A stretch of 64,000 nt of DNA. Origin: a virus (taxonomy: Duplodnaviria; Heunggongvirae; Uroviricota; Caudoviricetes). The stretch covers positions 307,105 to 371,104 of the IMG/VR virus record IMGVR_UViG_3300042256_000013. One strand, given 5' to 3'. Positions within the stretch are counted from its first letter, which is position 1; every line of letters begins with the position of its first letter. Positions 1 through 64,000 of the stretch are shown here, piece after piece. Under the pieces are notes generated by a model that was given only the letters and a program-made list of their open reading frames with translations, did not search any database and was not told where the DNA came from. The position numbers and the translations under genes were made by a program.

Positions 1-2605
1 CAGTACCGATGAATACTCTATATAATTCTTCAGTTAACATAGTTTCACTGAATTGATATACAGCCGTACCTTCTATTACTGTTATGTACAAATAGAATGT
101 ACTATTAGCTGGATTACTTTTTATCGTACTTAAATCAACTGATTGAACTGGCATATCATGATATTTTCCTCCTAACAATACTGGTACTGTTTGGGTGAAA
201 TACACATTAAATCCTTGAGCAACATCTTGTGCAGCTACAACAATTCTTTCAATTGGTTCACTTGCAGGATTAGCTACCATTGCATCAAATTGAGAAACTG
301 TTGTTCCGAATAATTTAAATATCAACTTTGTTTTAACATCAGTAATATCACCATTCTCAAATAATCCAAAACCGACACCTGGTAGAACACCAACTTCGTA
401 TGAATTATTTAAACTCGAATTATATCCAGTTGGAATCATTTTTGGTGTTCCAGTAATTAATTTAGTACTGTTATCTACTTTACATACAATAGAGGATAAA
501 TTATCCGCACTTGTAACTACACAAGTACTTGAAGGAATTCCAACATATGTAAAATCATCATACTTTGCAACTATCAATCCTGGTTGTCTGTTTAACATTG
601 CTTGTCTTATACTAGATGCTGGGAGAGATCTTGTTATATATCTGGTACTTTCAATACTGTATACTGTAACTACATTATTAACAATTCCCAAATCTATTTC
701 AGCTAATAACAAATATGTATTTGATTGACCAGTTGGTGCATCAGTAATACCAGTAACTACTGCATAACTTTTTGTAAATGTATTTGGAACATAATAAAGT
801 ATAATATATGAATTAGTTGTGTTATACACTATATTCGATGCCTGATCTGATATAATTTCCTGTTTAATTGTAACTAATAAATTATTGTCAATAGAAAAAG
901 AATCACTAAATGAATAATTTGTTTGATCCATTACAGTACCACTGAACTTTGTTATATTTTCAATAAATGATGTACCATACACGGTACTGTTTCCAGTACC
1001 ATCGACTATTGTGACCATGTTAGAGTAACGATGGTCAGTGTTATCAAGAAGTTGACGATTTACATTTGGTGCAAATCCAGTTAAAGTATTTCCATTAACT
1101 ACTGATTTATATGGATATGTTCTGGTAGTTCCTAATGAAGTAACTACTGTATTATCTAATCCAAAATAATTTCCATTTTGTGTACCACTACAACAAATGA
1201 ATATTTTATCACGTGCTATAATTGTTGGATGTATTAAATTATCCCCAATAGGAGAACCGTATGTTGGATAAATTGAATTGACAATCGTGTTTGATAGTAC
1301 TCTATTTTGAATATTCCAAGTTTCATATAATGAAACAAATGAATTCAATGTTCCTTTAGAAACGATATGTTCAGTAAATGTATCGTGTCTTGCCATTGTA
1401 CATAACGACACTCCATCATTCGTTGTAAAGATTGTAGGAACTCTATTCAATGATGCGTTTAACGACAATCCTGATAAATTTTGCATATCAAAAAAGAATG
1501 GGTTATCGTAAGTAATTACTCCAGTACTTGAAGTTGTTATAGTAACTGGTGCTTGTGCAGAAGTATCATATGTGTATTGTTTTGTACTTGTATCGTACAC
1601 AAAACTGATACCACTCATTGTTCTAAGATTAGATTGCTGAGTTGCAGTTTCAATACCATGCATAAATGCAACACGTATATTATTTCCTGAACCTGCTGCC
1701 TGTAATGAACCTTCAACATTTCCCCAAAAAATAGATATTCCTCTATAAACATTTCCAGTTGGAATTATAATATATGGTTTATCTGAACTATTTTGACTAA
1801 AATACATATCAGCTAATTTAATATTAGGACTTGCAATTAATGTGTCACCATATAAATTTGTACCATTAAATCCAGTTACCTTTGTTAATGAAGTATAAAC
1901 TCCAGCTTTAACGTTAGCGACAGATATTGTATACAACGAAATAGCAAATTCTGATGTATTGTTGTATCCGTCTAAACACCAAATATAAACAACACCATTA
2001 TGTACCATTGCATATTGAGGGTCTGTATTAACAATTAATGATGCAGGAAATTCAACACTTTCATGTGAAATTGCATTTAATGTACCATTAGTTAATGAAA
2101 TACTGTACGTATTTTCTGTACCATTATTTGTGTGCATAAGCAATACATCACCGGCATTTGAACCAACAAACGAGTTCAATACATGATTAGATGTAAAAAA
2201 TGATGGTACAAATTTTTCATTAGTTTGAACTGGAGATAAAACACTACTTGTTCTAACACTGCTTTGATAGCAATAGTAGTACCCGAAAGTACTACCATTA
2301 GTTCCTGGTCGAAGATAAACCATTGTTCCGTCATTTTCTAAAATTACGGGTTGTATACCTTTTCCTGTATAGTTCGTGGCTCCTTCGAAGGAGCCATTAA
2401 TACTCATAGGTAGATAATCCATCGTACCTACTCTTGATATTGGAAGAATAGAAACTATTTCATCAAATTCAGTTTTTGTGTAATATGGAAAATCCAGATT
2501 ACCTTCAATATCAGGTGTTATATCGTTAACATCACGAATAACGTTAAGACCTTTTGTAGATATGTTTGCATCTACGCTTAGATCTCCATAAATTTTTTTA
2601 GACAT
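1..2605 (-). CDS. Tail fibre / baseplate-associated structural protein, 3' end outside window (paralog of 2619..5357)
   Basis: Not in ORF track. Start translated by hand from ATG at 2605: MSKKIYGDLSVDANISTKG...ILPISRVGTMDYLPMSINGSFEGAT...ILENDGTMVYLRPGTNG, which matches the neighbour's LPLSQYG...LLEEDGTLVFLRPGTNG. Confidence 0.7.
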   Translation of the reverse strand, partial: MSKKIYGDLSVDANISTKGLNVIRDVNDITPDIEGNLDFPYYTKTEFDEIVSILPISRVGTMDYLPMSINGSFEGATNYTGKGIQPVILENDGTMVYLRPGTNGSTFGYYYCYQSSVRTSSVLSPVQTNEKFVPSFFTSNHVLNSFVGSNAGDVLLMHTNNGTENTYSISLTNGTLNAISHESVEFPASLIVNTDPQYAMVHNGVVYIWCLDGYNNTSEFAISLYTISVANVKAGVYTSLTKVTGFNGTNLYGDTLIASPNIKLADMYFSQNSSDKPYIIIPTGNVYRGISIFWGNVEGSLQAAGSGNNIRVAFMHGIETATQQSNLRTMSGISFVYDTSTKQYTYDTSAQAPVTITTSSTGVITYDNPFFFDMQNLSGLSLNASLNRVPTIFTTNDGVSLCTMARHDTFTEHIVSKGTLNSFVSLYETWNIQNRVLSNTIVNSIYPTYGSPIGDNLIHPTIIARDKIFICCSGTQNGNYFGLDNTVVTSLGTTRTYPYKSVVNGNTLTGFAPNVNRQLLDNTDHRYSNMVTIVDGTGNSTVYGTSFIENITKFSGTVMDQTNYSFSDSFSIDNNLLVTIKQEIISDQASNIVYNTTNSYIILYYVPNTFTKSYAVVTGITDAPTGQSNTYLLLAEIDLGIVNNVVTVYSIESTRYITRSLPASSIRQAMLNRQPGLIVAKYDDFTYVGIPSSTCVVTSADNLSSIVCKVDNSTKLITGTPKMIPTGYNSSLNNSYEVGVLPGVGFGLFENGDITDVKTKLIFKLFGTTVSQFDAMVANPASEPIERIVVAAQDVAQGFNVYFTQTVPVLLGGKYHDMPVQSVDLSTIKSNPANSTFYLYITVIEGTAVYQFSETMLTEELYRVFIGT

Positions 2606-2618
2606 TGTAATTTCCTTA

Positions 2619-5357
2619 TTACCAACTTATGCTTCCGGGTTGCTGAGGGTATCCAGTACTGACAGGGAATGCAGAACCAATTTGTGTTTCACTTGGTCTA
2701 AAGATGTCAAATCTTGAAACTTTATTAATGTTTAAAGTAGTTACATTAGTACCATCAGTTGTTGCTGTTCCAATGTACATATTGGTACTTGTTTCACCTA
2801 ATTCAGTTTCAGATACATGATATGAAATAGTACCATTCAATTCTTGAACATATATGTAAAATGTACTATTTCCCGGATTTGCTTTAACATCGTTTAAATT
2901 TAACACTGTTATTGGTAATTCATAATATACACCATTTAAAAATACTGGTGTTCGTTCAGTTAAGTATATATAAAATCCAACTGTTACATCTTGTGAAAGA
3001 ATAACTATATCAGTTCCAGTTCCAGCAGCCATATTTGATGTAAATTGTGATAATGTATTTCCACAATTTTTAAATATTAATTTAGTTCCTTTATCCGTAG
3101 GACTAAACAGATAATATCCAAATCCTAAATTTGGTATATAACTATACTCACGTTGTGCATTAGAGTTGAATCCTATTATAAAAGTACTATCAGATACAAT
3201 AACGTTTGAAATTGTATTTCCATTAACAATTCCACAAACAGTGTGTATTTGAGAAGAACCGGGTATGGAATATGGAACTGTATAAGAAAATGATATATAT
3301 GTAAAATCTGCATATTTCACACATGATAGACCACTATGCTGCCTCATCTCATTTTGAATTAATATATTAATCATGTTTGTTTTTGGTTCATTCATAAAAA
3401 TAGTATTCATTGTAGCACTTAATACATTAGTACTGTTAGCAGTACAATCAACTGTAGCTGATAGAATTGCACCAACACCAGAACTATTATAAGCAGTTAC
3501 ACAAGCAATACTTTTACAGTAATCTGTTCTTGGTGAATAATATAATGATATTTTAGAATTTGTAATACCAGTTAATCCTGAACCAGAAATAATTGTATTT
3601 TTTAACGATGTTAAAATAGAATTATCTATTGTTAGTGTTTTATCATAAGATAATGTAGTTGGATCAAATTTATTACCAGTTGTTAATTGTGTACTTTCAA
3701 AAAACACTGTTCCATAAGATTCAACCATATTAGCATTATCATGATATGATAATTTAGATATTGCAAGATTTTCATTATTATCACCAAATGGCATTCTGTA
3801 AATTTGTGGGGCATATCCAGTAATAGTACCACGTTCAACGGAATTATATACATAATTTCTTGACGTTCCTATATCTGCAATTCCACGATCATATTTGGTA
3901 TATTGATTACCATTATATGTTCCAGTTCCAGAAAATAATATTCTGGTTGTGCTTATAGGTGATCCAGCAGTTAATTGATCACCAACTCTTGATGCAAATT
4001 CTGAATAAACATTAGTGTAATCTTGTAAACTAATAGTTCTATTTCTCATTTTATATGCATTTGCTTTATTAGTAAAATTAGAAATACTACATCTACTAAC
4101 CAAATATGTATCATCAAGAACATATTTTTCTTTTATTGAATATTGAATTCCGTTGTCAGTAACGAACATGGAATTTCCATTTCCATCAGCAACTTTTGTT
4201 CCAACTCCATATGTATTTGCTGAAGTTATAGAGTATGGATTATCCCAAGTAATTATTCCAGTACTTGCACCATTTGCATATATTGGTCTATTAGAAGTTA
4301 AATCAGTTGTGAAATTTCTGGTGATTACATTGTATGTAATAGTAATATTATACAATGTATCAACCCGTTGTGTATTATTAGCAGCAAATGCATTTGTATA
4401 AAATGAAAATATTATATTAGTTCCATCGTAATATGCTTTACCTCTACCAACTAATGAATAAGTATATCCTGCACAATTAGCTATAGTATTGTTATATTTT
4501 ATAAATGAATTAATTCCACTTTGAGTAGTTGCAGTATATACATCAGAAATTCTAATTACATTTCCTGGAGTTGCTGAACCATATAACGTATTTCCAGTAA
4601 TGCCAGAAATTTGTTCAATAGTTGTGATTGCCCCGCTTTCAATTTGAGATGTTGGAATACGATAAAATACAAATTGAAGTGGATCATTATTATTAGGATT
4701 TATTACTAAAGGACCACCATATGTACTGGTATATAATGCAATTATATACACATAAGAATCAACTTTTAATGCAGTTAAAATATTATAAGGTATTGCTGAT
4801 GATGGAAATGATGCAGATTTGTGATTAGTTTTATCAAGAGTTCCATATGTTAATACTACTGATAATATATTATTTTGTAAATCATGATACAATAAAGTAT
4901 CTTTTGTATAAGAATCATAGAATAAAATGTCATTAGACGAACCTTCATAATATGGTCTTATGGTTGGATATGGAGAAGTATTCATATCAGGATTATTAAT
5001 ATAAGTGTAATAATAATTAATTTTATTACCATTAGTACCTGGTCTTAAAAATACCAAAGTTCCATCTTCTTCTAACAGAATAGGCATACTTGAATAATAT
5101 GCTACAGTACTACCACCTTCATATGATCCAGATGCACCAACTGGTAAATTATTTAAAGCCCCATATTGAGATAATGGTAACTGTTTTAGAACATTATCAA
5201 TATCAATTCCTGTAGCTATTGGTAATTCAACATGACCATCAATATCTGCATGGAAAATTTCAGATTCAGATTCTAACTTAATACCGGTTCCAACTATTTT
5301 ATTTTGTACTGTCAGATTGTTTCTGACATTTACATTTCCTTTTATTTTATAAGCCAT
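2619..5357 (-). CDS. Putative tail fibre / structural protein (912 aa, T/S/N-rich beta protein)
   Basis: Composition, position behind a late promoter, N- and C-termini shared with flanking paralogs (C-term GSAFPVSTGYPQQPGSISW). Confidence 0.65.
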   Translation of the reverse strand: MAYKIKGNVNVRNNLTVQNKIVGTGIKLESESEIFHADIDGHVELPIATGIDIDNVLKQLPLSQYGALNNLPVGASGSYEGGSTVAYYSSMPILLEEDGTLVFLRPGTNGNKINYYYTYINNPDMNTSPYPTIRPYYEGSSNDILFYDSYTKDTLLYHDLQNNILSVVLTYGTLDKTNHKSASFPSSAIPYNILTALKVDSYVYIIALYTSTYGGPLVINPNNNDPLQFVFYRIPTSQIESGAITTIEQISGITGNTLYGSATPGNVIRISDVYTATTQSGINSFIKYNNTIANCAGYTYSLVGRGKAYYDGTNIIFSFYTNAFAANNTQRVDTLYNITITYNVITRNFTTDLTSNRPIYANGASTGIITWDNPYSITSANTYGVGTKVADGNGNSMFVTDNGIQYSIKEKYVLDDTYLVSRCSISNFTNKANAYKMRNRTISLQDYTNVYSEFASRVGDQLTAGSPISTTRILFSGTGTYNGNQYTKYDRGIADIGTSRNYVYNSVERGTITGYAPQIYRMPFGDNNENLAISKLSYHDNANMVESYGTVFFESTQLTTGNKFDPTTLSYDKTLTIDNSILTSLKNTIISGSGLTGITNSKISLYYSPRTDYCKSIACVTAYNSSGVGAILSATVDCTANSTNVLSATMNTIFMNEPKTNMINILIQNEMRQHSGLSCVKYADFTYISFSYTVPYSIPGSSQIHTVCGIVNGNTISNVIVSDSTFIIGFNSNAQREYSYIPNLGFGYYLFSPTDKGTKLIFKNCGNTLSQFTSNMAAGTGTDIVILSQDVTVGFYIYLTERTPVFLNGVYYELPITVLNLNDVKANPGNSTFYIYVQELNGTISYHVSETELGETSTNMYIGTATTDGTNVTTLNINKVSRFDIFRPSETQIGSAFPVSTGYPQQPGSISW

Positions 5358-5366
5358 TATAATCCC

Positions 5367-5939
5367 TTACCAATTTATGGTTCCATTTTGTGTTGGTAAT
5401 CCATTACTTACCGGGAAAGATGAACCAGCAGAATTATATGCTGGACTAAACACATCTAATCTTTTTCTTGCATTTATATTAATACCACCAATGGTTGTAA
5501 TATTTGTAAAAAGTATTCCAATCCAAAAAATATTGTACGCAGATGAACCTGATTCAGAAATAACATCTTCAGAAATTAGATACTTAGCTAATCCTTGTTC
5601 TAATGTAATATAAACATAATATGTTGTATTAGCTGGATTAGGTTTAATTGTAGTTAAATTAATATTTGTTTGCGGTAATGTAAAAACTTTACCAGATAAT
5701 AAAACATCAGTTTCATCATTAAATTGAACAGTGTATCCAGAACTGGTAATATTTCCAGGCTCAAAATGTGATAGTGGTAATACACTTAGTATTTTATTGA
5801 AATAGTCTATTCTGAAAGTATCTATACTAGCATTTCCTGTTCCATCAAATGCTGTATCATTTACTGAACGTGCTAAGTTTTTAGAACCAGCTTCAGCATG
5901 TCTACCAACTTCCATATTCCCTTTAATTTGTAATGCCAT
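5367..5939 (-). CDS. Short paralog of the tail-fibre-like family (N- and C-terminal modules only)
   Basis: MALQIKGNMEV start, LPLSHF, NPANTTYYVYI, GSSFPVSNGLPTQNGTINW all match 2619..5357. Confidence 0.65.
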   Translation of the reverse strand: MALQIKGNMEVGRHAEAGSKNLARSVNDTAFDGTGNASIDTFRIDYFNKILSVLPLSHFEPGNITSSGYTVQFNDETDVLLSGKVFTLPQTNINLTTIKPNPANTTYYVYITLEQGLAKYLISEDVISESGSSAYNIFWIGILFTNITTIGGININARKRLDVFSPAYNSAGSSFPVSNGLPTQNGTINW

Positions 5940-5972
5940 AATATCCTCATCTTTGACAGAATTTCATTATTG

Positions 5973-5980
5973 TATTTATG
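5973..5980 (-). promoter_or_regulatory. T4-type late promoter (CATAAATA)
   Basis: TAAATA core ~35 nt upstream of the structural genes, just downstream of a terminator. Confidence 0.55.
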
Positions 5981-5992
5981 GACTATATAAAC

Positions 5993-6015
5993 AAAAAAAG
6001 CACCCATTGGGTGCT
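5993..6015 (-). terminator. Intrinsic terminator
   Basis: AGCACCCA/TGGGTGCT stem followed by a T-run on the minus strand. Confidence 0.75.
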
Positions 6016-6188
6016 TATTCTTCATCAGGATCGTAGTCCGGTGCAATGTATGTTACAGTAACAATGAATGTTCCATGAGCATCACCAAATGCGTCAGTAA
6101 CTACATCGTCATTATCAATGAAATCGATTGGATCAATTGACTCAACCTGATTACCCTGAAATGTTTTATTGTATATAACTTTACTCAT
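6015..6188 (-). CDS. Small acidic hypothetical protein (57 aa)
   Basis: Hand-translated MSKVIYNKTFQG...PDYDPDEE, start overlaps the nrdG stop. Confidence 0.6.
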   Translation of the reverse strand: MSKVIYNKTFQGNQVESIDPIDFIDNDDVVTDAFGDAHGTFIVTVTYIAPDYDPDEE

Positions 6189-6654
6189 AATCTTTACCTT
6201 TTACCAGTACTCTTTGATTTTCTGAACCTCTGAATGGAAGTTTAAGGTTCTTGAGTTCTTCAACAAATTTACCATCAACAAGTACGTCAACGTAATTCAG
6301 AACATCATGAGCATGATTTTCTAGTACTTCTTCCAGTGTATAACCAGTCCAGCACCAAATATTTTTTGTTGGGAATTCTTCTTTCACAATCCTACACAAA
6401 TCAAGAACAGTACTGATATTTTTAGTCATCAGTGCATCTCCACCAAGTAGAGTTAAACCCTCTACATAAGGCTTAGAGAGTTCTAATAGGATTGTATTAA
6501 TTTGTTCTTCCCCAAATGGTGTTCCTGAACGATAATCCCAAGCTTCTTCATTGAAACAACCAGGACAACCGTGACTACAACCTGATACATATAAACTGAC
6601 ACGAACACCAGTGCCATTTATAAGGTCGTCTTTTACTATTGTTTGATAATTCAT
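6181..6654 (-). CDS. nrdG: Anaerobic ribonucleotide reductase activase (radical SAM)
   Basis: NGTGVRVSLYVSGCSHGCPGCFN (CxxxCxxC), FRGSENQR. Confidence 0.95.
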   Translation of the reverse strand: MNYQTIVKDDLINGTGVRVSLYVSGCSHGCPGCFNEEAWDYRSGTPFGEEQINTILLELSKPYVEGLTLLGGDALMTKNISTVLDLCRIVKEEFPTKNIWCWTGYTLEEVLENHAHDVLNYVDVLVDGKFVEELKNLKLPFRGSENQRVLVKGKDYE

Positions 6655-8250
6655 TAATAATTGCTCATAAGCAGTACCTGAGTATCAAAGATTTCATCGT
6701 AGTACGTAATACTTTCCAGAAATTCTATTGCAGATTCCCGGTCTTTGAACCTCATAAATTTGTCACCATCATCACAACCAACGAACATAACAACAAATTT
6801 GTTTTCATTGTAGTTCTTAATATAGTCATCACGATAAATTTCATGATGTAGTACTGAATTATAACTGGTTTTTGGAGATAACGTTTCTTGCATGTAGTAT
6901 TCTTCTTCAGAAGTCATCCAATCTTCCCAAATATGATAATGATAGCAAGGAACCACTCGCCTATGTTCAGCTTCTGGATGCATATTTTCGCATGAATAAT
7001 AACTTATTGCTCGAAAATCTTCATCAAATACTGGAAGGTAGCCTAACAACCGATCTGAATTGTAGCAGAATGTCCAATTCACATTAACTTTATCGTGTAT
7101 CATGATTTATTCCTTAGAGAATATTGGTACATAAGAGTTTATTTTGGTACAATATATCAACGCATCGCGAGTACTTCCACTAAAATTACTATCATCAATG
7201 ATAATAGAATTTTGTTTAACTACAGTTCTCTCGAACAGATGTTTAATGTATTTGTCACGTTGTGTTGCTTTCAACATATTAATTTTAAATGTTGAACCCA
7301 TTTCTTCCATACGTGATAAGTGACTACGTAATTCAGCTTTTTGAAGACCCAGCGTAGGTGCAAGGTCTTTAAAGTACTGAATATCGTTTTTCTTTGCAAT
7401 CCTTATATCTCTATCTAATAATTGCACCACTTTCAGTACAAAATCAGAAGAACTTTCTGGAATGATAATAGTACTTTTCTTCTTTACATATGGCCTAAAA
7501 GCACAACTGATTGTATGAATCATTGTATTGCGATTTTCGCCTAAAGAATAGCCATATTTTTCTTTTAGAGCAAAATATAGCAGCATGTTTTCACGTTTTG
7601 TCAAGTCGAATGGAATCATATTAGATATTCATAAGGTTAAAGATAACGCCACTTCCTGCATAGAATGGCTTAATTTTTCCAGCAATATCATCTAAAGCAT
7701 AGAAAGCAGGATACGTATCGCCGTTGATAGTTATAAAATAGTTCCCAAAAGACAAATCATGAACATGGTTCAATGTTGTAACTTGGTCTACATCGTTACT
7801 GTACTTTGTAAAGTAAAATTCATCATCACCCATATATGAAGTGAATTCGTCGATGTTTCCTTTGCGAACTGGTTTAGATGCAACGTATAGTATCTTACCT
7901 TCACCATGATCTTTAGTTACAATTGTTGGTTTGATCTGAGTGAACTTACTAACTACTAATTCAATATGGTCAGCAGACTGATTGTAAGTATAATCAGAAA
8001 CATGTTCCATGTAATAATCAAGTAATTCATATAACCCATTTTTCGCTTCAAGTAATAGATTAATTTGTGCTATTGATTCTTTAGCTTTATCTAAGAAATA
8101 AGAATTGTCTTCAATTTTATCGAAGGTTTCCAAAATATCTGGAATATTACCTCGAATACTTTCTACTGTAATTTTTCCTTCGCCAATTCCTGTAATTAAT
8201 TTAGATAATGTTTCTGCTACTTTTTGTTTACTTTGAGTTAAATTTTCCAT
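6654..8250 (-). CDS. Three hypothetical genes between nrdD and nrdG (6654..7103, 7107..7619, 7621..8250)
   Basis: Abutting ORFs; the third most likely starts at MENLTQ (8250), just after the nrdD stop. Confidence 0.6.
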
Positions 8251-8251
8251 T

Positions 8252-10057
8252 TTAGCTTCCGTGTTTGATTCTTTGTATAACTTCTTGTTGTTTACCAGTA
8301 TTGAAAGGTCTACTATTCGGTGCACTAAGATAACCAGAAACTCTACGAATAACTGACATAGTACCTTCTTCTCGGTTATCACATTGTGGACAATGGAACC
8401 CGACTTTATCTACCGAAAATTCACCTTCAAAATCGCACTTATAACATTTATCGACAGGTTGATTAATCCCAAAATATGGAATACGGTCATACGCATAATC
8501 AATTAGTACTTCTAAGGCTTTCAAATTGTTAGAAAGATTTGGAGTCTCTACATAACTGATGTTTCCACCATTACTTAAGTACGCAAAACTTTCTTCGTAA
8601 TCAAATTTACTGAAAGGAGATGATTCAATCCATACTGGTTGGTGGAATGAATTTGTTATAAAATCTCTCTTTAGTACATTTGGGTATTTTTCTTCTATTG
8701 CTTTCGCAAATTTATAACATAAGCTCTCTGCTGGCGTTCCATATAAACTAAATGCGATAGTACTTTCATCTTTGAATTGTTCACATTTGTATTTCATATA
8801 GTGCAAGATGGATTTACAATAATCCTTACTTAACTGTCCAAGCATAATTTCAGAACATTCAGCTAATCCAACATATCCAATACTGATACTTGCGTATCCA
8901 TTATAGAATAATTGATCAATTGTATCATCAGCATTCAATCTAGCAATAGCACCTTCCATAAACATAGTAGGGTTTTGACGAGCTTTCATTGTTTTCAATC
9001 GTTCTACACGATTCATTTGTGCTCGGTAAGCCATTGTCATGTGATAATCCAATTTACCGAAGAATTCACCATCGGATTTAGATTCAAGAGCAAGTAATGG
9101 GAGATTAATAGATACTACACCTAAGTTAAATCTTCCATCATATTGTTCAGTACCTTCATTTTCCCATTTTCCAAGGAATGAACGACAACCCATAGGGGAA
9201 ACGGCAATAGAAGTACTGCCAGTTACTTTCTTGTTTAATGGTACTGATACGAAATCTGGATAAATTCTCTTAGCACTTGTTTTAAGTGCTTGCTGTTTAA
9301 GGTCATAATTAGGATCAGACTCTTTCATGTTCACACCATCTTCTAAGAAGAAGACAACTTTAGGAAACACTGGAGTACTGCCATCTACACCTAAACCTTT
9401 CTCATGTACTTTTAAGTACGAATCAGTAATCATCTTACCAAATTTAGAGGTGTTTAGACCCATTGTAATAGTTACAAACGGGGTTTGACCGTTACTGCTT
9501 GTGATGGTATTAACCTGGTACAGAAGTGCTTGCATAGCGTCGTACACCTCTTTCTGGAGGGTCTTCTGTACGTATTCATCCGGTAGACCGAATTCTTTTT
9601 GTTGCTCCAGAAGCTTGTTATAGGACTTCTGAACGTATGGTTCAAGACCAAAATCAATATGTGCAAGTGTTTGACCACCGTATTGACTTGCGGAAACTGC
9701 CAGTACTATTTGTGTTAGTACAGTACTTGCTACACCAATACTATTAGGTGTACCAACTTGTGCATTACCAATCTTGAAACCATTTTCTAACATATCTCTG
9801 TAATTAACTAAACAACAGTTAGTCAAAGGGCTTATGAAATAGTCTAGATCGTGTATATGACCATATCCATTCTTGTGCCAAAGCATAAGTTCTTCTGAGA
9901 TTTCATCCTCTGCATAATGCTTAGATAAAATACCTGCTAGTAAGTCACGATGCGTGTTTACAATCTTCGCATCCTTATTAGCATTCTCATTCATTATATC
10001 TTTATTACTTTGGTTTATTAGTGCGGATACATCATTAAACAGTCTATCGTTATTCAT
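8252..10057 (-). CDS. nrdD: Class III anaerobic ribonucleoside-triphosphate reductase
   Basis: HIHDLDY, NCCLV, MGCRSFL, GRFNLGVVSINLP, C-terminal CxxC/CxxC and RRVSGYL glycyl-radical motif. Confidence 0.97.
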   Translation of the reverse strand: MNNDRLFNDVSALINQSNKDIMNENANKDAKIVNTHRDLLAGILSKHYAEDEISEELMLWHKNGYGHIHDLDYFISPLTNCCLVNYRDMLENGFKIGNAQVGTPNSIGVASTVLTQIVLAVSASQYGGQTLAHIDFGLEPYVQKSYNKLLEQQKEFGLPDEYVQKTLQKEVYDAMQALLYQVNTITSSNGQTPFVTITMGLNTSKFGKMITDSYLKVHEKGLGVDGSTPVFPKVVFFLEDGVNMKESDPNYDLKQQALKTSAKRIYPDFVSVPLNKKVTGSTSIAVSPMGCRSFLGKWENEGTEQYDGRFNLGVVSINLPLLALESKSDGEFFGKLDYHMTMAYRAQMNRVERLKTMKARQNPTMFMEGAIARLNADDTIDQLFYNGYASISIGYVGLAECSEIMLGQLSKDYCKSILHYMKYKCEQFKDESTIAFSLYGTPAESLCYKFAKAIEEKYPNVLKRDFITNSFHQPVWIESSPFSKFDYEESFAYLSNGGNISYVETPNLSNNLKALEVLIDYAYDRIPYFGINQPVDKCYKCDFEGEFSVDKVGFHCPQCDNREEGTMSVIRRVSGYLSAPNSRPFNTGKQQEVIQRIKHGS

Positions 10058-10107
10058 AAGACACTCCTTGTCAAATTGTTAGGTAGTTTATTTAAACCAC
10101 TTAAAAT

Positions 10108-10135
10108 AAAAATACCCCATATGAAGGGGTATTTT
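10108..10135 (-). terminator. Intrinsic terminator upstream of nrdD; a TAAATA late-promoter core follows at 10089-10096
   Basis: AAAATACCCC-N7-GGGGTATTTT hairpin. Confidence 0.65.
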
Positions 10136-10286
10136 CTTTGATCTAGATCAAGGTTTTGGGACTTTGGTTAACGTTTGTTCAGGAAGCTACAGAAGTCCAA
10201 AACAAATAATATTGCCATTACTCCGATTGAACTTAGTGTTACAACGTAGAACCAAAACAACGCCATCAAAATATCATGCCACATGA

Positions 10287-10844
10287 TTAGACTCCTTTAG
10301 CTTGAAATCCGTATGTTTTGCTTAGTATTTCAAGAATTATTGTTGGCATTTCTTCGTGAGTATATTCACGCATATCGATGAATGGAATATTCATCTCTTC
10401 GAGATTTTTCACAAAGATTGCATCAAGCTCTTTAGCTTCTTCTAAAGTCTGAGATCGACCGTACTGATCATATTCAGGCTTACGAGGAAGTAAGAATACA
10501 ATATTATCGTACTGCTGATATAATTCGAATGCAATTTCAGTACTGATATTATCATAATCATCATAGAATTCATTGTACATGATACCATTCAGTAATGAAG
10601 CATCAGATACAACAAAATCCACCTTTCCATTTAAACGGAATAGGCGGTGATTCTGTTGAGCAGTAATAAGAACCTGATCTTGCATTGCCATTTTATTTTC
10701 ATCATAAACATAGTCTTTGATTACTTCAGTAACAATTTCAACTTTCTGTTTAGATTTAAGTTTAAGTGCTGCAAATAGGCCAGCAGCAGTTGTTGATTTA
10801 CCACAACATGGTCCACCAACAAGATTAATAACAACTGTATTCAT
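10287..10844 (-). CDS. P-loop nucleoside/nucleotide kinase (NadR/AAA_28-like)
   Basis: INLVGGPCCGKST Walker A; YDQYGRSQTLEEA; start moved to MNTVV. Confidence 0.75.
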   Translation of the reverse strand: MNTVVINLVGGPCCGKSTTAAGLFAALKLKSKQKVEIVTEVIKDYVYDENKMAMQDQVLITAQQNHRLFRLNGKVDFVVSDASLLNGIMYNEFYDDYDNISTEIAFELYQQYDNIVFLLPRKPEYDQYGRSQTLEEAKELDAIFVKNLEEMNIPFIDMREYTHEEMPTIILEILSKTYGFQAKGV

Positions 10845-11320
10845 TTTAAGCCTCCATGTAACCCAATGAATCGTCTGTACCACATTAATAGTGGCCCATT
10901 AAAATCTTCATTATATTTTGAACTTCTTAATTTATTATGTATAGAAATTTTAAATTTGAAGTTTTGTACCGTTGAATATGTATTTTCTTCTTTATCTAAT
11001 AGAATAAGTTCAAATAACAGTTTAACGGTTTTCAAATACATTTCTGATTCTCCACCTAATTCGAATATTGCAATAATATCATCTAAACATTCACGAGGTG
11101 TTTTCATATTACTTACGCCAATCATTTTTAGATGCTTCGTAGTTTTTTACCCATTCATCTATTGCTTCAAGAAATGGAATAACTTCTTCTTCCATTTGAC
11201 GATTTAGTTTTTTACGTTCTTCTGCACGGTGGCGAGATAAACAATCATTAATCAGTTTATCAGTAGTTTCTTCATCCAGTACGATAAGATTTTGGTTACT
11301 CATTTTGTTCTCCGAAGATT

Positions 11321-11941
11321 TTATTGGGTTCGTGCTGCTACTTTTGCTGGATAATAAATGTATTGATATTCAGACATACGCTTAGTCCAACATTCCCTGC
11401 AATTATTTCCACCAGTGTAAGACCGTGGAGGTAAATGATTTACCCTGCAAGTGTCACAAAACATTTGCTCACGTTCTAATTTTTCTAAAGAATAAATGTT
11501 ACCAACTTCAGTAATAACAGAACGGTCAACATTTAGGTCAGTTGCTAATGCCCTATTGGTAAATTGAGGATAATAAATCATGATATGACGAATTTGTTCA
11601 AGTGTCAGTACTGATGTAATTCGATTCCATACATTTTCAGACATTGGTTTACCATGTTTACGTACTAAAACTTTACGTAAACTTGATGAAACTTCTGGAA
11701 ATGGCTTACGATATACTGCATATTCGTCAATATCATTTAGCATTTGTAGATCTACACCATAATATGATGCAAGAAACTCATTACTTGGAATACGTGATTC
11801 TACATGAAGGCGAACCAAATTAGTATGTTTAGCAACTAATTCAACTGTTTTCTTACTAATACCCAAGTATTCAGCAATAAAAGTTACAGTTTCGTGTGGA
11901 TAACGAGACACAATTTCGTTAAGTTGTTCATTATTGATCAT
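11321..11941 (-). CDS. HTH-repeat protein with C-terminal Zn finger
   Basis: IAEYLGISKKTV and LATDLNVDRSVI HTH-like segments; CDTC...CREC. Confidence 0.5.
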   Translation of the reverse strand: MINNEQLNEIVSRYPHETVTFIAEYLGISKKTVELVAKHTNLVRLHVESRIPSNEFLASYYGVDLQMLNDIDEYAVYRKPFPEVSSSLRKVLVRKHGKPMSENVWNRITSVLTLEQIRHIMIYYPQFTNRALATDLNVDRSVITEVGNIYSLEKLEREQMFCDTCRVNHLPPRSYTGGNNCRECWTKRMSEYQYIYYPAKVAARTQ

Positions 11942-12257
11942 AACTAATATCCTTTAGAGCTTTAATTACTACACCAACTTTAGGTGCTTTTTGAATAGCT
12001 ATAAAATTGTAATAATAAGATTTTACATGTTCATTATAGCATGAAGTACACATATTGGTATTCAAAATTAGTTGACTAACCAAGTTTCTATCACACTTCC
12101 AACATATTCTTGCAACTCGTGGAACAACTTTATTAACTTTATATTTCTTACGTAAGTACCTATATTGCTCAGTACTTAAATTAAATTTCGATTTAAAGTT
12201 CAACCCGTTATAAAATTTAATTATTTTACCGAGATGTTCTTCATTAGGTATATTCAA
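11931..12257 (-). CDS. Zn-finger protein, C-terminus related to 11321..11941
   Basis: CWKC...MCTSCYNEHVKSYYY versus NCRECWTKRMSEYQY. Confidence 0.5.
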   Translation of the reverse strand: MNIPNEEHLGKIIKFYNGLNFKSKFNLSTEQYRYLRKKYKVNKVVPRVARICWKCDRNLVSQLILNTNMCTSCYNEHVKSYYYNFIAIQKAPKVGVVIKALKDISYDQ

Positions 12258-12573
12258 TTTCTTTTACTCCGAATGCCTCTATTGCTTTTTCACATATGGG
12301 GCATGGTTTAGCTGATAATGGATTTCCATTTCTATCTATTCTGGCAATCAGAAGTTTATGAACTTCTTTTTTAGCTGCAATTAATGCTGCTATTTCTGCA
12401 TGAAGGAATATTGATTCTGGTTTCCCTGCCAGTACTGCGAAATGTTTTTGAAGTGGATGAGAGCACTCGTAATCATTAGTTCTAATTGCAAGTACTCTAC
12501 CTTTTTTGTCAAGTGCACACGCAATTATTTTATATTTCTTACGTGTGTTTTTCACTTGAGTAGGACGTGGCAT
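12244..12573 (-). CDS. Zn-dependent cytidine/dCMP deaminase-superfamily protein
   Basis: LHAE...KPCPIC motifs; start moved to MPRPTQ. Confidence 0.8.
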   Translation of the reverse strand: MPRPTQVKNTRKKYKIIACALDKKGRVLAIRTNDYECSHPLQKHFAVLAGKPESIFLHAEIAALIAAKKEVHKLLIARIDRNGNPLSAKPCPICEKAIEAFGVKEIEYT

Positions 12574-12574
12574 T

Positions 12575-13249
12575 TCATGAAGTATGTGTATCAGCTTTGT
12601 GATCTTCATCCCTGATACCATATTTCTGTACGTCATATCCTAAACGTATGCTTTCCTTTGCATTGTAAATATCTGCATCAACGCAGATGATCTCCAGTTC
12701 AACCTCTGAATGCTGTTCCATTGTTAAACTTGGATCTTGAATTTTCTTTTTAAGTACTGGCAACAATTGTTCCATTTCTTCCAAATCAGCCTGAAGTTTT
12801 TCAATTTCATAATCTGGAAGCATTTTGATTTCACCATCATCCAGAATAGAAGCTTCAACAAATTCATGTGATGCCATCCATTCGTCGAAATTGAAACCTT
12901 TCATTGCTTCTTTTCGGTGATTATTCTTGTCTTCTTCTGTATAATCACCGTACTTTTGAATAACCAATTGGTATAGATTTTCAACAGCTTCTTCCCATGT
13001 ATCCCCGCCACAATCCAATTCCCAATCATGTGCATGACAATGTTGATTGAATTGTTTATCGAAATGTGGGATCATCAGTTCTGCCCAAAATTGTAATTTG
13101 GTATTCATGAACTGTAATTTTTCAACACGGTTCGTTTCTGGACACACCATGTGTGGTGTAATTTCAATAATAGCTGCTGATGCAAATGGTACATATTTCG
13201 GATGCTCGACAATCCAGTAATATTTTTCTGCTATGTTCATTTTTTTCAC
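12575..13249 (-). CDS. Hypothetical protein
   Basis: Long ORF within the operon. Confidence 0.6.
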   Translation of the reverse strand: MKKMNIAEKYYWIVEHPKYVPFASAAIIEITPHMVCPETNRVEKLQFMNTKLQFWAELMIPHFDKQFNQHCHAHDWELDCGGDTWEEAVENLYQLVIQKYGDYTEEDKNNHRKEAMKGFNFDEWMASHEFVEASILDDGEIKMLPDYEIEKLQADLEEMEQLLPVLKKKIQDPSLTMEQHSEVELEIICVDADIYNAKESIRLGYDVQKYGIRDEDHKADTHTS

Positions 13250-13669
13250 CTTAATTTAAGTGTCTTACTTAAAAGAAATACATCGCCCTGGAAGTTGGTA
13301 GTTCTAACGAGTAGGGATCATCCAGTACTAGCATTGAAGCGTAAACGGTCTTACATCTGGTTTTTGCCAGAAAGCACGGCTTATGTATTTCTCAATTCTT
13401 ACTTACGTTCTTTGATAGAATCAATAATAATTGATCCAATATCAATAACCATTAACAATAAAAATGCGATGTTAAGTACTGGTACGAAACCAGACAACAT
13501 CAGTATTTTGTATCGTTTAGGTGAACGAGAACTGTACATAGGAACATGTACAAAATTACCCGTTTTGGAATCATACTCTTTAATATACTTTTCTTTTTTG
13601 TCAAAGATAAAAAGAAATATATTGAAAGCAATTCCTATTAGTACTGATAAAATCAGAAATGTAGTCATA

Positions 13670-14938
13670 TTAACGCCTTAAGTTTTTAACTACGACGAAA
13701 GCATTGCGACCACGCTGAAGGACAAAATGTTTTGAATCAATAATGTCCACATCTTCAGTGAAGACGTTCTCTTTAGTATCGTAGAATTCGTTTACCTTGC
13801 GACCATTAATTTTGATCGCACCATTATTGATGAACTCACGTGCCATCTTACGAGAATCAGCTAATCCTGAATCTACCAGCAATGCTACTAAATCAAGAGT
13901 ACTGGTTTGTTCTTGTACTTTAAATCCACTGCTAATCATCATATCAACAGCTTCATCATTCAGTTCCACATTCTTACCAAAGAAGAAATCCGATAATGCA
14001 CGAGCAGTCGAAGCTGCAACTGAATCATGAACAAGTTCAGTCATAGCATATGCTAACTGTAACTTAACGATATTTGGATCACCGTTAGTCATTTCATTCA
14101 CAATGTTCTCTACACTAAATGAGAATGGTTTGAAGTACTGGTACAGTTTAGGTACTTCAGTATCTTCAATATTACGCCAGAACTGGAAGAAATGGTACGG
14201 CGTAGTACGTTGACCAGTCATCCAGATAGTACCAGATTCTGATTTACCAAATTTAGTACCATCAGCTTTAGTAACAAGCGGAAGAGTGATAACACCACAT
14301 TCAGCATCATTACCATGAAGCTTATGGATTAAATCTGTACCAGCAATCATATTACCCCACTGGTCTGAACCACCGATTTGAATCTTACAATTCATTTCAG
14401 TATACAGATATTCGAAATCCATTCCTTGAAGAATTGGGTATGCGAATTCAGTAAATGAAATACCTTGATCTGGTCGTTCAATACGAGAACGTACCGACTC
14501 TTTATTGATCATGTTATTCACGGTGAATGCTTTACCGTAATCACGAAGGAACGAAAGCATATTAATGTCACGCATCCAATCGAAGTTGTTTACGATTTCA
14601 ACATCTTCACCTAAAATAGAAGTGATAACAGTACTAATACCAGCAACGTTACGACTGATCGTATCCCAATCCATCATAGAACGTTCTTCGGATTTGAAAC
14701 TCGGATCACCAATGGAACCCGTAGCACCGCCAACCAGGGCAATAACTTTCACGCCGTGTTTCTTGAACACTTTCATTACTGATAGTGGAAGTAAACTGCC
14801 AATATGTAATGAATCAGCAGTTGGATCAAAGCCACAATACACTGCTGAACCTTCGTCCAGTAATTTTGACAGTACTGTAATATCAGTACTTTGATTAATC
14901 AAACCGCGATCTTGTAACTCTACCAATGCCGAATGCAT
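13670..14938 (-). CDS. tyrS: Tyrosyl-tRNA synthetase
   Basis: YCGFDPTADSLHIGS (HIGH-like), QIGGSDQWGN, KFGKS, C-terminal S4 domain; start MHSALVELQDRG has an SD. Confidence 0.97.
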   Translation of the reverse strand: MHSALVELQDRGLINQSTDITVLSKLLDEGSAVYCGFDPTADSLHIGSLLPLSVMKVFKKHGVKVIALVGGATGSIGDPSFKSEERSMMDWDTISRNVAGISTVITSILGEDVEIVNNFDWMRDINMLSFLRDYGKAFTVNNMINKESVRSRIERPDQGISFTEFAYPILQGMDFEYLYTEMNCKIQIGGSDQWGNMIAGTDLIHKLHGNDAECGVITLPLVTKADGTKFGKSESGTIWMTGQRTTPYHFFQFWRNIEDTEVPKLYQYFKPFSFSVENIVNEMTNGDPNIVKLQLAYAMTELVHDSVAASTARALSDFFFGKNVELNDEAVDMMISSGFKVQEQTSTLDLVALLVDSGLADSRKMAREFINNGAIKINGRKVNEFYDTKENVFTEDVDIIDSKHFVLQRGRNAFVVVKNLRR

Positions 14939-14939
14939 G

Positions 14940-15224
14940 TTATTCACCTTTATCTTGTTCAATTACACCTAGAATACAATCTTCTGGCATAATTAGAATA
15001 TTTTCATTATCAATCTTTTCAGAATGAACTCGTTTATCACCTTCAGCGTAGGTAACAATGTCTCCAACTTTCACATCAGAAAGAAAACTTGGGCCAACAG
15101 CTATTACTTCAGCATGTGTTGAATCTTCTTCTTGATTTGCAGTTAAGATAATTCCACCTGCACTTTTAGCTTCGTATACATATTTCTTTGCAATGATATG
15201 ATTATATACTGGTCTAATATTCAT
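14940..15224 (-). CDS. groES: Co-chaperonin GroES-like
   Basis: IRPVYNHII, KSAGGIIL mobile loop, VIAVGP, VKVGDIV. Confidence 0.9.
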   Translation of the reverse strand: MNIRPVYNHIIAKKYVYEAKSAGGIILTANQEEDSTHAEVIAVGPSFLSDVKVGDIVTYAEGDKRVHSEKIDNENILIMPEDCILGVIEQDKGE

Positions 15225-15838
15225 TATTTTTCCTCGATGGTACGAAACTCTACTGTAAGTCCAGCCGCTTCAGCAGCTTTAATACCGTATTCCATACCTT
15301 TACTAATTCCGTGGTCGATATATACCACTGAACCTTGTGCAACTTCCTTCCATGCTAGACCTGCATCAATACCCAATTGACGTTCTTCTGGAATAGTATC
15401 ATCCAAAATTCCATCTTGTGTATAAAGCAAATGACTAGCAATTGGTGCTTCACCTAGAGAAAGAGAATGCCGTACACATTTACGTGCGTATTCAATATTT
15501 TCTTCTATAGTGTATTCATCTGAAGCAGCAAATGGTGATTCGAGAATGACCAATTTATGTTCAATATCAGAGTTTTGAACTGCGTTAAGTCTATCATATT
15601 GCTCGATGAATTGCAAGGCCACTGCTGCAACTTGTACAAGTTCTTCACGTGCAGTACCCTCATGTGACCCGCCAAATTCATCATGAAGAATCGCCTGGCA
15701 TACTTCACCAAATTCTTCACCTAATATAACTTGCCACAAGAAAGGATGTTGATTGCGGTCAGCACCCCATTTACTATCTTGTTTATTCATTTCTGCAAGA
15801 ACGTCCGATAACGCTTTTGTTTTTGCATGGTCTGTCAT
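15224..15838 (-). CDS. MazG-like NTP pyrophosphatase fused to a nucleoside-deoxyribosyltransferase-like domain
   Basis: N-term LGEEFGEV...REELVQVAAVA; C-term ILESPFA...APIASHLLYTQ...ISKGMEYGI. Confidence 0.7.
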   Translation of the reverse strand: MTDHAKTKALSDVLAEMNKQDSKWGADRNQHPFLWQVILGEEFGEVCQAILHDEFGGSHEGTAREELVQVAAVALQFIEQYDRLNAVQNSDIEHKLVILESPFAASDEYTIEENIEYARKCVRHSLSLGEAPIASHLLYTQDGILDDTIPEERQLGIDAGLAWKEVAQGSVVYIDHGISKGMEYGIKAAEAAGLTVEFRTIEEK

Positions 15839-15859
15839 TTTTTAATCCTTAATTGACCA

Positions 15860-16717
15860 TTACTGGTCGTTTAGTGTTTCTTTCCATTTGTTCAGTTTTT
15901 TGCTCATATAAGACAAGAACAAGTACTGAATTTCTTCTGCTGTATTATCTGGATGTTGTAATGCGAACATATCCATCGCACAAATTGCCAGATCAACAGC
16001 TTCACCAGCAACACCATCTGAACCAGCATCTTTATAAGACAAACCATCTGCGATATTGTCTTCTAGTGCCATTTCACCTAATTCTTCCATGCATTTCTTG
16101 AATACATAGTTATTGGTACGAGTATCATCAGTACCTTTAGAACCCAATTCTACTGAAAGATTAAACATTTCATTAAGACCAGATTCCAGTACTGCATTAA
16201 TATTTCGTTTATCACTAAAATTAACTACTTGTGTTGTACAATCTGCTGGTAACTTTGATGTTTCACCTGCACGACCTTGAATTATTTTCATGGTAGCTAT
16301 ACGATAATAATGAGTGTATGCATCCTGTTCTTCATTCGTCAGCAATGCTACCAATGGTTCAATTTCACTATCATTAAACATATTCAGTACTGAATAAATT
16401 TGATGACCAGTTTTCAAAAATTGTTCTTCACCAGCTACACCTTCATTATACCAATCTACAAGATTAGCAAATTCAGCAACTTGCTCACCAAGTACTGAAG
16501 CTTTGAATATTTCAATTGAAGATTGTACACTGATTGAAATAACATCAGCTAGTACTAATAGATTAGAGTTTACCATGTCTCCAATAACAGATGCCGGACA
16601 TGTACAGTAAGGTGTTCGAGTATTATTCTCATGATTATATTGAGTACTAATAACTTCCCCTGGTTCAATGTGCATCAGAATTTTACGTGCTTCAATAATA
16701 GATTCGGTGTTCATCAT
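15860..16717 (-). CDS. Protein with C-terminal MazG-like domain
   Basis: KCMEELGEMA...GEAVDLAICAMD (EExxE...ExxD). Confidence 0.65.
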   Translation of the reverse strand: MMNTESIIEARKILMHIEPGEVISTQYNHENNTRTPYCTCPASVIGDMVNSNLLVLADVISISVQSSIEIFKASVLGEQVAEFANLVDWYNEGVAGEEQFLKTGHQIYSVLNMFNDSEIEPLVALLTNEEQDAYTHYYRIATMKIIQGRAGETSKLPADCTTQVVNFSDKRNINAVLESGLNEMFNLSVELGSKGTDDTRTNNYVFKKCMEELGEMALEDNIADGLSYKDAGSDGVAGEAVDLAICAMDMFALQHPDNTAEEIQYLFLSYMSKKLNKWKETLNDQ

Positions 16718-16740
16718 TTTTCCTAAAAGAAAAGGGAGCA

Positions 16741-17286
16741 TTAGCTCCCTTTGTGTTGACGTTTACGTTTAGTACAATCTTTCCAAGAAAGACTGCGGCG
16801 AGCCATAATATCATCCCAAGGATTCGGTAGATTCCTGCGACGACCACGAAATTCTGGTTCACCTTCTTCTTTAACTACTGCTGCTACCGCACGGCGTTCA
16901 GCAATGGTTTCCATTTTACGGTCGTAAGTAGTAGTATGACTTTTACGCCATTGACGGTTTCTCCAATAACGATGGTACGCATCAATGTATTTCTGATGTG
17001 CATGATTATTTGTTGATTGGTATTCATGCTTGAACAACTCTGGTGAAACCATTACATTGTTCTTTGTGTACAAATAAAACATTTCGCAGAAAAATTTGTT
17101 ATCCCATTTATTGTAATAACCGTATTTCCAAAAAGGTTCTTTCTCGTATTTGGTTAACCACTTCATGCGATAATAAAAAACATCAGGTGATTCTTTGTAT
17201 ATACTACTAAGCCATCCAATGAGATCATCAGTTTCTACTACATTACCATTATCGAAGAAGATTTTAAAAGTTTGATCAAAGAACAT
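16741..17286 (-). CDS. Hypothetical protein with basic C-terminus
   Basis: RGRRRNLPNPWDD...SWKDCTKRKRQ; terminator hairpin at 16725-16750. Confidence 0.6.
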   Translation of the reverse strand: MFFDQTFKIFFDNGNVVETDDLIGWLSSIYKESPDVFYYRMKWLTKYEKEPFWKYGYYNKWDNKFFCEMFYLYTKNNVMVSPELFKHEYQSTNNHAHQKYIDAYHRYWRNRQWRKSHTTTYDRKMETIAERRAVAAVVKEEGEPEFRGRRRNLPNPWDDIMARRSLSWKDCTKRKRQHKGS

Positions 17287-17487
17287 ATGTCCTCCTTATT
17301 ATGAGTTAAATTCACAATCGGAATGACATACGCCCTTTATTAAATTGTTTCATTTGTGTTCCTTAGCTAATATAAGCCCAATACCCGAAACCCACAATAG
17401 CTCCGAGAGTGATAAGACATAACAGAATCCAACGACCTGCTGCACCCATACATAACAGTTCTACGATCATTTCGATCAATGCGAATA

Positions 17488-17945
17488 CTAACTCACCCAT
17501 TTGATGATGCTCCAGATAACAGGGAATGCTCCACCGTAATACATCAGTACTAGACCAACAATTACGCCCATAGCTCCATAATCAATTTCTACAAGGTGTA
17601 GTAAATGACTAGTTGGTTTAGATTTTATAACATCAATTAAGCCGCCAATAAACATCGCTATTCCAAATATAGAAATAACAAAATGAAAAATCATTGGCCC
17701 AATTTGAACTAAATCTGATAACATTTTTTCAGGTGTCATGTAACTACCTGAATAAAATTAATAATTGCAGCCCAAATAACAAGTAAACCAGCTAAACTCA
17801 TCCCTCCAAATATTAGAGCGGGTTTGCATTCATGTTTACCAGTTGCTGACCATACAAATAGGTACAACCCTAATCCTAATGCAACTAATGCCGATCCAAA
17901 TGTTAAAAACAAAAGGAACAATATTACTACAAATACCGTCATCAT
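17488..17945 (-). CDS. Two small membrane proteins (17488..17739, 17736..17945)
   Basis: Two hydrophobic helices each. Confidence 0.6.
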
Positions 17946-18640
17946 GAGTTCACCTCTTTAGGGAATAAGATACGAAATCCAGTCATTACTGAATTGTGTG
18001 TTGCTTTGGCATAGTTTAACACAACCTGACAACGTTCGTCAAGTGTTCCAGTACTGTTTTTATACAATTCATACACTTGAGCATGAATTTCATTTAAGTA
18101 CGCAATATCTTGCTCTTTAGTAGTAGAACATTCTGGATGATATTTCCACTTAGCATAATATGGGAACTTGAAAGCATGACAAATATTTTTCAATCCAAGT
18201 AATTCATCATAATCTTCTTCTACAGTAAGTTTCTTTTTACCTTTATCAAATGCTTTAGAAGCAATTGAACTGATACATGAACGTACTTCATGTGGTAATT
18301 TATCGCTGAATGCAGAATCAATATCTTTCTGAATAGCTGCATTACTGATACACATAAAGTACTTTGGTTGCATAGACCGTAATTCACCTTGAAATGATTT
18401 ACGATGCATTATTTCTACGTTAACTAGAAGATCGACAAATCCCAAATAGAAAGTTTTATGACGTTTCTCTGGAGGTTCGTCATCAATTACCAATGTAACA
18501 TCAATATCATTAGGTTGAACATCGAAACCATGAAACTGTTCAACATAAGAACCATATATGATAATATTCTTATAACCTAATTCTGTAAAGTACTCGTGAA
18601 TTTTATCCAGTACTAACTGTTGTTCAGGGGTGATATTCAT
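17942..18640 (-). CDS. Pol-beta-family nucleotidyltransferase
   Basis: IIYGSY...NDIDV (GS...DxD); start moved to MNITPEQ downstream of the terminator. Confidence 0.7.
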   Translation of the reverse strand: MNITPEQQLVLDKIHEYFTELGYKNIIIYGSYVEQFHGFDVQPNDIDVTLVIDDEPPEKRHKTFYLGFVDLLVNVEIMHRKSFQGELRSMQPKYFMCISNAAIQKDIDSAFSDKLPHEVRSCISSIASKAFDKGKKKLTVEEDYDELLGLKNICHAFKFPYYAKWKYHPECSTTKEQDIAYLNEIHAQVYELYKNSTGTLDERCQVVLNYAKATHNSVMTGFRILFPKEVNS

Positions 18641-18654
18641 TTTCTTTATCCAAT

Positions 18655-18791
18655 AAAAAAAGGCCACATTGCATGGCCTATAAAGAATGTAATAAAACAA
18701 CATGGAGTCAAAATATTATTATTGTTATGTAACTATTTATGTTGTTTATCATTCTACAGGCCAGAAATGGAGAACCATTTTGCTGTTTAAT
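18655..18791 (-). ncRNA. Candidate small RNA / attenuating leader
   Basis: Extended -10 promoter at 18798-18806, no convincing ORF, long hairpin, ends in terminator 18655-18679. Confidence 0.45.
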
Positions 18792-18796
18792 ATCTG

Positions 18797-18812
18797 CATT
18801 ATAGCACAAAAA
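18797..18812 (-). promoter_or_regulatory. Sigma70-type extended -10 promoter TTTTTGTGCTATAATG
   Basis: The same 16-mer occurs at 52495-52510 and 55606-55621; variant at 27965-27980. Confidence 0.75.
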
Positions 18813-19011
18813 ATCAGGGCGTTCCATATATTTTTGTGAGATTTTCAGCAAGAGTTTTCATCTCTGTTTCAGTACCGTAAGCAATAGATTTACTGTACTT
18901 AAAGAACCATAAACTTCTCACTTTCATACAATGATAAAAGATTATATCCGAATCACCAACTTGTGGATCAGCTTTAGCGTAGAATGATGTTTTCATTTTA
19001 TTCAGTCCATT

Positions 19012-19037
19012 AAAAAAGGGGATACATAGTATCCCCT
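19012..19037 (-). terminator. Intrinsic terminator after phoH
   Basis: AGGGGATAC/GTATCCCCT stem plus T-run. Confidence 0.8.
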
Positions 19038-19044
19038 AAAGTTG

Positions 19045-20487
19045 TTATAGATTTTCTTCTGCAAACGCAGCAAGAACAGAACGTTGTACGCCCTCTAACT
19101 CAATGATTCTGCAACCTTCCCAATCTTTGAATTTCTCGGTTACATAAGTCAAACCTGAGTTGGTAGGACTAATGAACTTATTATCAATCTGAGATAAGTT
19201 ACCCATGATGATCACTTTACAGTTTTCACCAGCACGAGTAAGAATTGTTTTTGCTTGAGCAGGAGTAATGTTCTGGAATTCATCAACAATCAAGATTGTA
19301 TTGATGAAACTACGACCACGAACAAAGTTCAATGCTTTGAATTGGAAGACATTACGTTTCATAATTTCTTCAATTGAACCTTGTGGATTCGCATCGTCTT
19401 TATGCAGATACTCTAACGCATCCACAGCAGCACCACAGAATGGCATTACTTTTTCTAGTTCTGAACCTGGCAAGAAGCCGATTTCTTCGAACTGAGAATC
19501 TTGTGTTTTAGAGAAGATAATACGGTCATATTTCTTCTTCTCTAGTACTAATTCAAGTGCAGTTGCAATAGTGATTAACGTTTTACCAGTACCTGCTGGA
19601 CCTAATAGGATTGTAAGATGTACATCTTTATCCATAATAGAGTTAATAGCCATTGCTTGTTGAATGTTCTTGGCTTTAATATCCCATACTTTACGAGACA
19701 TAGCTTTCGCTAAACCTACATCGCTGAAACATAACATGTCACGATCATCATCTGCATCAAGTACTGAAGCATAACCTTCAAATACGAATAGACCATCTGA
19801 CTTATCATAAATGTAATCACCAATGAATAAATCAGAAGGAAGAATGTGTTTAACATTTTCTTCTGGAATCATGTGAACTAGTTTCGAACCAGCTTGATTT
19901 GAATACACTACATCACCAACTTCAGCCCAAAAATCTTCTACTTCCAATTCGTGATTGCCAGTATGGATTAGGTCAGAGTCTTCAATAGTTACATCGTGAC
20001 GATAATCTTGTACTTCAACACCGTATGCCAGTGCTTTAATACGCATATTAATGTCGCGAGTTACTAGAACTGCTTGTGATAGTTTAGCAACTAAGATGAT
20101 TTCGTCATCTGGTACTGTACTTTTGAAAAGAGTGTCAAGCTTAGGATCGAAGGTTTCAGAATCCAAATTTGGGTTCGCCATATGCCAGATTGCTGTAAGT
20201 TCTTCGATTGTTAGTACAAATAGACGAGTGTCTGCGTTGATGTGTGGGTGGGTTTTTGAAATCTGAACACCTTCAGTGCTGATTTCTTCATGAGTTGCTG
20301 TTTCAAGAATAGAACTAATGTTGCGAATAGCAACACGTGCATCTCGTGAAATATCAACTTTACGACTCTTGATGGAATCTAATTCTTCAAGTACTTTGAA
20401 CGGTAGAATTACATGTGAACCTTCAAACGCTAGGATTGCGTTAGGATCACCAAGAATCACGTTTGTGTCAAGAACATATTTTTTCAT
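19045..20487 (-). CDS. phoH: PhoH2-type PIN-PhoH ATPase
   Basis: N-term PIN YVLDTNV...VLEELD...PDDEI...TRDINMR; GPAGTGKT, RGRSF, VDEFQN. Confidence 0.92.
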   Translation of the reverse strand: MKKYVLDTNVILGDPNAILAFEGSHVILPFKVLEELDSIKSRKVDISRDARVAIRNISSILETATHEEISTEGVQISKTHPHINADTRLFVLTIEELTAIWHMANPNLDSETFDPKLDTLFKSTVPDDEIILVAKLSQAVLVTRDINMRIKALAYGVEVQDYRHDVTIEDSDLIHTGNHELEVEDFWAEVGDVVYSNQAGSKLVHMIPEENVKHILPSDLFIGDYIYDKSDGLFVFEGYASVLDADDDRDMLCFSDVGLAKAMSRKVWDIKAKNIQQAMAINSIMDKDVHLTILLGPAGTGKTLITIATALELVLEKKKYDRIIFSKTQDSQFEEIGFLPGSELEKVMPFCGAAVDALEYLHKDDANPQGSIEEIMKRNVFQFKALNFVRGRSFINTILIVDEFQNITPAQAKTILTRAGENCKVIIMGNLSQIDNKFISPTNSGLTYVTEKFKDWEGCRIIELEGVQRSVLAAFAEENL

Positions 20488-20559
20488 AAACATCCTTTTT
20501 GTGTTTGTGTGTGGTAACACGTTGTTTTTCCTAACTGTATTTAATGCTCCAAAATACAG

Positions 20560-20865
20560 TTAGTTTTTGACTGGCTGATAATCCACATAGCACTGGTTTC
20601 CTTGTGCTTCTTCATACCAGCACTCTTGATATACCAATTGCCCTAAGACAACTGGTTTATCAGAGATAGCCGATTTCTTATTACCGAATTGATCGGTATA
20701 TTGGAACGAACATTGATTATTTGAAGTGCATTGGCCTAAGCCATAAACTTGTCCGACATTATAATAAACGTTCTGATGTTCAGTACTTTTATGATTTATG
20801 GAAATAGTAGTTAATATCCATGTCAATACAGCAGAAATTATTAAACACCAGATTAAACGTTTCAT
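20560..20865 (-). CDS. Membrane-anchored Cys-containing hypothetical protein
   Basis: N-terminal TM/signal segment and four Cys in the soluble part. Confidence 0.55.
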   Translation of the reverse strand: MKRLIWCLIISAVLTWILTTISINHKSTEHQNVYYNVGQVYGLGQCTSNNQCSFQYTDQFGNKKSAISDKPVVLGQLVYQECWYEEAQGNQCYVDYQPVKN

Positions 20866-21770
20866 TATAGACTCCGAATAAATTTAAATGCATTATCCAA
20901 ATATGCAACAATATTCATTGCTCCAATGGGATTGGCACTATGAACATGATATTCAAATGGACTTCCAATTTGATTATCAATCATGTACTCAACTAAGAAT
21001 TTAGCAAAGGTATATCCCGTTTCTTCATCTTCATTTTCAGTATCGCCTAAATCGTGATCGAAAGAAATAAAGGACGGCAACCCATGTTCGTTGACGTAAT
21101 CAACTGCTTCTTGATATGTGCGACAAACAACCATTTCCTCATTAGGATAGTACTTTTCAACATCACGAAGATCATCCAAGAACATCTTATATGAAGTTTC
21201 AGTTTTGTCATCATCCACATAGTCAATAAGCAGATTCTTTGAGCGAACAAGCTTCATCAGTTCAAATTTAGCAGTACCGACAAAGTTTTGTTCTAACAGA
21301 ATGTTCCAACCACATTCAATCTTGTTACCTTTAAGGTAACGACATGTATGTAATAAGTTCACACCTGCATTTTCAGCAGCAAAGTGTACGCCATTATGTG
21401 CGTTATTACGAATTTCCAGAAGTTCATCATATGATACTTCTAACGAAAACGCATGGTTGTGAGAACCAATTACGGTATTTTTATAACTTACCAATGGTTG
21501 TAAACGATCCATCGGTAAATCATAATCGATTTCTTCTTTGGCTTCACGCATAACAGCGATTTCCAGACTTGGGTCATCGTGTTCTACCATTCCACCTACT
21601 GCACCCAGCAAACCATCATACCGCAATTCTGACAGTACTAAACTAACGTTAGGAATGTCATTATAAGGATAGTTAGCATAAGGAGTACAGTCTTTTGCAT
21701 AAATCCATACGAACACACAATCATAACGTTCAGATCGTGTGCCGAATGGAATTTCTTGATACATAGCCAC
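20865..21770 (-). CDS. NUDT16-like Nudix hydrolase fused to a cyclic-phosphate-processing receiver-like domain
   Basis: LRYDGLLGAVGGMVE...REAKEE Nudix box; C-term FLDDLR...ISFDHDLG...TGY...HSANPIG. Confidence 0.75.
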   Translation of the reverse strand: MAMYQEIPFGTRSERYDCVFVWIYAKDCTPYANYPYNDIPNVSLVLSELRYDGLLGAVGGMVEHDDPSLEIAVMREAKEEIDYDLPMDRLQPLVSYKNTVIGSHNHAFSLEVSYDELLEIRNNAHNGVHFAAENAGVNLLHTCRYLKGNKIECGWNILLEQNFVGTAKFELMKLVRSKNLLIDYVDDDKTETSYKMFLDDLRDVEKYYPNEEMVVCRTYQEAVDYVNEHGLPSFISFDHDLGDTENEDEETGYTFAKFLVEYMIDNQIGSPFEYHVHSANPIGAMNIVAYLDNAFKFIRSL

Positions 21771-21781
21771 TTTGAGTACCT

Positions 21782-22567
21782 TTAGTATTCAGTTAAATCA
21801 GAAACATTCATACGTTGTTCTACGTACAATTCCAGAACTTCAATTGCCTCAGAAACTGGCTGATATAAGTTATAAGAAAAATAATCATCTTTCTCATGTT
21901 TTTCTGGATTCACGTTAACTACCAATGCATTTGTTGCGAGGCCAGCATAAATGCTCCAGGGAATAACAGTGTCTGAAGAACCAATTACAATGACAGTATC
22001 TTGGAAAGTTAAACTATCCAGTACTGAATACAGATCATCATAAATGTGTTTACGAACACCATCTTTGAACCAGAACGTTTCGCCGAACATTACTACATTA
22101 GGTTTAGAAATAACACCATCAGTTGGTGTATGTTCTGTATAACCAATATCACGAACTCGGTAGTTCTGATCATTAGTACTGTACGGTTCTACAACTTCAG
22201 TTAAGAAACCATGTAAGTGCATTGCAGTACCACCAGCACGTTCAGCAAGGTCATCAACGTTAGCAGTAATGTGAATTACATTTTCATCTCCGTAGAGTTG
22301 TTGCATACGTGCGATGAACTCATGACCAACATTCGGTTCATAGTTCTGAAGACCAACTCGCATGTTATTGTAGAAACGGTGAACCAGATCATAGTTAATG
22401 TCAAACGTTGCAATATTGCAAACTGTATCTACACTAACACCATCCCACAAGCCTTCTCCGGCAGCATCACGGAAAGTCTGAATTCCAGATTCTTTGGATA
22501 GTCCTGCACCAGTTGCAAATACAAGTCGTGGTTGGCCTTTATTTGCCAGAAAGCTTTCGAGATTCAT
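21782..22567 (-). CDS. Sir2/CobB-family NAD-dependent deacylase
   Basis: TGAGLSKESGIQTFRD, PNVGH, TANVDDL, HLHG, KPNVVMFGE, IGSS, NVNP. Confidence 0.9.
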   Translation of the reverse strand: MNLESFLANKGQPRLVFATGAGLSKESGIQTFRDAAGEGLWDGVSVDTVCNIATFDINYDLVHRFYNNMRVGLQNYEPNVGHEFIARMQQLYGDENVIHITANVDDLAERAGGTAMHLHGFLTEVVEPYSTNDQNYRVRDIGYTEHTPTDGVISKPNVVMFGETFWFKDGVRKHIYDDLYSVLDSLTFQDTVIVIGSSDTVIPWSIYAGLATNALVVNVNPEKHEKDDYFSYNLYQPVSEAIEVLELYVEQRMNVSDLTEY

Positions 22568-22808
22568 TTGTTACCCTTATAAGTGAGAAAAATATAGTCG
22601 GCATCCACAATTAGGACACTTAGGTTCTTTGATGTAATACCCATCAGTACTTGGTACTGTTCGTGGAGCATCTTTAATAACATAAGCATTAAAACAACGT
22701 ATACAAGTTACTTTGTTATTAGCTGCTGGCTGGTCATCAACCCATTTACCAGAATATAAACGTTTTAAATGTGCTTCTAATTCTTCTGGAGTCATTATGT
22801 GATTCCTA

Positions 22809-23255
22809 TTAAACAGTAACTTTCAATTGCTCATTCCCGAAGGTTAATTCTTCTGGAAGAACACCAAGATTAAAAACTAAATTAATAAGATCTTCATCAG
22901 TATCTTTAGGCTTATACACAATACTCATATGACATTTAAGGTCATCGAATTTATGTTTAAATCCAGCATTTGTTAATTCTTTATACCGTTGTTGAATTTC
23001 TGGAGCATCAAGTAGTAGTACTATTGCTTCCCATTCACCACCAGGTTTACCAAGTCGTTCAACACCAGTGATTTTTGCTTTATACTTCTTATCATTGGTA
23101 AGTAAATCTATTTCAGGATTACTTTCATCCTGCATCACTGTAACATGAAATTGTGAGGGTGTCAAGCATTCAACACCCGCAATTTTAAATATTTTTTGGA
23201 TCTCTTTTGCCTGGTCAATATCCAGATCTAATCCAACATAACCTTTTCCTGCCAT
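22809..23255 (-). CDS. 2H phosphoesterase, T4 gp57B/Acb1-like (candidate anti-CBASS nuclease)
   Basis: Paired HxT/HxS motifs FHVTV and CHMSIVY; size and KGYVG N-terminus fit the family. Confidence 0.7.
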   Translation of the reverse strand: MAGKGYVGLDLDIDQAKEIQKIFKIAGVECLTPSQFHVTVMQDESNPEIDLLTNDKKYKAKITGVERLGKPGGEWEAIVLLLDAPEIQQRYKELTNAGFKHKFDDLKCHMSIVYKPKDTDEDLINLVFNLGVLPEELTFGNEQLKVTV

Positions 23256-23464
23256 TATACACCTTTACATCGTTAAAATCAAGTATCCTAATACTATTAG
23301 GAACACACCTGCTATAACGAATAAAGACACTCCAGAAAAGATATAAAATCCTTTTTTAAACGTCATAGGACGTTCTTTGAATCTCGTTTTGTATTCTGAA
23401 TAAGTCAGAAACCCAATAACGAAATACGCCAGTACTGTTAGAAATAGCATGTATGTTAACATAT

Positions 23465-24385
23465 TTAATAATCCCGTTCTTTATCATCACGGTACTTTTC
23501 AGCTAAATCAGCAACACTTTTATGAAAAGCAATGTGGGTATTGTAGTTAAACGCTTGACCACCAGAAATTGAAGGAACAACCTGAATATTCAATTGACGA
23601 AGATTAGTTTCAAAAACTGATAAACCAATAATTTCTTCAGCATATACCAAATAATCAGTCATCTTGAAATCAAATTTACGCTGAACACCAGAACGTTCAA
23701 TATGAACATTCTCATAAAAAGGCAATGGTGGACGCTTAAATTCTGCCAACATCAATGCCATATTAATTTCAGCCCATACCTTTTCTTCTAAAGTTTCTTC
23801 TTCAAGATTTTCGGCAATAACTTTTGATTCGTATTCAGGAATAAAAGTTTCATGATTAATGAAATAATCATAATGTGGATGACTGCGAATTTTCTCTACA
23901 TGTTCATTAGTACTGAAAGTACCAGCATAGTACGTGAATTCTGAACTTAATGTTTCGTAGATATGTTTATGGACGGCATATATTGAAATAGGTAATTCAT
24001 AAACTTCATTATCATAACCTGTATATTGAATGTTGATACCATCATTCCAGATAATATCTTGAACATCATCAAATGTAAATGTCCAAGATTCAGGTTTATC
24101 CATATCTTCTTCAAGAAGAAAATCTTCTTTGTTCAAATTAGCACAAAGAAACCTATTATAAATTTCCCAAATTTCACGATTCCTGGTAGTTTCTTCAAGT
24201 TTGTACTTACCATAATCATTATAATAACCCGTCATCGGTAAACCAATAAGTTTGTGGAAATGATCGTTGTATAAGATTTTAGTACGATCTATACCAGGAG
24301 CAGCTACCGCTAATAAAATTACAACTTCATCTTTTTCACCAATAGGAAGTTGAGATACAGCACAAGAAGTGTTAAAAGAACCCAT
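23465..24385 (-). CDS. Hypothetical phage protein
   Basis: MGSFNTSCAVSQLPI...YNDYG. Confidence 0.6.
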   Translation of the reverse strand: MGSFNTSCAVSQLPIGEKDEVVILLAVAAPGIDRTKILYNDHFHKLIGLPMTGYYNDYGKYKLEETTRNREIWEIYNRFLCANLNKEDFLLEEDMDKPESWTFTFDDVQDIIWNDGINIQYTGYDNEVYELPISIYAVHKHIYETLSSEFTYYAGTFSTNEHVEKIRSHPHYDYFINHETFIPEYESKVIAENLEEETLEEKVWAEINMALMLAEFKRPPLPFYENVHIERSGVQRKFDFKMTDYLVYAEEIIGLSVFETNLRQLNIQVVPSISGGQAFNYNTHIAFHKSVADLAEKYRDDKERDY

Positions 24386-24645
24386 TTTAGGCAATCCATA
24401 TATAGTAAAGTGTTATGGTAAAGTACGCACCAAATGCAATAGTTGCAAGTACTGTTAGTGCAAATATACCATATTTTGATAATGATTCTTTCCAATTTGT
24501 AGGTTTAATAAACCCCATCATACCAGAAGTTATGAACAAGTTTAGTAAAGCTGGAAATAGTACTGCTAAACCAAATCCTACAGACATTATGGTTAGAGCA
24601 ACATCTTTGAGAATTTCAAGCATGATATATGTACCTTTTTAAATT

Positions 24646-24673
24646 AAAAAGAAGGGAGAGCAATGCTCTCCCT
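24646..24673 (-). terminator. Intrinsic terminator after nadV
   Basis: AGGGAGAGCA/TGCTCTCCCT stem. Confidence 0.8.
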
Positions 24674-24678
24674 AAGTC

Positions 24679-26193
24679 TTACAAACCTTTGTTCGCTCGC
24701 TCACGAACATCATCAAAGTTACTGAGATTGAAAATCTCACCATCGATGTAAATATCAACCATCATATCTTTAAGGAAGTGGTTGACTTCCTGAAGCTCAA
24801 TGCGTTCAGCAATGATTTTGTGTGAATTGGTGCATTCATAGGTAGTCACACGACCACGCAGAGAACGTTTACCCACATCAGTGATTGGATCTTTGAACAG
24901 ATCTTCCCACGTGCCATCAGCCAATTGCTGAGCAGAACCTTTCATTGCGAATGAATAGGTATCGCGACCTTTTTCTGGATGAACCAGTTTACCACCCATA
25001 CCGAACACAAGGTTCTCAATGGAATAGTTCTTAGCTTCCAAGTTCGCAACGATTTGGCGAATGCTGTCTTCGTTGATACCATCACCCTGAATTACACCGA
25101 TGAAACTTGGCAGTACTTTGAAGCCATTAGCATTCAGAGTAGTACCGAATTTGTCTGCCAGAATATCCAGGATCTCAATTGGCATAGTAGTAGCATCACC
25201 ACTATCTGGACGCATGACAAGACGAGCACCAGGACAACGTGCTGCGATTTCAATGATCATCTCTTTCAGACGAGTACCGATGAATTCACGAACGAAGCGG
25301 TAAGCATCATACGTATCAATTACTATTGAAACGATCGGTGGAACACCTTTCGAACCTTTAGCAATGAACGCATCAACTTTTTTCTCCCACAACCGAACCA
25401 TTTTCAGAGCCATATTAAAGTCGTCGCGTTTGTCTGCGTCAGAGTTAGAGCAAGTAGCACTATGCTCAGAAGCAGTTACTGAACTCAAATATGCTTTGTC
25501 AGTGTGGAAGTATTTTTTAATGTAACGGTTCGCAGACAGACAATCAGAACCACTGAAGATCATTGCGTGAGACATACCCGCCAGAATCGCTGATTCAAAG
25601 CTGGATGCACCGCGATCACCGAAGTTGTGAAGATGGTAGTCAACAAAGCGATGCCCTGCGTGACGTTCCATAGTGTCTGCTAAAAACTCTTTAATGCTGC
25701 GAGCATTACTTGCTACAGTAGTAGGGAACCACACTGCACGTTGCAACTGAGTCTCGATATAACTTGCGATAACGCAAACACGAGGGTCAGTACTGAAAGA
25801 ACGTACCAGAGGGCAACCAACCGGAACTAAAGTACCTTCAGGAACAGCACGGATATGTACAGGAATTTTACCGCCATGTACTTCCAGAATATGTTCCCAA
25901 AAACCGCGATCAAAATCATCGCCACGTTGTTCGGTTTCAAGTTCTGCTTCATCAATATCATCAATTGTAATAGTGATATTCAAATACTTCTGAACGTAGT
26001 ATTGAAGACCAGCCATTACAACATGTGTTGCGTACTTTGAAGGTTTACGAGCGATGATGTTACTTTCAAGAGCTACTACGCCCTCTTTCATCATGAAGCC
26101 GTGACCAGTTTTATACGAGTCAACGTTGAGGATAAAGTTTACGTTATCAGAGAACTCTGTAACGCCGTTAAAAGTTTTGTTAGTATTAGTCAT
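24679..26193 (-). CDS. nadV: Nicotinamide phosphoribosyltransferase (Nampt)
   Basis: VDSYKTGH, HNFGDRG, ASEHS, SIVIDTYD, RPDSGD, IQGDGI, FGMGG, KDPITDVGKRS. Confidence 0.95.
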   Translation of the reverse strand: MTNTNKTFNGVTEFSDNVNFILNVDSYKTGHGFMMKEGVVALESNIIARKPSKYATHVVMAGLQYYVQKYLNITITIDDIDEAELETEQRGDDFDRGFWEHILEVHGGKIPVHIRAVPEGTLVPVGCPLVRSFSTDPRVCVIASYIETQLQRAVWFPTTVASNARSIKEFLADTMERHAGHRFVDYHLHNFGDRGASSFESAILAGMSHAMIFSGSDCLSANRYIKKYFHTDKAYLSSVTASEHSATCSNSDADKRDDFNMALKMVRLWEKKVDAFIAKGSKGVPPIVSIVIDTYDAYRFVREFIGTRLKEMIIEIAARCPGARLVMRPDSGDATTMPIEILDILADKFGTTLNANGFKVLPSFIGVIQGDGINEDSIRQIVANLEAKNYSIENLVFGMGGKLVHPEKGRDTYSFAMKGSAQQLADGTWEDLFKDPITDVGKRSLRGRVTTYECTNSHKIIAERIELQEVNHFLKDMMVDIYIDGEIFNLSNFDDVRERANKGL

Positions 26194-26195
26194 AT

Positions 26196-26260
26196 CTAAG
26201 ACTCCCTTAGTTATTAAGTTTAAGTGAAAGCTACAACGCTTTCATTATTTGGTTATACCA
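26196..26260 (-). promoter_or_regulatory. nadV leader: extended -10 (TGGTATAAC), GUUGUA-loop hairpin, SD-containing hairpin
   Basis: Second copy at 27913-27980 with compensatory stem changes. Confidence 0.7.
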
Positions 26261-26771
26261 AATGCTGTAATAAATTTACTGGTATTTTTGCCAATAAAGT
26301 TCGTGGTTCGAACATATCAGAATGTACCCTGATATATGAGGATATATCATACGGATTATTATACAGATTCAACGCAATTGCATCAAGTGAAAACTCATAC
26401 AAGTCTCCATATTCATCTGAATTACAGTAATGAAGTGTGCCATCTTTTTGCATTGAAATTTCAGTAATATCACGTGCTACAAATAAATTTCCCCGATCTA
26501 TTTGTCCAAAGTACGTTTGTGCCATTCGATCACTCTTATGCGGTACTAGACCATTATTTGTGCCATAAGTTCTTAGTGCGAATATACGGTTAGTTTCTTC
26601 AGTTTCTGGTTCACTCAGAACCATCTTAATCAAATATTGTATCGGGTCAATATGCTCAATGTTATCAGGTATTTTGTACTCTGTCAAGCATATTTTTTTC
26701 ATAAAATTATCACGATTATCTGAAATGTATTTCATTTCATTGAAAAATCGTTCAGGTTGACAAAATAACAT
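26253..26771 (-). CDS. Hypothetical protein between natV and nadV
   Basis: ORF with SD (GAGG). Confidence 0.55.
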   Translation of the reverse strand: MLFCQPERFFNEMKYISDNRDNFMKKICLTEYKIPDNIEHIDPIQYLIKMVLSEPETEETNRIFALRTYGTNNGLVPHKSDRMAQTYFGQIDRGNLFVARDITEISMQKDGTLHYCNSDEYGDLYEFSLDAIALNLYNNPYDISSYIRVHSDMFEPRTLLAKIPVNLLQHLV

Positions 26772-26786
26772 AATATCCTCTCAATT

Positions 26787-26811
26787 AAAATGGAGTACCT
26801 TTCAGTACTCC
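26787..26811 (-). terminator. Intrinsic terminator after natV
   Basis: GGAGTAC-TGAAAG-GTACTCC-ATTTT. Confidence 0.7.
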
Positions 26812-26818
26812 AAAACTC

Positions 26819-27910
26819 TTACAGAATACCCAGGAAAGTATCAATGATACTCAAATGGTCTTCAAAGAATTTATCACGATTCTTAACCAACTCACCCAGC
26901 GGCATCCAGAATGCTTTTTCAGCATCATCAGAACCTTTTACTTTTGGTAAAGTATTGTCCTGAAGTTGGATATGTGCACAACGGGTAATGATACGCCAAC
27001 GAAGTGAACGATTGAAATCACCGAATTCCATACTTTCACGGATTGAACCTTCCAGTACTTTCATCGGAACATCAATCTTCGTTTCTTCTTTGAGTTCACG
27101 AAGTGCAGTTTGAACCTGATCTTTGTCTTGCCATGCGTCAAAGAACCCGCCAGGAAGTGCGTATAAACCTTTACCTGGGAAAGTACGACGCTTAACCAAA
27201 AGTACGTGACCAGCACAAATTACCAGAGCATCACCCGTCAAGAACGGAATGTTGTCATACGGTAGTTTTTCTTTCATCTCTGAACGATAACGTTGTACAA
27301 AATTGAATTCGCCAATCAGGTTATCGAACACCATTGGTTTCGTTTTCATGAACTTTTCCAGAAACTCTTTAGTTTCTTCTGGAAGAGATTCAGGAACTTG
27401 TTTAGTACTGAAGAACTGATGACGCATTGCAGTACTGTTAAAGGTTTCATTTTCGAGACGATCACCTTTATTAACTACATGCGTAGCTTCCGTCACAAAA
27501 TCCTGATTCCACTGCGGGAAGAAGTTCAGATAGAAAGTACTTGCATCAGCTTCTTTCTGACAACCAGTAATGAAAATATTTTCACTTTGAGTTACAGATT
27601 TCACTTTTTCATGAACTTCCATCAACCATTTGCTGTTGTTATATACGTAGTCGTGGATTGGAAGGATGTTAACCTTAACCGAACGTCCTTTAGCCCATTC
27701 TGCTTGTGCTAAACGACTAGACATAGCATCCAGTACTTGCTTGCGTTCTTCGAAGGTAAACGGATTCTTTGAATCACGTGCCATATCAGAAGAACCAACC
27801 AGGATTACCAAACGGTCTGAATTTTCTAATGCGTGTTTAATGGTAGCTTCATGACCAGCATGTGCCATCTGGAAACGACCAATATATACATAAACTTTTT
27901 CGTTTTTCAT
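26819..27910 (-). CDS. natV: Bifunctional NMN adenylyltransferase / Nudix ADP-ribose pyrophosphatase (NadM-Nudix)
   Basis: YIGRFQMAHAGH (HxGH), KNPFTFEER, NSTAMR; Nudix ALPGGF...ALRELKEET, GSDDA; start moved to MKNEKV. Confidence 0.93.
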   Translation of the reverse strand: MKNEKVYVYIGRFQMAHAGHEATIKHALENSDRLVILVGSSDMARDSKNPFTFEERKQVLDAMSSRLAQAEWAKGRSVKVNILPIHDYVYNNSKWLMEVHEKVKSVTQSENIFITGCQKEADASTFYLNFFPQWNQDFVTEATHVVNKGDRLENETFNSTAMRHQFFSTKQVPESLPEETKEFLEKFMKTKPMVFDNLIGEFNFVQRYRSEMKEKLPYDNIPFLTGDALVICAGHVLLVKRRTFPGKGLYALPGGFFDAWQDKDQVQTALRELKEETKIDVPMKVLEGSIRESMEFGDFNRSLRWRIITRCAHIQLQDNTLPKVKGSDDAEKAFWMPLGELVKNRDKFFEDHLSIIDTFLGIL

Positions 27911-27912
27911 TT

Positions 27913-28058
27913 CTAAGACTCCCTTAGTCATTATTGAGACAAGGCTACAACGCCTTGATGTTTGTATTATAGCATAAAAATCAGCGTCGTTCCAAGTTTT
28001 TTGGCTCGCTGACTCCATAGAACGATGAAATATTAGCAAATTATCTTATGGTCGTCAA
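27913..28058 (-). promoter_or_regulatory. natV leader (same two-hairpin motif) with two sigma70 promoters
   Basis: TTGGAA-N18-TATAAT (-10 at 27966-27971) and TTGACG-N17-TAATAT (28030-28058). Confidence 0.7.
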
Positions 28059-28160
28059 GCACTTTTTCGGTTTCGAAAGTAAATATTAATAGCAATAGCT
28101 TGTTTTCAGTATCATAATAAATACTGAATATAATTATATAACTTTCTTAGGAGACTAAAA

Positions 28161-29066
28161 ATGGGAAAACCAATTGCTGGTCGTAATAAATCTCCATTCG
28201 GTGTAGATGGTATCAATGTAGATGCTGCTGTTTTATCCGATGGTACACAATTGACTAATGTTCGCATTAGCAAACAACGTTCCATCAACGTATTTGATCT
28301 AATCAGTACTGATGGTGCAACACTATATCCATTCGTAAAAATTACAGGTGTTGATGCAACAGGTGCAAACCTTTCTGTTGCTGATGATGCTGATACTTTA
28401 GCTGGTAAATTAGCTAACGGTACTTTCTGCATTAGTATTGTTGATACTGCTGGTGATGTTGTTGGATTTGCTATCCGTCTACTACTAAACAAAGTAGTTC
28501 TACAAGATGGTTCAGTACAATTCTTGACAGATTATACTGGTCAAGGAGATCTAACTGTAGACGTAACTGGTGTAACTCTTACTCCAGCTACTTTAGCATT
28601 GAATGCAGGTGCTACACAACAACTAACTACTGTTGTTGCTCCAACTGATGCAACTAATAAATCAGTAACTTATACTTCAAGTACTACATCTGTAGCTACT
28701 GTAAGTTCAACTGGATTAGTAACTGCTGTAGCTAACGGTTCTTCAACTATCACAGTAACAACTGTTGATGGTTCATTTACTGATACTACTGCTGTAACTG
28801 TAACTACTCCGATAGCTTCAGTAACTCTTGCACCAAGTACTGTAACATTAAGTCTAACTGGAACTACTACGCAACAACTAACCCCAACTATTGCTCCTGC
28901 AACTGCAAGTAACAAAGCTGTTTCTTACGTTTCAAGTGCACCGGGTGTTGCAACTGTTAGTGCTTCTGGATTAGTAACTGCTGTAGCTGCGGGTTCTGCT
29001 ACTATCACTGTAACAACAACTGATGGTTCACATACTGCTACTTCTGCTATTACTGTAAACGCATAA
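28161..29066 (+). CDS. Virion protein with two Ig-like (Big_2) domains
   Basis: Two repeats VTLxP...QQLT...APxxAxNKxVxYxSS...VATVSxxGLVTAV; TAAATA late promoter at 28116-28123; the only clear plus-strand gene. Confidence 0.85.
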   Translation: MGKPIAGRNKSPFGVDGINVDAAVLSDGTQLTNVRISKQRSINVFDLISTDGATLYPFVKITGVDATGANLSVADDADTLAGKLANGTFCISIVDTAGDVVGFAIRLLLNKVVLQDGSVQFLTDYTGQGDLTVDVTGVTLTPATLALNAGATQQLTTVVAPTDATNKSVTYTSSTTSVATVSSTGLVTAVANGSSTITVTTVDGSFTDTTAVTVTTPIASVTLAPSTVTLSLTGTTTQQLTPTIAPATASNKAVSYVSSAPGVATVSASGLVTAVAAGSATITVTTTDGSHTATSAITVNA

Positions 29067-29087
29067 TTCTTAATTAAAAAATAGAAA

Positions 29088-29118
29088 CAAAAAAGGAGCC
29101 ATCAGGCTCCTTTTTTTA
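29088..29118. terminator. Bidirectional terminator between convergent genes
   Basis: A7-GGAGCC-ATCA-GGCTCC-T-run. Confidence 0.85.
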
Positions 29119-29378
29119 TGAGTTCAATTTTTGACATACAAAGTCGGCTTTCACCTTATCTTTGTACATTACGCGGAACCCGAATGCGTTAGTTACAGGT
29201 TCATCATATGTATCAAGTTCATTTACGATGAAGTACTGTTCTTTTGCTGCGTCGAATCGCACTTTATGGTTCTGCACATTTTTCTTTGAAAGTGGTTTCG
29301 TTTCATTGGAAAATGAATAAAGTATACCAACAATGCAAGCAACTAAAAGTAAAGCCATTACGATAAGAATGAGAGTTT

Positions 29379-29858
29379 TCATTTTGTATCCTCTATGTCC
29401 GATAGTCTTTCTACAATTATACCAGCATTTCTGAGCACGTCAAGTGCTTGTTCTGGGGTACGATGATATTCTGTATCATAAATGACACGCTTTATCCCGC
29501 TCCCCGCAATCAGCAAAGAACAGACATAACACGGCTGTAGAGTACAATACAGTGTTGCACCGTCTCTGTCAACTGGATTTGCAAATAAAAGTGCATTATG
29601 TTCAGCATGAAGTTCATGAAGTTGACTCCATTCATGATGTTCATGTTTAGCTTCATCAGAAACCCAATTTTGAAATTCACTATTATGTACTAAATGTGAA
29701 TTAGCATCACAACAATTTTCTTGTTTAGCTGGTGAACCATTATATCCAGTACTAACAATGCGGTCATTTTTAACAATAACTGCACCTACATGTTGAGAAA
29801 TACATTTACTTTCATCAGCTACTATTTTGGCGATATTCATCCAAGTTGAATGCTTCAT
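29379..29858 (-). CDS. dCMP deaminase
   Basis: SKC...VGAVIV...STGYNG, LHAEHNA, TLQPCYVC. Confidence 0.92.
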   Translation of the reverse strand: MKHSTWMNIAKIVADESKCISQHVGAVIVKNDRIVSTGYNGSPAKQENCCDANSHLVHNSEFQNWVSDEAKHEHHEWSQLHELHAEHNALLFANPVDRDGATLYCTLQPCYVCSLLIAGSGIKRVIYDTEYHRTPEQALDVLRNAGIIVERLSDIEDTK

Positions 29859-30880
29859 AATCTAACCCAATTCCTTTTGCTATTTCAATTGTTTCGTTTT
29901 GAAACGTTACCAAATCCTGATAGTATATAACATCTTTTTCTTCTATCTGGAATGGACGATCAGCGTATTTACTCCAACGCTCGAACGTCTTTATCAAGTC
30001 ATCTTTCTTGAAATAAAAATATGTGTCAGTGTGTTCTTCAAGATCTAATTCACCTTCAGTATATGGTGTCATTTTTTTAAGAACGCTCCATGAAGTATGT
30101 TTTTCATAAATTTTACCACCATAGAGACAACATTTTTCATTGTAGAAAAGCTTACCCCAAAATCCTGAACGGTATTTTTCAGTATATTCGTTCAGCATAA
30201 ACACATGACGGTCTTTAGATTTTTCAATAAGTAATTCATTCAACTTAATTACTTTTTCGAAATTTTTAATCCAAACACGCGTATTATGATCAGTCAGTTG
30301 TTTGTACAGCATTCTTTGCCTCGTAATAGTTTTTAGCCCGTTTAATATCAGACTCAATACATTCAAGTGTGCTAATATCATCCTTATCAAATTCAAATGG
30401 ACGATGTGCGTACTTAACAAGTATTTTATACCATTCACGAAAATCCCATCGTTCAAAGTAATAATAAGTACTACCAGCGGCTCGGTTTAGAATTTTAGTT
30501 TCTTCTTCAGTCCAACCAGGAACACCATATTTGATGAAATGATTTTCATAATACATCAATTTTGGGTCGAACTTACAGTACTCAAAGCTTTCAGTGAAAT
30601 TTTGCTCAAAGAACAAATAAGAAGACATATATGATTCTTCTCGATCATAAAAACCAAGTTTAGTACTTTCATTGTAGAAACACTTACAAATAAATGCATG
30701 TCTTGTTAATGGTTTACGTTTAAAAATTAAACCAGGTTTAAATGCATCCATATATTCTTTGTACTTAGCATCAAAGACTTTCACTGCATCTTTGTTAATA
30801 TCAATGATATAATTACAAATAAGTTTAATATTAGCAAGTAAATCATCAGTTTCTTGTGCTGTAAAAACACGTAATTTCAT
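29815..30880 (-). CDS. Tandem paralog pair of hypothetical proteins (29815..30312, 30290..30880)
   Basis: WSKYADRPFQIEEKDV versus LVKYAHRPFEFDKDDI; YTEGE versus WTEEE. Confidence 0.6.
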
Positions 30881-31383
30881 TTCATTTCCTTAATAGAAAA
30901 AGGCCGCCTAAGCAGCCTTTAAGATTATTTCGGTACATAATTGTACTTACTGAGATCATGTTCATCCAGGATACCGCTATCATATCCGTACTGAAGAATA
31001 ATATCAAATCCTTCATCAACCATACGCACAACATCTGCATAACGGCGAACTTTGTCTTTGTTCTTTTCTACAGCATTAATTAGCTCGTTTAGTACTGGAG
31101 CTAATGCAGGGATATTATGTAGCTTAGCGAAACGTGGACGGCGAGTAGCCGCCAGAATATCATTCCAATCCGGTACAAACACTTCCCCACGAGTCGGAAT
31201 GTCAGAAAGAACAAACGGGAAGTTTTGGTTATTCTTCTTCATTTGATCTTCCTGAGCAGTACGATAACCGCGACGGAAGAACGGATGCATTTGTTTTAAT
31301 GCTTCAGAACTTAGAGGTTCATTTCTTTTATCCTGAAAGAATGTGTATCCAAGAGTATATTGATCATTTGTTGCCATAAAAAT

Positions 31384-31683
31384 TTAGTCCTTTGGTACTG
31401 CTACTTTCGTTTCGAAAGTTCCTTTTGTGTTACGTAATTCAACTGCATGTTCAAACAGAAAATCTGGTTGAATATTTTTAGCTACAAGATACCCAAGCAT
31501 TAACTCAAGAATATCGGACATAGCATCCAGTACTGGTTCAGCTTCAGTTGAACCTTTCACTGATAATGCAGTACTTGCAATTTGTTCAAGTGCTACATTC
31601 ATAAATTCTGAAGTACTAATACTTTCAGAATTAGCGGGAATCTCGTTCCCGCGAACCAATTGTTTAGTCATAATTACACCCAA
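31384..31683 (-). CDS. Degenerate MazG/PRA-PH-like protein
   Basis: DAMSDILEL...LRNTKGTFE resembles the PRA-PH C-terminus. Confidence 0.4.
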   Translation of the reverse strand: MGVIMTKQLVRGNEIPANSESISTSEFMNVALEQIASTALSVKGSTEAEPVLDAMSDILELMLGYLVAKNIQPDFLFEHAVELRNTKGTFETKVAVPKD

Positions 31684-32354
31684 TCAAATGAGCCGTCACG
31701 ACGTTTAACTTTGTACTGGCCTTTAGCATTACGCTCACCAACCAGAATACCATCTACAAAGCCCTTAGAACCGTACTGAAGTGCTTCTTCAGCATTCAGC
31801 CACAAGTCACGATCACAATCTTTCATGAACTGTTCATAATCCTGACCTACAGCTTCCGCGATCTGCGTAGTCAAAAGACTATTCAGGCGATCAGAATGTG
31901 CCAGTGCAATTTTCTGGTCAGTGATAAGACCTTTAGTACCAGAAGATACCTGGTGAGCCATAATGAATGCATCAGCACCCATCAAACGCATACCTGGAGT
32001 ACCAACAACTGACTGAGTATAGCAACCCATAGAAGCAGCATAACCCATTACAATAGTTTTAATTGGCGAACGACAGTTCTTCGCAACATCTTTAATGCCA
32101 AGTCCATCATGGACAGAACCACCTGGGGAGGTAATGAAGATGGTGATTGGTTGAGCACTGCGAGAATCCAGATACATTAACTGCATCTTGATAATGTGTG
32201 CCATTTGTTCGTTGAAATCAGTATCAATCATAATGATACGTTCCTGCATCATACGCGATGCGAGATCATAAGAACGCTCACCTTCAGCAGATTTTTCCAG
32301 TACAAATGGGATGGAGATAGAGGTTGGAGCTACAATTTGGTTAGTATCAGTCAT
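31674..32354 (-). CDS. clpP: ClpP protease subunit
   Basis: GERSYDLASRMMQERII, ITSPGGSV, YAASMG (Ser), MAHQ (His), DRDLWL (Asp). Confidence 0.93.
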   Translation of the reverse strand: MTDTNQIVAPTSISIPFVLEKSAEGERSYDLASRMMQERIIMIDTDFNEQMAHIIKMQLMYLDSRSAQPITIFITSPGGSVHDGLGIKDVAKNCRSPIKTIVMGYAASMGCYTQSVVGTPGMRLMGADAFIMAHQVSSGTKGLITDQKIALAHSDRLNSLLTTQIAEAVGQDYEQFMKDCDRDLWLNAEEALQYGSKGFVDGILVGERNAKGQYKVKRRDGSFDWV

Positions 32355-32364
32355 AATTTATCCT

Positions 32365-32790
32365 TTAGTAAATATCGCCAGAAATGGTACTTACGTTACC
32401 ATTAATATCATCACAGTCTACATCTCCAGAAATGGTATTAACATTTCCAGAAACATCGTCACAAGTTATATCTCCAGATGTAGTTCCAATGTTACCAAAA
32501 ACATTTTCACAATTTACATCGCCAGAGACAGTATTAATTCCATTGGTTACATTAGCACAAGTAATTGTGCCATTACCAAGAGTAATGGATTCAACATCAC
32601 CATTTACTTCGATGTTTATTTCAACATCATCCCCAACAACCGGTAATCCATCAATAGTGATAAATGTACCGCCATCAGAAGTTTTCTTTACTACCATTTC
32701 ACTAAAAACAGTACTTTGACCATTAACCGTTACTTGGGTGTTTTTCGATGCCATTTGCATTAGTCGAATCAAAGCATCATTACTTGGCAT
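32365..32790 (-). CDS. Beta-solenoid repeat protein (adhesin/DUF4097-like)
   Basis: Repeats of GN[IV]xTxSGD[VI]xC with ~15-aa period. Confidence 0.65.
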   Translation of the reverse strand: MPSNDALIRLMQMASKNTQVTVNGQSTVFSEMVVKKTSDGGTFITIDGLPVVGDDVEINIEVNGDVESITLGNGTITCANVTNGINTVSGDVNCENVFGNIGTTSGDITCDDVSGNVNTISGDVDCDDINGNVSTISGDIY

Positions 32791-32792
32791 GA

Positions 32793-33578
32793 TTATACCT
32801 CGAAAGTTAAAGTACTGTTAAAGTTTGGATTTTCAGCCGTCTGTTGACCATAACCACGAGGATTACAGATTACACGAGTATCGCCAATCATATAATCTGC
32901 TGCTTGATGAATGTGACCGTGTACCCAAACTTGCGGATTTAAATCACCGACATAATAATCCATGAATGAACAGTAACATCCATTCAGTTTATCGCCGATA
33001 TACATTTCGGGTACGCTTTGAAAACTAGGGGAATGGTGAGTCATCACCAGTACTTTCATAGTATCGCACGTCTCACGAACAATGTCAACCGCTTTTTTGA
33101 TATATTGTTTAGATACATGATGCATTGCTTCAACATCTTCAGGTTTCAGCTTGCGTTGCCACGGTACACCAATTGGTCCATGCCGAATATGTTTATAATC
33201 GTTCATCTCAATTGATGCAAGATAACGAGTTAGTGGAGTAGCACCATCAAAGTCAGTCCACAACGTACTACCAACAATCATCACATCATCAAAGATTATG
33301 AAACTATCTTGTAAGAAGTGGAAGTTTTCAATAGTACTGTCCAGCAGAGCTAAACGATCATGAGTTCGATGAATACTACCTTTGTAGTATTCATGGTTGC
33401 CTGGTACTAACAGTACTTCTTTGTACTTGTTAGCCAGTATTTGAATGTGTTCACCATATGATGTACGGCAAACTTCTCCCAAATCACCAGGAATCAGAAG
33501 AATAGTATCTTTCTGATCTTCCAGTTCATGGATAAAATTAATATATCCGTGTAAATCGGACATAACGGCAAATTTCAT
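32793..33578 (-). CDS. Calcineurin-like metallophosphoesterase
   Basis: SDLH, PGDL, PGNHEYY, THHSP, HGHIH, NPRGY; promoter TTGACA-N16-TAGAAT at 33604-33631. Confidence 0.9.
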   Translation of the reverse strand: MKFAVMSDLHGYINFIHELEDQKDTILLIPGDLGEVCRTSYGEHIQILANKYKEVLLVPGNHEYYKGSIHRTHDRLALLDSTIENFHFLQDSFIIFDDVMIVGSTLWTDFDGATPLTRYLASIEMNDYKHIRHGPIGVPWQRKLKPEDVEAMHHVSKQYIKKAVDIVRETCDTMKVLVMTHHSPSFQSVPEMYIGDKLNGCYCSFMDYYVGDLNPQVWVHGHIHQAADYMIGDTRVICNPRGYGQQTAENPNFNSTLTFEV

Positions 33579-33638
33579 AGTGAATCTCCATTTGTTATCA
33601 GCTATTCTACCAGAAATTTGCTGCATGTCAAGGACTTT

Positions 33639-35057
33639 TTATCCTTCTAAACGAGCCAATTTCTCACGTAAAACGTGTACAGCACTGTCACGTATTTCTT
33701 TAATACGTTCATAAGTGTCGCATGTATCTTTGTCGAAACGGAATTCTACCCAAACAGGTAAGAATAAACTTGGACGACCAGTACGCTTATCAATGGTAAT
33801 CGCAGTACTTTCAACTGTAGTAATACAGTTATTGATTTCATCCCAACGATCCATCATCGTTTGGAATGTCCACTCAGCATCTTTTTCTTTGATGCCCGTA
33901 CCACAACCAACTTCAAGTATACCATCTTCGGACTCCAAAATCAAGGAGCCAATCATACCTTTTCTCTTTCCTTCGCCTGGATTATAACCAATTACACGCA
34001 GATCAATCTGCATCTTCAGTTTTAATTTAAGTTGTTTAGGAGAAGTGTGTGATTTCCAAATACCACTTTCACATTTTAGAATAACACCTTCTTCACCATT
34101 CTCAATGGCTTCAGTATTATGATCAAATGCTTCACCAATATCAGAAACTTTACGGTACTCAACAAGACGAACAAAGTCCGAATTCAAAGTACTAATAGCT
34201 GCTTCCAGTAATTCACGACGCTCTTTACGTTCAACATTCCATAAACCATTACGGAAACAATCAAACGGTATAACATCCCAAAGTACAAATACTACACGCA
34301 TAGCTTCTGAATCTGAAATACTATCTTTGCCCGCTTTCTGAATAATGCCATTACCAGTTTCACGTGGAAGAATATTTCCGTTACTATCCAGTACTAAACA
34401 TTCTCCATTGAAGACAACTCCACTTTCAAATCGTGCATCGATATTTTTGACAGCAGTCGCCAGTTCAATCATATCTTGGTCTTTATGTCCAAGGAAGTCA
34501 TAAATTTTACCATTTCTTGATGTGCAAAGCAAGGTATTATTTACAACAGCACTGTTCAAATATTGACCATCCATCTTAATCTCAGAGACAGCATATCCAT
34601 GAGTTTTGAAAGAAGTAATATTTGGAATAGTCTTTTCTGTAACTAATGAACAACGCATGTAAGGTTCATCTTTAATGAAGTCCTTACCATATACATCGTT
34701 CGCATTCTTTTCTTGAATACCACAATCTAGGTTCTTCAGTACTACACGACGAATAATTTCAGCGTCGTCTTCATCTAATGAACCTAATAGTTCACTAAGG
34801 AAGTGTCGAGCAGCATTACCAGTGACTTCACGATTGTATAGATTATCCAGTTGATCAAGTGCTTCACTTAGAGTCAGAGATTGTTCTGTCTCAAATGGTT
34901 CTGGAATCTTTTTAATCCCACTAACAATAGATGGCTCAAGTGCCAAATGAATGGCACGTTTGAGGTCTGCATTGTTGATATTCTCAGTGAGAATTTCCTT
35001 CTTAGCGTTAGTACTAGAAGTTTCTTTGATTTGTAAAATAATATCTAAAACAGACAT
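33639..35057 (-). CDS. lig: ATP-dependent DNA ligase (T4 gp30-like)
   Basis: EIKMDG (KxDG), FNGE, LWDVI, EEGVILK, KLK, SLFLPVWVEFRFDK. Confidence 0.95.
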   Translation of the reverse strand: MSVLDIILQIKETSSTNAKKEILTENINNADLKRAIHLALEPSIVSGIKKIPEPFETEQSLTLSEALDQLDNLYNREVTGNAARHFLSELLGSLDEDDAEIIRRVVLKNLDCGIQEKNANDVYGKDFIKDEPYMRCSLVTEKTIPNITSFKTHGYAVSEIKMDGQYLNSAVVNNTLLCTSRNGKIYDFLGHKDQDMIELATAVKNIDARFESGVVFNGECLVLDSNGNILPRETGNGIIQKAGKDSISDSEAMRVVFVLWDVIPFDCFRNGLWNVERKERRELLEAAISTLNSDFVRLVEYRKVSDIGEAFDHNTEAIENGEEGVILKCESGIWKSHTSPKQLKLKLKMQIDLRVIGYNPGEGKRKGMIGSLILESEDGILEVGCGTGIKEKDAEWTFQTMMDRWDEINNCITTVESTAITIDKRTGRPSLFLPVWVEFRFDKDTCDTYERIKEIRDSAVHVLREKLARLEG

Positions 35058-35066
35058 TCTATTTCC

Positions 35067-36221
35067 TTATAGAGTGTAATAACCTACCTCAACAGTTTGA
35101 GGTATTGGAATTTGAGTTGTTTGATATGTTCGTTCTGATATTGAATTATAATCTCTCATGACATAAGCTAATAAATTAACCAAACTGAAGTTATAATTAT
35201 TTGAATATGTATTACCATCACATTTATCAGATGACGAATATGATACCTGATTACCACCCCAATATGTCTGAACATATTCTAATCTAAACGCGGTTATTCG
35301 GTGATTTCCAACTTTATAGATTTTGCTATTTTTAATTGACTCTATACTAGAAAATGGTTGCTCTACGTATTGTAGATGAACATCTTCAATTTTATATGGT
35401 TTATCATGAATGAACATAACATCCAAATAATTTGGAATATAATTATAATAAAACTCATAATTACTAACATACTTATTTGTTGTTCGTATTTGAGTATTCA
35501 TTTCTTCTATTACAGTAGCTCGATCAACGTCTATATGATTAGAAATAGTGAAATCTGGCAATTTACTAAGTGCGTAATATTCGTTATCTTCTAAATTTCG
35601 AACAACAAACTTTAGTGAGCTTTTTGACGTGAATTGACTTGAATCATTCTTTGAGATATTGATAGCATGATACTTACCACAATATACAAAATCATATTCT
35701 ATATTTGTATTATTGTAATTACCAGCCATTGAAACATGAATAACGTCACCTACTTCTACTTCTTGAACATTTTTCTGCTGAGTCTTTTTTTGTGCTTCAC
35801 GTGCAACTAAATCAGCAAATAATTTTGTTTTTTCATTTACTAATTTTTTATTATGAGTGAAGAACAGTTCATCCTGAAATTCACCTTCTACTATTGTATT
35901 AGTTTCCAGAAGATCGCACAAGTTATCTGATGTAATCTCGAACTCGAAACCTTCTGGATGCATAATACGCCACACAACGTTAGAAGTACTGTAACGACTT
36001 ACGTTAGTAACCATACGGAATCCAGTACGTGGAGTGTTATCTACGTAAATTGGTTCCATTGATTGTCTACTTATATTTTGACTAGCCCAACGATCCGCTT
36101 TTTCTTTTGATTGCTTGAATTTTTTTGTTTCTTCATTATCTGCTACAACCATCCAGCCAAGCATTTCTTCTGCTGAACGGTAAACACGTGTAACATAAAA
36201 TTTTTCAGGAATAACAGCCAT
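35067..36221 (-). CDS. Hypothetical phage protein
   Basis: 384-aa ORF with an AT-richer 3' half. Confidence 0.6.
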   Translation of the reverse strand: MAVIPEKFYVTRVYRSAEEMLGWMVVADNEETKKFKQSKEKADRWASQNISRQSMEPIYVDNTPRTGFRMVTNVSRYSTSNVVWRIMHPEGFEFEITSDNLCDLLETNTIVEGEFQDELFFTHNKKLVNEKTKLFADLVAREAQKKTQQKNVQEVEVGDVIHVSMAGNYNNTNIEYDFVYCGKYHAINISKNDSSQFTSKSSLKFVVRNLEDNEYYALSKLPDFTISNHIDVDRATVIEEMNTQIRTTNKYVSNYEFYYNYIPNYLDVMFIHDKPYKIEDVHLQYVEQPFSSIESIKNSKIYKVGNHRITAFRLEYVQTYWGGNQVSYSSSDKCDGNTYSNNYNFSLVNLLAYVMRDYNSISERTYQTTQIPIPQTVEVGYYTL

Positions 36222-36229
36222 GTCTTATA

Positions 36230-36700
36230 TTATTTTGCCAAAGGGAGAAATGCAATTGCTTCAAGTACTAAAATACCATAACGACCATAAGAGTCGTGCA
36301 TTTCTACAGTTAATGTTGCATATTCATTTGTATCAGGTTTAGTACTACGGATACGTGACATATATTCAACAGCTACGTCATCCATTACAACACTGATACT
36401 TGTTAGTGCGTTATTTACACCTGGTTCAAAAAAAGGTGCAAAAGGCATTACTTCATCAGGTTCTTTACGTTCCCATTCTTCCAGTAGTTCAAGAATACGA
36501 CACATAGAATCATGCATACCACCGTTAAGAACTACAGTAGTTTTATCATACTTAGCCCACGTGTATACAACTGAACCTAAATGAGAAGTTTTTGAATTCG
36601 TCATTGGGTATTTTACGAATAACTCAGCAGTACTATGCTGAGTCTGAATTCCGGCGTGAATTCCCGCCATGTACATATTTGTGATACTATATAAACGCAT
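36230..36700 (-). CDS. Peptidyl-tRNA hydrolase II (PTH2)-like protein
   Basis: GIQTQHS (cf. AQxxH), W...KTTVVL, EPG...LTSI, FLPLA. Confidence 0.55.
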   Translation of the reverse strand: MRLYSITNMYMAGIHAGIQTQHSTAELFVKYPMTNSKTSHLGSVVYTWAKYDKTTVVLNGGMHDSMCRILELLEEWERKEPDEVMPFAPFFEPGVNNALTSISVVMDDVAVEYMSRIRSTKPDTNEYATLTVEMHDSYGRYGILVLEAIAFLPLAK

Positions 36701-37479
36701 TAATACTCCTTAATTGTGAAACCTGCTTCTTGACCCCATGCATCAGGAACTGCGGCAACAAATTTCATTGTCATTGTTTCTGTATCCATTTGACCAATTG
36801 TGAAAGAACCATTACGGAATTGGGTATCTAACCATACACGGTTCCCAAATACCAAAGGTTCAGGTACGCCAGTGTGACCATGAATTACATAATCAACACC
36901 TTCAACTACAGCTTCTAGTTTTTCTTTTGGCGGTACTTGATGATCATAAATTGCGTACTGAATAGCATCACGATCCCAAATCAACTGATAACGGTACTCA
37001 GGATTATTTTCAGTATATTCTTTAATTAGATCCCACGTGTTGATGCTTGGGTAATGTGGAATACCAGCATGTGCTACACCAATTTTATAACCACGATGAT
37101 TCACTTCAATCAAGTACGGTACTTCATCAAGTAGAGTACAGAAATGGTCAATACCAGGTTGTCCAATTTCATCAAGTGTAGTTTGACCGCCATTTTGTTT
37201 CCAGCACATATCCCATTCACGGCTATTACGTGCATCCATCATCATACGTTCGTGGTTTCCAAGAACCATATGACGGTTTTCTTTATTCAAAAATTCAAAT
37301 AAAGTTTTTGCGTTGTATTGACCACGATCAACGAGATCACCAACACTAATTAATACATCATCATCAGTGATGCCTAGTTCAATTAATGAACGTTGGAACA
37401 ATTCGAAGTTCCCATGAATATCACCGATGAAATAAACATTTTTATCATCAGGAATGTCAATAACTTTTACAAAGCTCAT
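36700..37479 (-). CDS. Ser/Thr protein phosphatase (lambda NinI/PphA-like)
   Basis: GDIHG, VGDLVDRG, LGNHE, HAG, IWDR, HGHT, LDT. Confidence 0.92.
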   Translation of the reverse strand: MSFVKVIDIPDDKNVYFIGDIHGNFELFQRSLIELGITDDDVLISVGDLVDRGQYNAKTLFEFLNKENRHMVLGNHERMMMDARNSREWDMCWKQNGGQTTLDEIGQPGIDHFCTLLDEVPYLIEVNHRGYKIGVAHAGIPHYPSINTWDLIKEYTENNPEYRYQLIWDRDAIQYAIYDHQVPPKEKLEAVVEGVDYVIHGHTGVPEPLVFGNRVWLDTQFRNGSFTIGQMDTETMTMKFVAAVPDAWGQEAGFTIKEY

Positions 37480-37981
37480 GTGGCTTTCCTCTTTTTAATA
37501 ATAGGTTTAGATAACCATTTAAAGCAAAATGCACCTATTTGACAAAAAACTTCGACCCACCAGAATAGAATTATAAGAATTAACATACCAAACAATTGTA
37601 ATGAGTTAAGGCTAAATTCGGTTTCTGATTTATGAAGGTATACAATGTAAGCAATAAACGCAATGGCAGCACCAAGTCCATATAGACAAAGTACTAAATC
37701 CCAATTAATGTCCATATTCTTTTTCCTTATCTTTAACTAGATCAGGTTTTTTGTCACCAATTGGTAAAAGATTAGTCTGCCTATAGACACACCCGTCATC
37801 ACATAACCATGAAAGTTCAATATCTGGAATAACTAAGTACGATTTTCCATCAAACGGATTAATAAAAACTCCAGTGTTTTTATCTATTTGTGCAACTAAA
37901 GTTACACATTTACCATTATCTGCCGTATCAATTACTAAACCGTATACCATAGCAATTGTGCCAACTTTAAATTCACTCATA

Positions 37982-38893
37982 TTATACCTCGTATGGTTTA
38001 AGTACTTCTTGGTTCTGTCGGAACCGATTTACGTAATCATTTTCACCACGTTCACGATACATTGTAATAATAGTATCAAAGTTTTCCCATGCGTAGTGCC
38101 TGAACCATCCAGAAGTAATGCTTGTACAAACTTTAATTAGTGCAGTTACAAATGAACTACGTGGATCTAATTCAAAGTTATTAGGGATTTGTGAACGTTC
38201 AAGTGCAAGAACACAAGTTTCTTCATATACACCAAGAAGTCTAATACGTTCCGGTTGAGCAAAGAATTTATCTTTACTCGTCATAACATCTGCACCTTCA
38301 ACAATATAATTCATGTAAGCAGGTTTATTATCAATCATAATTGCTTCATGAATAGTATCGTGATCATAGATGTAATTAACTCCATCACCACTGAAGAACG
38401 ATGCTTTATTCTGATCCAGTACTGGATGCTTGTAGTTATACGTTTCTTTCTCACGAAGTTTGAAGATTTCATGTAGTACTGGATCATCCATATTAGCACC
38501 TAGTTTACGCATCAACATAATATCACGATGTGTTTTGATGAAATGTGGAGAATTCCGCAAGAATCGGTGTGACATTTTAATTGCGTACATAACATTTAAT
38601 CCAGCACGTACATTTCTATTATCAGCATTGCAATAATTGATCAATTGTTCAGTACTGTTATTAGAATGACCAAAATAGATTTCAATATTTTTCTGGAACT
38701 CTGGCATTTCACTGTCTGTATATAACAGATGTGCATAATCTTCAGTACGCTCAATTTCTACAGTATCTTGTAATCGTGCAGACCATTTTTCATATTCTGC
38801 ATGAGTCATCATTGCATCAAAATCACGAATATTATTTTTACGCATGAAATTAACTCCACTACTACTTCCAATAATCAACATATTAATCACCAA
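37982..38893 (-). CDS. Phage nucleotidyltransferase-like protein
   Basis: LIIGSS...RDFD N-terminus; IKMSH; YDHDTIHEA. Confidence 0.5.
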   Translation of the reverse strand: MVINMLIIGSSSGVNFMRKNNIRDFDAMMTHAEYEKWSARLQDTVEIERTEDYAHLLYTDSEMPEFQKNIEIYFGHSNNSTEQLINYCNADNRNVRAGLNVMYAIKMSHRFLRNSPHFIKTHRDIMLMRKLGANMDDPVLHEIFKLREKETYNYKHPVLDQNKASFFSGDGVNYIYDHDTIHEAIMIDNKPAYMNYIVEGADVMTSKDKFFAQPERIRLLGVYEETCVLALERSQIPNNFELDPRSSFVTALIKVCTSITSGWFRHYAWENFDTIITMYRERGENDYVNRFRQNQEVLKPYEV

Positions 38894-38951
38894 TGGTTAG
38901 AGTATATTGTCATAATTTAATTAAAATGGGGAACACGGTTCCCCTATTATA

Positions 38952-41900
38952 TTAGCAGAATGCAGAACTACTAATCCAATGACCAGTTTCGCCGTATGTC
39001 GAGGCATACCAATCATCAAGATATTGATAGTTATCTGAATCTTCATCGCACATTTCTTTGATAGCACTTCCTGGATAAAATGTTTCATCCATAACACTGA
39101 ATTCCTGACCAGTTTCATTAGCCAGTACTTCACCTTCTTTTATCAGTACTGCGATTTCTTTCTCAATTTGAGATAAACGTTTTGCTTTACTCATTTCAGT
39201 ACCTTAGCATGTTTGGCTTGATGCAACCCAACCACCTTGATCTGCATCAAGATAGTATTCATTTACAAGCCATGATTCATCTTCGTCTTGAAGAATAGCT
39301 GGTGGGTAATATGTACCACCCATACCATATGATACATCAAGACTAAAAGAAATACCATGTTCATCTGCAATAGAGATTGCGTCAGCGATTGCTTCATCAA
39401 TTTTTTGTACTGCTGCGGCTAACTGCTGTTTTGGGGTTAATTCACTCATTAGTAATCTTCGTCTTCTTCGTCATCTTCAGAGGTTTCATGGTTCCATGAA
39501 TCACTTGACCATTGAGATAACATTTGTTGAACTTCTTTTTCTTCTACATCAGTGGTATCATCATCAAATGCATAATGATAGTCGCCAACTGGTGCAAACC
39601 AATCCATACCATCGTATAGTTCAGTTTTAATTTCTTCAACTGTTTTGTTCACGAACAATTCAGTATAGTGATCACTCGACTCACTAATAATATGTAATGC
39701 TACAATCATCTTCCAATCCATTCCACGTTAGCATCAGTACTGCGATATTTGCTTGTACTTTGATCTTCATTCCAACGTTCTTCACAACACTTACATGTAA
39801 TAGCGTACCAATAAGAATCATCGGTTTTACACCAGTTTCCAGTATCAGCTTCTGGTTTTACAGTTACATATTTGTGTTTACAGTTAACTCTGAACGCATT
39901 TAAATCACTTATAGCTTTACCAGAGATTTCACGTAAACGTAAGTATTCCATACGTTGTGCTGCGAATTCCTGGTCTTCAGCATCTTTAAGTTCCTGATAT
40001 TCCATTGCACGTTCTTTAGACGTGAATTCAGATCCATCAGGAGTTATATAAACTTTAGTCATTTGTTTTTCCTATCTCTGATTTTTTCAACTATTAACAT
40101 AGGAATCAAAATGAACCATAGTACTGCGAATCCAGAATTAATAAAGAATCCTATTGGTTCATTCCAACTTTTTTCCATAGTATTAGAAATGACAAGCGTT
40201 AGTACTAATCCTACTACATAGATTATACAAACAATACCGATAAATTCTAACATTAGTCCCACCCTAAATGATAACGCCAGCCTTGGGAACCGAAAGCATC
40301 ATCATTATCACCAGCATCAAGAATGCTAATCATAAATTCGATTTCATCAGAAACCATAACGCCATTAACTGGAATTGAATTGGAAATATTGTCAAGTACT
40401 GCGGGGGTAAGTGGTGAGTAGTTTTCGAATAAGTCTTCGAAATCTGCATCGTCATGTCCAGAATAGTATTCGCGGTCAAATTCAACTACAAGATTATACA
40501 TAGTTCTTATATCACGGGCAAAAGAATCACGGTCAGATTCAGTACTGAATACTCCGTTAACTTCTAATTCGTTTTGTAATTTACCAAATTCACGTTCAGT
40601 CATACGTAACGCTCCATCAATTTATCAAAGATTTCTTTTAATGATTTTCCATTGAACCAATCAACTAACTCTAAATCATTAAAAGATGAATCTTCATCTT
40701 GATCTTCAGCGTGTTCATAGATTTCAACCATCCACGTTTTATTGAAATTTATATCAATTTTAAATACAAGTTCATTAAACGTGGATTCTTCAATAGTATC
40801 CATAATATTAGATACATATTCAAACTGTTCGTCTTCCGAGAGTTCATCAGGGAAGACGTATTTTACTTCATTAGCCATAACGTTTACCAATTAACCACAG
40901 GCCAATTAATGCCAGTAGTGGAGAGAATACAACTGCTACTACACCCCAAATAAATGGACTACGTTTCTGTTTGTTCGCGAAAACAATAACCAGAACAAAT
41001 GCGATGATCCAAATCAGTGTAAAAAAGATGCTCATATTTTATTCCTTACCAGTCGAGTTTACTTGCTCGTTCGTTGATCATTTTGATTGCTTCTTGACGA
41101 TTACGTTCATGTTCGTAATCTTCTTTTGTCCAGGGAACTTCTATGAGTTCCAATCCACAGCAGCGGCCTAACATGAATTCTTCCGAACCATAGCCATCAC
41201 CACAAATTTGACAAACTGTTTTAGTACGAATGTGATGTACATTAGTCATACAAACCGTCCATAATAATATCATAATAGTTATCAAGAAATTCTTCTTCCT
41301 CAAAACCATAGTGTTTAGTATGAATAGTTATATCACGAACTTCATAATTAGGATTTTTAAGAAAATTATCAATCTGAGATTTTACAGAAGCATGAATCTC
41401 TTCAGGAGATGCGTTCATAAACAACTCACTCCATGAGTAATTGCTATCCTCATAAAATCCTAGTACTACACAAGCGAATACTAACTTATCAGTCATTTCT
41501 TTCTACTCCAATAGTCGAATGCATGAATAAAGATATTACGAATAGTAATATCATTAATATTATCCATGTGTTCTTTTATGACAGAAACATCATAAGTTTC
41601 GTTAGTTTGAATGTACTGAACAATATCTTTCATTGGTGGAAAAACCTCATATATATCTGAATTTCTGAATATTTGGGAAAAATAAACAGGGTCATTAATT
41701 ATGAAATCACCAATACTACGAATCAATTGTTTCTCGTTTAACGAGTATTCATTCATTTTGATTTCCAGGACTTGTCAGTACATCAACCTTAATATCATAT
41801 TGATCTTCTGGATAGATATTACGAAGAGAAGCTATACAACCACCAACACCCAAATACCCACCAATTGCGTTGAGATAATTCTCAGTACTTTGTGCGATAA

Positions 41901-41955
41901 TATCGTATGGTTCTTTGCTATCTTTTTTACGAATTGTATATACAACGTGAATCAT
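38952..41955 (-). CDS. Cluster of ~10 small, mostly acidic hypothetical genes, with paralog pairs 38952..39194/39204..39449 and 39449..39721/41242..41496
   Basis: Abutting ORFs; C-termini WISSSAFC / WVASSQTC; ELFVNKTVEEI / ELFMNASPEEI. Confidence 0.6.
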
Positions 41956-41979
41956 GTTGTACTCCTTATATGTTAAATT

Positions 41980-42005
41980 AAAAGAAAGGACACTATAGTG
42001 TCCTT
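41980..42005 (-). terminator. Intrinsic terminator
   Basis: AAGGACACT/AGTGTCCTT stem plus T-rich tail. Confidence 0.75.
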
Positions 42006-42705
42006 ATTTGTCTTTCCATTTTTTACCATTTTGCCAATCTGGATGACTTAATCTATAATCATTTTCATCCATAGTATGGGTGACAGTGCCATCTTTATGA
42101 ACTAACCATTTTCTTTTAGAAGCAGCAGATGAATAATTTTTCTTATGTTCTTCTGTTCGAATTTTTCCAGTATTACTTTTTCTAATTCCATCAGACCATT
42201 TTTGTTTTTCAGAATAAGACATATTATAAAAACAAGGCTTTCCATACATAGGATTATTTTCACCAACGAATTTTCCTATCATACGTTCACTAATTTTTGA
42301 ACAAAATTCATCTGTCATTTTCATTCCTTTATTCCATGATACCACTTCCCCATTGTCATATTGGGCTTTTCGTATTCTGGACATATTTTGAATGAATTGT
42401 TCTTTTTCTTCATTACTCATAAATGCGGTCATTCCACCACGACCACCAACCTTACAATTATATGTATCTTTTCTTTTAATGAATTCTTCATTCACTATTT
42501 CTTTTTCTTTATCATACATATCAGAAGGTGTATCTAAAATGAATAAGGTTTCTCTCTTAAAATTTTCTATACCATATTTTTTAATGGCAAGTTTTATGTA
42601 TTTCCCAGAACCCATATAACTGTCATTCAAATTTTCAGTTTTATGTGCTCCAATATAAATTTTATTATTAATTAAATTTGTTACTTTGTAAATTAAATAG
42701 TGCAT
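42004..42705 (-). mobile_element. Free-standing GIY-YIG (Seg-like) homing endonuclease with NUMOD3 repeats
   Basis: LIYKVTNLINNKIYIGAH, YMGSG, YGIENF, YNCKVGGRGG, GENNPMYGK; start MHYLIY has SD GGAGG. Confidence 0.9.
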
Positions 42706-42731
42706 ACAATCCTCCGTATGCACTATTTATA
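42694..42731 (-). promoter_or_regulatory. Start-codon-sequestering 14-bp hairpin overlapped by late promoter TATAAATA
   Basis: TAAATAGTGCATAC-GGAGGATT-GTATGCACTATTTA on minus strand; TATAAATA at 42724-42731. Confidence 0.85.
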
Positions 42732-42737
42732 TCATTG

Positions 42738-43664
42738 TTAGAAATTACCTTCCGCGACAGCAAACACTTTCAACTTCAAAAGTTTACGCCACATTTCCAC
42801 AACTTTTTGCCTGTCATCGTAAACTTTTTTCACATCGAAATTATTGAAGACATGTTCCATATACAGTTCGTACTTCACAATGTCGTCTGAACGGCTGTCA
42901 TCTGCACCACGCATGAAGATATGATCGTATGGAATCAAATATGTCTGAAGCCATTTTTCAGTTTCTTCTTTACAGGTTTCATGACGACCACTCATGATGA
43001 TCACTGTACGACCAAGATAGTTCTTTTCTGCCAGTACTGACAGAATTACTTCTGCGTCTGGATCATCGACAGATACTTTCGTTTCTTCGTATGGACCACG
43101 TTTACCATTCATATGAGCCAAAGTACCGTCAATATCAACAACGATGGCTTCAGGAAGATTAGTATTCGTTGGTACTGGAGCAGTGAAAGAACTGTAGAAG
43201 TACTTTTCTGCCATACCATCGATCACTTCTTCCGGTACTGATTTTTCACGAAGCAGGTTACGTTCCTTACACAGTTTAACGTACTCCTTAACTGCAAAGA
43301 ACTCGTGAATGAAAGTTTTACCTTTCTTGAATTCTTCAAAGAAGTTTTGTTCTTTGTAAGTATAGCCCTGCTCTTTTGCGAACTCTTTCCACTTCTCACG
43401 AACGGAAGGGTTCAGACCAGTGTCGGCAACAATGATGTTCCACTTGTTAGCTGCTGCATGTACCGCTGCACTGTACTGAGCGTTTTGCACGTACTGTTCG
43501 TTGTCTTTGCGGAACTTGTAGTTACTATGGGAACCAGCCATTGTTTGGCGAATGTCATCAAGGTTTACAATAACAGTCTTTGACCGTGCTGATTTCACTT
43601 GTTCATTCGCCCAGGTAGTTTTACCGCAACCCGGCAATCCGATTGTTACTGTTACTTGTGGCAT
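42738..43664 (-). CDS. pseT: Polynucleotide 5'-kinase / 3'-phosphatase (T4 PseT-like)
   Basis: GLPGCGKTT, NLDDIR, DIDGTLA, SGRH, YDDR. Confidence 0.95.
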   Translation of the reverse strand: MPQVTVTIGLPGCGKTTWANEQVKSARSKTVIVNLDDIRQTMAGSHSNYKFRKDNEQYVQNAQYSAAVHAAANKWNIIVADTGLNPSVREKWKEFAKEQGYTYKEQNFFEEFKKGKTFIHEFFAVKEYVKLCKERNLLREKSVPEEVIDGMAEKYFYSSFTAPVPTNTNLPEAIVVDIDGTLAHMNGKRGPYEETKVSVDDPDAEVILSVLAEKNYLGRTVIIMSGRHETCKEETEKWLQTYLIPYDHIFMRGADDSRSDDIVKYELYMEHVFNNFDVKKVYDDRQKVVEMWRKLLKLKVFAVAEGNF

Positions 43665-44378
43665 TTTCTTTTCCTATTCCAAATTTATCAGAGAAAATTT
43701 TCAATACATGTTCAGACAAACGAATACTCGCTGAGTCCTCGCGAGAACTGTATTTCAACGGTGTCCATTCTAACCCATTTGAATCGAGAAAGTCAAGCCC
43801 TCGGAAGTAATCTTTTAACGAATTAAATTTGATTACGGTCATATCCTGGACGATGCTATGTTGCACTTGTACTTTCATGTGATTCTCCTTTAGATTATAA
43901 TGTACTTGTCATGGTACTTCATCGTCAAATTGAAGAATGCTCCTTCGTCGAAGTAGAATTCCCTATCGACAATAAAGGCCACGTCACCTATATTTCTTAC
44001 ATAGTCCAGCATCTCCTGCATAGTATATGCGGGTAGATCTGTATATGATATAACTGAAAATTCCTGATCTCGGTATAGTACTTTAGCCGTTTGTAATGTT
44101 GTTTGATTACTCACGAGCATATCTTCCTAAATCATAAATTTTTGATTTTTTGTTTTTGGGCTTACGATCCTTCTTATACGCAGTTGAACTAACTCCAAAA
44201 GTATTTTTAAGACGCTTAGCAGATTTCTGAACCCCTTTCCTTGAGCGTTCAGACTGAACAGCGTCTATCTCTTGTAGTATTCTTCTATGTTCTTCAGGAG
44301 TTCGTACTTCGCCCTTTGTTGCTTTATACTTTGGTTTAGCCATCACTACTCCTTGTGGTAGGCTATTTAGAAGTACTG

Positions 44379-45527
44379 TTAGAAGTCGAAATCCTTCAGT
44401 ACTTCTTTCATGTATTTCAGCATCACACCCTTGTAATCAACAGGACGTTGTTGATACAGGCTGAACGCAATACCCGGCTTACCAAGTTCGTTAGGCAGAA
44501 CCTTCTGAACCTGCAATGCGTAGTCCTTACGTTCGAGATGCTTGTTCTGATCGTAAAACGCTTCACTTTCAGTGACTAATGCATTATAGCACGAAAATAC
44601 AAGCTGTTCCATTTTTTCAATCTTTTTCATTGCGTACACGTCAGTACTGAACATCTGTTTCAGGTCATCAGATGCACCTTGTACTACAGTTTCGTACAAG
44701 CGTGAATCAACGTTGATGCCATCCTTAGTAAAGTGCAGAGCACAATACCAGTCAGTTTTAATTTTGCACATACGACCATCTTTCAGGATCAGTACGTACC
44801 CTTCAATGTCTGTCATTGCACGACATGCATCAATACTTTCGAACAATGTTTCTTTCATTGGGAAAGTTGAATCAATTTCACCGTACTTCTCAAATACAGA
44901 ACGACTGTACAGATAAGGTGAAATTTCTTTCAAACGTTCACCGACAATAAGTTCACCAGTTTCACGATTACGAAGGTTCAGTACTGTTAAACCTTCTTCC
45001 TGATATGGAAGAACAATACGGAATTCTGGCGATGTATATTCGAGGTTCACAGTAAAGCCATTTGCCTCTACAAAGAAGATCTCATTCAGCAGTACTTTAT
45101 CTGCGTGAATCATCGCAGTACTGTTAATCGCATGGTCAGAATTCAAAGACGCATGAGACTTAGTACGAATATTGAAATCAACATCCATAAAAGTACTGAT
45201 GATAGAACCATCCAGTTTATCCATTACTACTGCGATTTCAGTACTTAAAGTACTCTTATCGAACATAGTGAATGGGTTCTCGTATGCGTTGAAGAACTTC
45301 ATTGGTGTACGAGAAGCACACGAAATGAAATTACCTTCTTCGTCAATACGGAACATTGAACCACGACATTCCAGAGCATTAGGCTCAAGGAAATCTGAAT
45401 AACTTGCCAAACGATATGAGAAAATACGGAAGATACCGCCACCAACAGAGGTGAAGTCTTTCCACATAAACGCTTCGTTCTTAGCGGTTAAGGCCATCAG
45501 ATCTTTAAAAATAGTTTCAGTACTCAT
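44379..45527 (-). CDS. rnlA: RNA ligase 1 (T4 RnlA-like)
   Basis: FSYRLASYSDF, ALECRG, KFFN, DKLDGS, EGYV, KIKTDWY. Confidence 0.93.
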   Translation of the reverse strand: MSTETIFKDLMALTAKNEAFMWKDFTSVGGGIFRIFSYRLASYSDFLEPNALECRGSMFRIDEEGNFISCASRTPMKFFNAYENPFTMFDKSTLSTEIAVVMDKLDGSIISTFMDVDFNIRTKSHASLNSDHAINSTAMIHADKVLLNEIFFVEANGFTVNLEYTSPEFRIVLPYQEEGLTVLNLRNRETGELIVGERLKEISPYLYSRSVFEKYGEIDSTFPMKETLFESIDACRAMTDIEGYVLILKDGRMCKIKTDWYCALHFTKDGINVDSRLYETVVQGASDDLKQMFSTDVYAMKKIEKMEQLVFSCYNALVTESEAFYDQNKHLERKDYALQVQKVLPNELGKPGIAFSLYQQRPVDYKGVMLKYMKEVLKDFDF

Positions 45528-45560
45528 TTCGTTAAATCCTCATTAATTATGTAATGTGAA

Positions 45561-45589
45561 AGCATACCATAAAGGTTTTCTGCTGTCAA
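45561..45589 (-). promoter_or_regulatory. Sigma70 promoter for the rnlA-pseT operon
   Basis: TTGACA-N17-TATGCT. Confidence 0.75.
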
Positions 45590-45590
45590 A

Positions 45591-46490
45591 TCAATATTCG
45601 CAGGTGTCGTCAATATTTTTCTGAAGGTCATATTTGTACATGCGTACTTTGAGCATCAGATCAGCAGGATAATGATAACATATTCCGTTATCATGACGCA
45701 AGTACACCATTTCAATATCACGCCCATAACGATTATAATTCGTTCTGAGTAAACGTTGTTCTGGCTTTTCATATGTTAATGTATAAAGTACTTCACCAGA
45801 TGGCTTTTGTACAATTGTACCTTCTTCAATTCTACCAGCAGGAACAAGTACTGTAACGTAATCTATTCCGGTTAAATCAATCATCATCGTCTTCCTGAGA
45901 AATATGAATAAAGAATATTACATCTTCAGGATCAAGAGTTACTATGAACTGATCTGTTTCATTTGCAATTTCAATAAATGGCTTATTCTGATTTTGACTA
46001 ATCAAAAATACTGATCCTTCAGTACAATGAATATCTTCACCATTTGGACCATGTATTTTAATATTACGAGTTAATTTATACTCAACATCAGAACCAGGTT
46101 TTGAAACCGTAGTATTATTTTGAATATACTTTGCTTCAATTTGGATTTTTATTTCTTGAACATTTTTGGGTAATTTAATACTCATTTGTCATCCCACATT
46201 AGTACATCATATAAGTCATGATATAAATCTTCTGAACTTAAATGAACCATTAATTCAGTACTTTCAGAAATCATATTAATGTTTCCATGTTCATCAATTA
46301 AGAAAACATTATCGACTTCACATTGTATTTCTTGTTGATTCTCTCCGTAGATTTTAATACTTCTACGTAATGTATATTTCTGTTTACCATTGAGTTTAGT
46401 TACGGTAGCACCATCTAAAATGTATTTTGCTCCCAATAATACTCTCATGTTACCAGACATATATCTTACATTTATTACACTTGTAGACAT
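45591..46490 (-). CDS. Three tandem paralogous ~100-aa proteins
   Basis: AGRIEEGTIVQKPSGEVLYTL / AKYIQNNTTVSKPGSDVEYKL / AKYILDGATVTKLNGKQKYTL. Confidence 0.7.
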
Positions 46491-46529
46491 TTATTTTCCT
46501 TAAAGAAAGCCCCAGTCAAGGGGCAAACA

Positions 46530-47261
46530 TTAGAATAGTTGAACCATACTCATCAGTACTGAATCATCAGGCCGTGAATATGATTGTTTTTGAATTTTGA
46601 AATAGAATGAATCTGCATCATCTAAACAATAACGCTTCTTCAAACATCTCGTATAAGTTGAATTGTTTGGGTGAACCCATTCATAAACCTGAATTCCTTC
46701 AGTGTTATATCCAACTATACTTGTACGGTTCCCCTCATGTCTATTGAAGTTCTTACTACGTTCAGTGAAGTACTTCACTTCAACCATAGTTGGTTCTTCA
46801 TATACATAAGGCATTTCAGTAAGACGGAAGTAATAATGTGATTCATCCTCTGAATAACCCACTAAGATAGTCTCTGTTGTAGAAACTCCATAATGTTCTA
46901 AACTTTTAGATTCATTATCTTTTATATCCTGAAGTACCTCTCTTAGTACTTCAACTGGATCACCATTTGGATTGGTTACTCCAGAAATCCTACGTTCAAT
47001 AATAGGATCTGTATAACGCCTTTCTTCCTGAACTACACCGTTCATGAAATGTGCTACGAACTCATCCTTATATGTTTTTACTGAGTATTGTGTACTGTTT
47101 AAAGTACTGAATACATCTGCTAACATATTAGCTTGTCCACACTGTACACCATCTACACTTCCAGCAGTTGCGTATTCTGCCATAACGGAAGTCAATGTTT
47201 GAAAGTTCGACATGTTGAGTTCATTAGCCATTTCTGTTGCAAATTTAATACGATCAATCAT
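46530..47261 (-). CDS. Hypothetical protein
   Basis: ORF with SD. Confidence 0.6.
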   Translation of the reverse strand: MIDRIKFATEMANELNMSNFQTLTSVMAEYATAGSVDGVQCGQANMLADVFSTLNSTQYSVKTYKDEFVAHFMNGVVQEERRYTDPIIERRISGVTNPNGDPVEVLREVLQDIKDNESKSLEHYGVSTTETILVGYSEDESHYYFRLTEMPYVYEEPTMVEVKYFTERSKNFNRHEGNRTSIVGYNTEGIQVYEWVHPNNSTYTRCLKKRYCLDDADSFYFKIQKQSYSRPDDSVLMSMVQLF

Positions 47262-47307
47262 CGCTCCACACTCCTTGTGAATAAATCTGCTTGTACTCCC
47301 TTAAAAT

Positions 47308-48420
47308 TTACTTTTGTTTAATACCTATTACTCGCATTTTTCCTTTAGCCATATAATCTGATGTTCCACGCGTAACTACTACATCATTTTCCATTTGTAG
47401 TAAAGCGTAAACCCTTGTAGAACTAAACCTCCAAGGATGACAGACGTCAGGTGTATAATCAATAAACATACCATTATTTTTAATATCATCAGTTTTAACA
47501 TCAACTGCTGTACCATCAACCGGGAATAAAATTCCAGTACGTTCATCTCGGTAATAATCCTTACCGTTAACTATATCTTTCGACAAGAACTGGTAAACAA
47601 TGTTTTGTCCTTCAAATGGATTACCCGCTATATAGAACATAATCTGTTCAAAGTTGGGAGCAATAATTTGAGTCTCAGGTAATTCATATACCTTATCAAG
47701 CATATCCAATGCAGCTTCCATTGTAAATGGAATTGTTTTGTCAAATATTTCAGACACATCAACACCATAGAACCCACTTAGCTGATCAATAAGCTTTTCC
47801 CATGAATCAAGATTTAACATACTACAAGTTAATCCAATCTTGAACATTTCTTTACGGTTAATAGAATAACCACGTTCAATATATTTCTGAACACGTAAAG
47901 TACTCATAATAGGATAACGAGTTTTTTCGTTGAATGTTAAACGTCTTGCAGCTACACTTTCAAGGAAATATTTGTGAAGTACAAAATTATTAGTACTGAA
48001 ATCATAAGCACCCATATTAATATGGAAGTCATAACTTTCAAATATCTCATGTGCATCTTTGAAGTATGCAAAATGAATTAACTGAATTGTATTACCATTT
48101 TGAGTGAAGGTGATACTACGGGCAGTTTGACACTTACAAGTAATATTAAAGGATTTCACAAATGGTACTTTTTGTTCTTCTGATAAGATGAACAGATCTT
48201 CTTTGTTCTCAGGTTTTCCATAGTTTTTATATGCATTACGAATGAATACGACCATATCTTCCTTAGAACGGAAATAAATGTCGAAGTCATTAATTTGAGA
48301 TTGACTAAACAAAGAAGTGATACTACCACCAGCGATGATGGCATTTGTTTTTGTTAGAAGTGAAACCATATCTTCTCCGAGAATACGGAGAAGAATAGTC
48401 TTATATCGTTCGTATTGCAT
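47308..48420 (-). CDS. Nucleotidyltransferase of the CCA-adding/poly(A) polymerase head-domain type
   Basis: IIAGGSITSL...NDFDIYF, IQLI, YDFHIN, RVQKYIERGY. Confidence 0.7.
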   Translation of the reverse strand: MQYERYKTILLRILGEDMVSLLTKTNAIIAGGSITSLFSQSQINDFDIYFRSKEDMVVFIRNAYKNYGKPENKEDLFILSEEQKVPFVKSFNITCKCQTARSITFTQNGNTIQLIHFAYFKDAHEIFESYDFHINMGAYDFSTNNFVLHKYFLESVAARRLTFNEKTRYPIMSTLRVQKYIERGYSINRKEMFKIGLTCSMLNLDSWEKLIDQLSGFYGVDVSEIFDKTIPFTMEAALDMLDKVYELPETQIIAPNFEQIMFYIAGNPFEGQNIVYQFLSKDIVNGKDYYRDERTGILFPVDGTAVDVKTDDIKNNGMFIDYTPDVCHPWRFSSTRVYALLQMENDVVVTRGTSDYMAKGKMRVIGIKQK

Positions 48421-49133
48421 TAATTCCCTTTGAGGCGATTTATCAGTTCTGATGCTGTTAAAGTTTTCTTACTTTCTGATACCTGTACATCGATAATGGA
48501 CAGGAATTTACGAATAGTACTGACTTGAGTCATTAACATGAATTTCAGTACTTCATATACTTCACGTTGATTGAAGTTGCTTTTTGCTTTATGCATCATA
48601 TCAAGGAAGTATTTTTCTACTTCGTTACAGTACTCTGCAAGTTTCTCATTGTTGAAAACACCTACAGCAGTACTTAGATTATGAATACGGTCGATAAGTT
48701 TAACTACTGAGCATACTTCACATTGAGATATACGGTCGAAATAACTATAGTATTTGTCAATGTCGTCATCTTCTTCAAATCCAAGTACATGATCTGTAAA
48801 TTTAGCTAACCGATGACTATATTGAACAGCATCCGGGAACATTTCTTGAAGTTCAGGTTGTGTTTCTGGATAGTCCTCAATGGTATCATGAACAATGATA
48901 GCCATATAAACTGAATAAGGATCAATTAAAGAGTTATGTAAACTCAATGCAAGTGATAGCATTTCTAATTGATGTGAGAATTCAGGAGTACCATCGCGGC
49001 GTTTATTACTATGTACACCTTCAGCGTACACAATAGCTCGCCGCACGTTAAAGAAACGTTCATCCGACAGAGTTAATCCTTCAATAATGCCAAGGATTTT
49101 AGTACGAAGTTTTGTATATTCAGTCTTTTCCAT
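48420..49133 (-). CDS. HD-domain hydrolase, SpoT/Mesh1-like (candidate (p)ppGpp hydrolase)
   Basis: AEGVHSNKRRDGTPEFSH, VHDTIED, VKLIDRIHNL. Confidence 0.8.
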   Translation of the reverse strand: MEKTEYTKLRTKILGIIEGLTLSDERFFNVRRAIVYAEGVHSNKRRDGTPEFSHQLEMLSLALSLHNSLIDPYSVYMAIIVHDTIEDYPETQPELQEMFPDAVQYSHRLAKFTDHVLGFEEDDDIDKYYSYFDRISQCEVCSVVKLIDRIHNLSTAVGVFNNEKLAEYCNEVEKYFLDMMHKAKSNFNQREVYEVLKFMLMTQVSTIRKFLSIIDVQVSESKKTLTASELINRLKGN

Positions 49134-49913
49134 CTTTATTCTCCTTGTTAAACATATCTTTAATAAAGTTTTTCAAATCATCAGCTTGTGCACTTAAAAT
49201 ATCCATAAGTTCATTAACTGATTTGTCCTTGAATTGATCCAAGTACTCACGATCTTCTTTTTTATGATCACGCATAGTGATTCTCCAATGAAAAGAGCGG
49301 TAGATACCCGCTCATATATTACTTATGTCCACCTTCAATATCATCAAGATTCAATACATCCACCTTTGGATGACTGAAACCTTCGAAGATAAATCCGTTG
49401 CCTTGTCCAGTAATCATCAGTACGAAATTCTCTGATGGTGTAAATTCTGGTTCTTCACCGATTTGTTCTTTAATCTTTTTCTTTATTTTTGATACAGCTT
49501 CATCAAAAGCTGAAGGATTAACAAAATCCATCACGAAGTGTGCAAATTCCCCGTCACGATCACCCAACGTACAATTCAATTGCTGACCACATCCCACGCG
49601 TACCCATACATCCGAACCAATGGTTGATTTAGCATAATTATAGACAGCACTAATCACTTCATGGTTACGTTCAATCATGAGATCGCGGGCGTCAAGACAA
49701 TCTAAAATGTAAGATACATCAGAATCGATTTCATAGTCACCCATATCATCGATAGTGTACTGTACATTATCATGATATAGACTGTACATGTAATCACCAT
49801 CTTTCCAATTTCCTCGTACTTTACGAGGAATAATACCCATGCGTAAATATTTCGCAAATGTTTTAGTCATAAGGCTTTGTGGCATTGTAATTTCCTTTTA
49901 GTATGAAAATTTC

Positions 49914-49942
49914 ATCCTACACCCCTCCAACGAGGCTGTCAA
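49914..49942 (-). promoter_or_regulatory. Sigma70 promoter
   Basis: TTGACA-N17-TAGGAT upstream of 49319..49885. Confidence 0.6.
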
Positions 49943-50203
49943 GGAAAATTTGTACCTCATCAGCATTTAAAGAATCAGTGCACAAAAATTCCATCAATCC
50001 AGGTAGTACTGAGAACATATCAGAGAATGCCTGTACCTCATCGTGCTTGAAAGAAAAGCCCATAGGTATAACTTGTGCCATCCATTCATTTGATGTTCTA
50101 TGAGCCGTTACAGCCATCAAAACACGGTCATTATACTCAACCGATACATGTCTGTAGCCAGTATTCTCATTTTCATCCCAAAACATTCTGTTCATTTTGT
50201 AGA

Positions 50204-50740
50204 TCATTTTACACCCATAATTTGGCAAATTTCGTTAAAGTACTTTTTGTTCTTACCAAATGAACCACATGGCATAAGTGAACAAAATTCACCAAAGTCT
50301 TTGTTCATAATGGACTTGCGAACATTAGTACTGCTAAATTTATTGTCATCTCTTTGACCTGCACATACCGAAGTAATGCTATCAAAGGTATACAACAATC
50401 CATTGTACTTTTCAAGTAGTTTTTGAAATTCAAATGACCTATCTGAACCACTTACAATAATAATATCACTATACGATTCATCAAGTTCTTCAAGTATACC
50501 AAACAAAGTACTGCTATGTTCTTCCTGAATATATTGTGCTGTCCAAGGGTAATATTCTTCTATCATATCTAATTTGAATTCATATGGAAGGATATTATCT
50601 TTACCTTCAGATGTACTAGCATATATTTTAAGTTCAGAATATGGATTACTTTGATGAATGTCTAATGCTGTATGCAAAAGTTTACCATGACCTTGATGGA
50701 CGGGATTGAACCGTCCAAATGTAATTACGCATGTTTTCAT
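50204..50740 (-). CDS. HxGH nucleotidyltransferase (cytidylyl/adenylyltransferase)
   Basis: TFGRFNPVHQGH, GSDR, AGQR, SSTNVR. Confidence 0.85.
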   Translation of the reverse strand: MKTCVITFGRFNPVHQGHGKLLHTALDIHQSNPYSELKIYASTSEGKDNILPYEFKLDMIEEYYPWTAQYIQEEHSSTLFGILEELDESYSDIIIVSGSDRSFEFQKLLEKYNGLLYTFDSITSVCAGQRDDNKFSSTNVRKSIMNKDFGEFCSLMPCGSFGKNKKYFNEICQIMGVK

Positions 50741-50743
50741 ATG

Positions 50744-51292
50744 TTACTCAGTATATGGTTGAACTACAAAGCCAAGACTTTTTAGTACTTCAATTTTTTC
50801 TTCAGTAAGATTATTATCATATATTACCAACATACTTGGGAATGGTGCACCACTTTTCTTATGTGAACCATCTTCAGTCCATGAAGGTAAACTACGGTTA
50901 TCGAATTTTAAACGACCTTTAACAAAACATACAGCACTTGCAGAAGTAGCTACGTACTTATGAAAATACGAAGTATCTGTACGTGCTGGAGGCAGAGCTA
51001 CTATAGTAGTACCGTTTGTGGTAAATTCTTCATGCATCTTTTTGAACCATTTACCTATTTGCCTACCGTAAGGGGGGTTCACCCACACAGTTTCACCTTC
51101 CCACGAATGTGCAAGGCCGTCTGTTTCAGGGGTGTAGTACTTCTCACATTTTGCTGTATCATCCATAGCAGCAGGATCAAGTGTGAAGTTCCATACAGAA
51201 TTTAGCTTTTCATAAAAATCATCTGGAGTATCCCAGGTGTTTGATGCTGAACTAAAGTGTACGGATGGTGTATTGTTGTTTTCTTCTTCCAT
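50744..51292 (-). CDS. Phage Dam-type DNA N6-adenine methyltransferase
   Basis: WDTP, FTLDPAA, DGL, WVNPPYG, PARTDT, GRLKF, APFPS. Confidence 0.9.
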   Translation of the reverse strand: MEEENNNTPSVHFSSASNTWDTPDDFYEKLNSVWNFTLDPAAMDDTAKCEKYYTPETDGLAHSWEGETVWVNPPYGRQIGKWFKKMHEEFTTNGTTIVALPPARTDTSYFHKYVATSASAVCFVKGRLKFDNRSLPSWTEDGSHKKSGAPFPSMLVIYDNNLTEEKIEVLKSLGFVVQPYTE

Positions 51293-51307
51293 GAAGAGTT
51301 CCTTATG

Positions 51308-51835
51308 TTATAAACTACTATAACAGTACTGAGTAATATAATCGAAGTCAGTACTCTTTCTTCCTGATTCATCAACGAACCTAAAATAATGACCATACTT
51401 AGCCATTATATTAAACATCTCGTCCTCTCGGAATTCGTAGTACTTGAAATTAGAAATATCATCCTGATACCCAATGAATTGAATTATTTCATTAGTAACA
51501 TCAACTCCGTTGTTAAAATATTTTCTATCAAGCAATTCTCCTTGAGCAGTGTACCTTATGTATTCACCATAAAGTTGACCATCAAATCTGAATGAAATAT
51601 TACTTACGCGATTATTATTGTACCGTTCTTCTATGTGTCCATTGTATTCAACCATGTGAATAGTTGGTGTTAGTGTTGGTCTGTAATCTATTTTTGCAAG
51701 TACTTCATTGTACCGCATCTCAGTCACTTTACTAATCTTATTATGGTCTATCTGAATTCTATAACCATCAAAACTATTCAAATCTACGGAATCCATTAAG
51801 GTTCCAGTTGCCTTGCATTTATATACAATCTTCAT
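51308..51835 (-). CDS. Hypothetical protein with a MORN-variant-like repeat
   Basis: GQLYGEYIRYTAQGELLDRKYFNNG. Confidence 0.5.
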   Translation of the reverse strand: MKIVYKCKATGTLMDSVDLNSFDGYRIQIDHNKISKVTEMRYNEVLAKIDYRPTLTPTIHMVEYNGHIEERYNNNRVSNISFRFDGQLYGEYIRYTAQGELLDRKYFNNGVDVTNEIIQFIGYQDDISNFKYYEFREDEMFNIMAKYGHYFRFVDESGRKSTDFDYITQYCYSSL

Positions 51836-51850
51836 TTACATCTCACTATT

Positions 51851-52033
51851 TGAATCAGTACTTAGCTGATTCACATTATACAAGGAGACTACTTCGTAGC
51901 CTCCAGTAAATCTCTTCTGAACTTCACTTACGTTACGTTCTTTTGAGATTTACGTTCTCTTACTTAAAATACGTTCAGTACTATTACTGACGAGATTTGT
52001 TTTGTATTTTCATCCCCCGCAGGGGAATGAAAA
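51851..52033. repeat. Cluster of five short inverted repeats
   Basis: TGAATCAG/CTGATTCA; GGAGACTAC/GTAGCCTCC; GTAAATCTC/GAGATTTAC; TCAGTA/TACTGA; TTTTCATCCCC/GGGGAATGAAAA. Confidence 0.8.
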
Positions 52034-52061
52034 CTGACGATGATAGTCTTAGTATTATTGT

Positions 52062-52491
52062 ATTGAGAATTACTTTGCAGTACGGAAGCGGGTTGGTCTA
52101 TTTCTTCCTATCTCAGTTCTCCAACGGTCGAGGTCTTAGCTCGCATAGTACTTGTCTATACAATCAAACGAAGTACTTGATGTTATCAAATTTTGGACGC
52201 AACTATATTGTACAAAATTAGATACATCTCCCTTATAAAGTATGGTAAGGTGTATCCTTATATGTCTATCTAGGAAGTACGTCATTATTGTAGTACTTCT
52301 TTATACAGCCGCATTGCCGTGAGTGGTACAAACTATGCCAACATCTAACGGGTTTCTTTTGCTGTTCGTACTGAATGAACTACTCAACTGATATTCTACT
52401 TTTCGATTATCAGGGTCAAAACTATCCTTGTTCTCAAGGTCATTCAGAGTTTTTCTCAATTAAAAAAAGGACGGTGCTCTCGCATCGTCCT
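52062..52491 (+). ncRNA. Candidate large structured non-coding RNA
   Basis: Nested stems including a closing stem 52062-52077/52445-52460; mismatches read as G-U only on the plus strand; no credible ORF. Confidence 0.5.
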
Positions 52492-52494
52492 ATA

Positions 52495-52534
52495 CATTAT
52501 AGCACAAAAATTTAAAACGTTTCACCGTTTTAAA
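52495..52534 (-). promoter_or_regulatory. Extended -10 promoter whose -35 region lies in a perfect 9-bp inverted repeat
   Basis: TTTAAAACG-GTGAAA-CGTTTTAAA-TTTTTGTGCTATAATG. Confidence 0.7.
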
Positions 52535-52538
52535 CACG

Positions 52539-55500
52539 TTATTCAGCTTCGTTAAGCTTAGTATATTCTGCTTGACATAGGTTAAGCATACTAATCAGTA
52601 CTACCTCTAATGCAGGATAAGTACCACCTTCAGGTGATTCATCTTTAACTACCTTCTGTAAGTCACCAATCTGATGACCCCACATATATGAATCAACATG
52701 GATTCCGCAAAAAGCAATTTCATCTTCAACTTCTAAGCTGAATGATAGTACTTTTTCGTTTTTATTCCAGATTGATACAATCTTATCTTTTATTGCTGAT
52801 TCCCATTCATCAGAACCTAACTCAATTCCAGAAGTTAGAATGTCTGCTACGAATTTAATTATTGGGGTATTTTCAAAATCGTCCATATGTTACCTTGTAA
52901 AGTTAAAATGTCTCGCCTGATATTTGCATCATTTGCCAACACAAAGCACCCATTAGTTTTAAACCAGATGTGTGTTCTTCTTTGTTTTCCATAATGTCTT
53001 TATCATCATTCATGAAGAAGTAAAATGTTGTCATCACTGCATTGTACTGTAAAGAAGTACCATTATACTGTACCTTGTCAGTTTCTTTTGCTACAATAGA
53101 ATTAAAGCATAAATCAATAAAATTAGTTTCGCGTTCAAGAATATTAGTAACTTCTTTGAACAAATAATTCTTTTCATATGAAATATACTTACGCAATTCA
53201 TCTAGTACTTGAGAATAGAAATTATCAGGACATGTATATATAAAAGGTTCTTCTTGTTGAACACGTTCTGGATAATAATTGAAGAAATGATCCTTCTCAT
53301 TTCCATTTACACCAACAGCCCCAACACGAATGATAGAACCACTAGACCATGTTGCCTTGTAAGCATTGTACGGAGAATTACCAAAACCAATCTTAAGTGT
53401 TTCTAAGTTATATGTACAGTACGAGTACTCTTCTACGCATAATGCTTCAAGCTGAAACATTGCTGTATCTTCTACATTAATGAGTATTTCACGTGTGTAG
53501 TATAAATTTTGAGCGTACTGAGATTCACGATTAAGTTTCCTGGCTAGGCCAGTTTTTAATCGTTCAAATGAAACAATATTAGGTACTTTATAGTTGTTAT
53601 GTGATGAACCTGTTTGCCGCTTATGTCCTGGACTACCAGAAACCTTATAGTCTCCCTCATCATGATATGAAAGGAAAAATCTTAAAAACATTAATCAATC
53701 TCTTCTAAAGTTACGTTACCTTCAGCATCAATAATGCTCCTGTACTTACTTCCAGTACAGTTATCGTCCATTAGTTTTTGAAGTATTAAATGACGACGAA
53801 CTGCTTCTTCGTATTTTCCAGTAACTTGACGGTCTTCTGAAGGGGTTAATTGCGGAATATGAATATTATAATCAAACTTAGAACCACGAAGTTGAACAGA
53901 ACGTTCAAGTTTTCCTAAGTTTGTTTCACCAAAACTACGTTTGAATGATTTGCGATTTTCATCAATGAATCTCAGTACTGAACCATAAGGAAGAATACTA
54001 ACCGTTTCATTGTTTCCAGTTAATGTGTAAGAACGATTCCAATAAGAACGAAGTTTATATCTATGTTCAAGGTTTCTTATACCTTCAACTATACCTTCAA
54101 GTTCTACACATGGAATGTAATCATTTGGTATACGACTATTAAATGTAGTCGTCTCTTCACCAGTACTGAAAAGATAACCAGTATTTGGAAGTACTAAGTA
54201 CGCTTCATTGATTGTATTGCATAGTACATCGTTTAGATATATGGAACAATTATTTCTGAACTCAGTAATCAATGGATGTAATAGTTGTTCGTACCAATGT
54301 TCATATTTCTGATCTCGGTACTTATCATTAAACAAATCTTCATAAGTTAAGATCCCAAGTATTTTGGGATCTATTCCATTAGCAATGTTTATAATTTCAA
54401 GGTACGTTGAATCTTGATAATTAATATAATCTTTAATTTTCATTAATCATCATTCTCAATACGTTTACGAGCATTTTGAATACTTGTGTTCAATACCATA
54501 ATTGAACCAGCAGGCCATGCAACTAATGCAACTAATGTCCATAATAATGTTGGCAACGTAGTCATAAAAATAACTTCTGTCCAATCATCTTCATCGAACC
54601 ACATCCAATATTGAGTACCGAAATATGTTTTAATTTTTGTTGGACGAACTTTTTTGGCAGTATAAAGCTGACGAATATATTCAAATGATGCACGTAAATG
54701 TGAACCAAATATATACAGAGCACCCAATAAACCAATACCTAAGTAAAAAATAATGAAATAAAGCATCATGATATAGATCCTTATAAAGAAAAAGGGGCAC
54801 AATGCCCCCTTCTATTAATGGTTAGTACTGTAAGCGTAAGCTGGACGTAGAAGTTCTTGTGGATTGATTTCAGGTTTAAGTACTGTAACTTTTACTTGAT
54901 AATCTTCACCAGTAAGAGGATGCTTGTGAGTCTCGAAGTATACACCTTCAATGTAAGTTTCATAGTCTTCTTGAGAACGAGAAATTACTGAAGCTGCGAA
55001 CTTTTTACGACTTTCAGTTTTCATAGTAACACTGACGATTTCAACATCTTCTTCAGCGTTGTATTCGGTTTCAACATCTTCTGAATCATCATATAGTACT
55101 TTACGCACTTTTGGTTCTTCAAAGTTTTCGAACATGTTGAATTTGTCATTTCCGTTTGACATAATAATCTTCCTTGTGTTTTGTTTTATTCGGTTCCGTA
55201 TTCAGTAATTGCATCTTTAAGCATCTGAATACGTTTTTCAACTTCAGTGCGACCCACAATTTCTGGTACATCTTCGTTCAACTGTTTACATGCTTCCACC
55301 AGGAATTCGTAATCAGTTTCACAGTTTTCATGAGCTTGCGATAGGGCTTTCCAGTCGTTCGAGATGTTCTCATTTTCATCTTTATAATGAGGCCACAACT
55401 TACCGTACTGCTCTACCGATTTACCATACAGTACTCGTACTGCATTAAAAATTTGACCAATGGTGAAGTGCTTAGTACGGGTAAGATCTTCTACGCAACA

Positions 55501-55952
55501 AAGCATATCAGTACCATCTTTCCTGATTAGTACAACTCCCGTAATAGCCTTTAAGTATCCTGCATGTGATGTGTTCATTTTATAACCCTCTCGTTTAGGT
55601 GTGTACATTATAGCACAAAAAATTATTCTGTTTCATCTTTCTGATCAGAATCAGAAGTACTTAACATTTTATGCCATTCTTTGAAATTTGTCAACTGCAA
55701 ATAGAAATTATCTTCATCTTCGTCATCCATTACATGTGCTAACCCGAATAGGTACTTCGCTGCATTACTCTCATCCATTTGTACAGATGAATTGAAAATT
55801 CTTTCAATAGCAGATTTGTAATTTGGTGCATCCGAAATGTATATAGTACTACCATCATAGTACTGAACTTCTTCTGCATTTCTCGGTATTCCACGCTTAC
55901 CTAACCAAATAAACTTTGGTTTATCATGAACGAATTTTAATTTACGCTTCAT
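52539..55952 (-). CDS. Seven hypothetical genes (52539..52886, 52903..53691, 53691..54443, 54443..54802, 54815..55162, 55186..55608, 55623..55952)
   Basis: Abutting ORFs; terminator 54787-54812; promoter 55606-55621. Confidence 0.6.
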
Positions 55953-56067
55953 ATTTTATTGTGTTCTTGGTAATTTTTTCCCTAATATAAGTGGTGAATC
56001 AGGAGAACCATTGAATATATGATCCAGATGTTCCGTAAGTGAATGTGCTTTAAAGTCCAACAAAATA

Positions 56068-56247
56068 TTAACCCTTAGAAACGTCAAAGGACGCATAGTA
56101 GCGTCCTTTGTGTTTAGTTTTTCCATTCTTCGAATCTTTTTTACGATCAACATGCGTCGCAGCTTTGTTGAAAGTGTTCATATGCTTCGCGACGAAGTTC
56201 TGAACATCAGGTACTTCAGAAGTACTTTTCTTCTTGGACTTAGCCAT
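56068..56247 (-). CDS. Small basic protein, ArfA-like (59 aa; absent from ORF track)
   Basis: SD GGAG; MAKSKKKSTSEVPDVQNFVAKHMNTFNKAATHVDRKKDSKNGKTKHKGRYYASFDVSKG. Confidence 0.55.
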   Translation of the reverse strand: MAKSKKKSTSEVPDVQNFVAKHMNTFNKAATHVDRKKDSKNGKTKHKGRYYASFDVSKG

Positions 56248-56250
56248 TTC

Positions 56251-56727
56251 TTACTCCAGGTATGGGTTTTTGTGTGTTAAACTTTCTATGTCTTCAGCAG
56301 TAATCATAACATGAGGTTCACCCTCAGTAAAGAGAAAATCGTGATAACTCTCACGTACTGCAAAATTATCCATGACATAGCCTTTAGACAAGAACATAAG
56401 AATATGTTTATCATCAGGTTTAGTATAAGTATTTCTAAGCTTTTCCACTTCTGATTGTGGAGTCTTATCTTTATTGTTTCGCATTACACATTCGTTGAAT
56501 TCTGTATTCATCGTCATGGGTGTTGCCATAATCCATTTATCAGTACTGTTAATCGTAACAGCAAAGCAGTTGCACATTGGATTATTGAAAAATTCGTACA
56601 TTGTCGAACTACATAAGAAAAGGCATTGAATAATGTCCTTGATGTTAAACATAATCTCATGTACTTCAAAGGCTTCGTTAGTGATCACATCATCAATCGG
56701 CCCATTCTCTTTATGAATAATATTCAT
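56251..56727 (-). CDS. Late-expressed hypothetical protein
   Basis: TATAAATA at 56778-56785; SD GGGAG. Confidence 0.6.
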   Translation of the reverse strand: MNIIHKENGPIDDVITNEAFEVHEIMFNIKDIIQCLFLCSSTMYEFFNNPMCNCFAVTINSTDKWIMATPMTMNTEFNECVMRNNKDKTPQSEVEKLRNTYTKPDDKHILMFLSKGYVMDNFAVRESYHDFLFTEGEPHVMITAEDIESLTHKNPYLE

Positions 56728-56807
56728 GTGTCCACTCCCTTGAACTCTTTTAATGCACCGCATCGGTGCTCTAAAAGTATTTATACTCGTCCTTGAGTAC
56801 TGATTTG

Positions 56808-59800
56808 TTATGACGTGGTTAATTTCCGCAAGAATTCTTCATGAACTCTACGGCACATCGTAATCGTTTCTTGCATTGTATCATAGTCGAACTGTACTGG
56901 CAAGCCAAAAACAGCACCATTGTTCGTAAATGCAGAAGGGAGATCTTCTAACGTAAAGGAACCTTCAAAGAGATTAGTACTCAATTCTGTTCCCGCCTGA
57001 ACGAAGAAAAATTCAGGACTGTAACGTATGATAAGATTTTTCTTGTCAATACCTATGTTACATAAATCTTGTAAAGTCTGAGTGCGTACTTTTAACTTGT
57101 ACACATTCTTACGAACTTCCTGAACATCCAAAGAATATCCTTCACCTATGTAAAAGTTATTCCTAGGAGAAAGTTCTAATCCATTAATGTTACTCAAAAC
57201 ATCTTGAATAATAAAATTGATTGGATCAATGTTCTCAATTATGTTCAGCATTTTGTTCTTCCAATTTCTGTACTAATTTTCTATATTCTTCAACATGTGG
57301 TTCACCAAGAATATAATCCATACTAATAGTTATTTCAACATATTGTCCTTCCCACATAAGTTTTAATACTTCCTGTACTGCTATAAAATATTCTTCAGGT
57401 GGCAAATCCACTTGAGTCATTTTTTGGAAGTACCAAGCTTCATCATGCTCTAAGTCATCATTGAGTTTATAATCATTACATCCAAGTACTTTCATACCTT
57501 TATTCATCGGTGAAAATGAAAAAGTATCTTCATTAACAAAATTACCTAAATTTATGTTTTGAAAATGTAATTCTGCTGTACGATGTAATGTCTGAAAACC
57601 CTTAGTTGATTTCATGAAGAACTGAATACAATAATCTTTTATATATCGAACTAAGAAATTTCCACAATCACTATAAACATCATAATAACCAACTACATTA
57701 TCTCTAGGATTCTCTAAAAAGAACTTCTCTGCTCTTTTTAAAAGTGGTAACATTTCTTGAGCAAGAAATAGTTCTTTTAAAAAGAGATCTGGATTGCCGG
57801 GGCTACTGACCTGATGTATTTTTTTTAATATTTCATGATCAATTTGTGCTGTTACTTCAGCATCAATTTGTGCTTGCAATTCTGCAATAAAGTCATCATC
57901 ACTAGTAATAATGTCCTTGATAGCCTTCGAAAGTAAATTGTCCATTTAGTATGTCTTCTGCTACGTCCATATGCATCGTGCTATGGTCTAAAATTTTAAT
58001 ATTGTTAGTTTTGAAAAGGCAGTACGATGGCATTATATCAGGTTCATATTGATTGATATATTTAATAGAATCATAATGCACATTTTCCCTGAGAAGTAAA
58101 TTATGTAATGTACGCCATCCTTCATCTGAACCTTCATCAAAAGATTCATAGGGGGCAGTACTGATTAATTCGCACTGGTGAATGTGTATATGATCAATAT
58201 CATGACCTTTTTCACGACCCTCATATAACTTACGTAGAGCACATTCAATCGCACTCTGGTATCCACCACAATGTAAACCACCATAAGGAATATAGAATTC
58301 ATCAATCTTTACAGTACCAGCATGAAATACAATCATATTACTCTGAACCCTTCAAGTGTTTTTAAATTGAATAATTCAAACTCGACGTTAATTATAATAT
58401 CTTCACGTAATAAATTAGGTAGAAGATGCTTATAATAGAAATTAACTTCTTGTTGAAATAACTCGTACTCAATAATGTTCTGTACTGTTAATTGCTGGAA
58501 GAAATATTCTTCTCCGTACTCATCAAAAGTTTCTTCTGCGTTAGAATGGTGCAGTACTGGAATGTATCTTTTATTCCAATCCTTTTGATGATCTCCAACA
58601 ACTAAACACAAATCATCATTATATCTCCCATTGTACCACGAAAACGAATCGTTTGACAAGATAAATTCTGTCCAAAACGCGGAATCCCTGTCCATCGTAC
58701 TAATCTCAAAGACTGCCGATTCTGAATTAGATTCATCATATACAGAGAAATATCCTGACCGCATAGTTATATTTTGACCAGTACCACGAAAATTATTGAA
58801 CTCGAATTTATAATTTTCTTCTGTACCAAGATTTGAATAACGTTCTTCCATTTTTAAATATAAATTGTATACGTGTTGAATCATGTAAAACGTTTTATCA
58901 GTACTAAATTCTTCTCTAATCATATATACCAATGACTGTATGTGTATGGATAATCAGTGCTGTCTTTGTGTAATTTCATTAATTCGGAATGCTTAACTAA
59001 CATATTCAATGTATTATTATGCAAGTACTTTCTAACAAAACCAACATATCCAGTACTATGAATTAAACACAAATAATAATAATAAAACAAATCTTCATCA
59101 TCGAATAATGTTTGTAACTGGAAATCAAAAGCTTCATCAAATTCAGTTATTCTACACAATTGTTTTCTAAATTTTCTATGATTGTAATTTAATCCTGAAC
59201 CATCAAATTTATAAAATGCATTTGGGTCATATGGAAAAGTTGTACCATCCAAAAATAATATAAAACTATTATAACCTTTAGTTTTTTGAATTTGATTAGT
59301 ATAAAATCTGCACGATTTAATAGAAATAGAAGACTTAGTTAACCTTTCAATACAATCATTTTTATTCTCTAAAATAATTGCAATCTTATCTACTAAAAAT
59401 TTAGCTTTATTGAATACTTCTAAACTCATAATCCTGCTGTTCTTCTTATTGCGAATTCGCCCATCTTAAGGTCATTCTGTATTTTTTTCATTGCAGTACT
59501 ATCATTTAAAACAGTACTAAATTTATTAATGCCATCAGACCCAGGTTCAGTTATTAATTGCAGAACACATTGATGGTCTTTCTTAATGTCCACGAAGTAC
59601 TGATACAAATCTTCTGAACTTAAATCGAATAATGTTAAATTCTGGAAGTACTGTTCTTCTGGAATAGGATACTGAAGTACTTTATTCCTATCACGGTCTT
59701 CTACCCATATCTTATCAGTATTTTGTACTTTACCAAAATTGATTGCAGAACTTTCTGCGTCGCCCAAGAATTGACAACAATCCCAATTATCAGGCTCGAA

Positions 59801-62800
59801 GTCCATACTGTATTCGAACACAAAGTCCTTTCCGATTATCTTTAATTGTACCCAATATGTAGTACAAACTAATCTATAAGACAAATCTCCGCTTGAACCA
59901 CCCATATCACTTGTGTGAAATGATCCCTTCTTTACACTATCCAGTACTAACTTATCTACAATACCAACAAGTACAGATTGTTCTTCATGGAACTTCTTAA
60001 GTAAATCACAATTCCTCATACTATCCATGTACCTCTTTATATTCTTCTTTAAGTGCTACTTCTAATAAATTAATCATTTCATCATCCATCCGACGAATAA
60101 CTATACCCTTTAAATGCCATGACTTCAATGCACAAAATAGATAGTACTGAAATAAATCAGTATCATCAAAAACTGTTTGACACTGGAAATCCCATGCTTC
60201 ATCAAATTCATTCATAGGAATTAAACGTTTAGTCATTTTATTCTTTGAACAAAAGTAATCTCTATCAGTCAGTACTATATATGAGTTGTCAATATTGAAG
60301 TTTGTATTAGCCTGAGCGGGAACCTCATCACGAGTAAGAACCAATATGTTTCTGGATTCTTCATCATAATCTTTCTTAATATGAAGCTTAGAGTGTTGTA
60401 CTGATAATATTGCGTACTTCTCAAAATCCATTATCCCTTTTTCTGGCAATCCGTCCATGTACTGATGAAGTACAAAGATCTTCAATGCCATCTCTTTAGC
60501 TTTTTCAAATACTTCTATACTCATGCTGCCCTCGCATCGTTCCCGCCGCCCACTTTATATTGATAATAATTTTGAGAAGCGGAAATTTTTATTGATTATT
60601 TTTTGTACACGTTTTTTAAGGTGAAGACTTATTTATCATCTCCAATTTCGCTATACATTCCCTTTCAAGCCACTTGCCCCATTCTTCATCACGAGCATCA
60701 ATGCGGTCTTTCTCAACCTGAATCAGCCCATCGAGAACTTCCTGTACTGATTGTACCATATTTTCTTTGCTCGTTTCATCTATTTGTTCTTCTGCTATCC
60801 ATCCTGCATTGAACGAATAAGCAATAAAATTATCAATACCTTCCATCACATATGCACCTGTACTCATGAATAAATCCATATCTGATTCTAACGGTACTGG
60901 AAACCTCGTTAACTCCTGAAACACTTGTTCCTCTTGTAATGGGTATTCTAATTTACATTGGTTGGCTGTTGATAATAATCCCATAGAATGATTTATTAAC
61001 AATGTAGTACTGTTCTTTCTGTACGTACTGAATCCTATGCTTGTACAATCTGAATTTAATCTAAAATGTGATGTACGCAAATTAGCTACTGGTTTACCTG
61101 TATTGTAGAAAAATGTACAAGAGAATAATTCTTTATCTGGACGAACATAAACAGTGAATGTCATCCTGTCATATAATGATCTTACTAACCGGCACCGGAG
61201 AGTTTCATTCTCAAAAGTTAACACATCTGTCTGTACTGTCTCAAATGATTTCATCAGGATTTTCAATACGTCTTTGAAAGCATTTTGTACGTACAGGTTC
61301 TTAAACGTTGTTCTTTCTGGATTCAATTTCATCTCCTACGATTTGTATTAATTCTAATAGTTCTTCTGGACTCAATAAGTCCAGTACTCGATAATCTAAC
61401 TTCATAGTACTTCGAAATCCTTTCTGCTCCTTTTCTTCTGCAATTAAATTTAGTTGATGTATCTGTAATGCAATCAACTGCGTTTGAACTTCATTCATTG
61501 TGTACAATGTTAAATTCTGAAAGATTATCGGATCAATTATATCAGGTTCAAGACTTGTATCAACCGATAACGCAGGATATGTCTGAGCCATCATATCTAA
61601 CCTATCAGTACTGGCACGTCGAATACCACTAGGAGGCCAGTAAGTCCAGAGGGAAGGAAAAATAGCTCGTACATCATCCCATATCTCAGGATGAAATGGT
61701 TCTACACTAGAACCGAAATACAAAAATTCAGGATACATTTCGAACTGAATATCACGAAATGCAATGTAAGCTATACTCGGATTTGCAGCGATGTAATAAC
61801 TTTTAGATGTACTTAGTGTACCCTGAAGTTGAGTAAATCCTAATCCTTCATCTGATTTGTACATGTAATACAGTTCATCCAGTAATTTCATTAACTGTAT
61901 TACTTCATCCAGCTTTTGCGGCTTCATGCTCTAATCCTATTGCAGTACTAAAATATAAATCAAGTAATCCCTTTTCACGTTCAGGGTCTATTCCAACAAA
62001 CGGTACTATGTTCATGATGTACTTCTGAATACCAACATCCTCATTGATAAGAACCTGATTCAGTAGTATTGCCGTTAAATCATTCATGTTATATTTCGTC
62101 ATTAACATGAACTCCATAACTTCTAATTCATCTGGATCATTCTCATGAAGCATCTCAAAGATTTTAGTAGGAGTGTTCGTCTTTGCGAAGTGATAAGGAT
62201 TAGAAGACTTAGGAAATACATTCAAAGAACGACCATTGTAATTACTGAATTGATCTGTTTGTTCTTCATGAGTACTCAATCGTACTAATAACTCTGAACT
62301 CCCTTTATATAACCTCTGACCCTGAAAAACAACTTCAGCGTCATTATAATTCGTATAAAGAGTACAAGTTACATTAGAACCAAACGCAGGAATAAACTGA
62401 GTAGTACTGTAATTGAACATAGCAGGATAGTCAGCTTCATATAATTTCTGAATCCTTGGAAACAATTTTAAGTACTGCTCCCTGAAATGAGAAATTATTG
62501 AATAATGAAAATTAATCGTCTTTAACATCATGTTCTCCATCTAAGTAAGGTACTAACAATTGAAGTACTTTTTGAACATCTAAATCGTAATCTTTCAGTA
62601 CCATTCCAATTGATATTGCTGGATGATCATTTTTATAAAGTACGTTAATCATCTTCTCATACTGTTCATCCCATAGTGCATAATCTTCTTCAGGCAATGT
62701 TTCCTGTACTGTCATACGCTGAAAGAAATATTCTTCAGGGAAAGGAAAGGCAATGAAAGTATGCTGCTGACCGTTCTTAGCATTCGTAGGATCATACAGT

Positions 62801-63117
62801 GCGTAGTACCTTGGATGATCTTCTTTCCAGAACGCAATACGCATTCCATCAGTGTTAAGATCGAAAGTACTTAAGTATTGAGAACTCGTATTAAAGGAGA
62901 TACTGAATACAACATCTTCTTCCCATGTACCTAAGTAATAGAGTTTAAGAATGTATTGGTACTCGTTAAATGCACCATCAGTCCATCGTGCTACTGAAGC
63001 ACCGTACTCTCCATTTAAAGAGATGTAACGTTTATCTTGAGTTGGCATCTTAGGAACCAAGTGCTCCCACGTTCCTAAGAACATTTCTTTTAGTTTTTCG
63101 TACTTCTTGTAATCCAT
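56808..63117 (-). CDS. Tandem array of 10 divergent proteins sharing an ExxxFQxxT motif (56808, 57235, 58333, 58920, 59426, 60021, 60616, 61301, 61905, 62512)
   Basis: Motif read directly in the translations; see findings. Confidence 0.75.
57902..58336 (-). CDS. ADP-ribosyltransferase-fold protein (ART-PolyVal-like)
   Basis: VFHAGT...F...GLHCG...A...YDSIKYINQYE...SYCLF...NIKI pattern. Confidence 0.55.
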   Translation of the reverse strand: MIVFHAGTVKIDEFYIPYGGLHCGGYQSAIECALRKLYEGREKGHDIDHIHIHQCELISTAPYESFDEGSDEGWRTLHNLLLRENVHYDSIKYINQYEPDIMPSYCLFKTNNIKILDHSTMHMDVAEDILNGQFTFEGYQGHYY

Positions 63118-63722
63118 TATTCGATGTATCCTAAATTTATGGATCGTTCAATTAGTTGCTGAACAATACCTTCGTATGAGATTAAATCAATAGGTGCTTC
63201 AGGGTGTTTACCGTAAATCATGAAAGTACGGTACTTCTCATTCTGTAAGTACTGAATACTCTCGTGTACCTTAGATTCCATGTTAGGTGTATTAGTACAG
63301 GAATAGTATTCAGTACCCTGGAGTACTATCATACCCTGACCAACGAATGAAGAACCTTCCAGTACTTCAAGAGTACAATCATTTCGCAACATACCAATAC
63401 GAACGTGCGGGTTAAAGTGGTCGCCGATTGTGATTGCAGAAGAATTACCCCCTACATCATATTTCACGGTAAGACCCATAGTACCACCAAGTTCTAAAAG
63501 AGTATGTTCGACCTGATCACTAAAAATACAAGTTCGACCACCCTGAAGTTTACCTTCGATGCTTAGAACTAACTGAATCAGTACTTCCGAGATTTTGAGG
63601 AACCGCGTGTAGTAATCTTCGCCGAGGTCTACAATTGATATACCACTATGTGCATTTCGTTTAATCATGTTAAGGCGACGATTCCACTCAACGTTCGCCA
63701 TTTCGTTTGCAGTACTTTCCAT
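63117..63722 (-). CDS. Hypothetical protein heading the array
   Basis: SD AAGGA; motif not evident. Confidence 0.6.
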   Translation of the reverse strand: MESTANEMANVEWNRRLNMIKRNAHSGISIVDLGEDYYTRFLKISEVLIQLVLSIEGKLQGGRTCIFSDQVEHTLLELGGTMGLTVKYDVGGNSSAITIGDHFNPHVRIGMLRNDCTLEVLEGSSFVGQGMIVLQGTEYYSCTNTPNMESKVHESIQYLQNEKYRTFMIYGKHPEAPIDLISYEGIVQQLIERSINLGYIE

Positions 63723-64000
63723 TGTGTTTCCTTAATGTAGAATTAATTGTACAGGGAATACTTATACCCCGATTATAAGGCCGCTAAGCATTACTGGCCT
63801 TTAGTAAGCAAAAAATTTTTGCATAGTCCAAATATATTATATACAGAAAAGTCAACCAATACCTTATACAATTTAAAAGTCAAGTACTTTTATTCTGCAT
63901 AAAGTATTTTTCGGACTAATCTTAAAGTACTTAAATCCTTCGTGTAACGCTCTATGAGCGGCGTACAGTACAGCCTGACCCGCCATACTCTACCTCATAG

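Follow-up and report, generated by a model that had tools for sequence, protein, structure and literature searches.

The stretch of viral DNA analysed here, a window of 64,000 nucleotides, comes from a Rak2/CBB-like jumbo phage of enteric bacteria whose 371-kb genome has nearly all of its genes on one strand. The hexamer AGTACT occurs 201 times across the window (1..64000, assigned to neither strand), in coding DNA in all three reading frames as well as in non-coding DNA. Two parts differ in density: positions 1..43000 hold 110 sites at a basal 2.56 per kb, and positions 43001..64000, the start of the early-gene region, hold 91 sites at 4.33 per kb (neither part tied to a strand). The window also carries a homing endonuclease gene (42004..42723, minus strand) and the gene for an orphan DNA adenine methyltransferase (50744..51292, minus strand).

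Excess and distribution of AGTACT

The 201 sites in the window compare with 21.5 expected from base composition and with Markov expectations of 17, 39 and 88 at orders 1, 2 and 3, and the inner tetramer GTAC is found 558 times against 203 expected. Genome-wide, AGTACT is the top-ranking hexamer, with 1087 sites against 104–216 expected at Markov orders 0–2, or about 9–10 times the base-composition and order-1 expectations. The counts given earlier for AGTACT and GTAC, including 29 AGTACT sites for 58501-64000 and 10 for the initial 6 kb, were reproduced exactly.

The original prediction had also held that the excess is not a codon effect and would be refuted if it disappeared under a codon- and amino-acid-preserving null. 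Shuffling of synonymous codons inside each gene, which leaves its protein and its codon usage unaltered, did not remove the excess: 179 sites were observed in the coding sequences of the window against 46.1±5.5 after shuffling (z=24), and 960 in those of the genome against 250±13 (z=53). Every frame is enriched, by 3.5–4.3 times (483, 143 and 334 sites genome-wide against 136, 36 and 78 under the shuffle), and density in non-coding DNA (4.0 sites per kb) is no lower than in coding DNA (2.8). These results exclude a codon or amino-acid artefact and support AGTACT as a genome-wide signal at the level of the DNA, neither a codon nor a protein effect.

The signal is not evenly spread. Density is about twofold higher in the early-gene region, a tract of approximately 51 kb that includes the 43–64 kb part of the window and runs over the record junction into G000 1-30000; here the density is 4.85 sites per kb in coding and 9.39 in non-coding DNA, against 2.5–2.7 per kb elsewhere. 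The peak coincides with the region where the related phage CBB has its terminal repeat. Beyond the window, elsewhere in the genome, the strongest early sigma-70 promoters carry two AGTACT sites at a spacing of 20–21 bp, the first directly next to the -35 box and the second directly next to the -10 box, in the arrangement AGTAC-TTG(A/C)NN-N10-(C/G)AGTACT-(T/G)-TA(T/C)AAT; one example lies at G000 8126-8093 on the minus strand. Six such dual-site promoters were counted in this phage, 4 in XbC2, 6 in Kaldavass, 20 in CBB, 8 in RaK2 and 10 in G002, and none in PA5oct. An apparent 10-bp helical periodicity in site spacing was traced to a single tandem array of 12 copies of AGTACTGGAT (G000 19058-19173), which is found in no relative; with the array removed, the only spacings in excess are 18 and 20–21 bp. 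Beyond the promoter pairs no helical phasing was seen, nor was there enrichment at the starts or stops of genes, and most of the sites therefore cannot be accounted for by regulation alone.

Short palindromes are expected to be removed from phage genomes, and this one bears that out to the point that GCGC, CAGCTG, CCATGG, CTGCAG, GGTACC and CGTACG each occur zero times; AGTACT is the exception. Preferences at the flanks stay symmetric as far as position -4/+4, the favoured extended form being TTnC-AGTACT-GnAA, and the full palindrome is cooperative, with 1087 copies of AGTACT against totals of 581 for AGTACN (N not T) and 546 for NGTACT (N not A). Both properties are as a dimeric binder would predict.

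The gene at 42004..42723 belongs to PHROG 314 (E=1e-45), with a weak NUMOD3 match and 29% GC, and is thus a homing endonuclease gene; it had been noted as a GIY-YIG gene devoid of GTAC (42004-42705), and that absence is exact. It contains no AGTACT and no GTAC against 5.7 expected (p=0.003), a value that is unremarkable alone among 584 genes; pooled over the three endonuclease genes of the genome, GTAC is found 4 times against 15.6 expected (p=5e-4). No homolog of the gene was found in the five relatives compared. XbC2 lacks it at the matching position, and Kaldavass has a different endonuclease gene there, in the opposite orientation.

Conservation and carriers of the word

All eight enterobacterial Rak2-like phages checked are AGTACT-rich, and the word is the top hexamer in this genome, XbC2, Kaldavass, CBB and RaK2 (order-1 z-scores 92–107); it is depleted in PA5oct and in one T4-like phage. 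AGTACT sites are conserved well beyond other hexamers: 73% against 47% in XbC2, 56% against 29% in CBB and 30% against 15% in RaK2. Synonymous third positions are also better conserved inside AGTACT than in the same codons outside it (for GTA, 91% against 73%, p=1e-12). By these comparative measures, the sites are evidently maintained by selection on the DNA itself; a site-maintaining molecular drive may also yield such conservation.

The word has a second group of carriers, an unrelated family of small temperate prophages that, like the jumbo phages, occur in enteric bacteria and show the same hexamer with the same TTnC-AGTACT-GnAA flanks. In tblastn and blastp searches to E=5, the genes common to the two groups came down to a lysozyme and a mobile SegE-like endonuclease, the latter missing from RaK2 and Kaldavass, and otherwise to weak structural matches; these searches gave no plausible candidate for a reader gene common to the jumbo clade and the small prophages. 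Profile-profile comparison (hhalign) gave nothing above 3% probability among 480/3040 pairs, and a Pfam scan revealed no recognisable DNA-binding domain in the conserved early-region proteins scanned. Thus neither the shared-gene searches nor the early-region scan found a candidate reader protein.

Methylation and other rival explanations

The orphan Dam-type methyltransferase at 50744..51292 had been put forward as the partner of AGTACT, in which case a phage enzyme would write the word as a mark for methylation or self-recognition, much as HIP1 is associated with orphan methyltransferases. The genome does carry three orphan methyltransferases, and the Dam-like and C5 enzymes track the trait, being kept in RaK2 and missing in PA5oct. 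The enzyme in the window, however, belongs to PF05869, the phage Dam family, and its target is probably GATC, not AGTACT. Its ortholog in Kaldavass, CDS_0605, is 93% identical. In that phage, which is 85% identical to the source phage and has 1114 AGTACT sites, native-versus-amplified nanopore sequencing found only GATC (6mA), CCWGG (5mC) and TGCAT to be modified (PMC11780129). The three motifs match its three methyltransferases, which are orthologous to the three of the source phage, and AGTACT, the commonest Kaldavass hexamer, is yet not among the motifs reported as modified. The original prediction had named modification of another site, with AGTACT unmodified, as the result that would sever the link to the methyltransferase; in a close relative, rather than in the source phage itself, other sites are modified and AGTACT is not reported. 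The remaining enzymes fare no better as partners: the full length of the C5 methyltransferase aligns with DNMT3-type enzymes that have a short target domain, and bisulfite data for RaK2 reported CpG methylation, whereas the PF01555 methyltransferase is absent from RaK2, a genome equally rich in AGTACT. No methyltransferase domain was found among the scanned non-structural genes of the small prophages, and so a cognate enzyme does not accompany the word in every AGTACT-rich genome. On family, distribution and the Kaldavass methylome, all three phage enzymes were rejected as AGTACT partners, and the methylation reading, to which we give very little credence, is already close to refuted.

Among the other explanations, a neutral origin in biased mutation or repair, a molecular drive resembling very-short-patch repair with no reader-dependent function, would create as well as maintain sites, thereby mimicking conservation, and need not be confined to one frame or to coding DNA. 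We consider it unlikely. One-mismatch neighbours of AGTACT are not depleted and several are enriched, which counts against a repair drive that converts near-sites; AGTACT is depleted about 2.8-fold in the host genome (E. coli K-12), which is exposed to the same host repair; no repair gene is common to both phage families; and exact placement at early promoters together with a doubled regional density would be hard to obtain from a uniform drive. Slightly better placed, although still doubtful, is a Chi-like code in which site density protects phage DNA from a nuclease or helicase that degrades site-poor host DNA. AGTACT is 34 times as dense in the phage as in E. coli K-12, its density peaks at the region with the CBB terminal repeat, and the recently acquired endonuclease genes lack the word. 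Known Chi words, however, are asymmetric and orientation-dependent, no candidate enzyme of the RecBCD/AddAB type was found as a recogniser of AGTACT, and the small prophages share no such gene.

Two further proposals can be largely set aside. An action in RNA or translation, as a codon pair, an RNase site or an RNA–RNA pairing element, gains something from the strand bias of the genes, owing to which strand symmetry cannot tell DNA from RNA, and from the Ser and Thr tRNAs encoded by RaK2. It is highly improbable in view of the enrichment of all three frames, the greater density in non-coding DNA, and a perfect palindrome with symmetric flanks that would be unexpected of an RNA signal. Least probable of all is recruitment of the host nucleoid-occlusion factor SlmA, even though its site, GTGAGTACTCAC, has an AGTACT core and enteric bacteria are home to the protein and to both phage groups. 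SlmA requires G1, T2, A4 and G5 (PMC3020112), against which the genomes contain 0 GTGAGnnCTCAC and 2–6 GTnAGTACTnAC. G at -1 is the rarest flank, and GAGTACTC accounts for 9/1087 sites here and 0/369 in the small prophages. With the required flanks missing and the G/C flank least used, most sites would be unreadable by SlmA, and it was rejected as the AGTACT reader.

A putative recognition word and its known parallels

The reading we favour, at a probability of roughly 0.5, is that AGTACT is a positively selected recognition word for a putative two-fold symmetric DNA-binding protein. Binding of the word by a protein, and the effects of that binding, are our inference. TTnC-AGTACT-GnAA would be read on duplex DNA by a symmetric, probably dimeric, protein. 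At about three sites per kb, and double that in the early region, the word would mark the entire phage genome, and at the dual-site early promoters the same putative protein would bind the sites as operators and regulate early transcription, in the simplest case by shutting it off. Either phage or host might encode the reader. Of the earlier idea of a self mark, the methyltransferase partner falls away and the genome-wide DNA-level signal stands, a self mark being made possible by a density 34-fold that of the host. It is enticing, if speculative, to extend this to a self/non-self code in which a phage protein would coat, protect or privilege phage DNA according to AGTACT density and silence the phage's own early promoters, and in which unrelated resident prophages would have copied word and flanks to pass as self upon infection; we regard this extension as possible but rather improbable.

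That a clade which purges palindromes to an extreme nevertheless holds on to approximately 1000 selected copies of AGTACT, paying for them in codon choice and protein sequence, points to a novel protein–DNA recognition system spanning a 370-kb viral genome as well as unrelated prophages of the same hosts. Identification of the reader could reveal a new way of marking, organising or protecting viral DNA that does not depend on chemical modification. AGTACT excess combined with GCGC absence also supplies a simple metagenome signature for these phages. No description of an over-representation of AGTACT or CAGTACTG in phages was found in the literature searched, including the genome papers for CBB, RaK2 and XbC2.

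Several known systems resemble this one in part. Chi (GCTGGTGG), KOPS and DUS/USS share with AGTACT the genome-wide excess of one word, and in each the word lets a protein machine treat the DNA that bears it differently from DNA that does not. Those words are asymmetric and often strand-oriented, with known readers (RecBCD, FtsK and the uptake machinery), whereas AGTACT is perfectly palindromic and symmetric in its flanks. The SlmA site of E. coli is palindromic and read by a dimer, and is the one host-protein site with an AGTACT core that we could document (PMC3020112), but the G1 and T2 flanks that it sets around its AG(Y)(R)CT core are those that the phage sites shun. The nick motifs of T5 and of Pseudomonas phages tf and Rembedalsseter are likewise clade-conserved phage words; they are scarce, at about 13 to a genome, and mark nicks in a strand-specific way, in contrast to some 1000 symmetric copies of AGTACT, and no nicks were reported for Kaldavass (PMC11780129).

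The right analogy, as the original prediction recognised, is HIP1 (GCGATCGC), the highly iterated palindrome of cyanobacteria (Elhai 2015, PMC4390886; Xu, Lawrence and Durand 2018, PMC5861425). Both are short palindromes far in excess of composition and codon nulls, present inside and between genes, and conserved across genomes beyond background, hence selected; AGTACT shows the many-fold excess, the occurrence in all frames and intergenic DNA, and the conserved sites that characterise HIP1. HIP1 is an 8-mer of cellular chromosomes and AGTACT a 6-mer of phage genomes. HIP1 contains the targets of two orphan methyltransferases and is methylated, whereas in the literature on the close relative Kaldavass AGTACT does not figure among the motifs found modified. 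Unlike HIP1, AGTACT sits in palindrome-purging genomes and in early promoters. Identification of its reader would supply a tractable experimental parallel to the long-unsolved problem of HIP1.

AGTACT excess as a property of the DNA

The window forms the final 64 kb (G000:307105-371104) of an IMG/VR record of 371,104 bp (G000), which by megablast groups with the Rak2/GAP32/CBB-like jumbo myoviruses of enteric bacteria. Xanthomonas phage XbC2 and Erwinia phage Kaldavass come closest to it, with ~85% identity at the nucleotide level across 87% of the genome. The minus strand carries almost all genes. The record's 'direct terminal repeat' is only ~127 bp long (G000:1-127 and 370978-371104) and resembles an overlap left by assembly, which may have collapsed a long terminal repeat like the 22 kb of CBB.

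AGTACT is the top hexamer of this genome (36% GC), with 1087 copies against 125, 104, 216 and 453 expected under models of order 0, 1, 2 and 3, respectively; the runner-up, TTCTTC, occurs 691 times. The whole palindrome is preferred to its halves, since AGTAC with a sixth base other than T is found 581 times and GTACT with a first base other than A 546 times. The window itself carries 201 AGTACT, where base composition predicts 21.5, and 558 GTAC against 203 expected; the counts of the original prediction (29 sites in 58501-64000, 10 in the first 6 kb) proved exact. Its further claim that the motif is not a codon or amino-acid effect also holds. When synonymous codons were shuffled inside each of 584 crude ORF calls of G000, preserving protein sequence and per-gene codon usage, 960 observed sites compared with 250±13 (z=53) genome-wide and 179 with 46±5.5 (z=24) in the window only, and each reading frame was enriched 3.5-4.3 times over this null. 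Shuffling of codon order left 139±11 sites in G000, and the difference from the synonymous null indicates that the proteins are bent ~1.8-fold towards motif-compatible dipeptides. Density in G000 reaches 4.0 per kb in non-coding and 2.8 per kb in coding DNA. Together, the shuffle z-scores, the enrichment of all frames and the non-coding density establish that the enrichment is a property of the DNA itself.

Across most of G000 the density is 2.5-2.7 per kb, and it rises to 4.85 per kb coding and 9.4 per kb non-coding where small early-type genes form a block of ~51 kb, running from G000 350-371 kb across the junction of the record into 1-30 kb. The final 21 kb of the window belong to this block, at 4.33 sites per kb where the preceding part has 2.56, which accounts for the higher counts first noticed at the window's end. 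Neither the starts nor the stops of genes are enriched in sites. The one gene reported to lack GTAC, in 42004-42705, does lack it on recount. This homing endonuclease gene (42004-42723; PHROG 314 match, E=1e-45; 29% GC) has 0 GTAC against 5.7 expected, has no homolog in five relatives, and XbC2 has nothing at its position. The absence (p=0.003) is not striking alone, 584 genes having been tested; the two other endonuclease genes of G000 are also word-poor, however, and the GTAC count pooled over all three is 4 against 15.6 expected (p=5e-4). Other strain-specific genes of G000 are not motif-poor, so that the rule covers mobile endonuclease genes and not all novel genes.

Conservation of sites and placement in promoters

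The excess is shared by XbC2 (1105 AGTACT), Kaldavass (1114), CBB (1235), GAP32 (1011), fHe-Yen9-03 (1012), Turkey5 (1001), EC22.5-2 (919) and RaK2 (937), eight Rak2-like phages in which the reversed-word control numbers 130-187; AGTACT ranks first among hexamers in the four analysed in full (XbC2, Kaldavass, CBB, RaK2). The Pseudomonas relative PA5oct has 15 copies (control 40) and the T4-like phage RB14 has 24 (control 50). The RaK2 ligase is only ~53% identical to that of the present phage, yet RaK2 is AGTACT-rich, so the density is maintained rather than passively inherited.

In blastn alignments of G000 to its relatives, full conservation was far commoner for AGTACT sites than for other hexamers of matching codon phase: 73% against 47% in XbC2, 56% against 29% in CBB and 30% against 15% in RaK2. 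For XbC2, Kaldavass and CBB the conservation excess is seen in each of the three frames and also outside coding DNA; in RaK2, whose alignment covers only 87 kb and a single non-coding AGTACT site, frame 1 shows none. Relative to XbC2, synonymous third positions are better conserved within sites than in the same codons elsewhere (AGT 96% against 86%, ACT 87% against 70%, GTA 91% against 73%, TAC 88% against 70%; p = 5e-5 to 1e-12), and Kaldavass and CBB repeat the pattern. With the shuffle-proof excess in every frame and in non-coding DNA, this site conservation supports the proposed DNA-level mark. A repair drive feeding on near-sites could also yield an excess of AGTACT, but one-mismatch neighbours of the word are not depleted in G000, which argues against it.

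An apparent 10-bp periodicity of AGTACT spacing was an artefact of a single 12-copy perfect tandem array of AGTACTGGAT (G000:C1:19058-19173, outside the window), located in a ~2-kb stretch (17.3-19.4 kb) with many AGTACT sites and no convincing ORF. The array has no counterpart in XbC2, Kaldavass, CBB or RaK2 and is thus probably a recent expansion. A genuine 20-21 bp spacing excess is due to one promoter class, on the sense strand AGTAC-TTGCAA, 10 bases, (C/G)AGTACT-(T/G)-TATAAT, in which the first AGTACT adjoins the -35 box and the second adjoins the -10 box, often providing the TG of an extended -10. Such dual-site promoters number 6 in G000 (0 inside the window), 4 in XbC2, 6 in Kaldavass, 20 in CBB, 8 in RaK2, 10 in G002 (another Rak2-like fragment) and 0 in PA5oct. 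The 18-bp distance class is over-represented as well (9 pairs against ~3 expected). One such pair, outside the window at G000:C1:10108-10150, makes up TACTGTTTTTATGTACAGTA and matches the LexA-box pattern CTGT-N8-ACAG.

Methyltransferases and purged palindromes

G000 encodes three DNA methyltransferases (MTases): a PF05869 phage-Dam MTase at 50744-51292 of the window, which by synteny is the counterpart of Kaldavass CDS_0605; a PF01555 N6/N4 MTase at G000:302990-303850, 4 kb ahead of the window; and a C5 MTase of 294 aa at G000:103576-104460, which matches catalytic domains of the DNMT3 type over its whole length. Their Kaldavass orthologs are 93-97% identical. Three MTases were predicted in Kaldavass, and native-versus-amplified nanopore sequencing gave three modified motifs and no more, namely GATC (6mA), CCWGG (5mC) and TGCAT, leaving its 1114 AGTACT outside the reported set (PMC11780129). 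On these data from a close relative, the Dam-type MTase is rejected as the partner of AGTACT that the original prediction had suggested. In RaK2, which lacks the PF01555 MTase, bisulfite sequencing is reported to show methylated cytosines at CpG (RaK2 paper). GATC, CCWGG and TGCAT are not purged in G000 (observed/expected 0.82-1.8), as expected if those motifs are protected. We infer that GATC is the target of the PF05869 enzyme, CCWGG or CpG that of the C5 enzyme and TGCAT that of the PF01555 enzyme, whose family also includes YhdJ of E. coli, with the target ATGCAT.

Most other palindromes are purged in G000: GCGC, CAGCTG, CCATGG, CTGCAG, CTCGAG, GAGCTC, GCATGC, GGTACC and CGTACG each have 0 copies and GATATC has 3. 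GCGC is likewise absent from XbC2, Kaldavass, CBB and RaK2 (346-378 kb each, G000 included; ~230-385 expected) and occurs 337 times in PA5oct. Some 20 GC-containing 6-bp palindromes are also at 0 copies. The failure of EcoRV to cut XbC2 DNA, read by its authors as a hint of modification (PMC11273794), may be explained by site scarcity, as the clade is almost without GATATC.

A second carrier and the putative reader protein

A scan of IMG/VR for two CAGTACTG 4-30 bp apart returned loci that divide cleanly into ~28 with 2.6-7 AGTACT per kb and no GCGC, and a remainder with low AGTACT and ordinary GCGC. The AGTACT-rich loci include, besides Rak2-like contigs, proviruses of 25-35 kb and 38-42% GC; these small prophages encode a large serine integrase, terminase and portal, and carry 3.2-4.1 AGTACT per kb, with a flank logo that matches that of the jumbo clade. 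At position -1, C is favoured 1.8-3.1 times and G disfavoured (0.23-0.58 of background); at -3 and -4, T is favoured and C disfavoured. What these prophages share with the jumbo phage is limited to a T4-type lysozyme domain and to a GIY-YIG endonuclease of the SegE-like kind, the latter missing from RaK2 and Kaldavass. Two SegE-like paralogs of G000 (G000:C1:120191-120817 and 281651-282271, outside the window) have small-prophage homologs 31-35% identical, which suggests gene flow between the groups and hence their meeting in the same cells.

We consider that AGTACT is best explained as a selected binding word for a putative symmetric DNA-binding protein, a mechanism to which we assign a probability of about one half. 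As two unrelated carriers share the word and its flanks but few genes, three kinds of reader come into question: a protein of the host, a phage protein diverged beyond detection, or one of the jumbo phage, with the prophages mimicking its mark. The prophages' non-structural genes yielded no MTase domain. E. coli K-12 has 400 AGTACT in 4.64 Mb (0.086 per kb, 34 times sparser than in the phage; reversed-word control 1147). SlmA, the one host protein for which a binding site with an AGTACT core could be documented, was rejected as the reader: its binding requires G1 and T2 flanks (PMC3020112), which are absent here, G being the base least used at -1.

Our literature search found the AGTACT phenomenon in no paper. 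The nearest parallel is HIP1, which also lacks a known reader and is likewise hyper-abundant, frame-independent and conserved (PMC4390886, PMC5861425); unlike it, AGTACT is viral, is no methylation target and is placed within promoters, and the two words differ in length.

Follow-up and report, generated by a model that had tools for sequence, protein, structure and literature searches.

The window analysed here, a stretch of 64,000 nucleotides, is part of the complete genome (371,104 nt) of a Mimasvirus-like (Rak2-like) jumbo phage. This phage is predicted to encode the NAMPT and NMNAT-Nudix pair of NARP2. The two genes are annotated as NAMPT/NadV and NadM-Nudix/NatV, which agrees with the names nadV and natV given in an earlier note on this DNA. 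The features of the locus are listed below in window coordinates, from high to low.

27966..27995, minus strand: natV promoter-like site, TTGGAA-18 nt-TG-TATAAT; the predicted start would lie about 2 nt before hairpin 1
27940..27957, minus strand: natV leader hairpin 1, 6 bp, loop GUUGUA, closing pair C-G (sequence, folding)
27913..27927, minus strand: natV leader hairpin 2, stem CUAAG/CUUAG, loop GGAGU as Shine-Dalgarno sequence (SD), weak (sequence, folding)
26819..27910, minus strand: natV, NadM-Nudix (NMN adenylyltransferase and ADP-ribose pyrophosphatase domain), 363 aa, AUG at 27910; proposed reader of the leader
27041..27073, minus strand: NatV codons 280-290, DVPMKVLEGSI (family form KVPxPVLxGSI), after the Nudix box
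26791..26812, minus strand: terminator-like hairpin 3´ of natV, 9 bp, short U tail; absent from some relatives
26253..26771, minus strand: 172-aa ORF between natV and nadV, function not assigned, phrog_25832, leader-free (synteny)
26252..26260, minus strand: putative but doubtful extended -10 of nadV, across the stop codon of the 172-aa ORF and lacking a -35
26225..26244, minus strand: nadV leader hairpin 1, 7 bp, loop GUUGUA, closing pair C-G (sequence, folding)
26196..26210, minus strand: nadV leader hairpin 2, identical to the natV copy (sequence)
24679..26193, minus strand: nadV, nicotinamide phosphoribosyltransferase (NAMPT/NadV), 504 aa, AUG at 26193 (annotation)
24653..24673, minus strand: intrinsic terminator-like site 3´ of nadV

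The two-hairpin leader that the earlier note described before both genes is present, with all its sequences, at the positions given there on the minus strand. The same C-GUUGUA-G loop is carried by differing hairpin 1 stems, and hairpin 2, which contains the SD, is identical in the two leaders. Hairpin 1 folds strongly (-8 kcal/mol), hairpin 2 weakly (-2 to -3 kcal/mol). A 10-mer covering the loop and another covering the SD have exactly two occurrences each in the 371,104 nt, namely in the natV and nadV leaders, and pattern and descriptor searches of the genome revealed no convincing further copy; the restriction to two leaders, claimed for the window, holds for the whole genome. A genome-wide covariance-model search missed both true copies and is uninformative. 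In the 64-kb window, searched with the filters off, two covariance models made only from sequences outside the Rak2-like group ranked the natV and nadV leaders first and second. The stem of hairpin 2 is inverted to CUUAG/CUAAG in phage K64-1.

An extended -10 element had been assigned to each leader. That of natV, which recurs in Rak2-like relatives, is retained. The nadV element lies across the final codons and stop of the 172-aa ORF, lacks a -35 and is not retained in several relatives, which makes the promoter and the 5´ end of the nadV mRNA doubtful. The terminator and the unrelated ORF that were said to split the two genes are both seen. The position of the ORF is maintained in most Rak2-like phages; the terminator is lacking in some relatives (Munch-like phages), in which natV directly adjoins the next ORF. 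This synteny and abutment suggest that natV, the middle ORF and nadV are probably partly co-transcribed.

By sequence comparison, the two leaders are members of a widespread family of RNA elements located upstream of nadM-Nudix (natV), nadV and nadA. The family occurs in many phages and in bacteria (proteobacteria including Caulobacter, and cyanobacteria), and the conservation and covariation that the earlier note required in related phages are found far beyond them. The members consist of a 5´ hairpin whose stem covaries around a conserved loop and, about 28 nt further on, a weak hairpin with the SD in its loop, with a loop-to-loop spacing of 24–32 nt and the SD of hairpin 2 located 8–13 nt from the start codon. 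The loop of hairpin 1 is mostly AUAGA, AGAGA or ACAGA; it is GUUGUA in this phage, a variant hexaloop G-N-W-G-U-A in Rak2-like phages and GGAGU in alphaproteobacteria, where both loops carry this sequence as equivalent tandem sites. The C-AGAGA-G loops resemble the PyrR loop, and most family members differ from it. Hairpin 1 is absent in many members and is also found at internal intergenic positions; the KVP40-like phage ValKK3 has hairpin 2 alone before natV.

With descriptors that, like the loop classes, were defined after the data were seen, both hairpins are found in 226 of 479 distinct nadV/natV leaders compared with 22 of 740 other genes with an SD from those loci, and about half of these 22 are the first genes of NAD operons. 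These counts speak for specificity, and a motif before many unrelated genes, which the earlier note had named as a ground for rejecting its reading, is not seen in these loci. Hairpin 2 is present in 407 and hairpin 1 in 301 of 531 leaders; the descriptor of hairpin 2 is loose, passing 332 of the 740 control genes by itself, so that leaders called from hairpin 2 only are weak assignments. Covariance-model searches of whole genomes, which have low sensitivity, matched nothing but nadM/nadV leaders in four bacterial genomes and gave one weak off-target match in a fifth. When 160 Burkholderiales genomes were searched and at most 75 candidates per genome were scored, known leaders were missed; where nadM-Nudix was not found, the top match, with loop AGAUG and E 0.005, lies upstream of a gene for a repeat-rich protein and is no better than expected by chance.

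When the hairpins are anchored on the loop sequence alone, 86% of the flanking pairs are Watson-Crick or GU, a count that replaces those from an alignment whose rows were picked for having stems, which inflates pair counts. The ratio of loop-adjacent GU to AC is 50:4 on the mRNA strand. The free stems, fixed loops and GU excess indicate that the element acts as RNA, not DNA. Comparison with Rfam 15, which the earlier note had proposed, returned no curated model: no family reaches its gathering score in the window, and in six leader-bearing loci the leaders have no match up to E 10. Literature searches revealed no described nadM/nadV RNA motif.

By the features tested, the leader does not belong with NAD+-II riboswitches, NrtR boxes or CsrA sites. 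Like NAD+-II (pnuC), it is short and ends in the SD of a gene of NAD metabolism, and GCGUUG and an A-rich tail are common to NAD+-II and the window copy. In NAD+-II, the G33:C46 pair binds nicotinamide and G33A abolishes binding (PMC7749635, PMC10085692). Mapping onto the crystal construct places A at G33 in both window copies and U at the equivalent of C32. The loop of 5–6 nt is too short for the 5 bp of the pseudoknot between the P1 loop and the SD, and 230 leaders show no covariation between loop 1 and the SD; here the SD lies in a local hairpin, and other family members lack the NAD+-II-like sequence. Mini-NAD+-II has an H-type pseudoknot core, and the 230 leaders show no pseudoknot signal. 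In guanidine-II (mini-ykkC), two short hairpins near the SD carry related, near-invariant loops that pair mutually across a variable linker; in contrast, the loops of the present family drift by lineage, do not cross-pair but might dock in a non-canonical way, and one of them is the SD.

The NrtR regulon has overlapping targets (nadM-nadV, nadA), and the Nudix domain of NrtR, which is close to that of NadM, senses ADP-ribose (PMC2330246). However, NrtR represses by binding DNA and has a winged-helix domain, while the leader appears to act as RNA. The NrtR palindrome has conserved arms; here the arms vary freely, the centre is conserved and GU exceeds AC on one strand. A search of the complete phage genome that detected its positive controls did not find NrtR (PF21906). 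CsrA/RsmA sites likewise present two hairpin loops, one over the SD, which suits a two-site protein. Both loops of such a site show GGA, which the AUAGA, AGAGA, ACAGA and GUUGUA loops do not, and the leader is limited to NAD genes and is present where CsrA was not found. The E. coli thrS operator, read by ThrRS through two stem-loops for the oligomeric enzyme, and the phage T4 gene 43 operator are autogenous translational operators that are read by enzymes. The leader resembles them in its hairpins at the ribosome-binding site of the proposed reader's own mRNA and in the co-variation of site and protein by lineage. It differs in that the SD is inside the second loop, several genes (nadM, nadV, nadA) would be controlled, and the proposed reader, NatV, acts on small molecules and is not known to use RNA as a substrate.

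The distribution of the leader follows NatV rather than NadV. All 13 Burkholderiales with nadA-nadM-Nudix in which nadV was not found carry the leader before nadA (5 detected by the model, 8 as variant forms by eye). The leader is absent before all examined nadV genes of genomes in which nadM-Nudix was not found, and among the genomes examined it was not found without nadM-Nudix; many of these are incomplete MAGs, so that absence here means gene not found. The occurrence of the leader without nadV, and its absence beside nadV alone, count against NadV as the reader. In FastTree phylogenies (16 bootstraps), the loop class requires 12 changes on the NatV tree compared with 17 on the NadV tree, and 7 (bootstrap 7–9) compared with 12 (10–13) when only nadV leaders are considered. 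The loop of hairpin 1 drifts by lineage, following NatV, and within a genome the loops of the two leaders agree in 53 of 97 cases compared with 15 by shuffling, on differing stems. The fit to the NatV tree could instead reflect replacement of nadV coding regions in genomes whose leaders stay with the background. With these caveats, the co-occurrence and co-evolution of site and protein appear as expected of an autogenous operator.

A segment of NatV shows a further link to the leader. Residues 280-290 form the window of NatV that diverges most between leader-bearing and leader-less proteins (0.42 compared with a mean of 0.08), and the counts for this segment are 213 of 241 leader-bearing compared with 6 of 26 leader-less NatVs. 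The segment decays more than the rest of NatV in 6 of 6 independent leader-less lineages; eleven contrasts were drawn, and five are void since one member was mislabelled as leader-bearing. It is shortened in NrtR and altered in Francisella NadM, 14 of 265 leader-bearing NatVs lack it, and it contains few basic residues. The predicted NatV structure has a pLDDT of 88. Residues 280-290 are a candidate surface for RNA contact or assembly; contacts in the oligomer or between domains are another role that they could have.

We consider it probable that the leader is a two-site translational operator that is read by NatV and represses its own pathway through both hairpins. A structured site overlaps the ribosome-binding site of the proposed regulator's own mRNA, as in autogenous operators. 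A NatV oligomer would bind both loops, with the strong upstream hairpin as an anchor; binding would stabilise the weak SD hairpin and block 30S entry, and NatV would thereby cap itself and the upstream enzyme, NadV here and NadA in some bacteria. The variant hexaloop of Rak2-like phages would be paired with a variant NatV. The regulated genes are the NARP2 pair, as in KVP40. In the passages available from the KVP40 study, NARP2 overproduces NAD+, drains PRPP without any defence and is toxic in E. coli, and regulation is not described (10.1101/2024.02.11.579819). By those passages, unchecked NARP2 is costly, which would create a need to restrain NatV and NadV. Release might occur upon NAD+ cleavage, with ADP-ribose filling the Nudix site beside segment 280-290, or else when NAD+ leaves the NMNAT site; either event might raise the pathway once NADase defences of the host are triggered. 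The literature searched contains no description of NadM-Nudix as an RNA-binding protein. The broader proposal that NadM-Nudix/NatV is a moonlighting RNA-binding sensor of a nadM/nadV/nadA regulon across phages and bacteria, released by ADP-ribose, is tentative and rather doubtful.

The co-distribution evidence does not fix the sign of regulation, and NatV might instead activate translation by opening hairpin 2, giving positive feedback during infection. This is very improbable: hairpin 2 is weak enough to open unaided, the conserved loop that a protein would cover consists of the SD bases, and unchecked NARP2 is costly by the passages cited above. A different protein might read the leader, such as a host RNA-binding factor (for example CsrA), NadV or a NatV-NadV complex. 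The GGA in the loop over the SD recalls CsrA sites, and both enzymes are encoded in most phage and many bacterial examples. However, GGA is missing from most hairpin 1 loops, the targets are far fewer than for a global regulator, and the leader occurs in Caulobacter and cyanobacteria, while CsrA was not found in a Caulobacter control genome or in this phage genome; together with the occurrence of the leader without nadV and not with nadV alone, this renders another reader improbable.

The earlier note had read the leaders as marking an NAD regulon that acts through a small riboswitch or a protein operator. The comparison supports the regulon with its cis element at the ribosome-binding site, and of the two modes an operator read by NatV fits best. 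A protein-free twin-hairpin riboswitch like guanidine-II, with NAD+, NMN, ADPR or PRPP docking at the loops and altering SD access, would suit two hairpins at fixed spacing and targets that cover de novo (nadA) and salvage (nadV, nadM) genes, like those of cofactor riboswitches, and the window copy superficially resembles NAD+-II (GCGUUG, A-rich stretch, SD). It is unlikely, since this likeness is gone outside Rak2-like phages, the G33 equivalent is A and the pseudoknot has no space; moreover, the 230 leaders show no Watson-Crick covariation between the loops, which drift with lineage and follow NatV, hairpin 1 is lacking in many members, and the leader was not found without nadM-Nudix in the genomes examined. 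We also assign little probability to a leader with no trans-acting reader, in which hairpin 2 dampens the translation of costly enzymes and hairpin 1 shields the 5´ end from decay. The excess of hairpin 2 over hairpin 1 among the leaders, the location of hairpin 1 at the predicted natV 5´ end and the reported NARP2 cost are consistent with it, but it leaves unexplained the conserved loops on free stems, the loop shared within a genome, the 24–32 nt spacing, the internal intergenic copies of hairpin 1 and the link to the NatV segment.

Few RNA-level controls are known for NAD+, and the literature searched holds no description of how phages regulate NARP2. Should the RNA itself sense a metabolite, it would add a new class to the few riboswitches of this cofactor. 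If, as we favour, NatV reads the leader, this would define a new regulon spanning proteobacteria, cyanobacteria and many phages, and an RNA-binding role for an enzyme with a solved structure (2QJO), for which Francisella NadM (2QJT) offers a natural negative control and the lineage variants offer material for swaps. If release by ADP-ribose is also true, the rebuilding of NAD+ by the phage would be triggered by the product of NADase immunity, and the enzyme would contain an RNA-level counterpart of NrtR.

The window comes from a complete phage genome of 371,104 nt, whose NAD region shares 91% identity with Xanthomonas phage XbC2 (Mimasvirus) and Erwinia phage Kaldavass and is also related to further Rak2-like jumbo phages. 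Its natV and nadV genes form the NARP2 pair (10.1101/2024.02.11.579819):

26819-27910, minus strand: natV (NadM-Nudix)
between natV and nadV, minus strand: ORF of 172 aa, no assigned function
24679-26193, minus strand: nadV (NAMPT)

Both leaders are present as the earlier note described, and across the whole genome their core words are found at these two sites only. The folding energy is about -8 kcal/mol for hairpin 1 and -2 to -3 kcal/mol for hairpin 2. The proposal that each leader starts just downstream of its own extended -10 is plausible for natV, where a -35 accompanies a good extended -10; the putative nadV -10 has no -35, shares bases with the stop of the middle ORF and is not conserved in general, so that the 5´ end can be predicted well for natV only. 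The natV-nadV slot carries an HNH endonuclease in RaK2 (L050:1703-2728) and is empty in K64-1 (L051), yet the nadV leader is unaltered in both. Downstream of nadV, at a distance of 2-4 kb (window 20865-22567, 19045-20520), there are a Sir2-family gene, a two-domain ORF resembling Nudix proteins and a PIN-PhoH gene, and none of them is preceded by the leader.

We compared leaders across viral contigs, metagenomes and bacterial genomes, a set of 479 distinct nadV and nadM-Nudix genes. The wider family shares the two-hairpin plan with pentaloops: the upstream hairpin has G-AUAGA-C, C-AGAGA-G, G-ACAGA-C, C-AGUGA-G or other loops, and in hairpin 2 the loop over the SD is GGA-N-N. With descriptors and loop classes defined post hoc on data already seen, both hairpins occur in 226/479 of these leaders versus 22/740 control genes, which also have an SD and come from the same loci; the hairpin 2 test by itself is loose (45% of controls pass), and about half of the 22 control positives are nadA or stand first in an operon that leads to nadM. 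When the loop sequence alone serves as anchor, the flanking pairs are WC or GU in 86%, and the excess of GU over AC next to the loop (50 vs 4) indicates an RNA of the coding strand. Models built without Rak2-like sequences rank the window leaders first and second in the 64 kb, and in four whole bacterial genomes, where such searches are insensitive, the model matched nadM and nadV leaders only. The leader has no Rfam match, and literature searches found no published description. Judged from sequence comparison, it is a real, widespread and uncatalogued cis-regulatory RNA of NAD-synthesis genes.

Several observations concern its surroundings. The natV leaders of many environmental phages (L059, L061, L062, L066, L131 and similar loci) are preceded by TATAAATA, a promoter of the T4 late type, in place of a sigma-70 -10, so that the leader occurs with different promoter classes. 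A leader or descriptor match is also found in front of further genes close to the NAD cassette (L226:6671, L317:5620, L058:2259, L284:633, L091:2645, L105:5758, L108:2072, L184:2032), which encode two similar proteins downstream of nadV, a 214-aa protein and the small first products of natV operons. The two similar proteins have no NCBIfam match and are presumably SPFH-like. In some phage or metagenome contigs nadA (quinolinate synthase) lies beside nadM-Nudix (L014:754-1683, L321:333-1025), so that the cassette includes genes for making NAD de novo. Cyanobacterial nadM-nadV operons carry the leader before nadM (L204, L220, L221, L242, L463-L465), and an NrtR DNA site has been reported for that of Synechocystis (PMC2330246); the two controls may be stacked.

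Every orthologous leader of the Rak2-like phages was inspected, unselected. The G-N(1-2)-G-N-A loops of hairpin 1 are carried by a wide variety of fully paired stems; the hairpin 2 stem is flipped to CUUAG/CUAAG in K64-1, and a short CC-NAAGA-GG hairpin takes its place in Munch- and EJP2-type nadV leaders. In all cases with both hairpins called, the loops lie 24-32 nt apart. The window leaders are a Rak2-specific hexaloop form of the wider family. A strong hairpin with a Rak2-like GAUGU(A) loop, without the SD hairpin, also lies about 40 nt before the nadV/Namat start of a Pakpunavirus prs-nadV phage (L411:1235-1261). In Rak2-like NatV two extra residues are inserted into the Nudix box (FFDAWQD; within window 27130-27150, about residues 254-262), and RSLRWR replaces the family RSLRGR (window 26990-27010, about residues 301-307). 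Both changes lie near the predicted ADP-ribose site and are possibly linked to the variant loop or to altered catalysis.

The earlier note left open a riboswitch or a protein operator. The window copy resembles the NAD+-II riboswitch in sequence, but it has A at the position of G33, whose change to A abolishes binding (PMC7749635, PMC10085692), its short loop leaves no room for the pseudoknot, and the likeness is absent from other family members; that identity was rejected. The leader is also unlike the NrtR box (PMC2330246) in that its arms vary and its centre is fixed, and no NrtR or CsrA domain was found in the phage genome. No covariation that would point to pairing between the two loops was seen; in alphaproteobacteria they are identical in sequence, as expected of two equivalent protein sites.

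As to which protein reads them, the distribution in bacteria and phages indicates that NadV is neither needed nor sufficient. Among Gammaproteobacteria (n=351), the leader precedes both genes in the 4 genomes with linked nadM-Nudix and nadV and is found in 0/9 with nadV but no nadM-Nudix, 0/3 with a lone divergent nadM and 0/2 with unlinked genes. Among Burkholderiales (n=251), nadV was not found in 21 genomes with nadM-Nudix, an absence to be read with the incompleteness of many genomes; where nadA precedes nadM in such genomes, the leader stands before nadA in 13/13 (5 called by the model, 8 variant forms by eye). It is found in 0/5 nadV-only genomes and 0/8 with a degenerate NatV segment 280-290. 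The SD hairpin is missing in phages whose locus has prs-nadV but lacks natV, and is present in most natV phages. Within one genome, the nadV and natV leaders share the same loop in 53/97 cases versus 15 by shuffling. Loop class requires 12 changes on the NatV tree versus 17 on the NadV tree, and 7 (bootstrap 7-9) versus 12 (10-13) with labels from nadV leaders only, a fit that replacement of the nadV coding region could mimic. Segment 280-290 (KVPxPVLxGSI, after the Nudix box) differs most between leader-bearing and leader-less NatVs, and its decay exceeds that of the rest of NatV in 6/6 usable independent leader-less lineages on a tree built without these columns. The segment is present in Synechocystis NadM (2QJO) and altered in Francisella NadM (2QJT), and NrtR lacks the corresponding insertion; it may be an assembly surface instead of an RNA contact.

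The comparisons thus show the predicted structure of the leader, its position, its targets and its linkage to NadM-Nudix. Distribution, loop co-evolution and segment 280-290 point to NatV as the reader, and the likeliest role of the leader is that of an autogenous operator for NadM-Nudix. We consider it reasonably probable, from sequence data, that NatV is a repressor acting through it. Oligomeric NatV would bind both loops and keep the weak SD hairpin closed, which would repress translation of natV and of the upstream enzyme. More tentatively, by analogy with NrtR and NadR (PMC2330246), NatV might let go of the RNA when ADP-ribose occupies its Nudix site or when NAD+ is lost from its NMNAT site; the full ADP-ribose release model is conceivable and somewhat doubtful. 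NARP2 overproduces NAD+ and drains PRPP absent any defence and was toxic in E. coli, whereas NARP1 is substrate-limited (10.1101/2024.02.11.579819) and would thus need no brake. Repression by NatV would fit such a costly pathway.

Follow-up and report, generated by a model that had tools for sequence, protein, structure and literature searches.

The window, a stretch of 64,000 nucleotides, corresponds to bases 307105-371104 of a complete 371-kb phage genome, and the closest records to it are the Rak2-like jumbo phages CBB, Kaldavass, XbC2 and GAP32. The minus strand carries nearly all of its genes, the sole long plus-strand ORF (301 aa) being located at 28161-29066. As the first-pass annotation had noted, the feature studied here occupies the largest gene-free gap of the window; this gap measures 703 bp (51836-52538) and is flanked by hypothetical genes, with genes for a DNA adenine methyltransferase and a cytidyltransferase close by. 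A non-coding element of ~430 nt had been proposed for it, but the conserved unit turned out to be bigger, extending from about 51884 to 52524. According to sequence comparison, its copies share the order promoter, pseudoknotted RNA, repeat R2, optional terminator, G tract, repeat R1, AT-rich stretch and hairpins of the type favored in single-stranded DNA. The RNA, whose ends we infer to lie at 52490 and 52032 on the minus strand, would be ~460 nt long here and 382-539 nt across the family.

Several sequence features indicate that the RNA is transcribed from the minus strand. A phage-type promoter (52524-52496, minus strand) combines a non-sigma70 -35 box (52524-52519), a 17-nt spacer and an extended -10 element (52501-52496), and -10 and -35-like boxes are found at this end of the RNA in 80/80 copies. 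The genome has 37 promoters of this class on its minus strand, and in phage CBB the class sits upstream of DNA-synthesis genes (PMC5259590). The first-pass annotation had correctly recognized the minus-strand extended -10 promoter and the hairpin with a T7 run that follows it (52490-52462), but had interpreted it as a convergent promoter giving rise to a counter-transcript of ~30 nt; its position at the same end of all 80 copies identifies it as the promoter of the RNA itself. Beyond the far (RNA 3') end, a conserved plus-strand sigma70 consensus was seen in none of the 80 copies. G-U pairs, previously invoked in favor of a plus-strand RNA, point the other way: interior pairs that have Watson-Crick pairs on either side are G-U in 71 cases on the minus and in 2 on the plus strand. 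The unrestricted count of G-U versus A-C combinations only leaned to the minus strand (82:48), with some helix-end pairs being G-U on the plus strand, and it was the restriction to interior pairs that resolved the issue. Conserved unpaired positions are A-rich on the minus strand (38 A, 12 U), and the hairpin-U-runs of the copies face in the same direction as the minus-strand RNA. All of this speaks against an RNA that is antisense to the neighboring genes.

The earlier statement that the element folds best on the plus strand can be upheld in part. The window copy folds better than shuffled controls on both strands, with z scores of -5.1 (plus) and -3.2 (minus), and the minimum free energy (MFE) is lower on the plus strand in all five copies of the source genome; over the whole family, however, the preference is neutral (41/80). 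MFE is thus of no use in deciding on the strand, as it is neutral over the family and also blind to pseudoknots. Since the RNA runs on the minus strand, the hairpin at 52490-52462 (GAGA tetraloop and U7 run), formerly assigned to the 3' end, represents a 5'-terminal hairpin oriented in the same direction as the RNA. A hairpin plus U-run at this position occurs in 12/80 copies, mostly orthologues of the window locus, with differing stem sequences. It is best read as a putative promoter-proximal attenuator, and, being located just past the start, could cut most transcripts of this particular copy at ~30 nt.

The fold of the RNA was derived by mutual information (MI/APC) on 63 copies with a mean identity of 60%. 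In another alignment, which comprised 56 non-redundant copies, the 17 helices with their 71 pairs are paired in 92.7% of cases and 61 of the 71 pairs show double changes; 0/500 shuffles reach the observed pairing, which falls to 35-41% in a partner-sliding control, although these figures are not probabilities because the structure had been deduced from an overlapping set of sequences and kinship plays no role in the shuffle. Of the 17 helices, six cross others (52447-40/52378-71, 52314-12/52264-62, 52287-85/52238-36, 52164-58/52063-57, 52115-11/52068-64 and 52108-04/52088-84). The first of them defines the 5' pseudoknot (52447-52368), in which the loop (52378-52371) of hairpin 52383-81/52370-68 is engaged by 52447-52440 (81.7% and 100% of cells paired). 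The central domain (52365-52262), supported by mutual information and covariation, consists of stem 52365-61/52309-05 with two conserved purine-rich junctions, the tertiary helix 52314-12/52264-62 and a hairpin at 52299-52274; the junctions presumably resemble the T-loop pair of RNase P. A kissing-loop helix (52287-85/52238-36, spanning 52287-52236) has double changes in 3/3 pairs and is 86% paired. In the 3' multi-pseudoknot domain (52177-52057), comprising 52164-58/52063-57, 52125-21/52096-92, 52115-11/52068-64, 52108-04/52088-84 and the hairpin 52081-52072, 97-100% of cells are paired and nearly every pair shows double changes. Many of the unpaired bases are invariant.

All contiguous stem arms that had been listed for the element are present at their positions, and the fold indeed covaries among homologues, though not in the outer stems that had been drawn. 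Covariation was found for the local stems 52092-96/52121-25, 52129-31/52141-43, 52147-55/52168-77, 52274-79/52294-99 and 52371-78/52440-47. The outer stems 52072-77/52445-50 and 52077-85/52365-73, on the other hand, remain at shuffle level (36.7% versus 36.5% paired, reached in 235/500 shuffles), and the proposed closing stem 52062-69/52453-60 lacks covariation as well; the strands of the outer stems pair elsewhere, within the pseudoknots. One conserved hairpin module is located in the stem at 52189-52219 in some copies and in that at 52072-52081 in others, sometimes in both, and is possibly a movable protein- or RNA-docking motif.

A search against Rfam 15, including ROOL, GOLLD, OLE and HEARO, gave no match at gathering score and merely chance-level hits at E values up to 10, in agreement with the RNase P and group II signatures reported missing before; ARAGORN likewise confirmed that the window is free of tmRNA and also of tRNA. 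Motif likeness had suggested hammerhead, group I, group II domain V, HDV-like and RNase P readings, which were dropped because the covarying partners do not fit; for RNase P RNA, the Rfam hit is missing and the order of covarying helices differs. A retron or other RNA linked to a reverse transcriptase was rejected, with no PF00078 match in the complete genome. The literature that we searched holds no description of the family, though fragments might be contained in the supplement of a catalogue of viral structured RNAs (PMC10690425). The notion of an undescribed large phage ncRNA is supported.

The 3' tail of the RNA, which is unpaired, contains the 10-11-nt motif R2 (52044-52034, minus strand), and a second version of it, R1 (51996-51987, minus strand), lies 47-100 nt downstream in the DNA, past the optional terminator and the G tract. 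The predicted partner of the single-stranded R2 segment is the template strand at R1, that is, the plus-strand complement of this repeat. Apart from one inserted base, the two repeats change jointly. When changes were counted on a tree for which only the RNA core was used, about 17 joint changes were obtained in total: one position changed 7 times in each repeat, on the same branch in 7/7 cases, four others underwent one joint change each, and the last changed 6-7 times, mostly jointly. No third column of the locus covaries with R2 and R1, and their partner is therefore not on the same strand. Mismatches between the repeats are always R2 G versus R1 A or R2 U versus R1 C and never the reverse, except at one tolerant position beside the insertion; 18 further copies left out of the alignment follow the same rule. 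Both combinations are wobble-compatible if R2 RNA pairs with the template strand, and the simplest reading of the two repeats would be an RNA-template clamp.

Between R2 and R1, a C-run/G-run hairpin (52028-52012, minus strand) ends in a conserved G5-G7 tract (52018-52014), a candidate site of hybrid nucleation, which precedes R1 in all copies listed. The genome has nine minus-strand G5+A[TA] sites, five of which are those of the five elements. The 45 nt past R1 have an AT content of 76% compared with 64% for the genome. Further downstream, the region 51953-51884 (minus strand) can form a long stem (51953-51906) followed by a stem with a cGAAg triloop (51904-51884); its DNA fold has a z score of -4.1 and is better on the minus strand, making it a candidate helicase or primosome loading site on a displaced strand. 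Downstream hairpins with C-GNA-G triloops or tandem GA pairs were seen on the RNA-like strand in 59/78 copies and on the other strand in none. Loops of this type are especially stable in single-stranded DNA. A hairpin followed by a U-run intervenes between R2 and the G tract in 33/80 copies, so that many transcripts may stop before R1.

The source genome contains exactly five copies, all on one strand, near 43, 129, 213, 297 and 359 kb. The gaps between them amount to 86, 84, 83, 62 and 55 kb, and a largest gap this small is expected for five random points with a probability of ~5 in 10,000 (about 5e-4). The spacing in relatives provides no independent tests because positions are inherited. 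In 63 phage records the element is matched at 3-5 places per record; five copies of common orientation are found in each of CBB, Kaldavass, Munch, Hallingskeid, XaC1 and EJP2, and three in RaK2, with one gap of 184 kb. A profile search found no copy in the PA5oct genome, whose ncRNA001 and ncRNA002 were rejected as homologues on comparison. Although the genes around the copy at 213 kb are on the opposite strand, this copy has the orientation of the others, and the element is therefore no leader of the gene that follows it. The five loci have no conserved protein gene next to them in common, and the copies are not sited in the tRNA region of the source genome. Analysis of GC skew, proposed earlier as a check for an origin, gave no shift at the five sites. 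The window copy is itself a mosaic: 52454-52300 and the downstream DNA match the Kaldavass orthologue (91-100%), and 52299-52035 is nearer to the ~43-kb paralogue (81-82% versus 54-74%), as is also the case in CBB, which points to gene conversion between copies.

The element is also present in bacteria: single copies were located in 2/5,426 E. coli genomes, in four genomes of other enterobacteria and in six contigs from metagenomes. A sample of about 550 enterobacterial genomes yielded no further copies, only one weak 31-nt match that was unconfirmed by the profile, and the island copies are therefore rare. Five bacterial islands and six metagenomic island contigs, all low in GC, have one copy each near an integrase gene, most of them together with a resolvase and defence genes. 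Members of this island family, found at several integration sites (records L112, 9248-19798, L114, L115, L116, L117, L126, L133, L135, L136, L154 and L155), contain the element and encode a tyrosine or large serine integrase, LprI, a resolvase and a 286-aa protein for which Pfam gives no hit, often along with a CI-like S24 repressor, and they have swappable defence cargo (Hachiman, DarT with glycohydrolase, nSTAND3, AbiGi or PDC-M45). Apart from the RNA, the island copies retain the phage-type promoter, the G tract and R1, and the five examined in full have the hairpins too; in one island an otherwise invariant base is changed in both R2 and R1. We take the islands to resemble phage satellites and phage-inducible defence islands such as PICI and PLE, as they are small, bear an integrase, carry defence cargo and have a promoter of the phage's class. 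Unlike PICI and PLE, these islands revealed no recognizable primase, initiator or capsid-hijack gene among the proteins scanned (a subset of ORFs). One upstream ORF gave a faint initiator-like match (PF14297, E 0.022), and one island has two ParB/RepB genes, both of which count against the origin model outlined below. On the tree the island copies fall in three places, which suggests repeated capture. The retention of the downstream DNA and of the phage promoter would suit a cis-acting, infection-triggered origin better than a free RNA.

Our best explanation of these findings, and one in which we place a little more trust than doubt, is that the locus may be one of five dispersed, co-oriented, RNA-primed R-loop replication origins; the primer-RNA replication origin that the first-pass annotation had offered as an alternative thereby gains support of the same degree. 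According to this model, a phage factor for this promoter class would direct RNA polymerase to the element such that the RNA is made mid-infection. The folded RNA would present R2, which could re-anneal to the template strand at R1 after the polymerase has opened the DNA, and the resulting clamp would hold the G-rich part hybridized, giving a persistent R-loop. RNase H, or the RNA itself, would then yield a 3'-OH primer for the phage polymerase, while the displaced strand would fold into GNA-triloop hairpins and load helicase and primase. How often each origin fires might be tuned by the optional hairpins with U-runs, which lie at the 5' end in the window copy and ahead of the G tract, past R2, elsewhere. 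Bacterial islands would have taken over the whole module with its phage promoter, and an excised defence island would accordingly replicate in infected cells only.

The origin model is favored because it accounts for spacing, orientation, promoter class, R2/R1 coupling, the G tract, the strand-specific hairpins and the islands. Counted against it are the terminators ahead of the G tract in 33/80 copies, the 5' attenuator of the window copy, the three-copy genome of RaK2, PA5oct without copies, the lack of a GC-skew shift, and a fold whose ornateness goes far beyond what is known to be required for ColE1 priming. The genome encodes a T4-type 5'-3' exonuclease, an RNase HI and a DnaB-type helicase (PF02739, PF00075 and PF03796, all over cut-off). 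At 159943-161322 of the genome, a promoter of the element's class is followed by three ORFs: one of 126 aa, one that looks dihydrofolate-reductase-like by eye and, as the third, the RNase HI gene, which is of bacterial type.

In ColE1, a 550-nt RNA enters into a persistent hybrid by means of rG/dC interaction; the primer is generated by RNase H, and helicase loading takes place on the displaced strand (PMC5043065, PMC4412123). The ColE1 sequence has one G6 inside the RNA and a second beside the origin, and the sole tandem-GA/GNA hairpin motif of the plasmid is located ~140 nt downstream on the same strand. The phage element corresponds to ColE1/pMB1 in the order of its parts and in having a promoter ~0.5 kb upstream (80/80 copies), a long folded RNA (as a predicted transcript), an upstream RNA segment that is repeated in the downstream DNA and, at the sequence level, able to pair with its template strand, a G tract, and strand-specific hairpins of the tandem-GA/GNA class downstream on the non-template strand; nor was an initiator protein recognized in the island copies of the element. 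There are differences as well: the predicted clamp is a mixed 10-11-nt sequence rather than G6, the fold includes six or more helices of pseudoknot or tertiary type, the element comes in five copies per genome with a phage-specific promoter, and a search for a conserved antisense promoter like that of RNA I, which covered plus-strand sigma70 consensus sequences downstream of the RNA, gave none (0/80). Searches of ColE1 and a plasmid collection by nhmmer, covariance model and blastn detected no homology to RNA II or its origin. Judging from this comparison, the element is not a ColE1 origin by homology, yet probably works like one. An 8-nt core of R1 is identical in ColE1 (1167-1180) just ahead of the origin-proximal G6, an observation made post hoc that may be due to chance.

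Phage T4 has at least five origins, the best studied of which are R-loops formed at middle promoters without shared sequence (PMC3016281). Genes for a phage RNase H and a replicative helicase are likewise present in the genome studied here, and the T4 middle promoter and AT-rich unwinding may be set beside a promoter class that precedes DNA-synthesis genes in CBB and the AT-rich DNA past R1. The T4 origins (oriA/C/E/F/G) differ in that they share no sequence motif and require ~100 bp but no structured RNA, whereas the copies of the element are all homologous, comprise ~640 bp and have a conserved RNA fold. In RaK2, the gene adjoining one copy is annotated rI.-1, and T4 oriC has been described near rI.-1 (PMC3016281), which is a weak coincidence.

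A rather unlikely alternative, though the one that survives best, is that of a free, trans-acting ornate RNA that serves as a scaffold, cage or decoy for host or phage proteins, with five copies ensuring dosage and the islands using it as a decoy or defence accessory. Like ROOL (RF03087) and GOLLD, which are phage-borne, pseudoknot-rich and without known function (PMC12286853), the element is large; it forms a stand-alone gene with its own promoter and often a terminator right past R2, its tertiary fold is elaborate and its island copies neighbor defence genes. Compared with ROOL and GOLLD, however, it is shorter, multi-copy, evenly spaced, outside the tRNA region and tied to a downstream DNA module. 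A free RNA leaves unexplained why R2 tracks a DNA repeat past the terminator with one-way wobble, why the single-stranded DNA hairpins are strand-specific and the copies evenly spaced, and why islands retain all of the downstream DNA.

We regard as improbable that the RNA is a ribozyme or guide RNA acting on its own locus, where R2 would be the target-binding strand, similar to the exon-binding site of an intron, and the core would cut RNA or nick DNA at R1, so that, with equally low probability, replication or recombination would start without RNase H. The six long-range pairings, the many invariant unpaired bases, the target-like pairing of R2 and R1 and the want of a conserved adjacent protein gene at the five loci would be in line with such a function; yet no Rfam ribozyme family matches, the helix order on inspection is unlike that of group I, group II, RNase P or HDV-like cores, the genome has no reverse transcriptase and the phage already encodes RNase H. 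A combination with the origin model, held to be no more probable, would be a catalytic or guide-bearing origin RNA that clamps the template via R2/R1 and makes or positions the primer end, with islands amplifying their anti-phage genes only during jumbo-phage infection.

That R1 and R2 might be iterons, binding sites in double-stranded DNA whose likeness is maintained by local conversion, with the module used for DNA positioning, packaging or recombination rather than priming, is considered very unlikely. The repeats are direct, gene conversion between copies is visible and T4 oriE has iterons (PMC3016281), but the repeats are a fixed one-base insertion apart and vary between loci of one genome, and a shared protein site does not predict some 17 recurrent single-base joint changes along with one-way mismatches. 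Finally, a plus-strand RNA antisense to its neighbors and controlled by a 30-nt counter-transcript is barely credible, as the lower plus-strand MFE of the five source-genome copies and a few helix-end G-U pairs are outweighed by the interior wobbles, the A-rich unpaired bases, the direction of promoter and U-runs, and outer stems devoid of covariation.

In the literature searched, we found no paper on where Rak2-like jumbo phages (about 350 kb, with a T4-like replisome) start replication. For each genome, the origin model names five candidate origins with precision, and at the level of single bases it predicts compensatory rescue between R2 and R1. If true, it would add to ColE1 RNA II a second structured pre-primer RNA, with no homology detectable between the two, and defence elements that borrow a phage origin would be seen in the island copies. 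If the origin reading is wrong, the element still stands as a large pseudoknotted RNA of an uncatalogued class, with good support for its structure. Two minor observations may be added: one copy in UE-S1 has an internal tandem duplication of the central domain, and among the 30 tRNAs of the source genome ARAGORN lists a possible amber suppressor with the anticodon CUA (labelled Pyl; genome positions 96039-96112).
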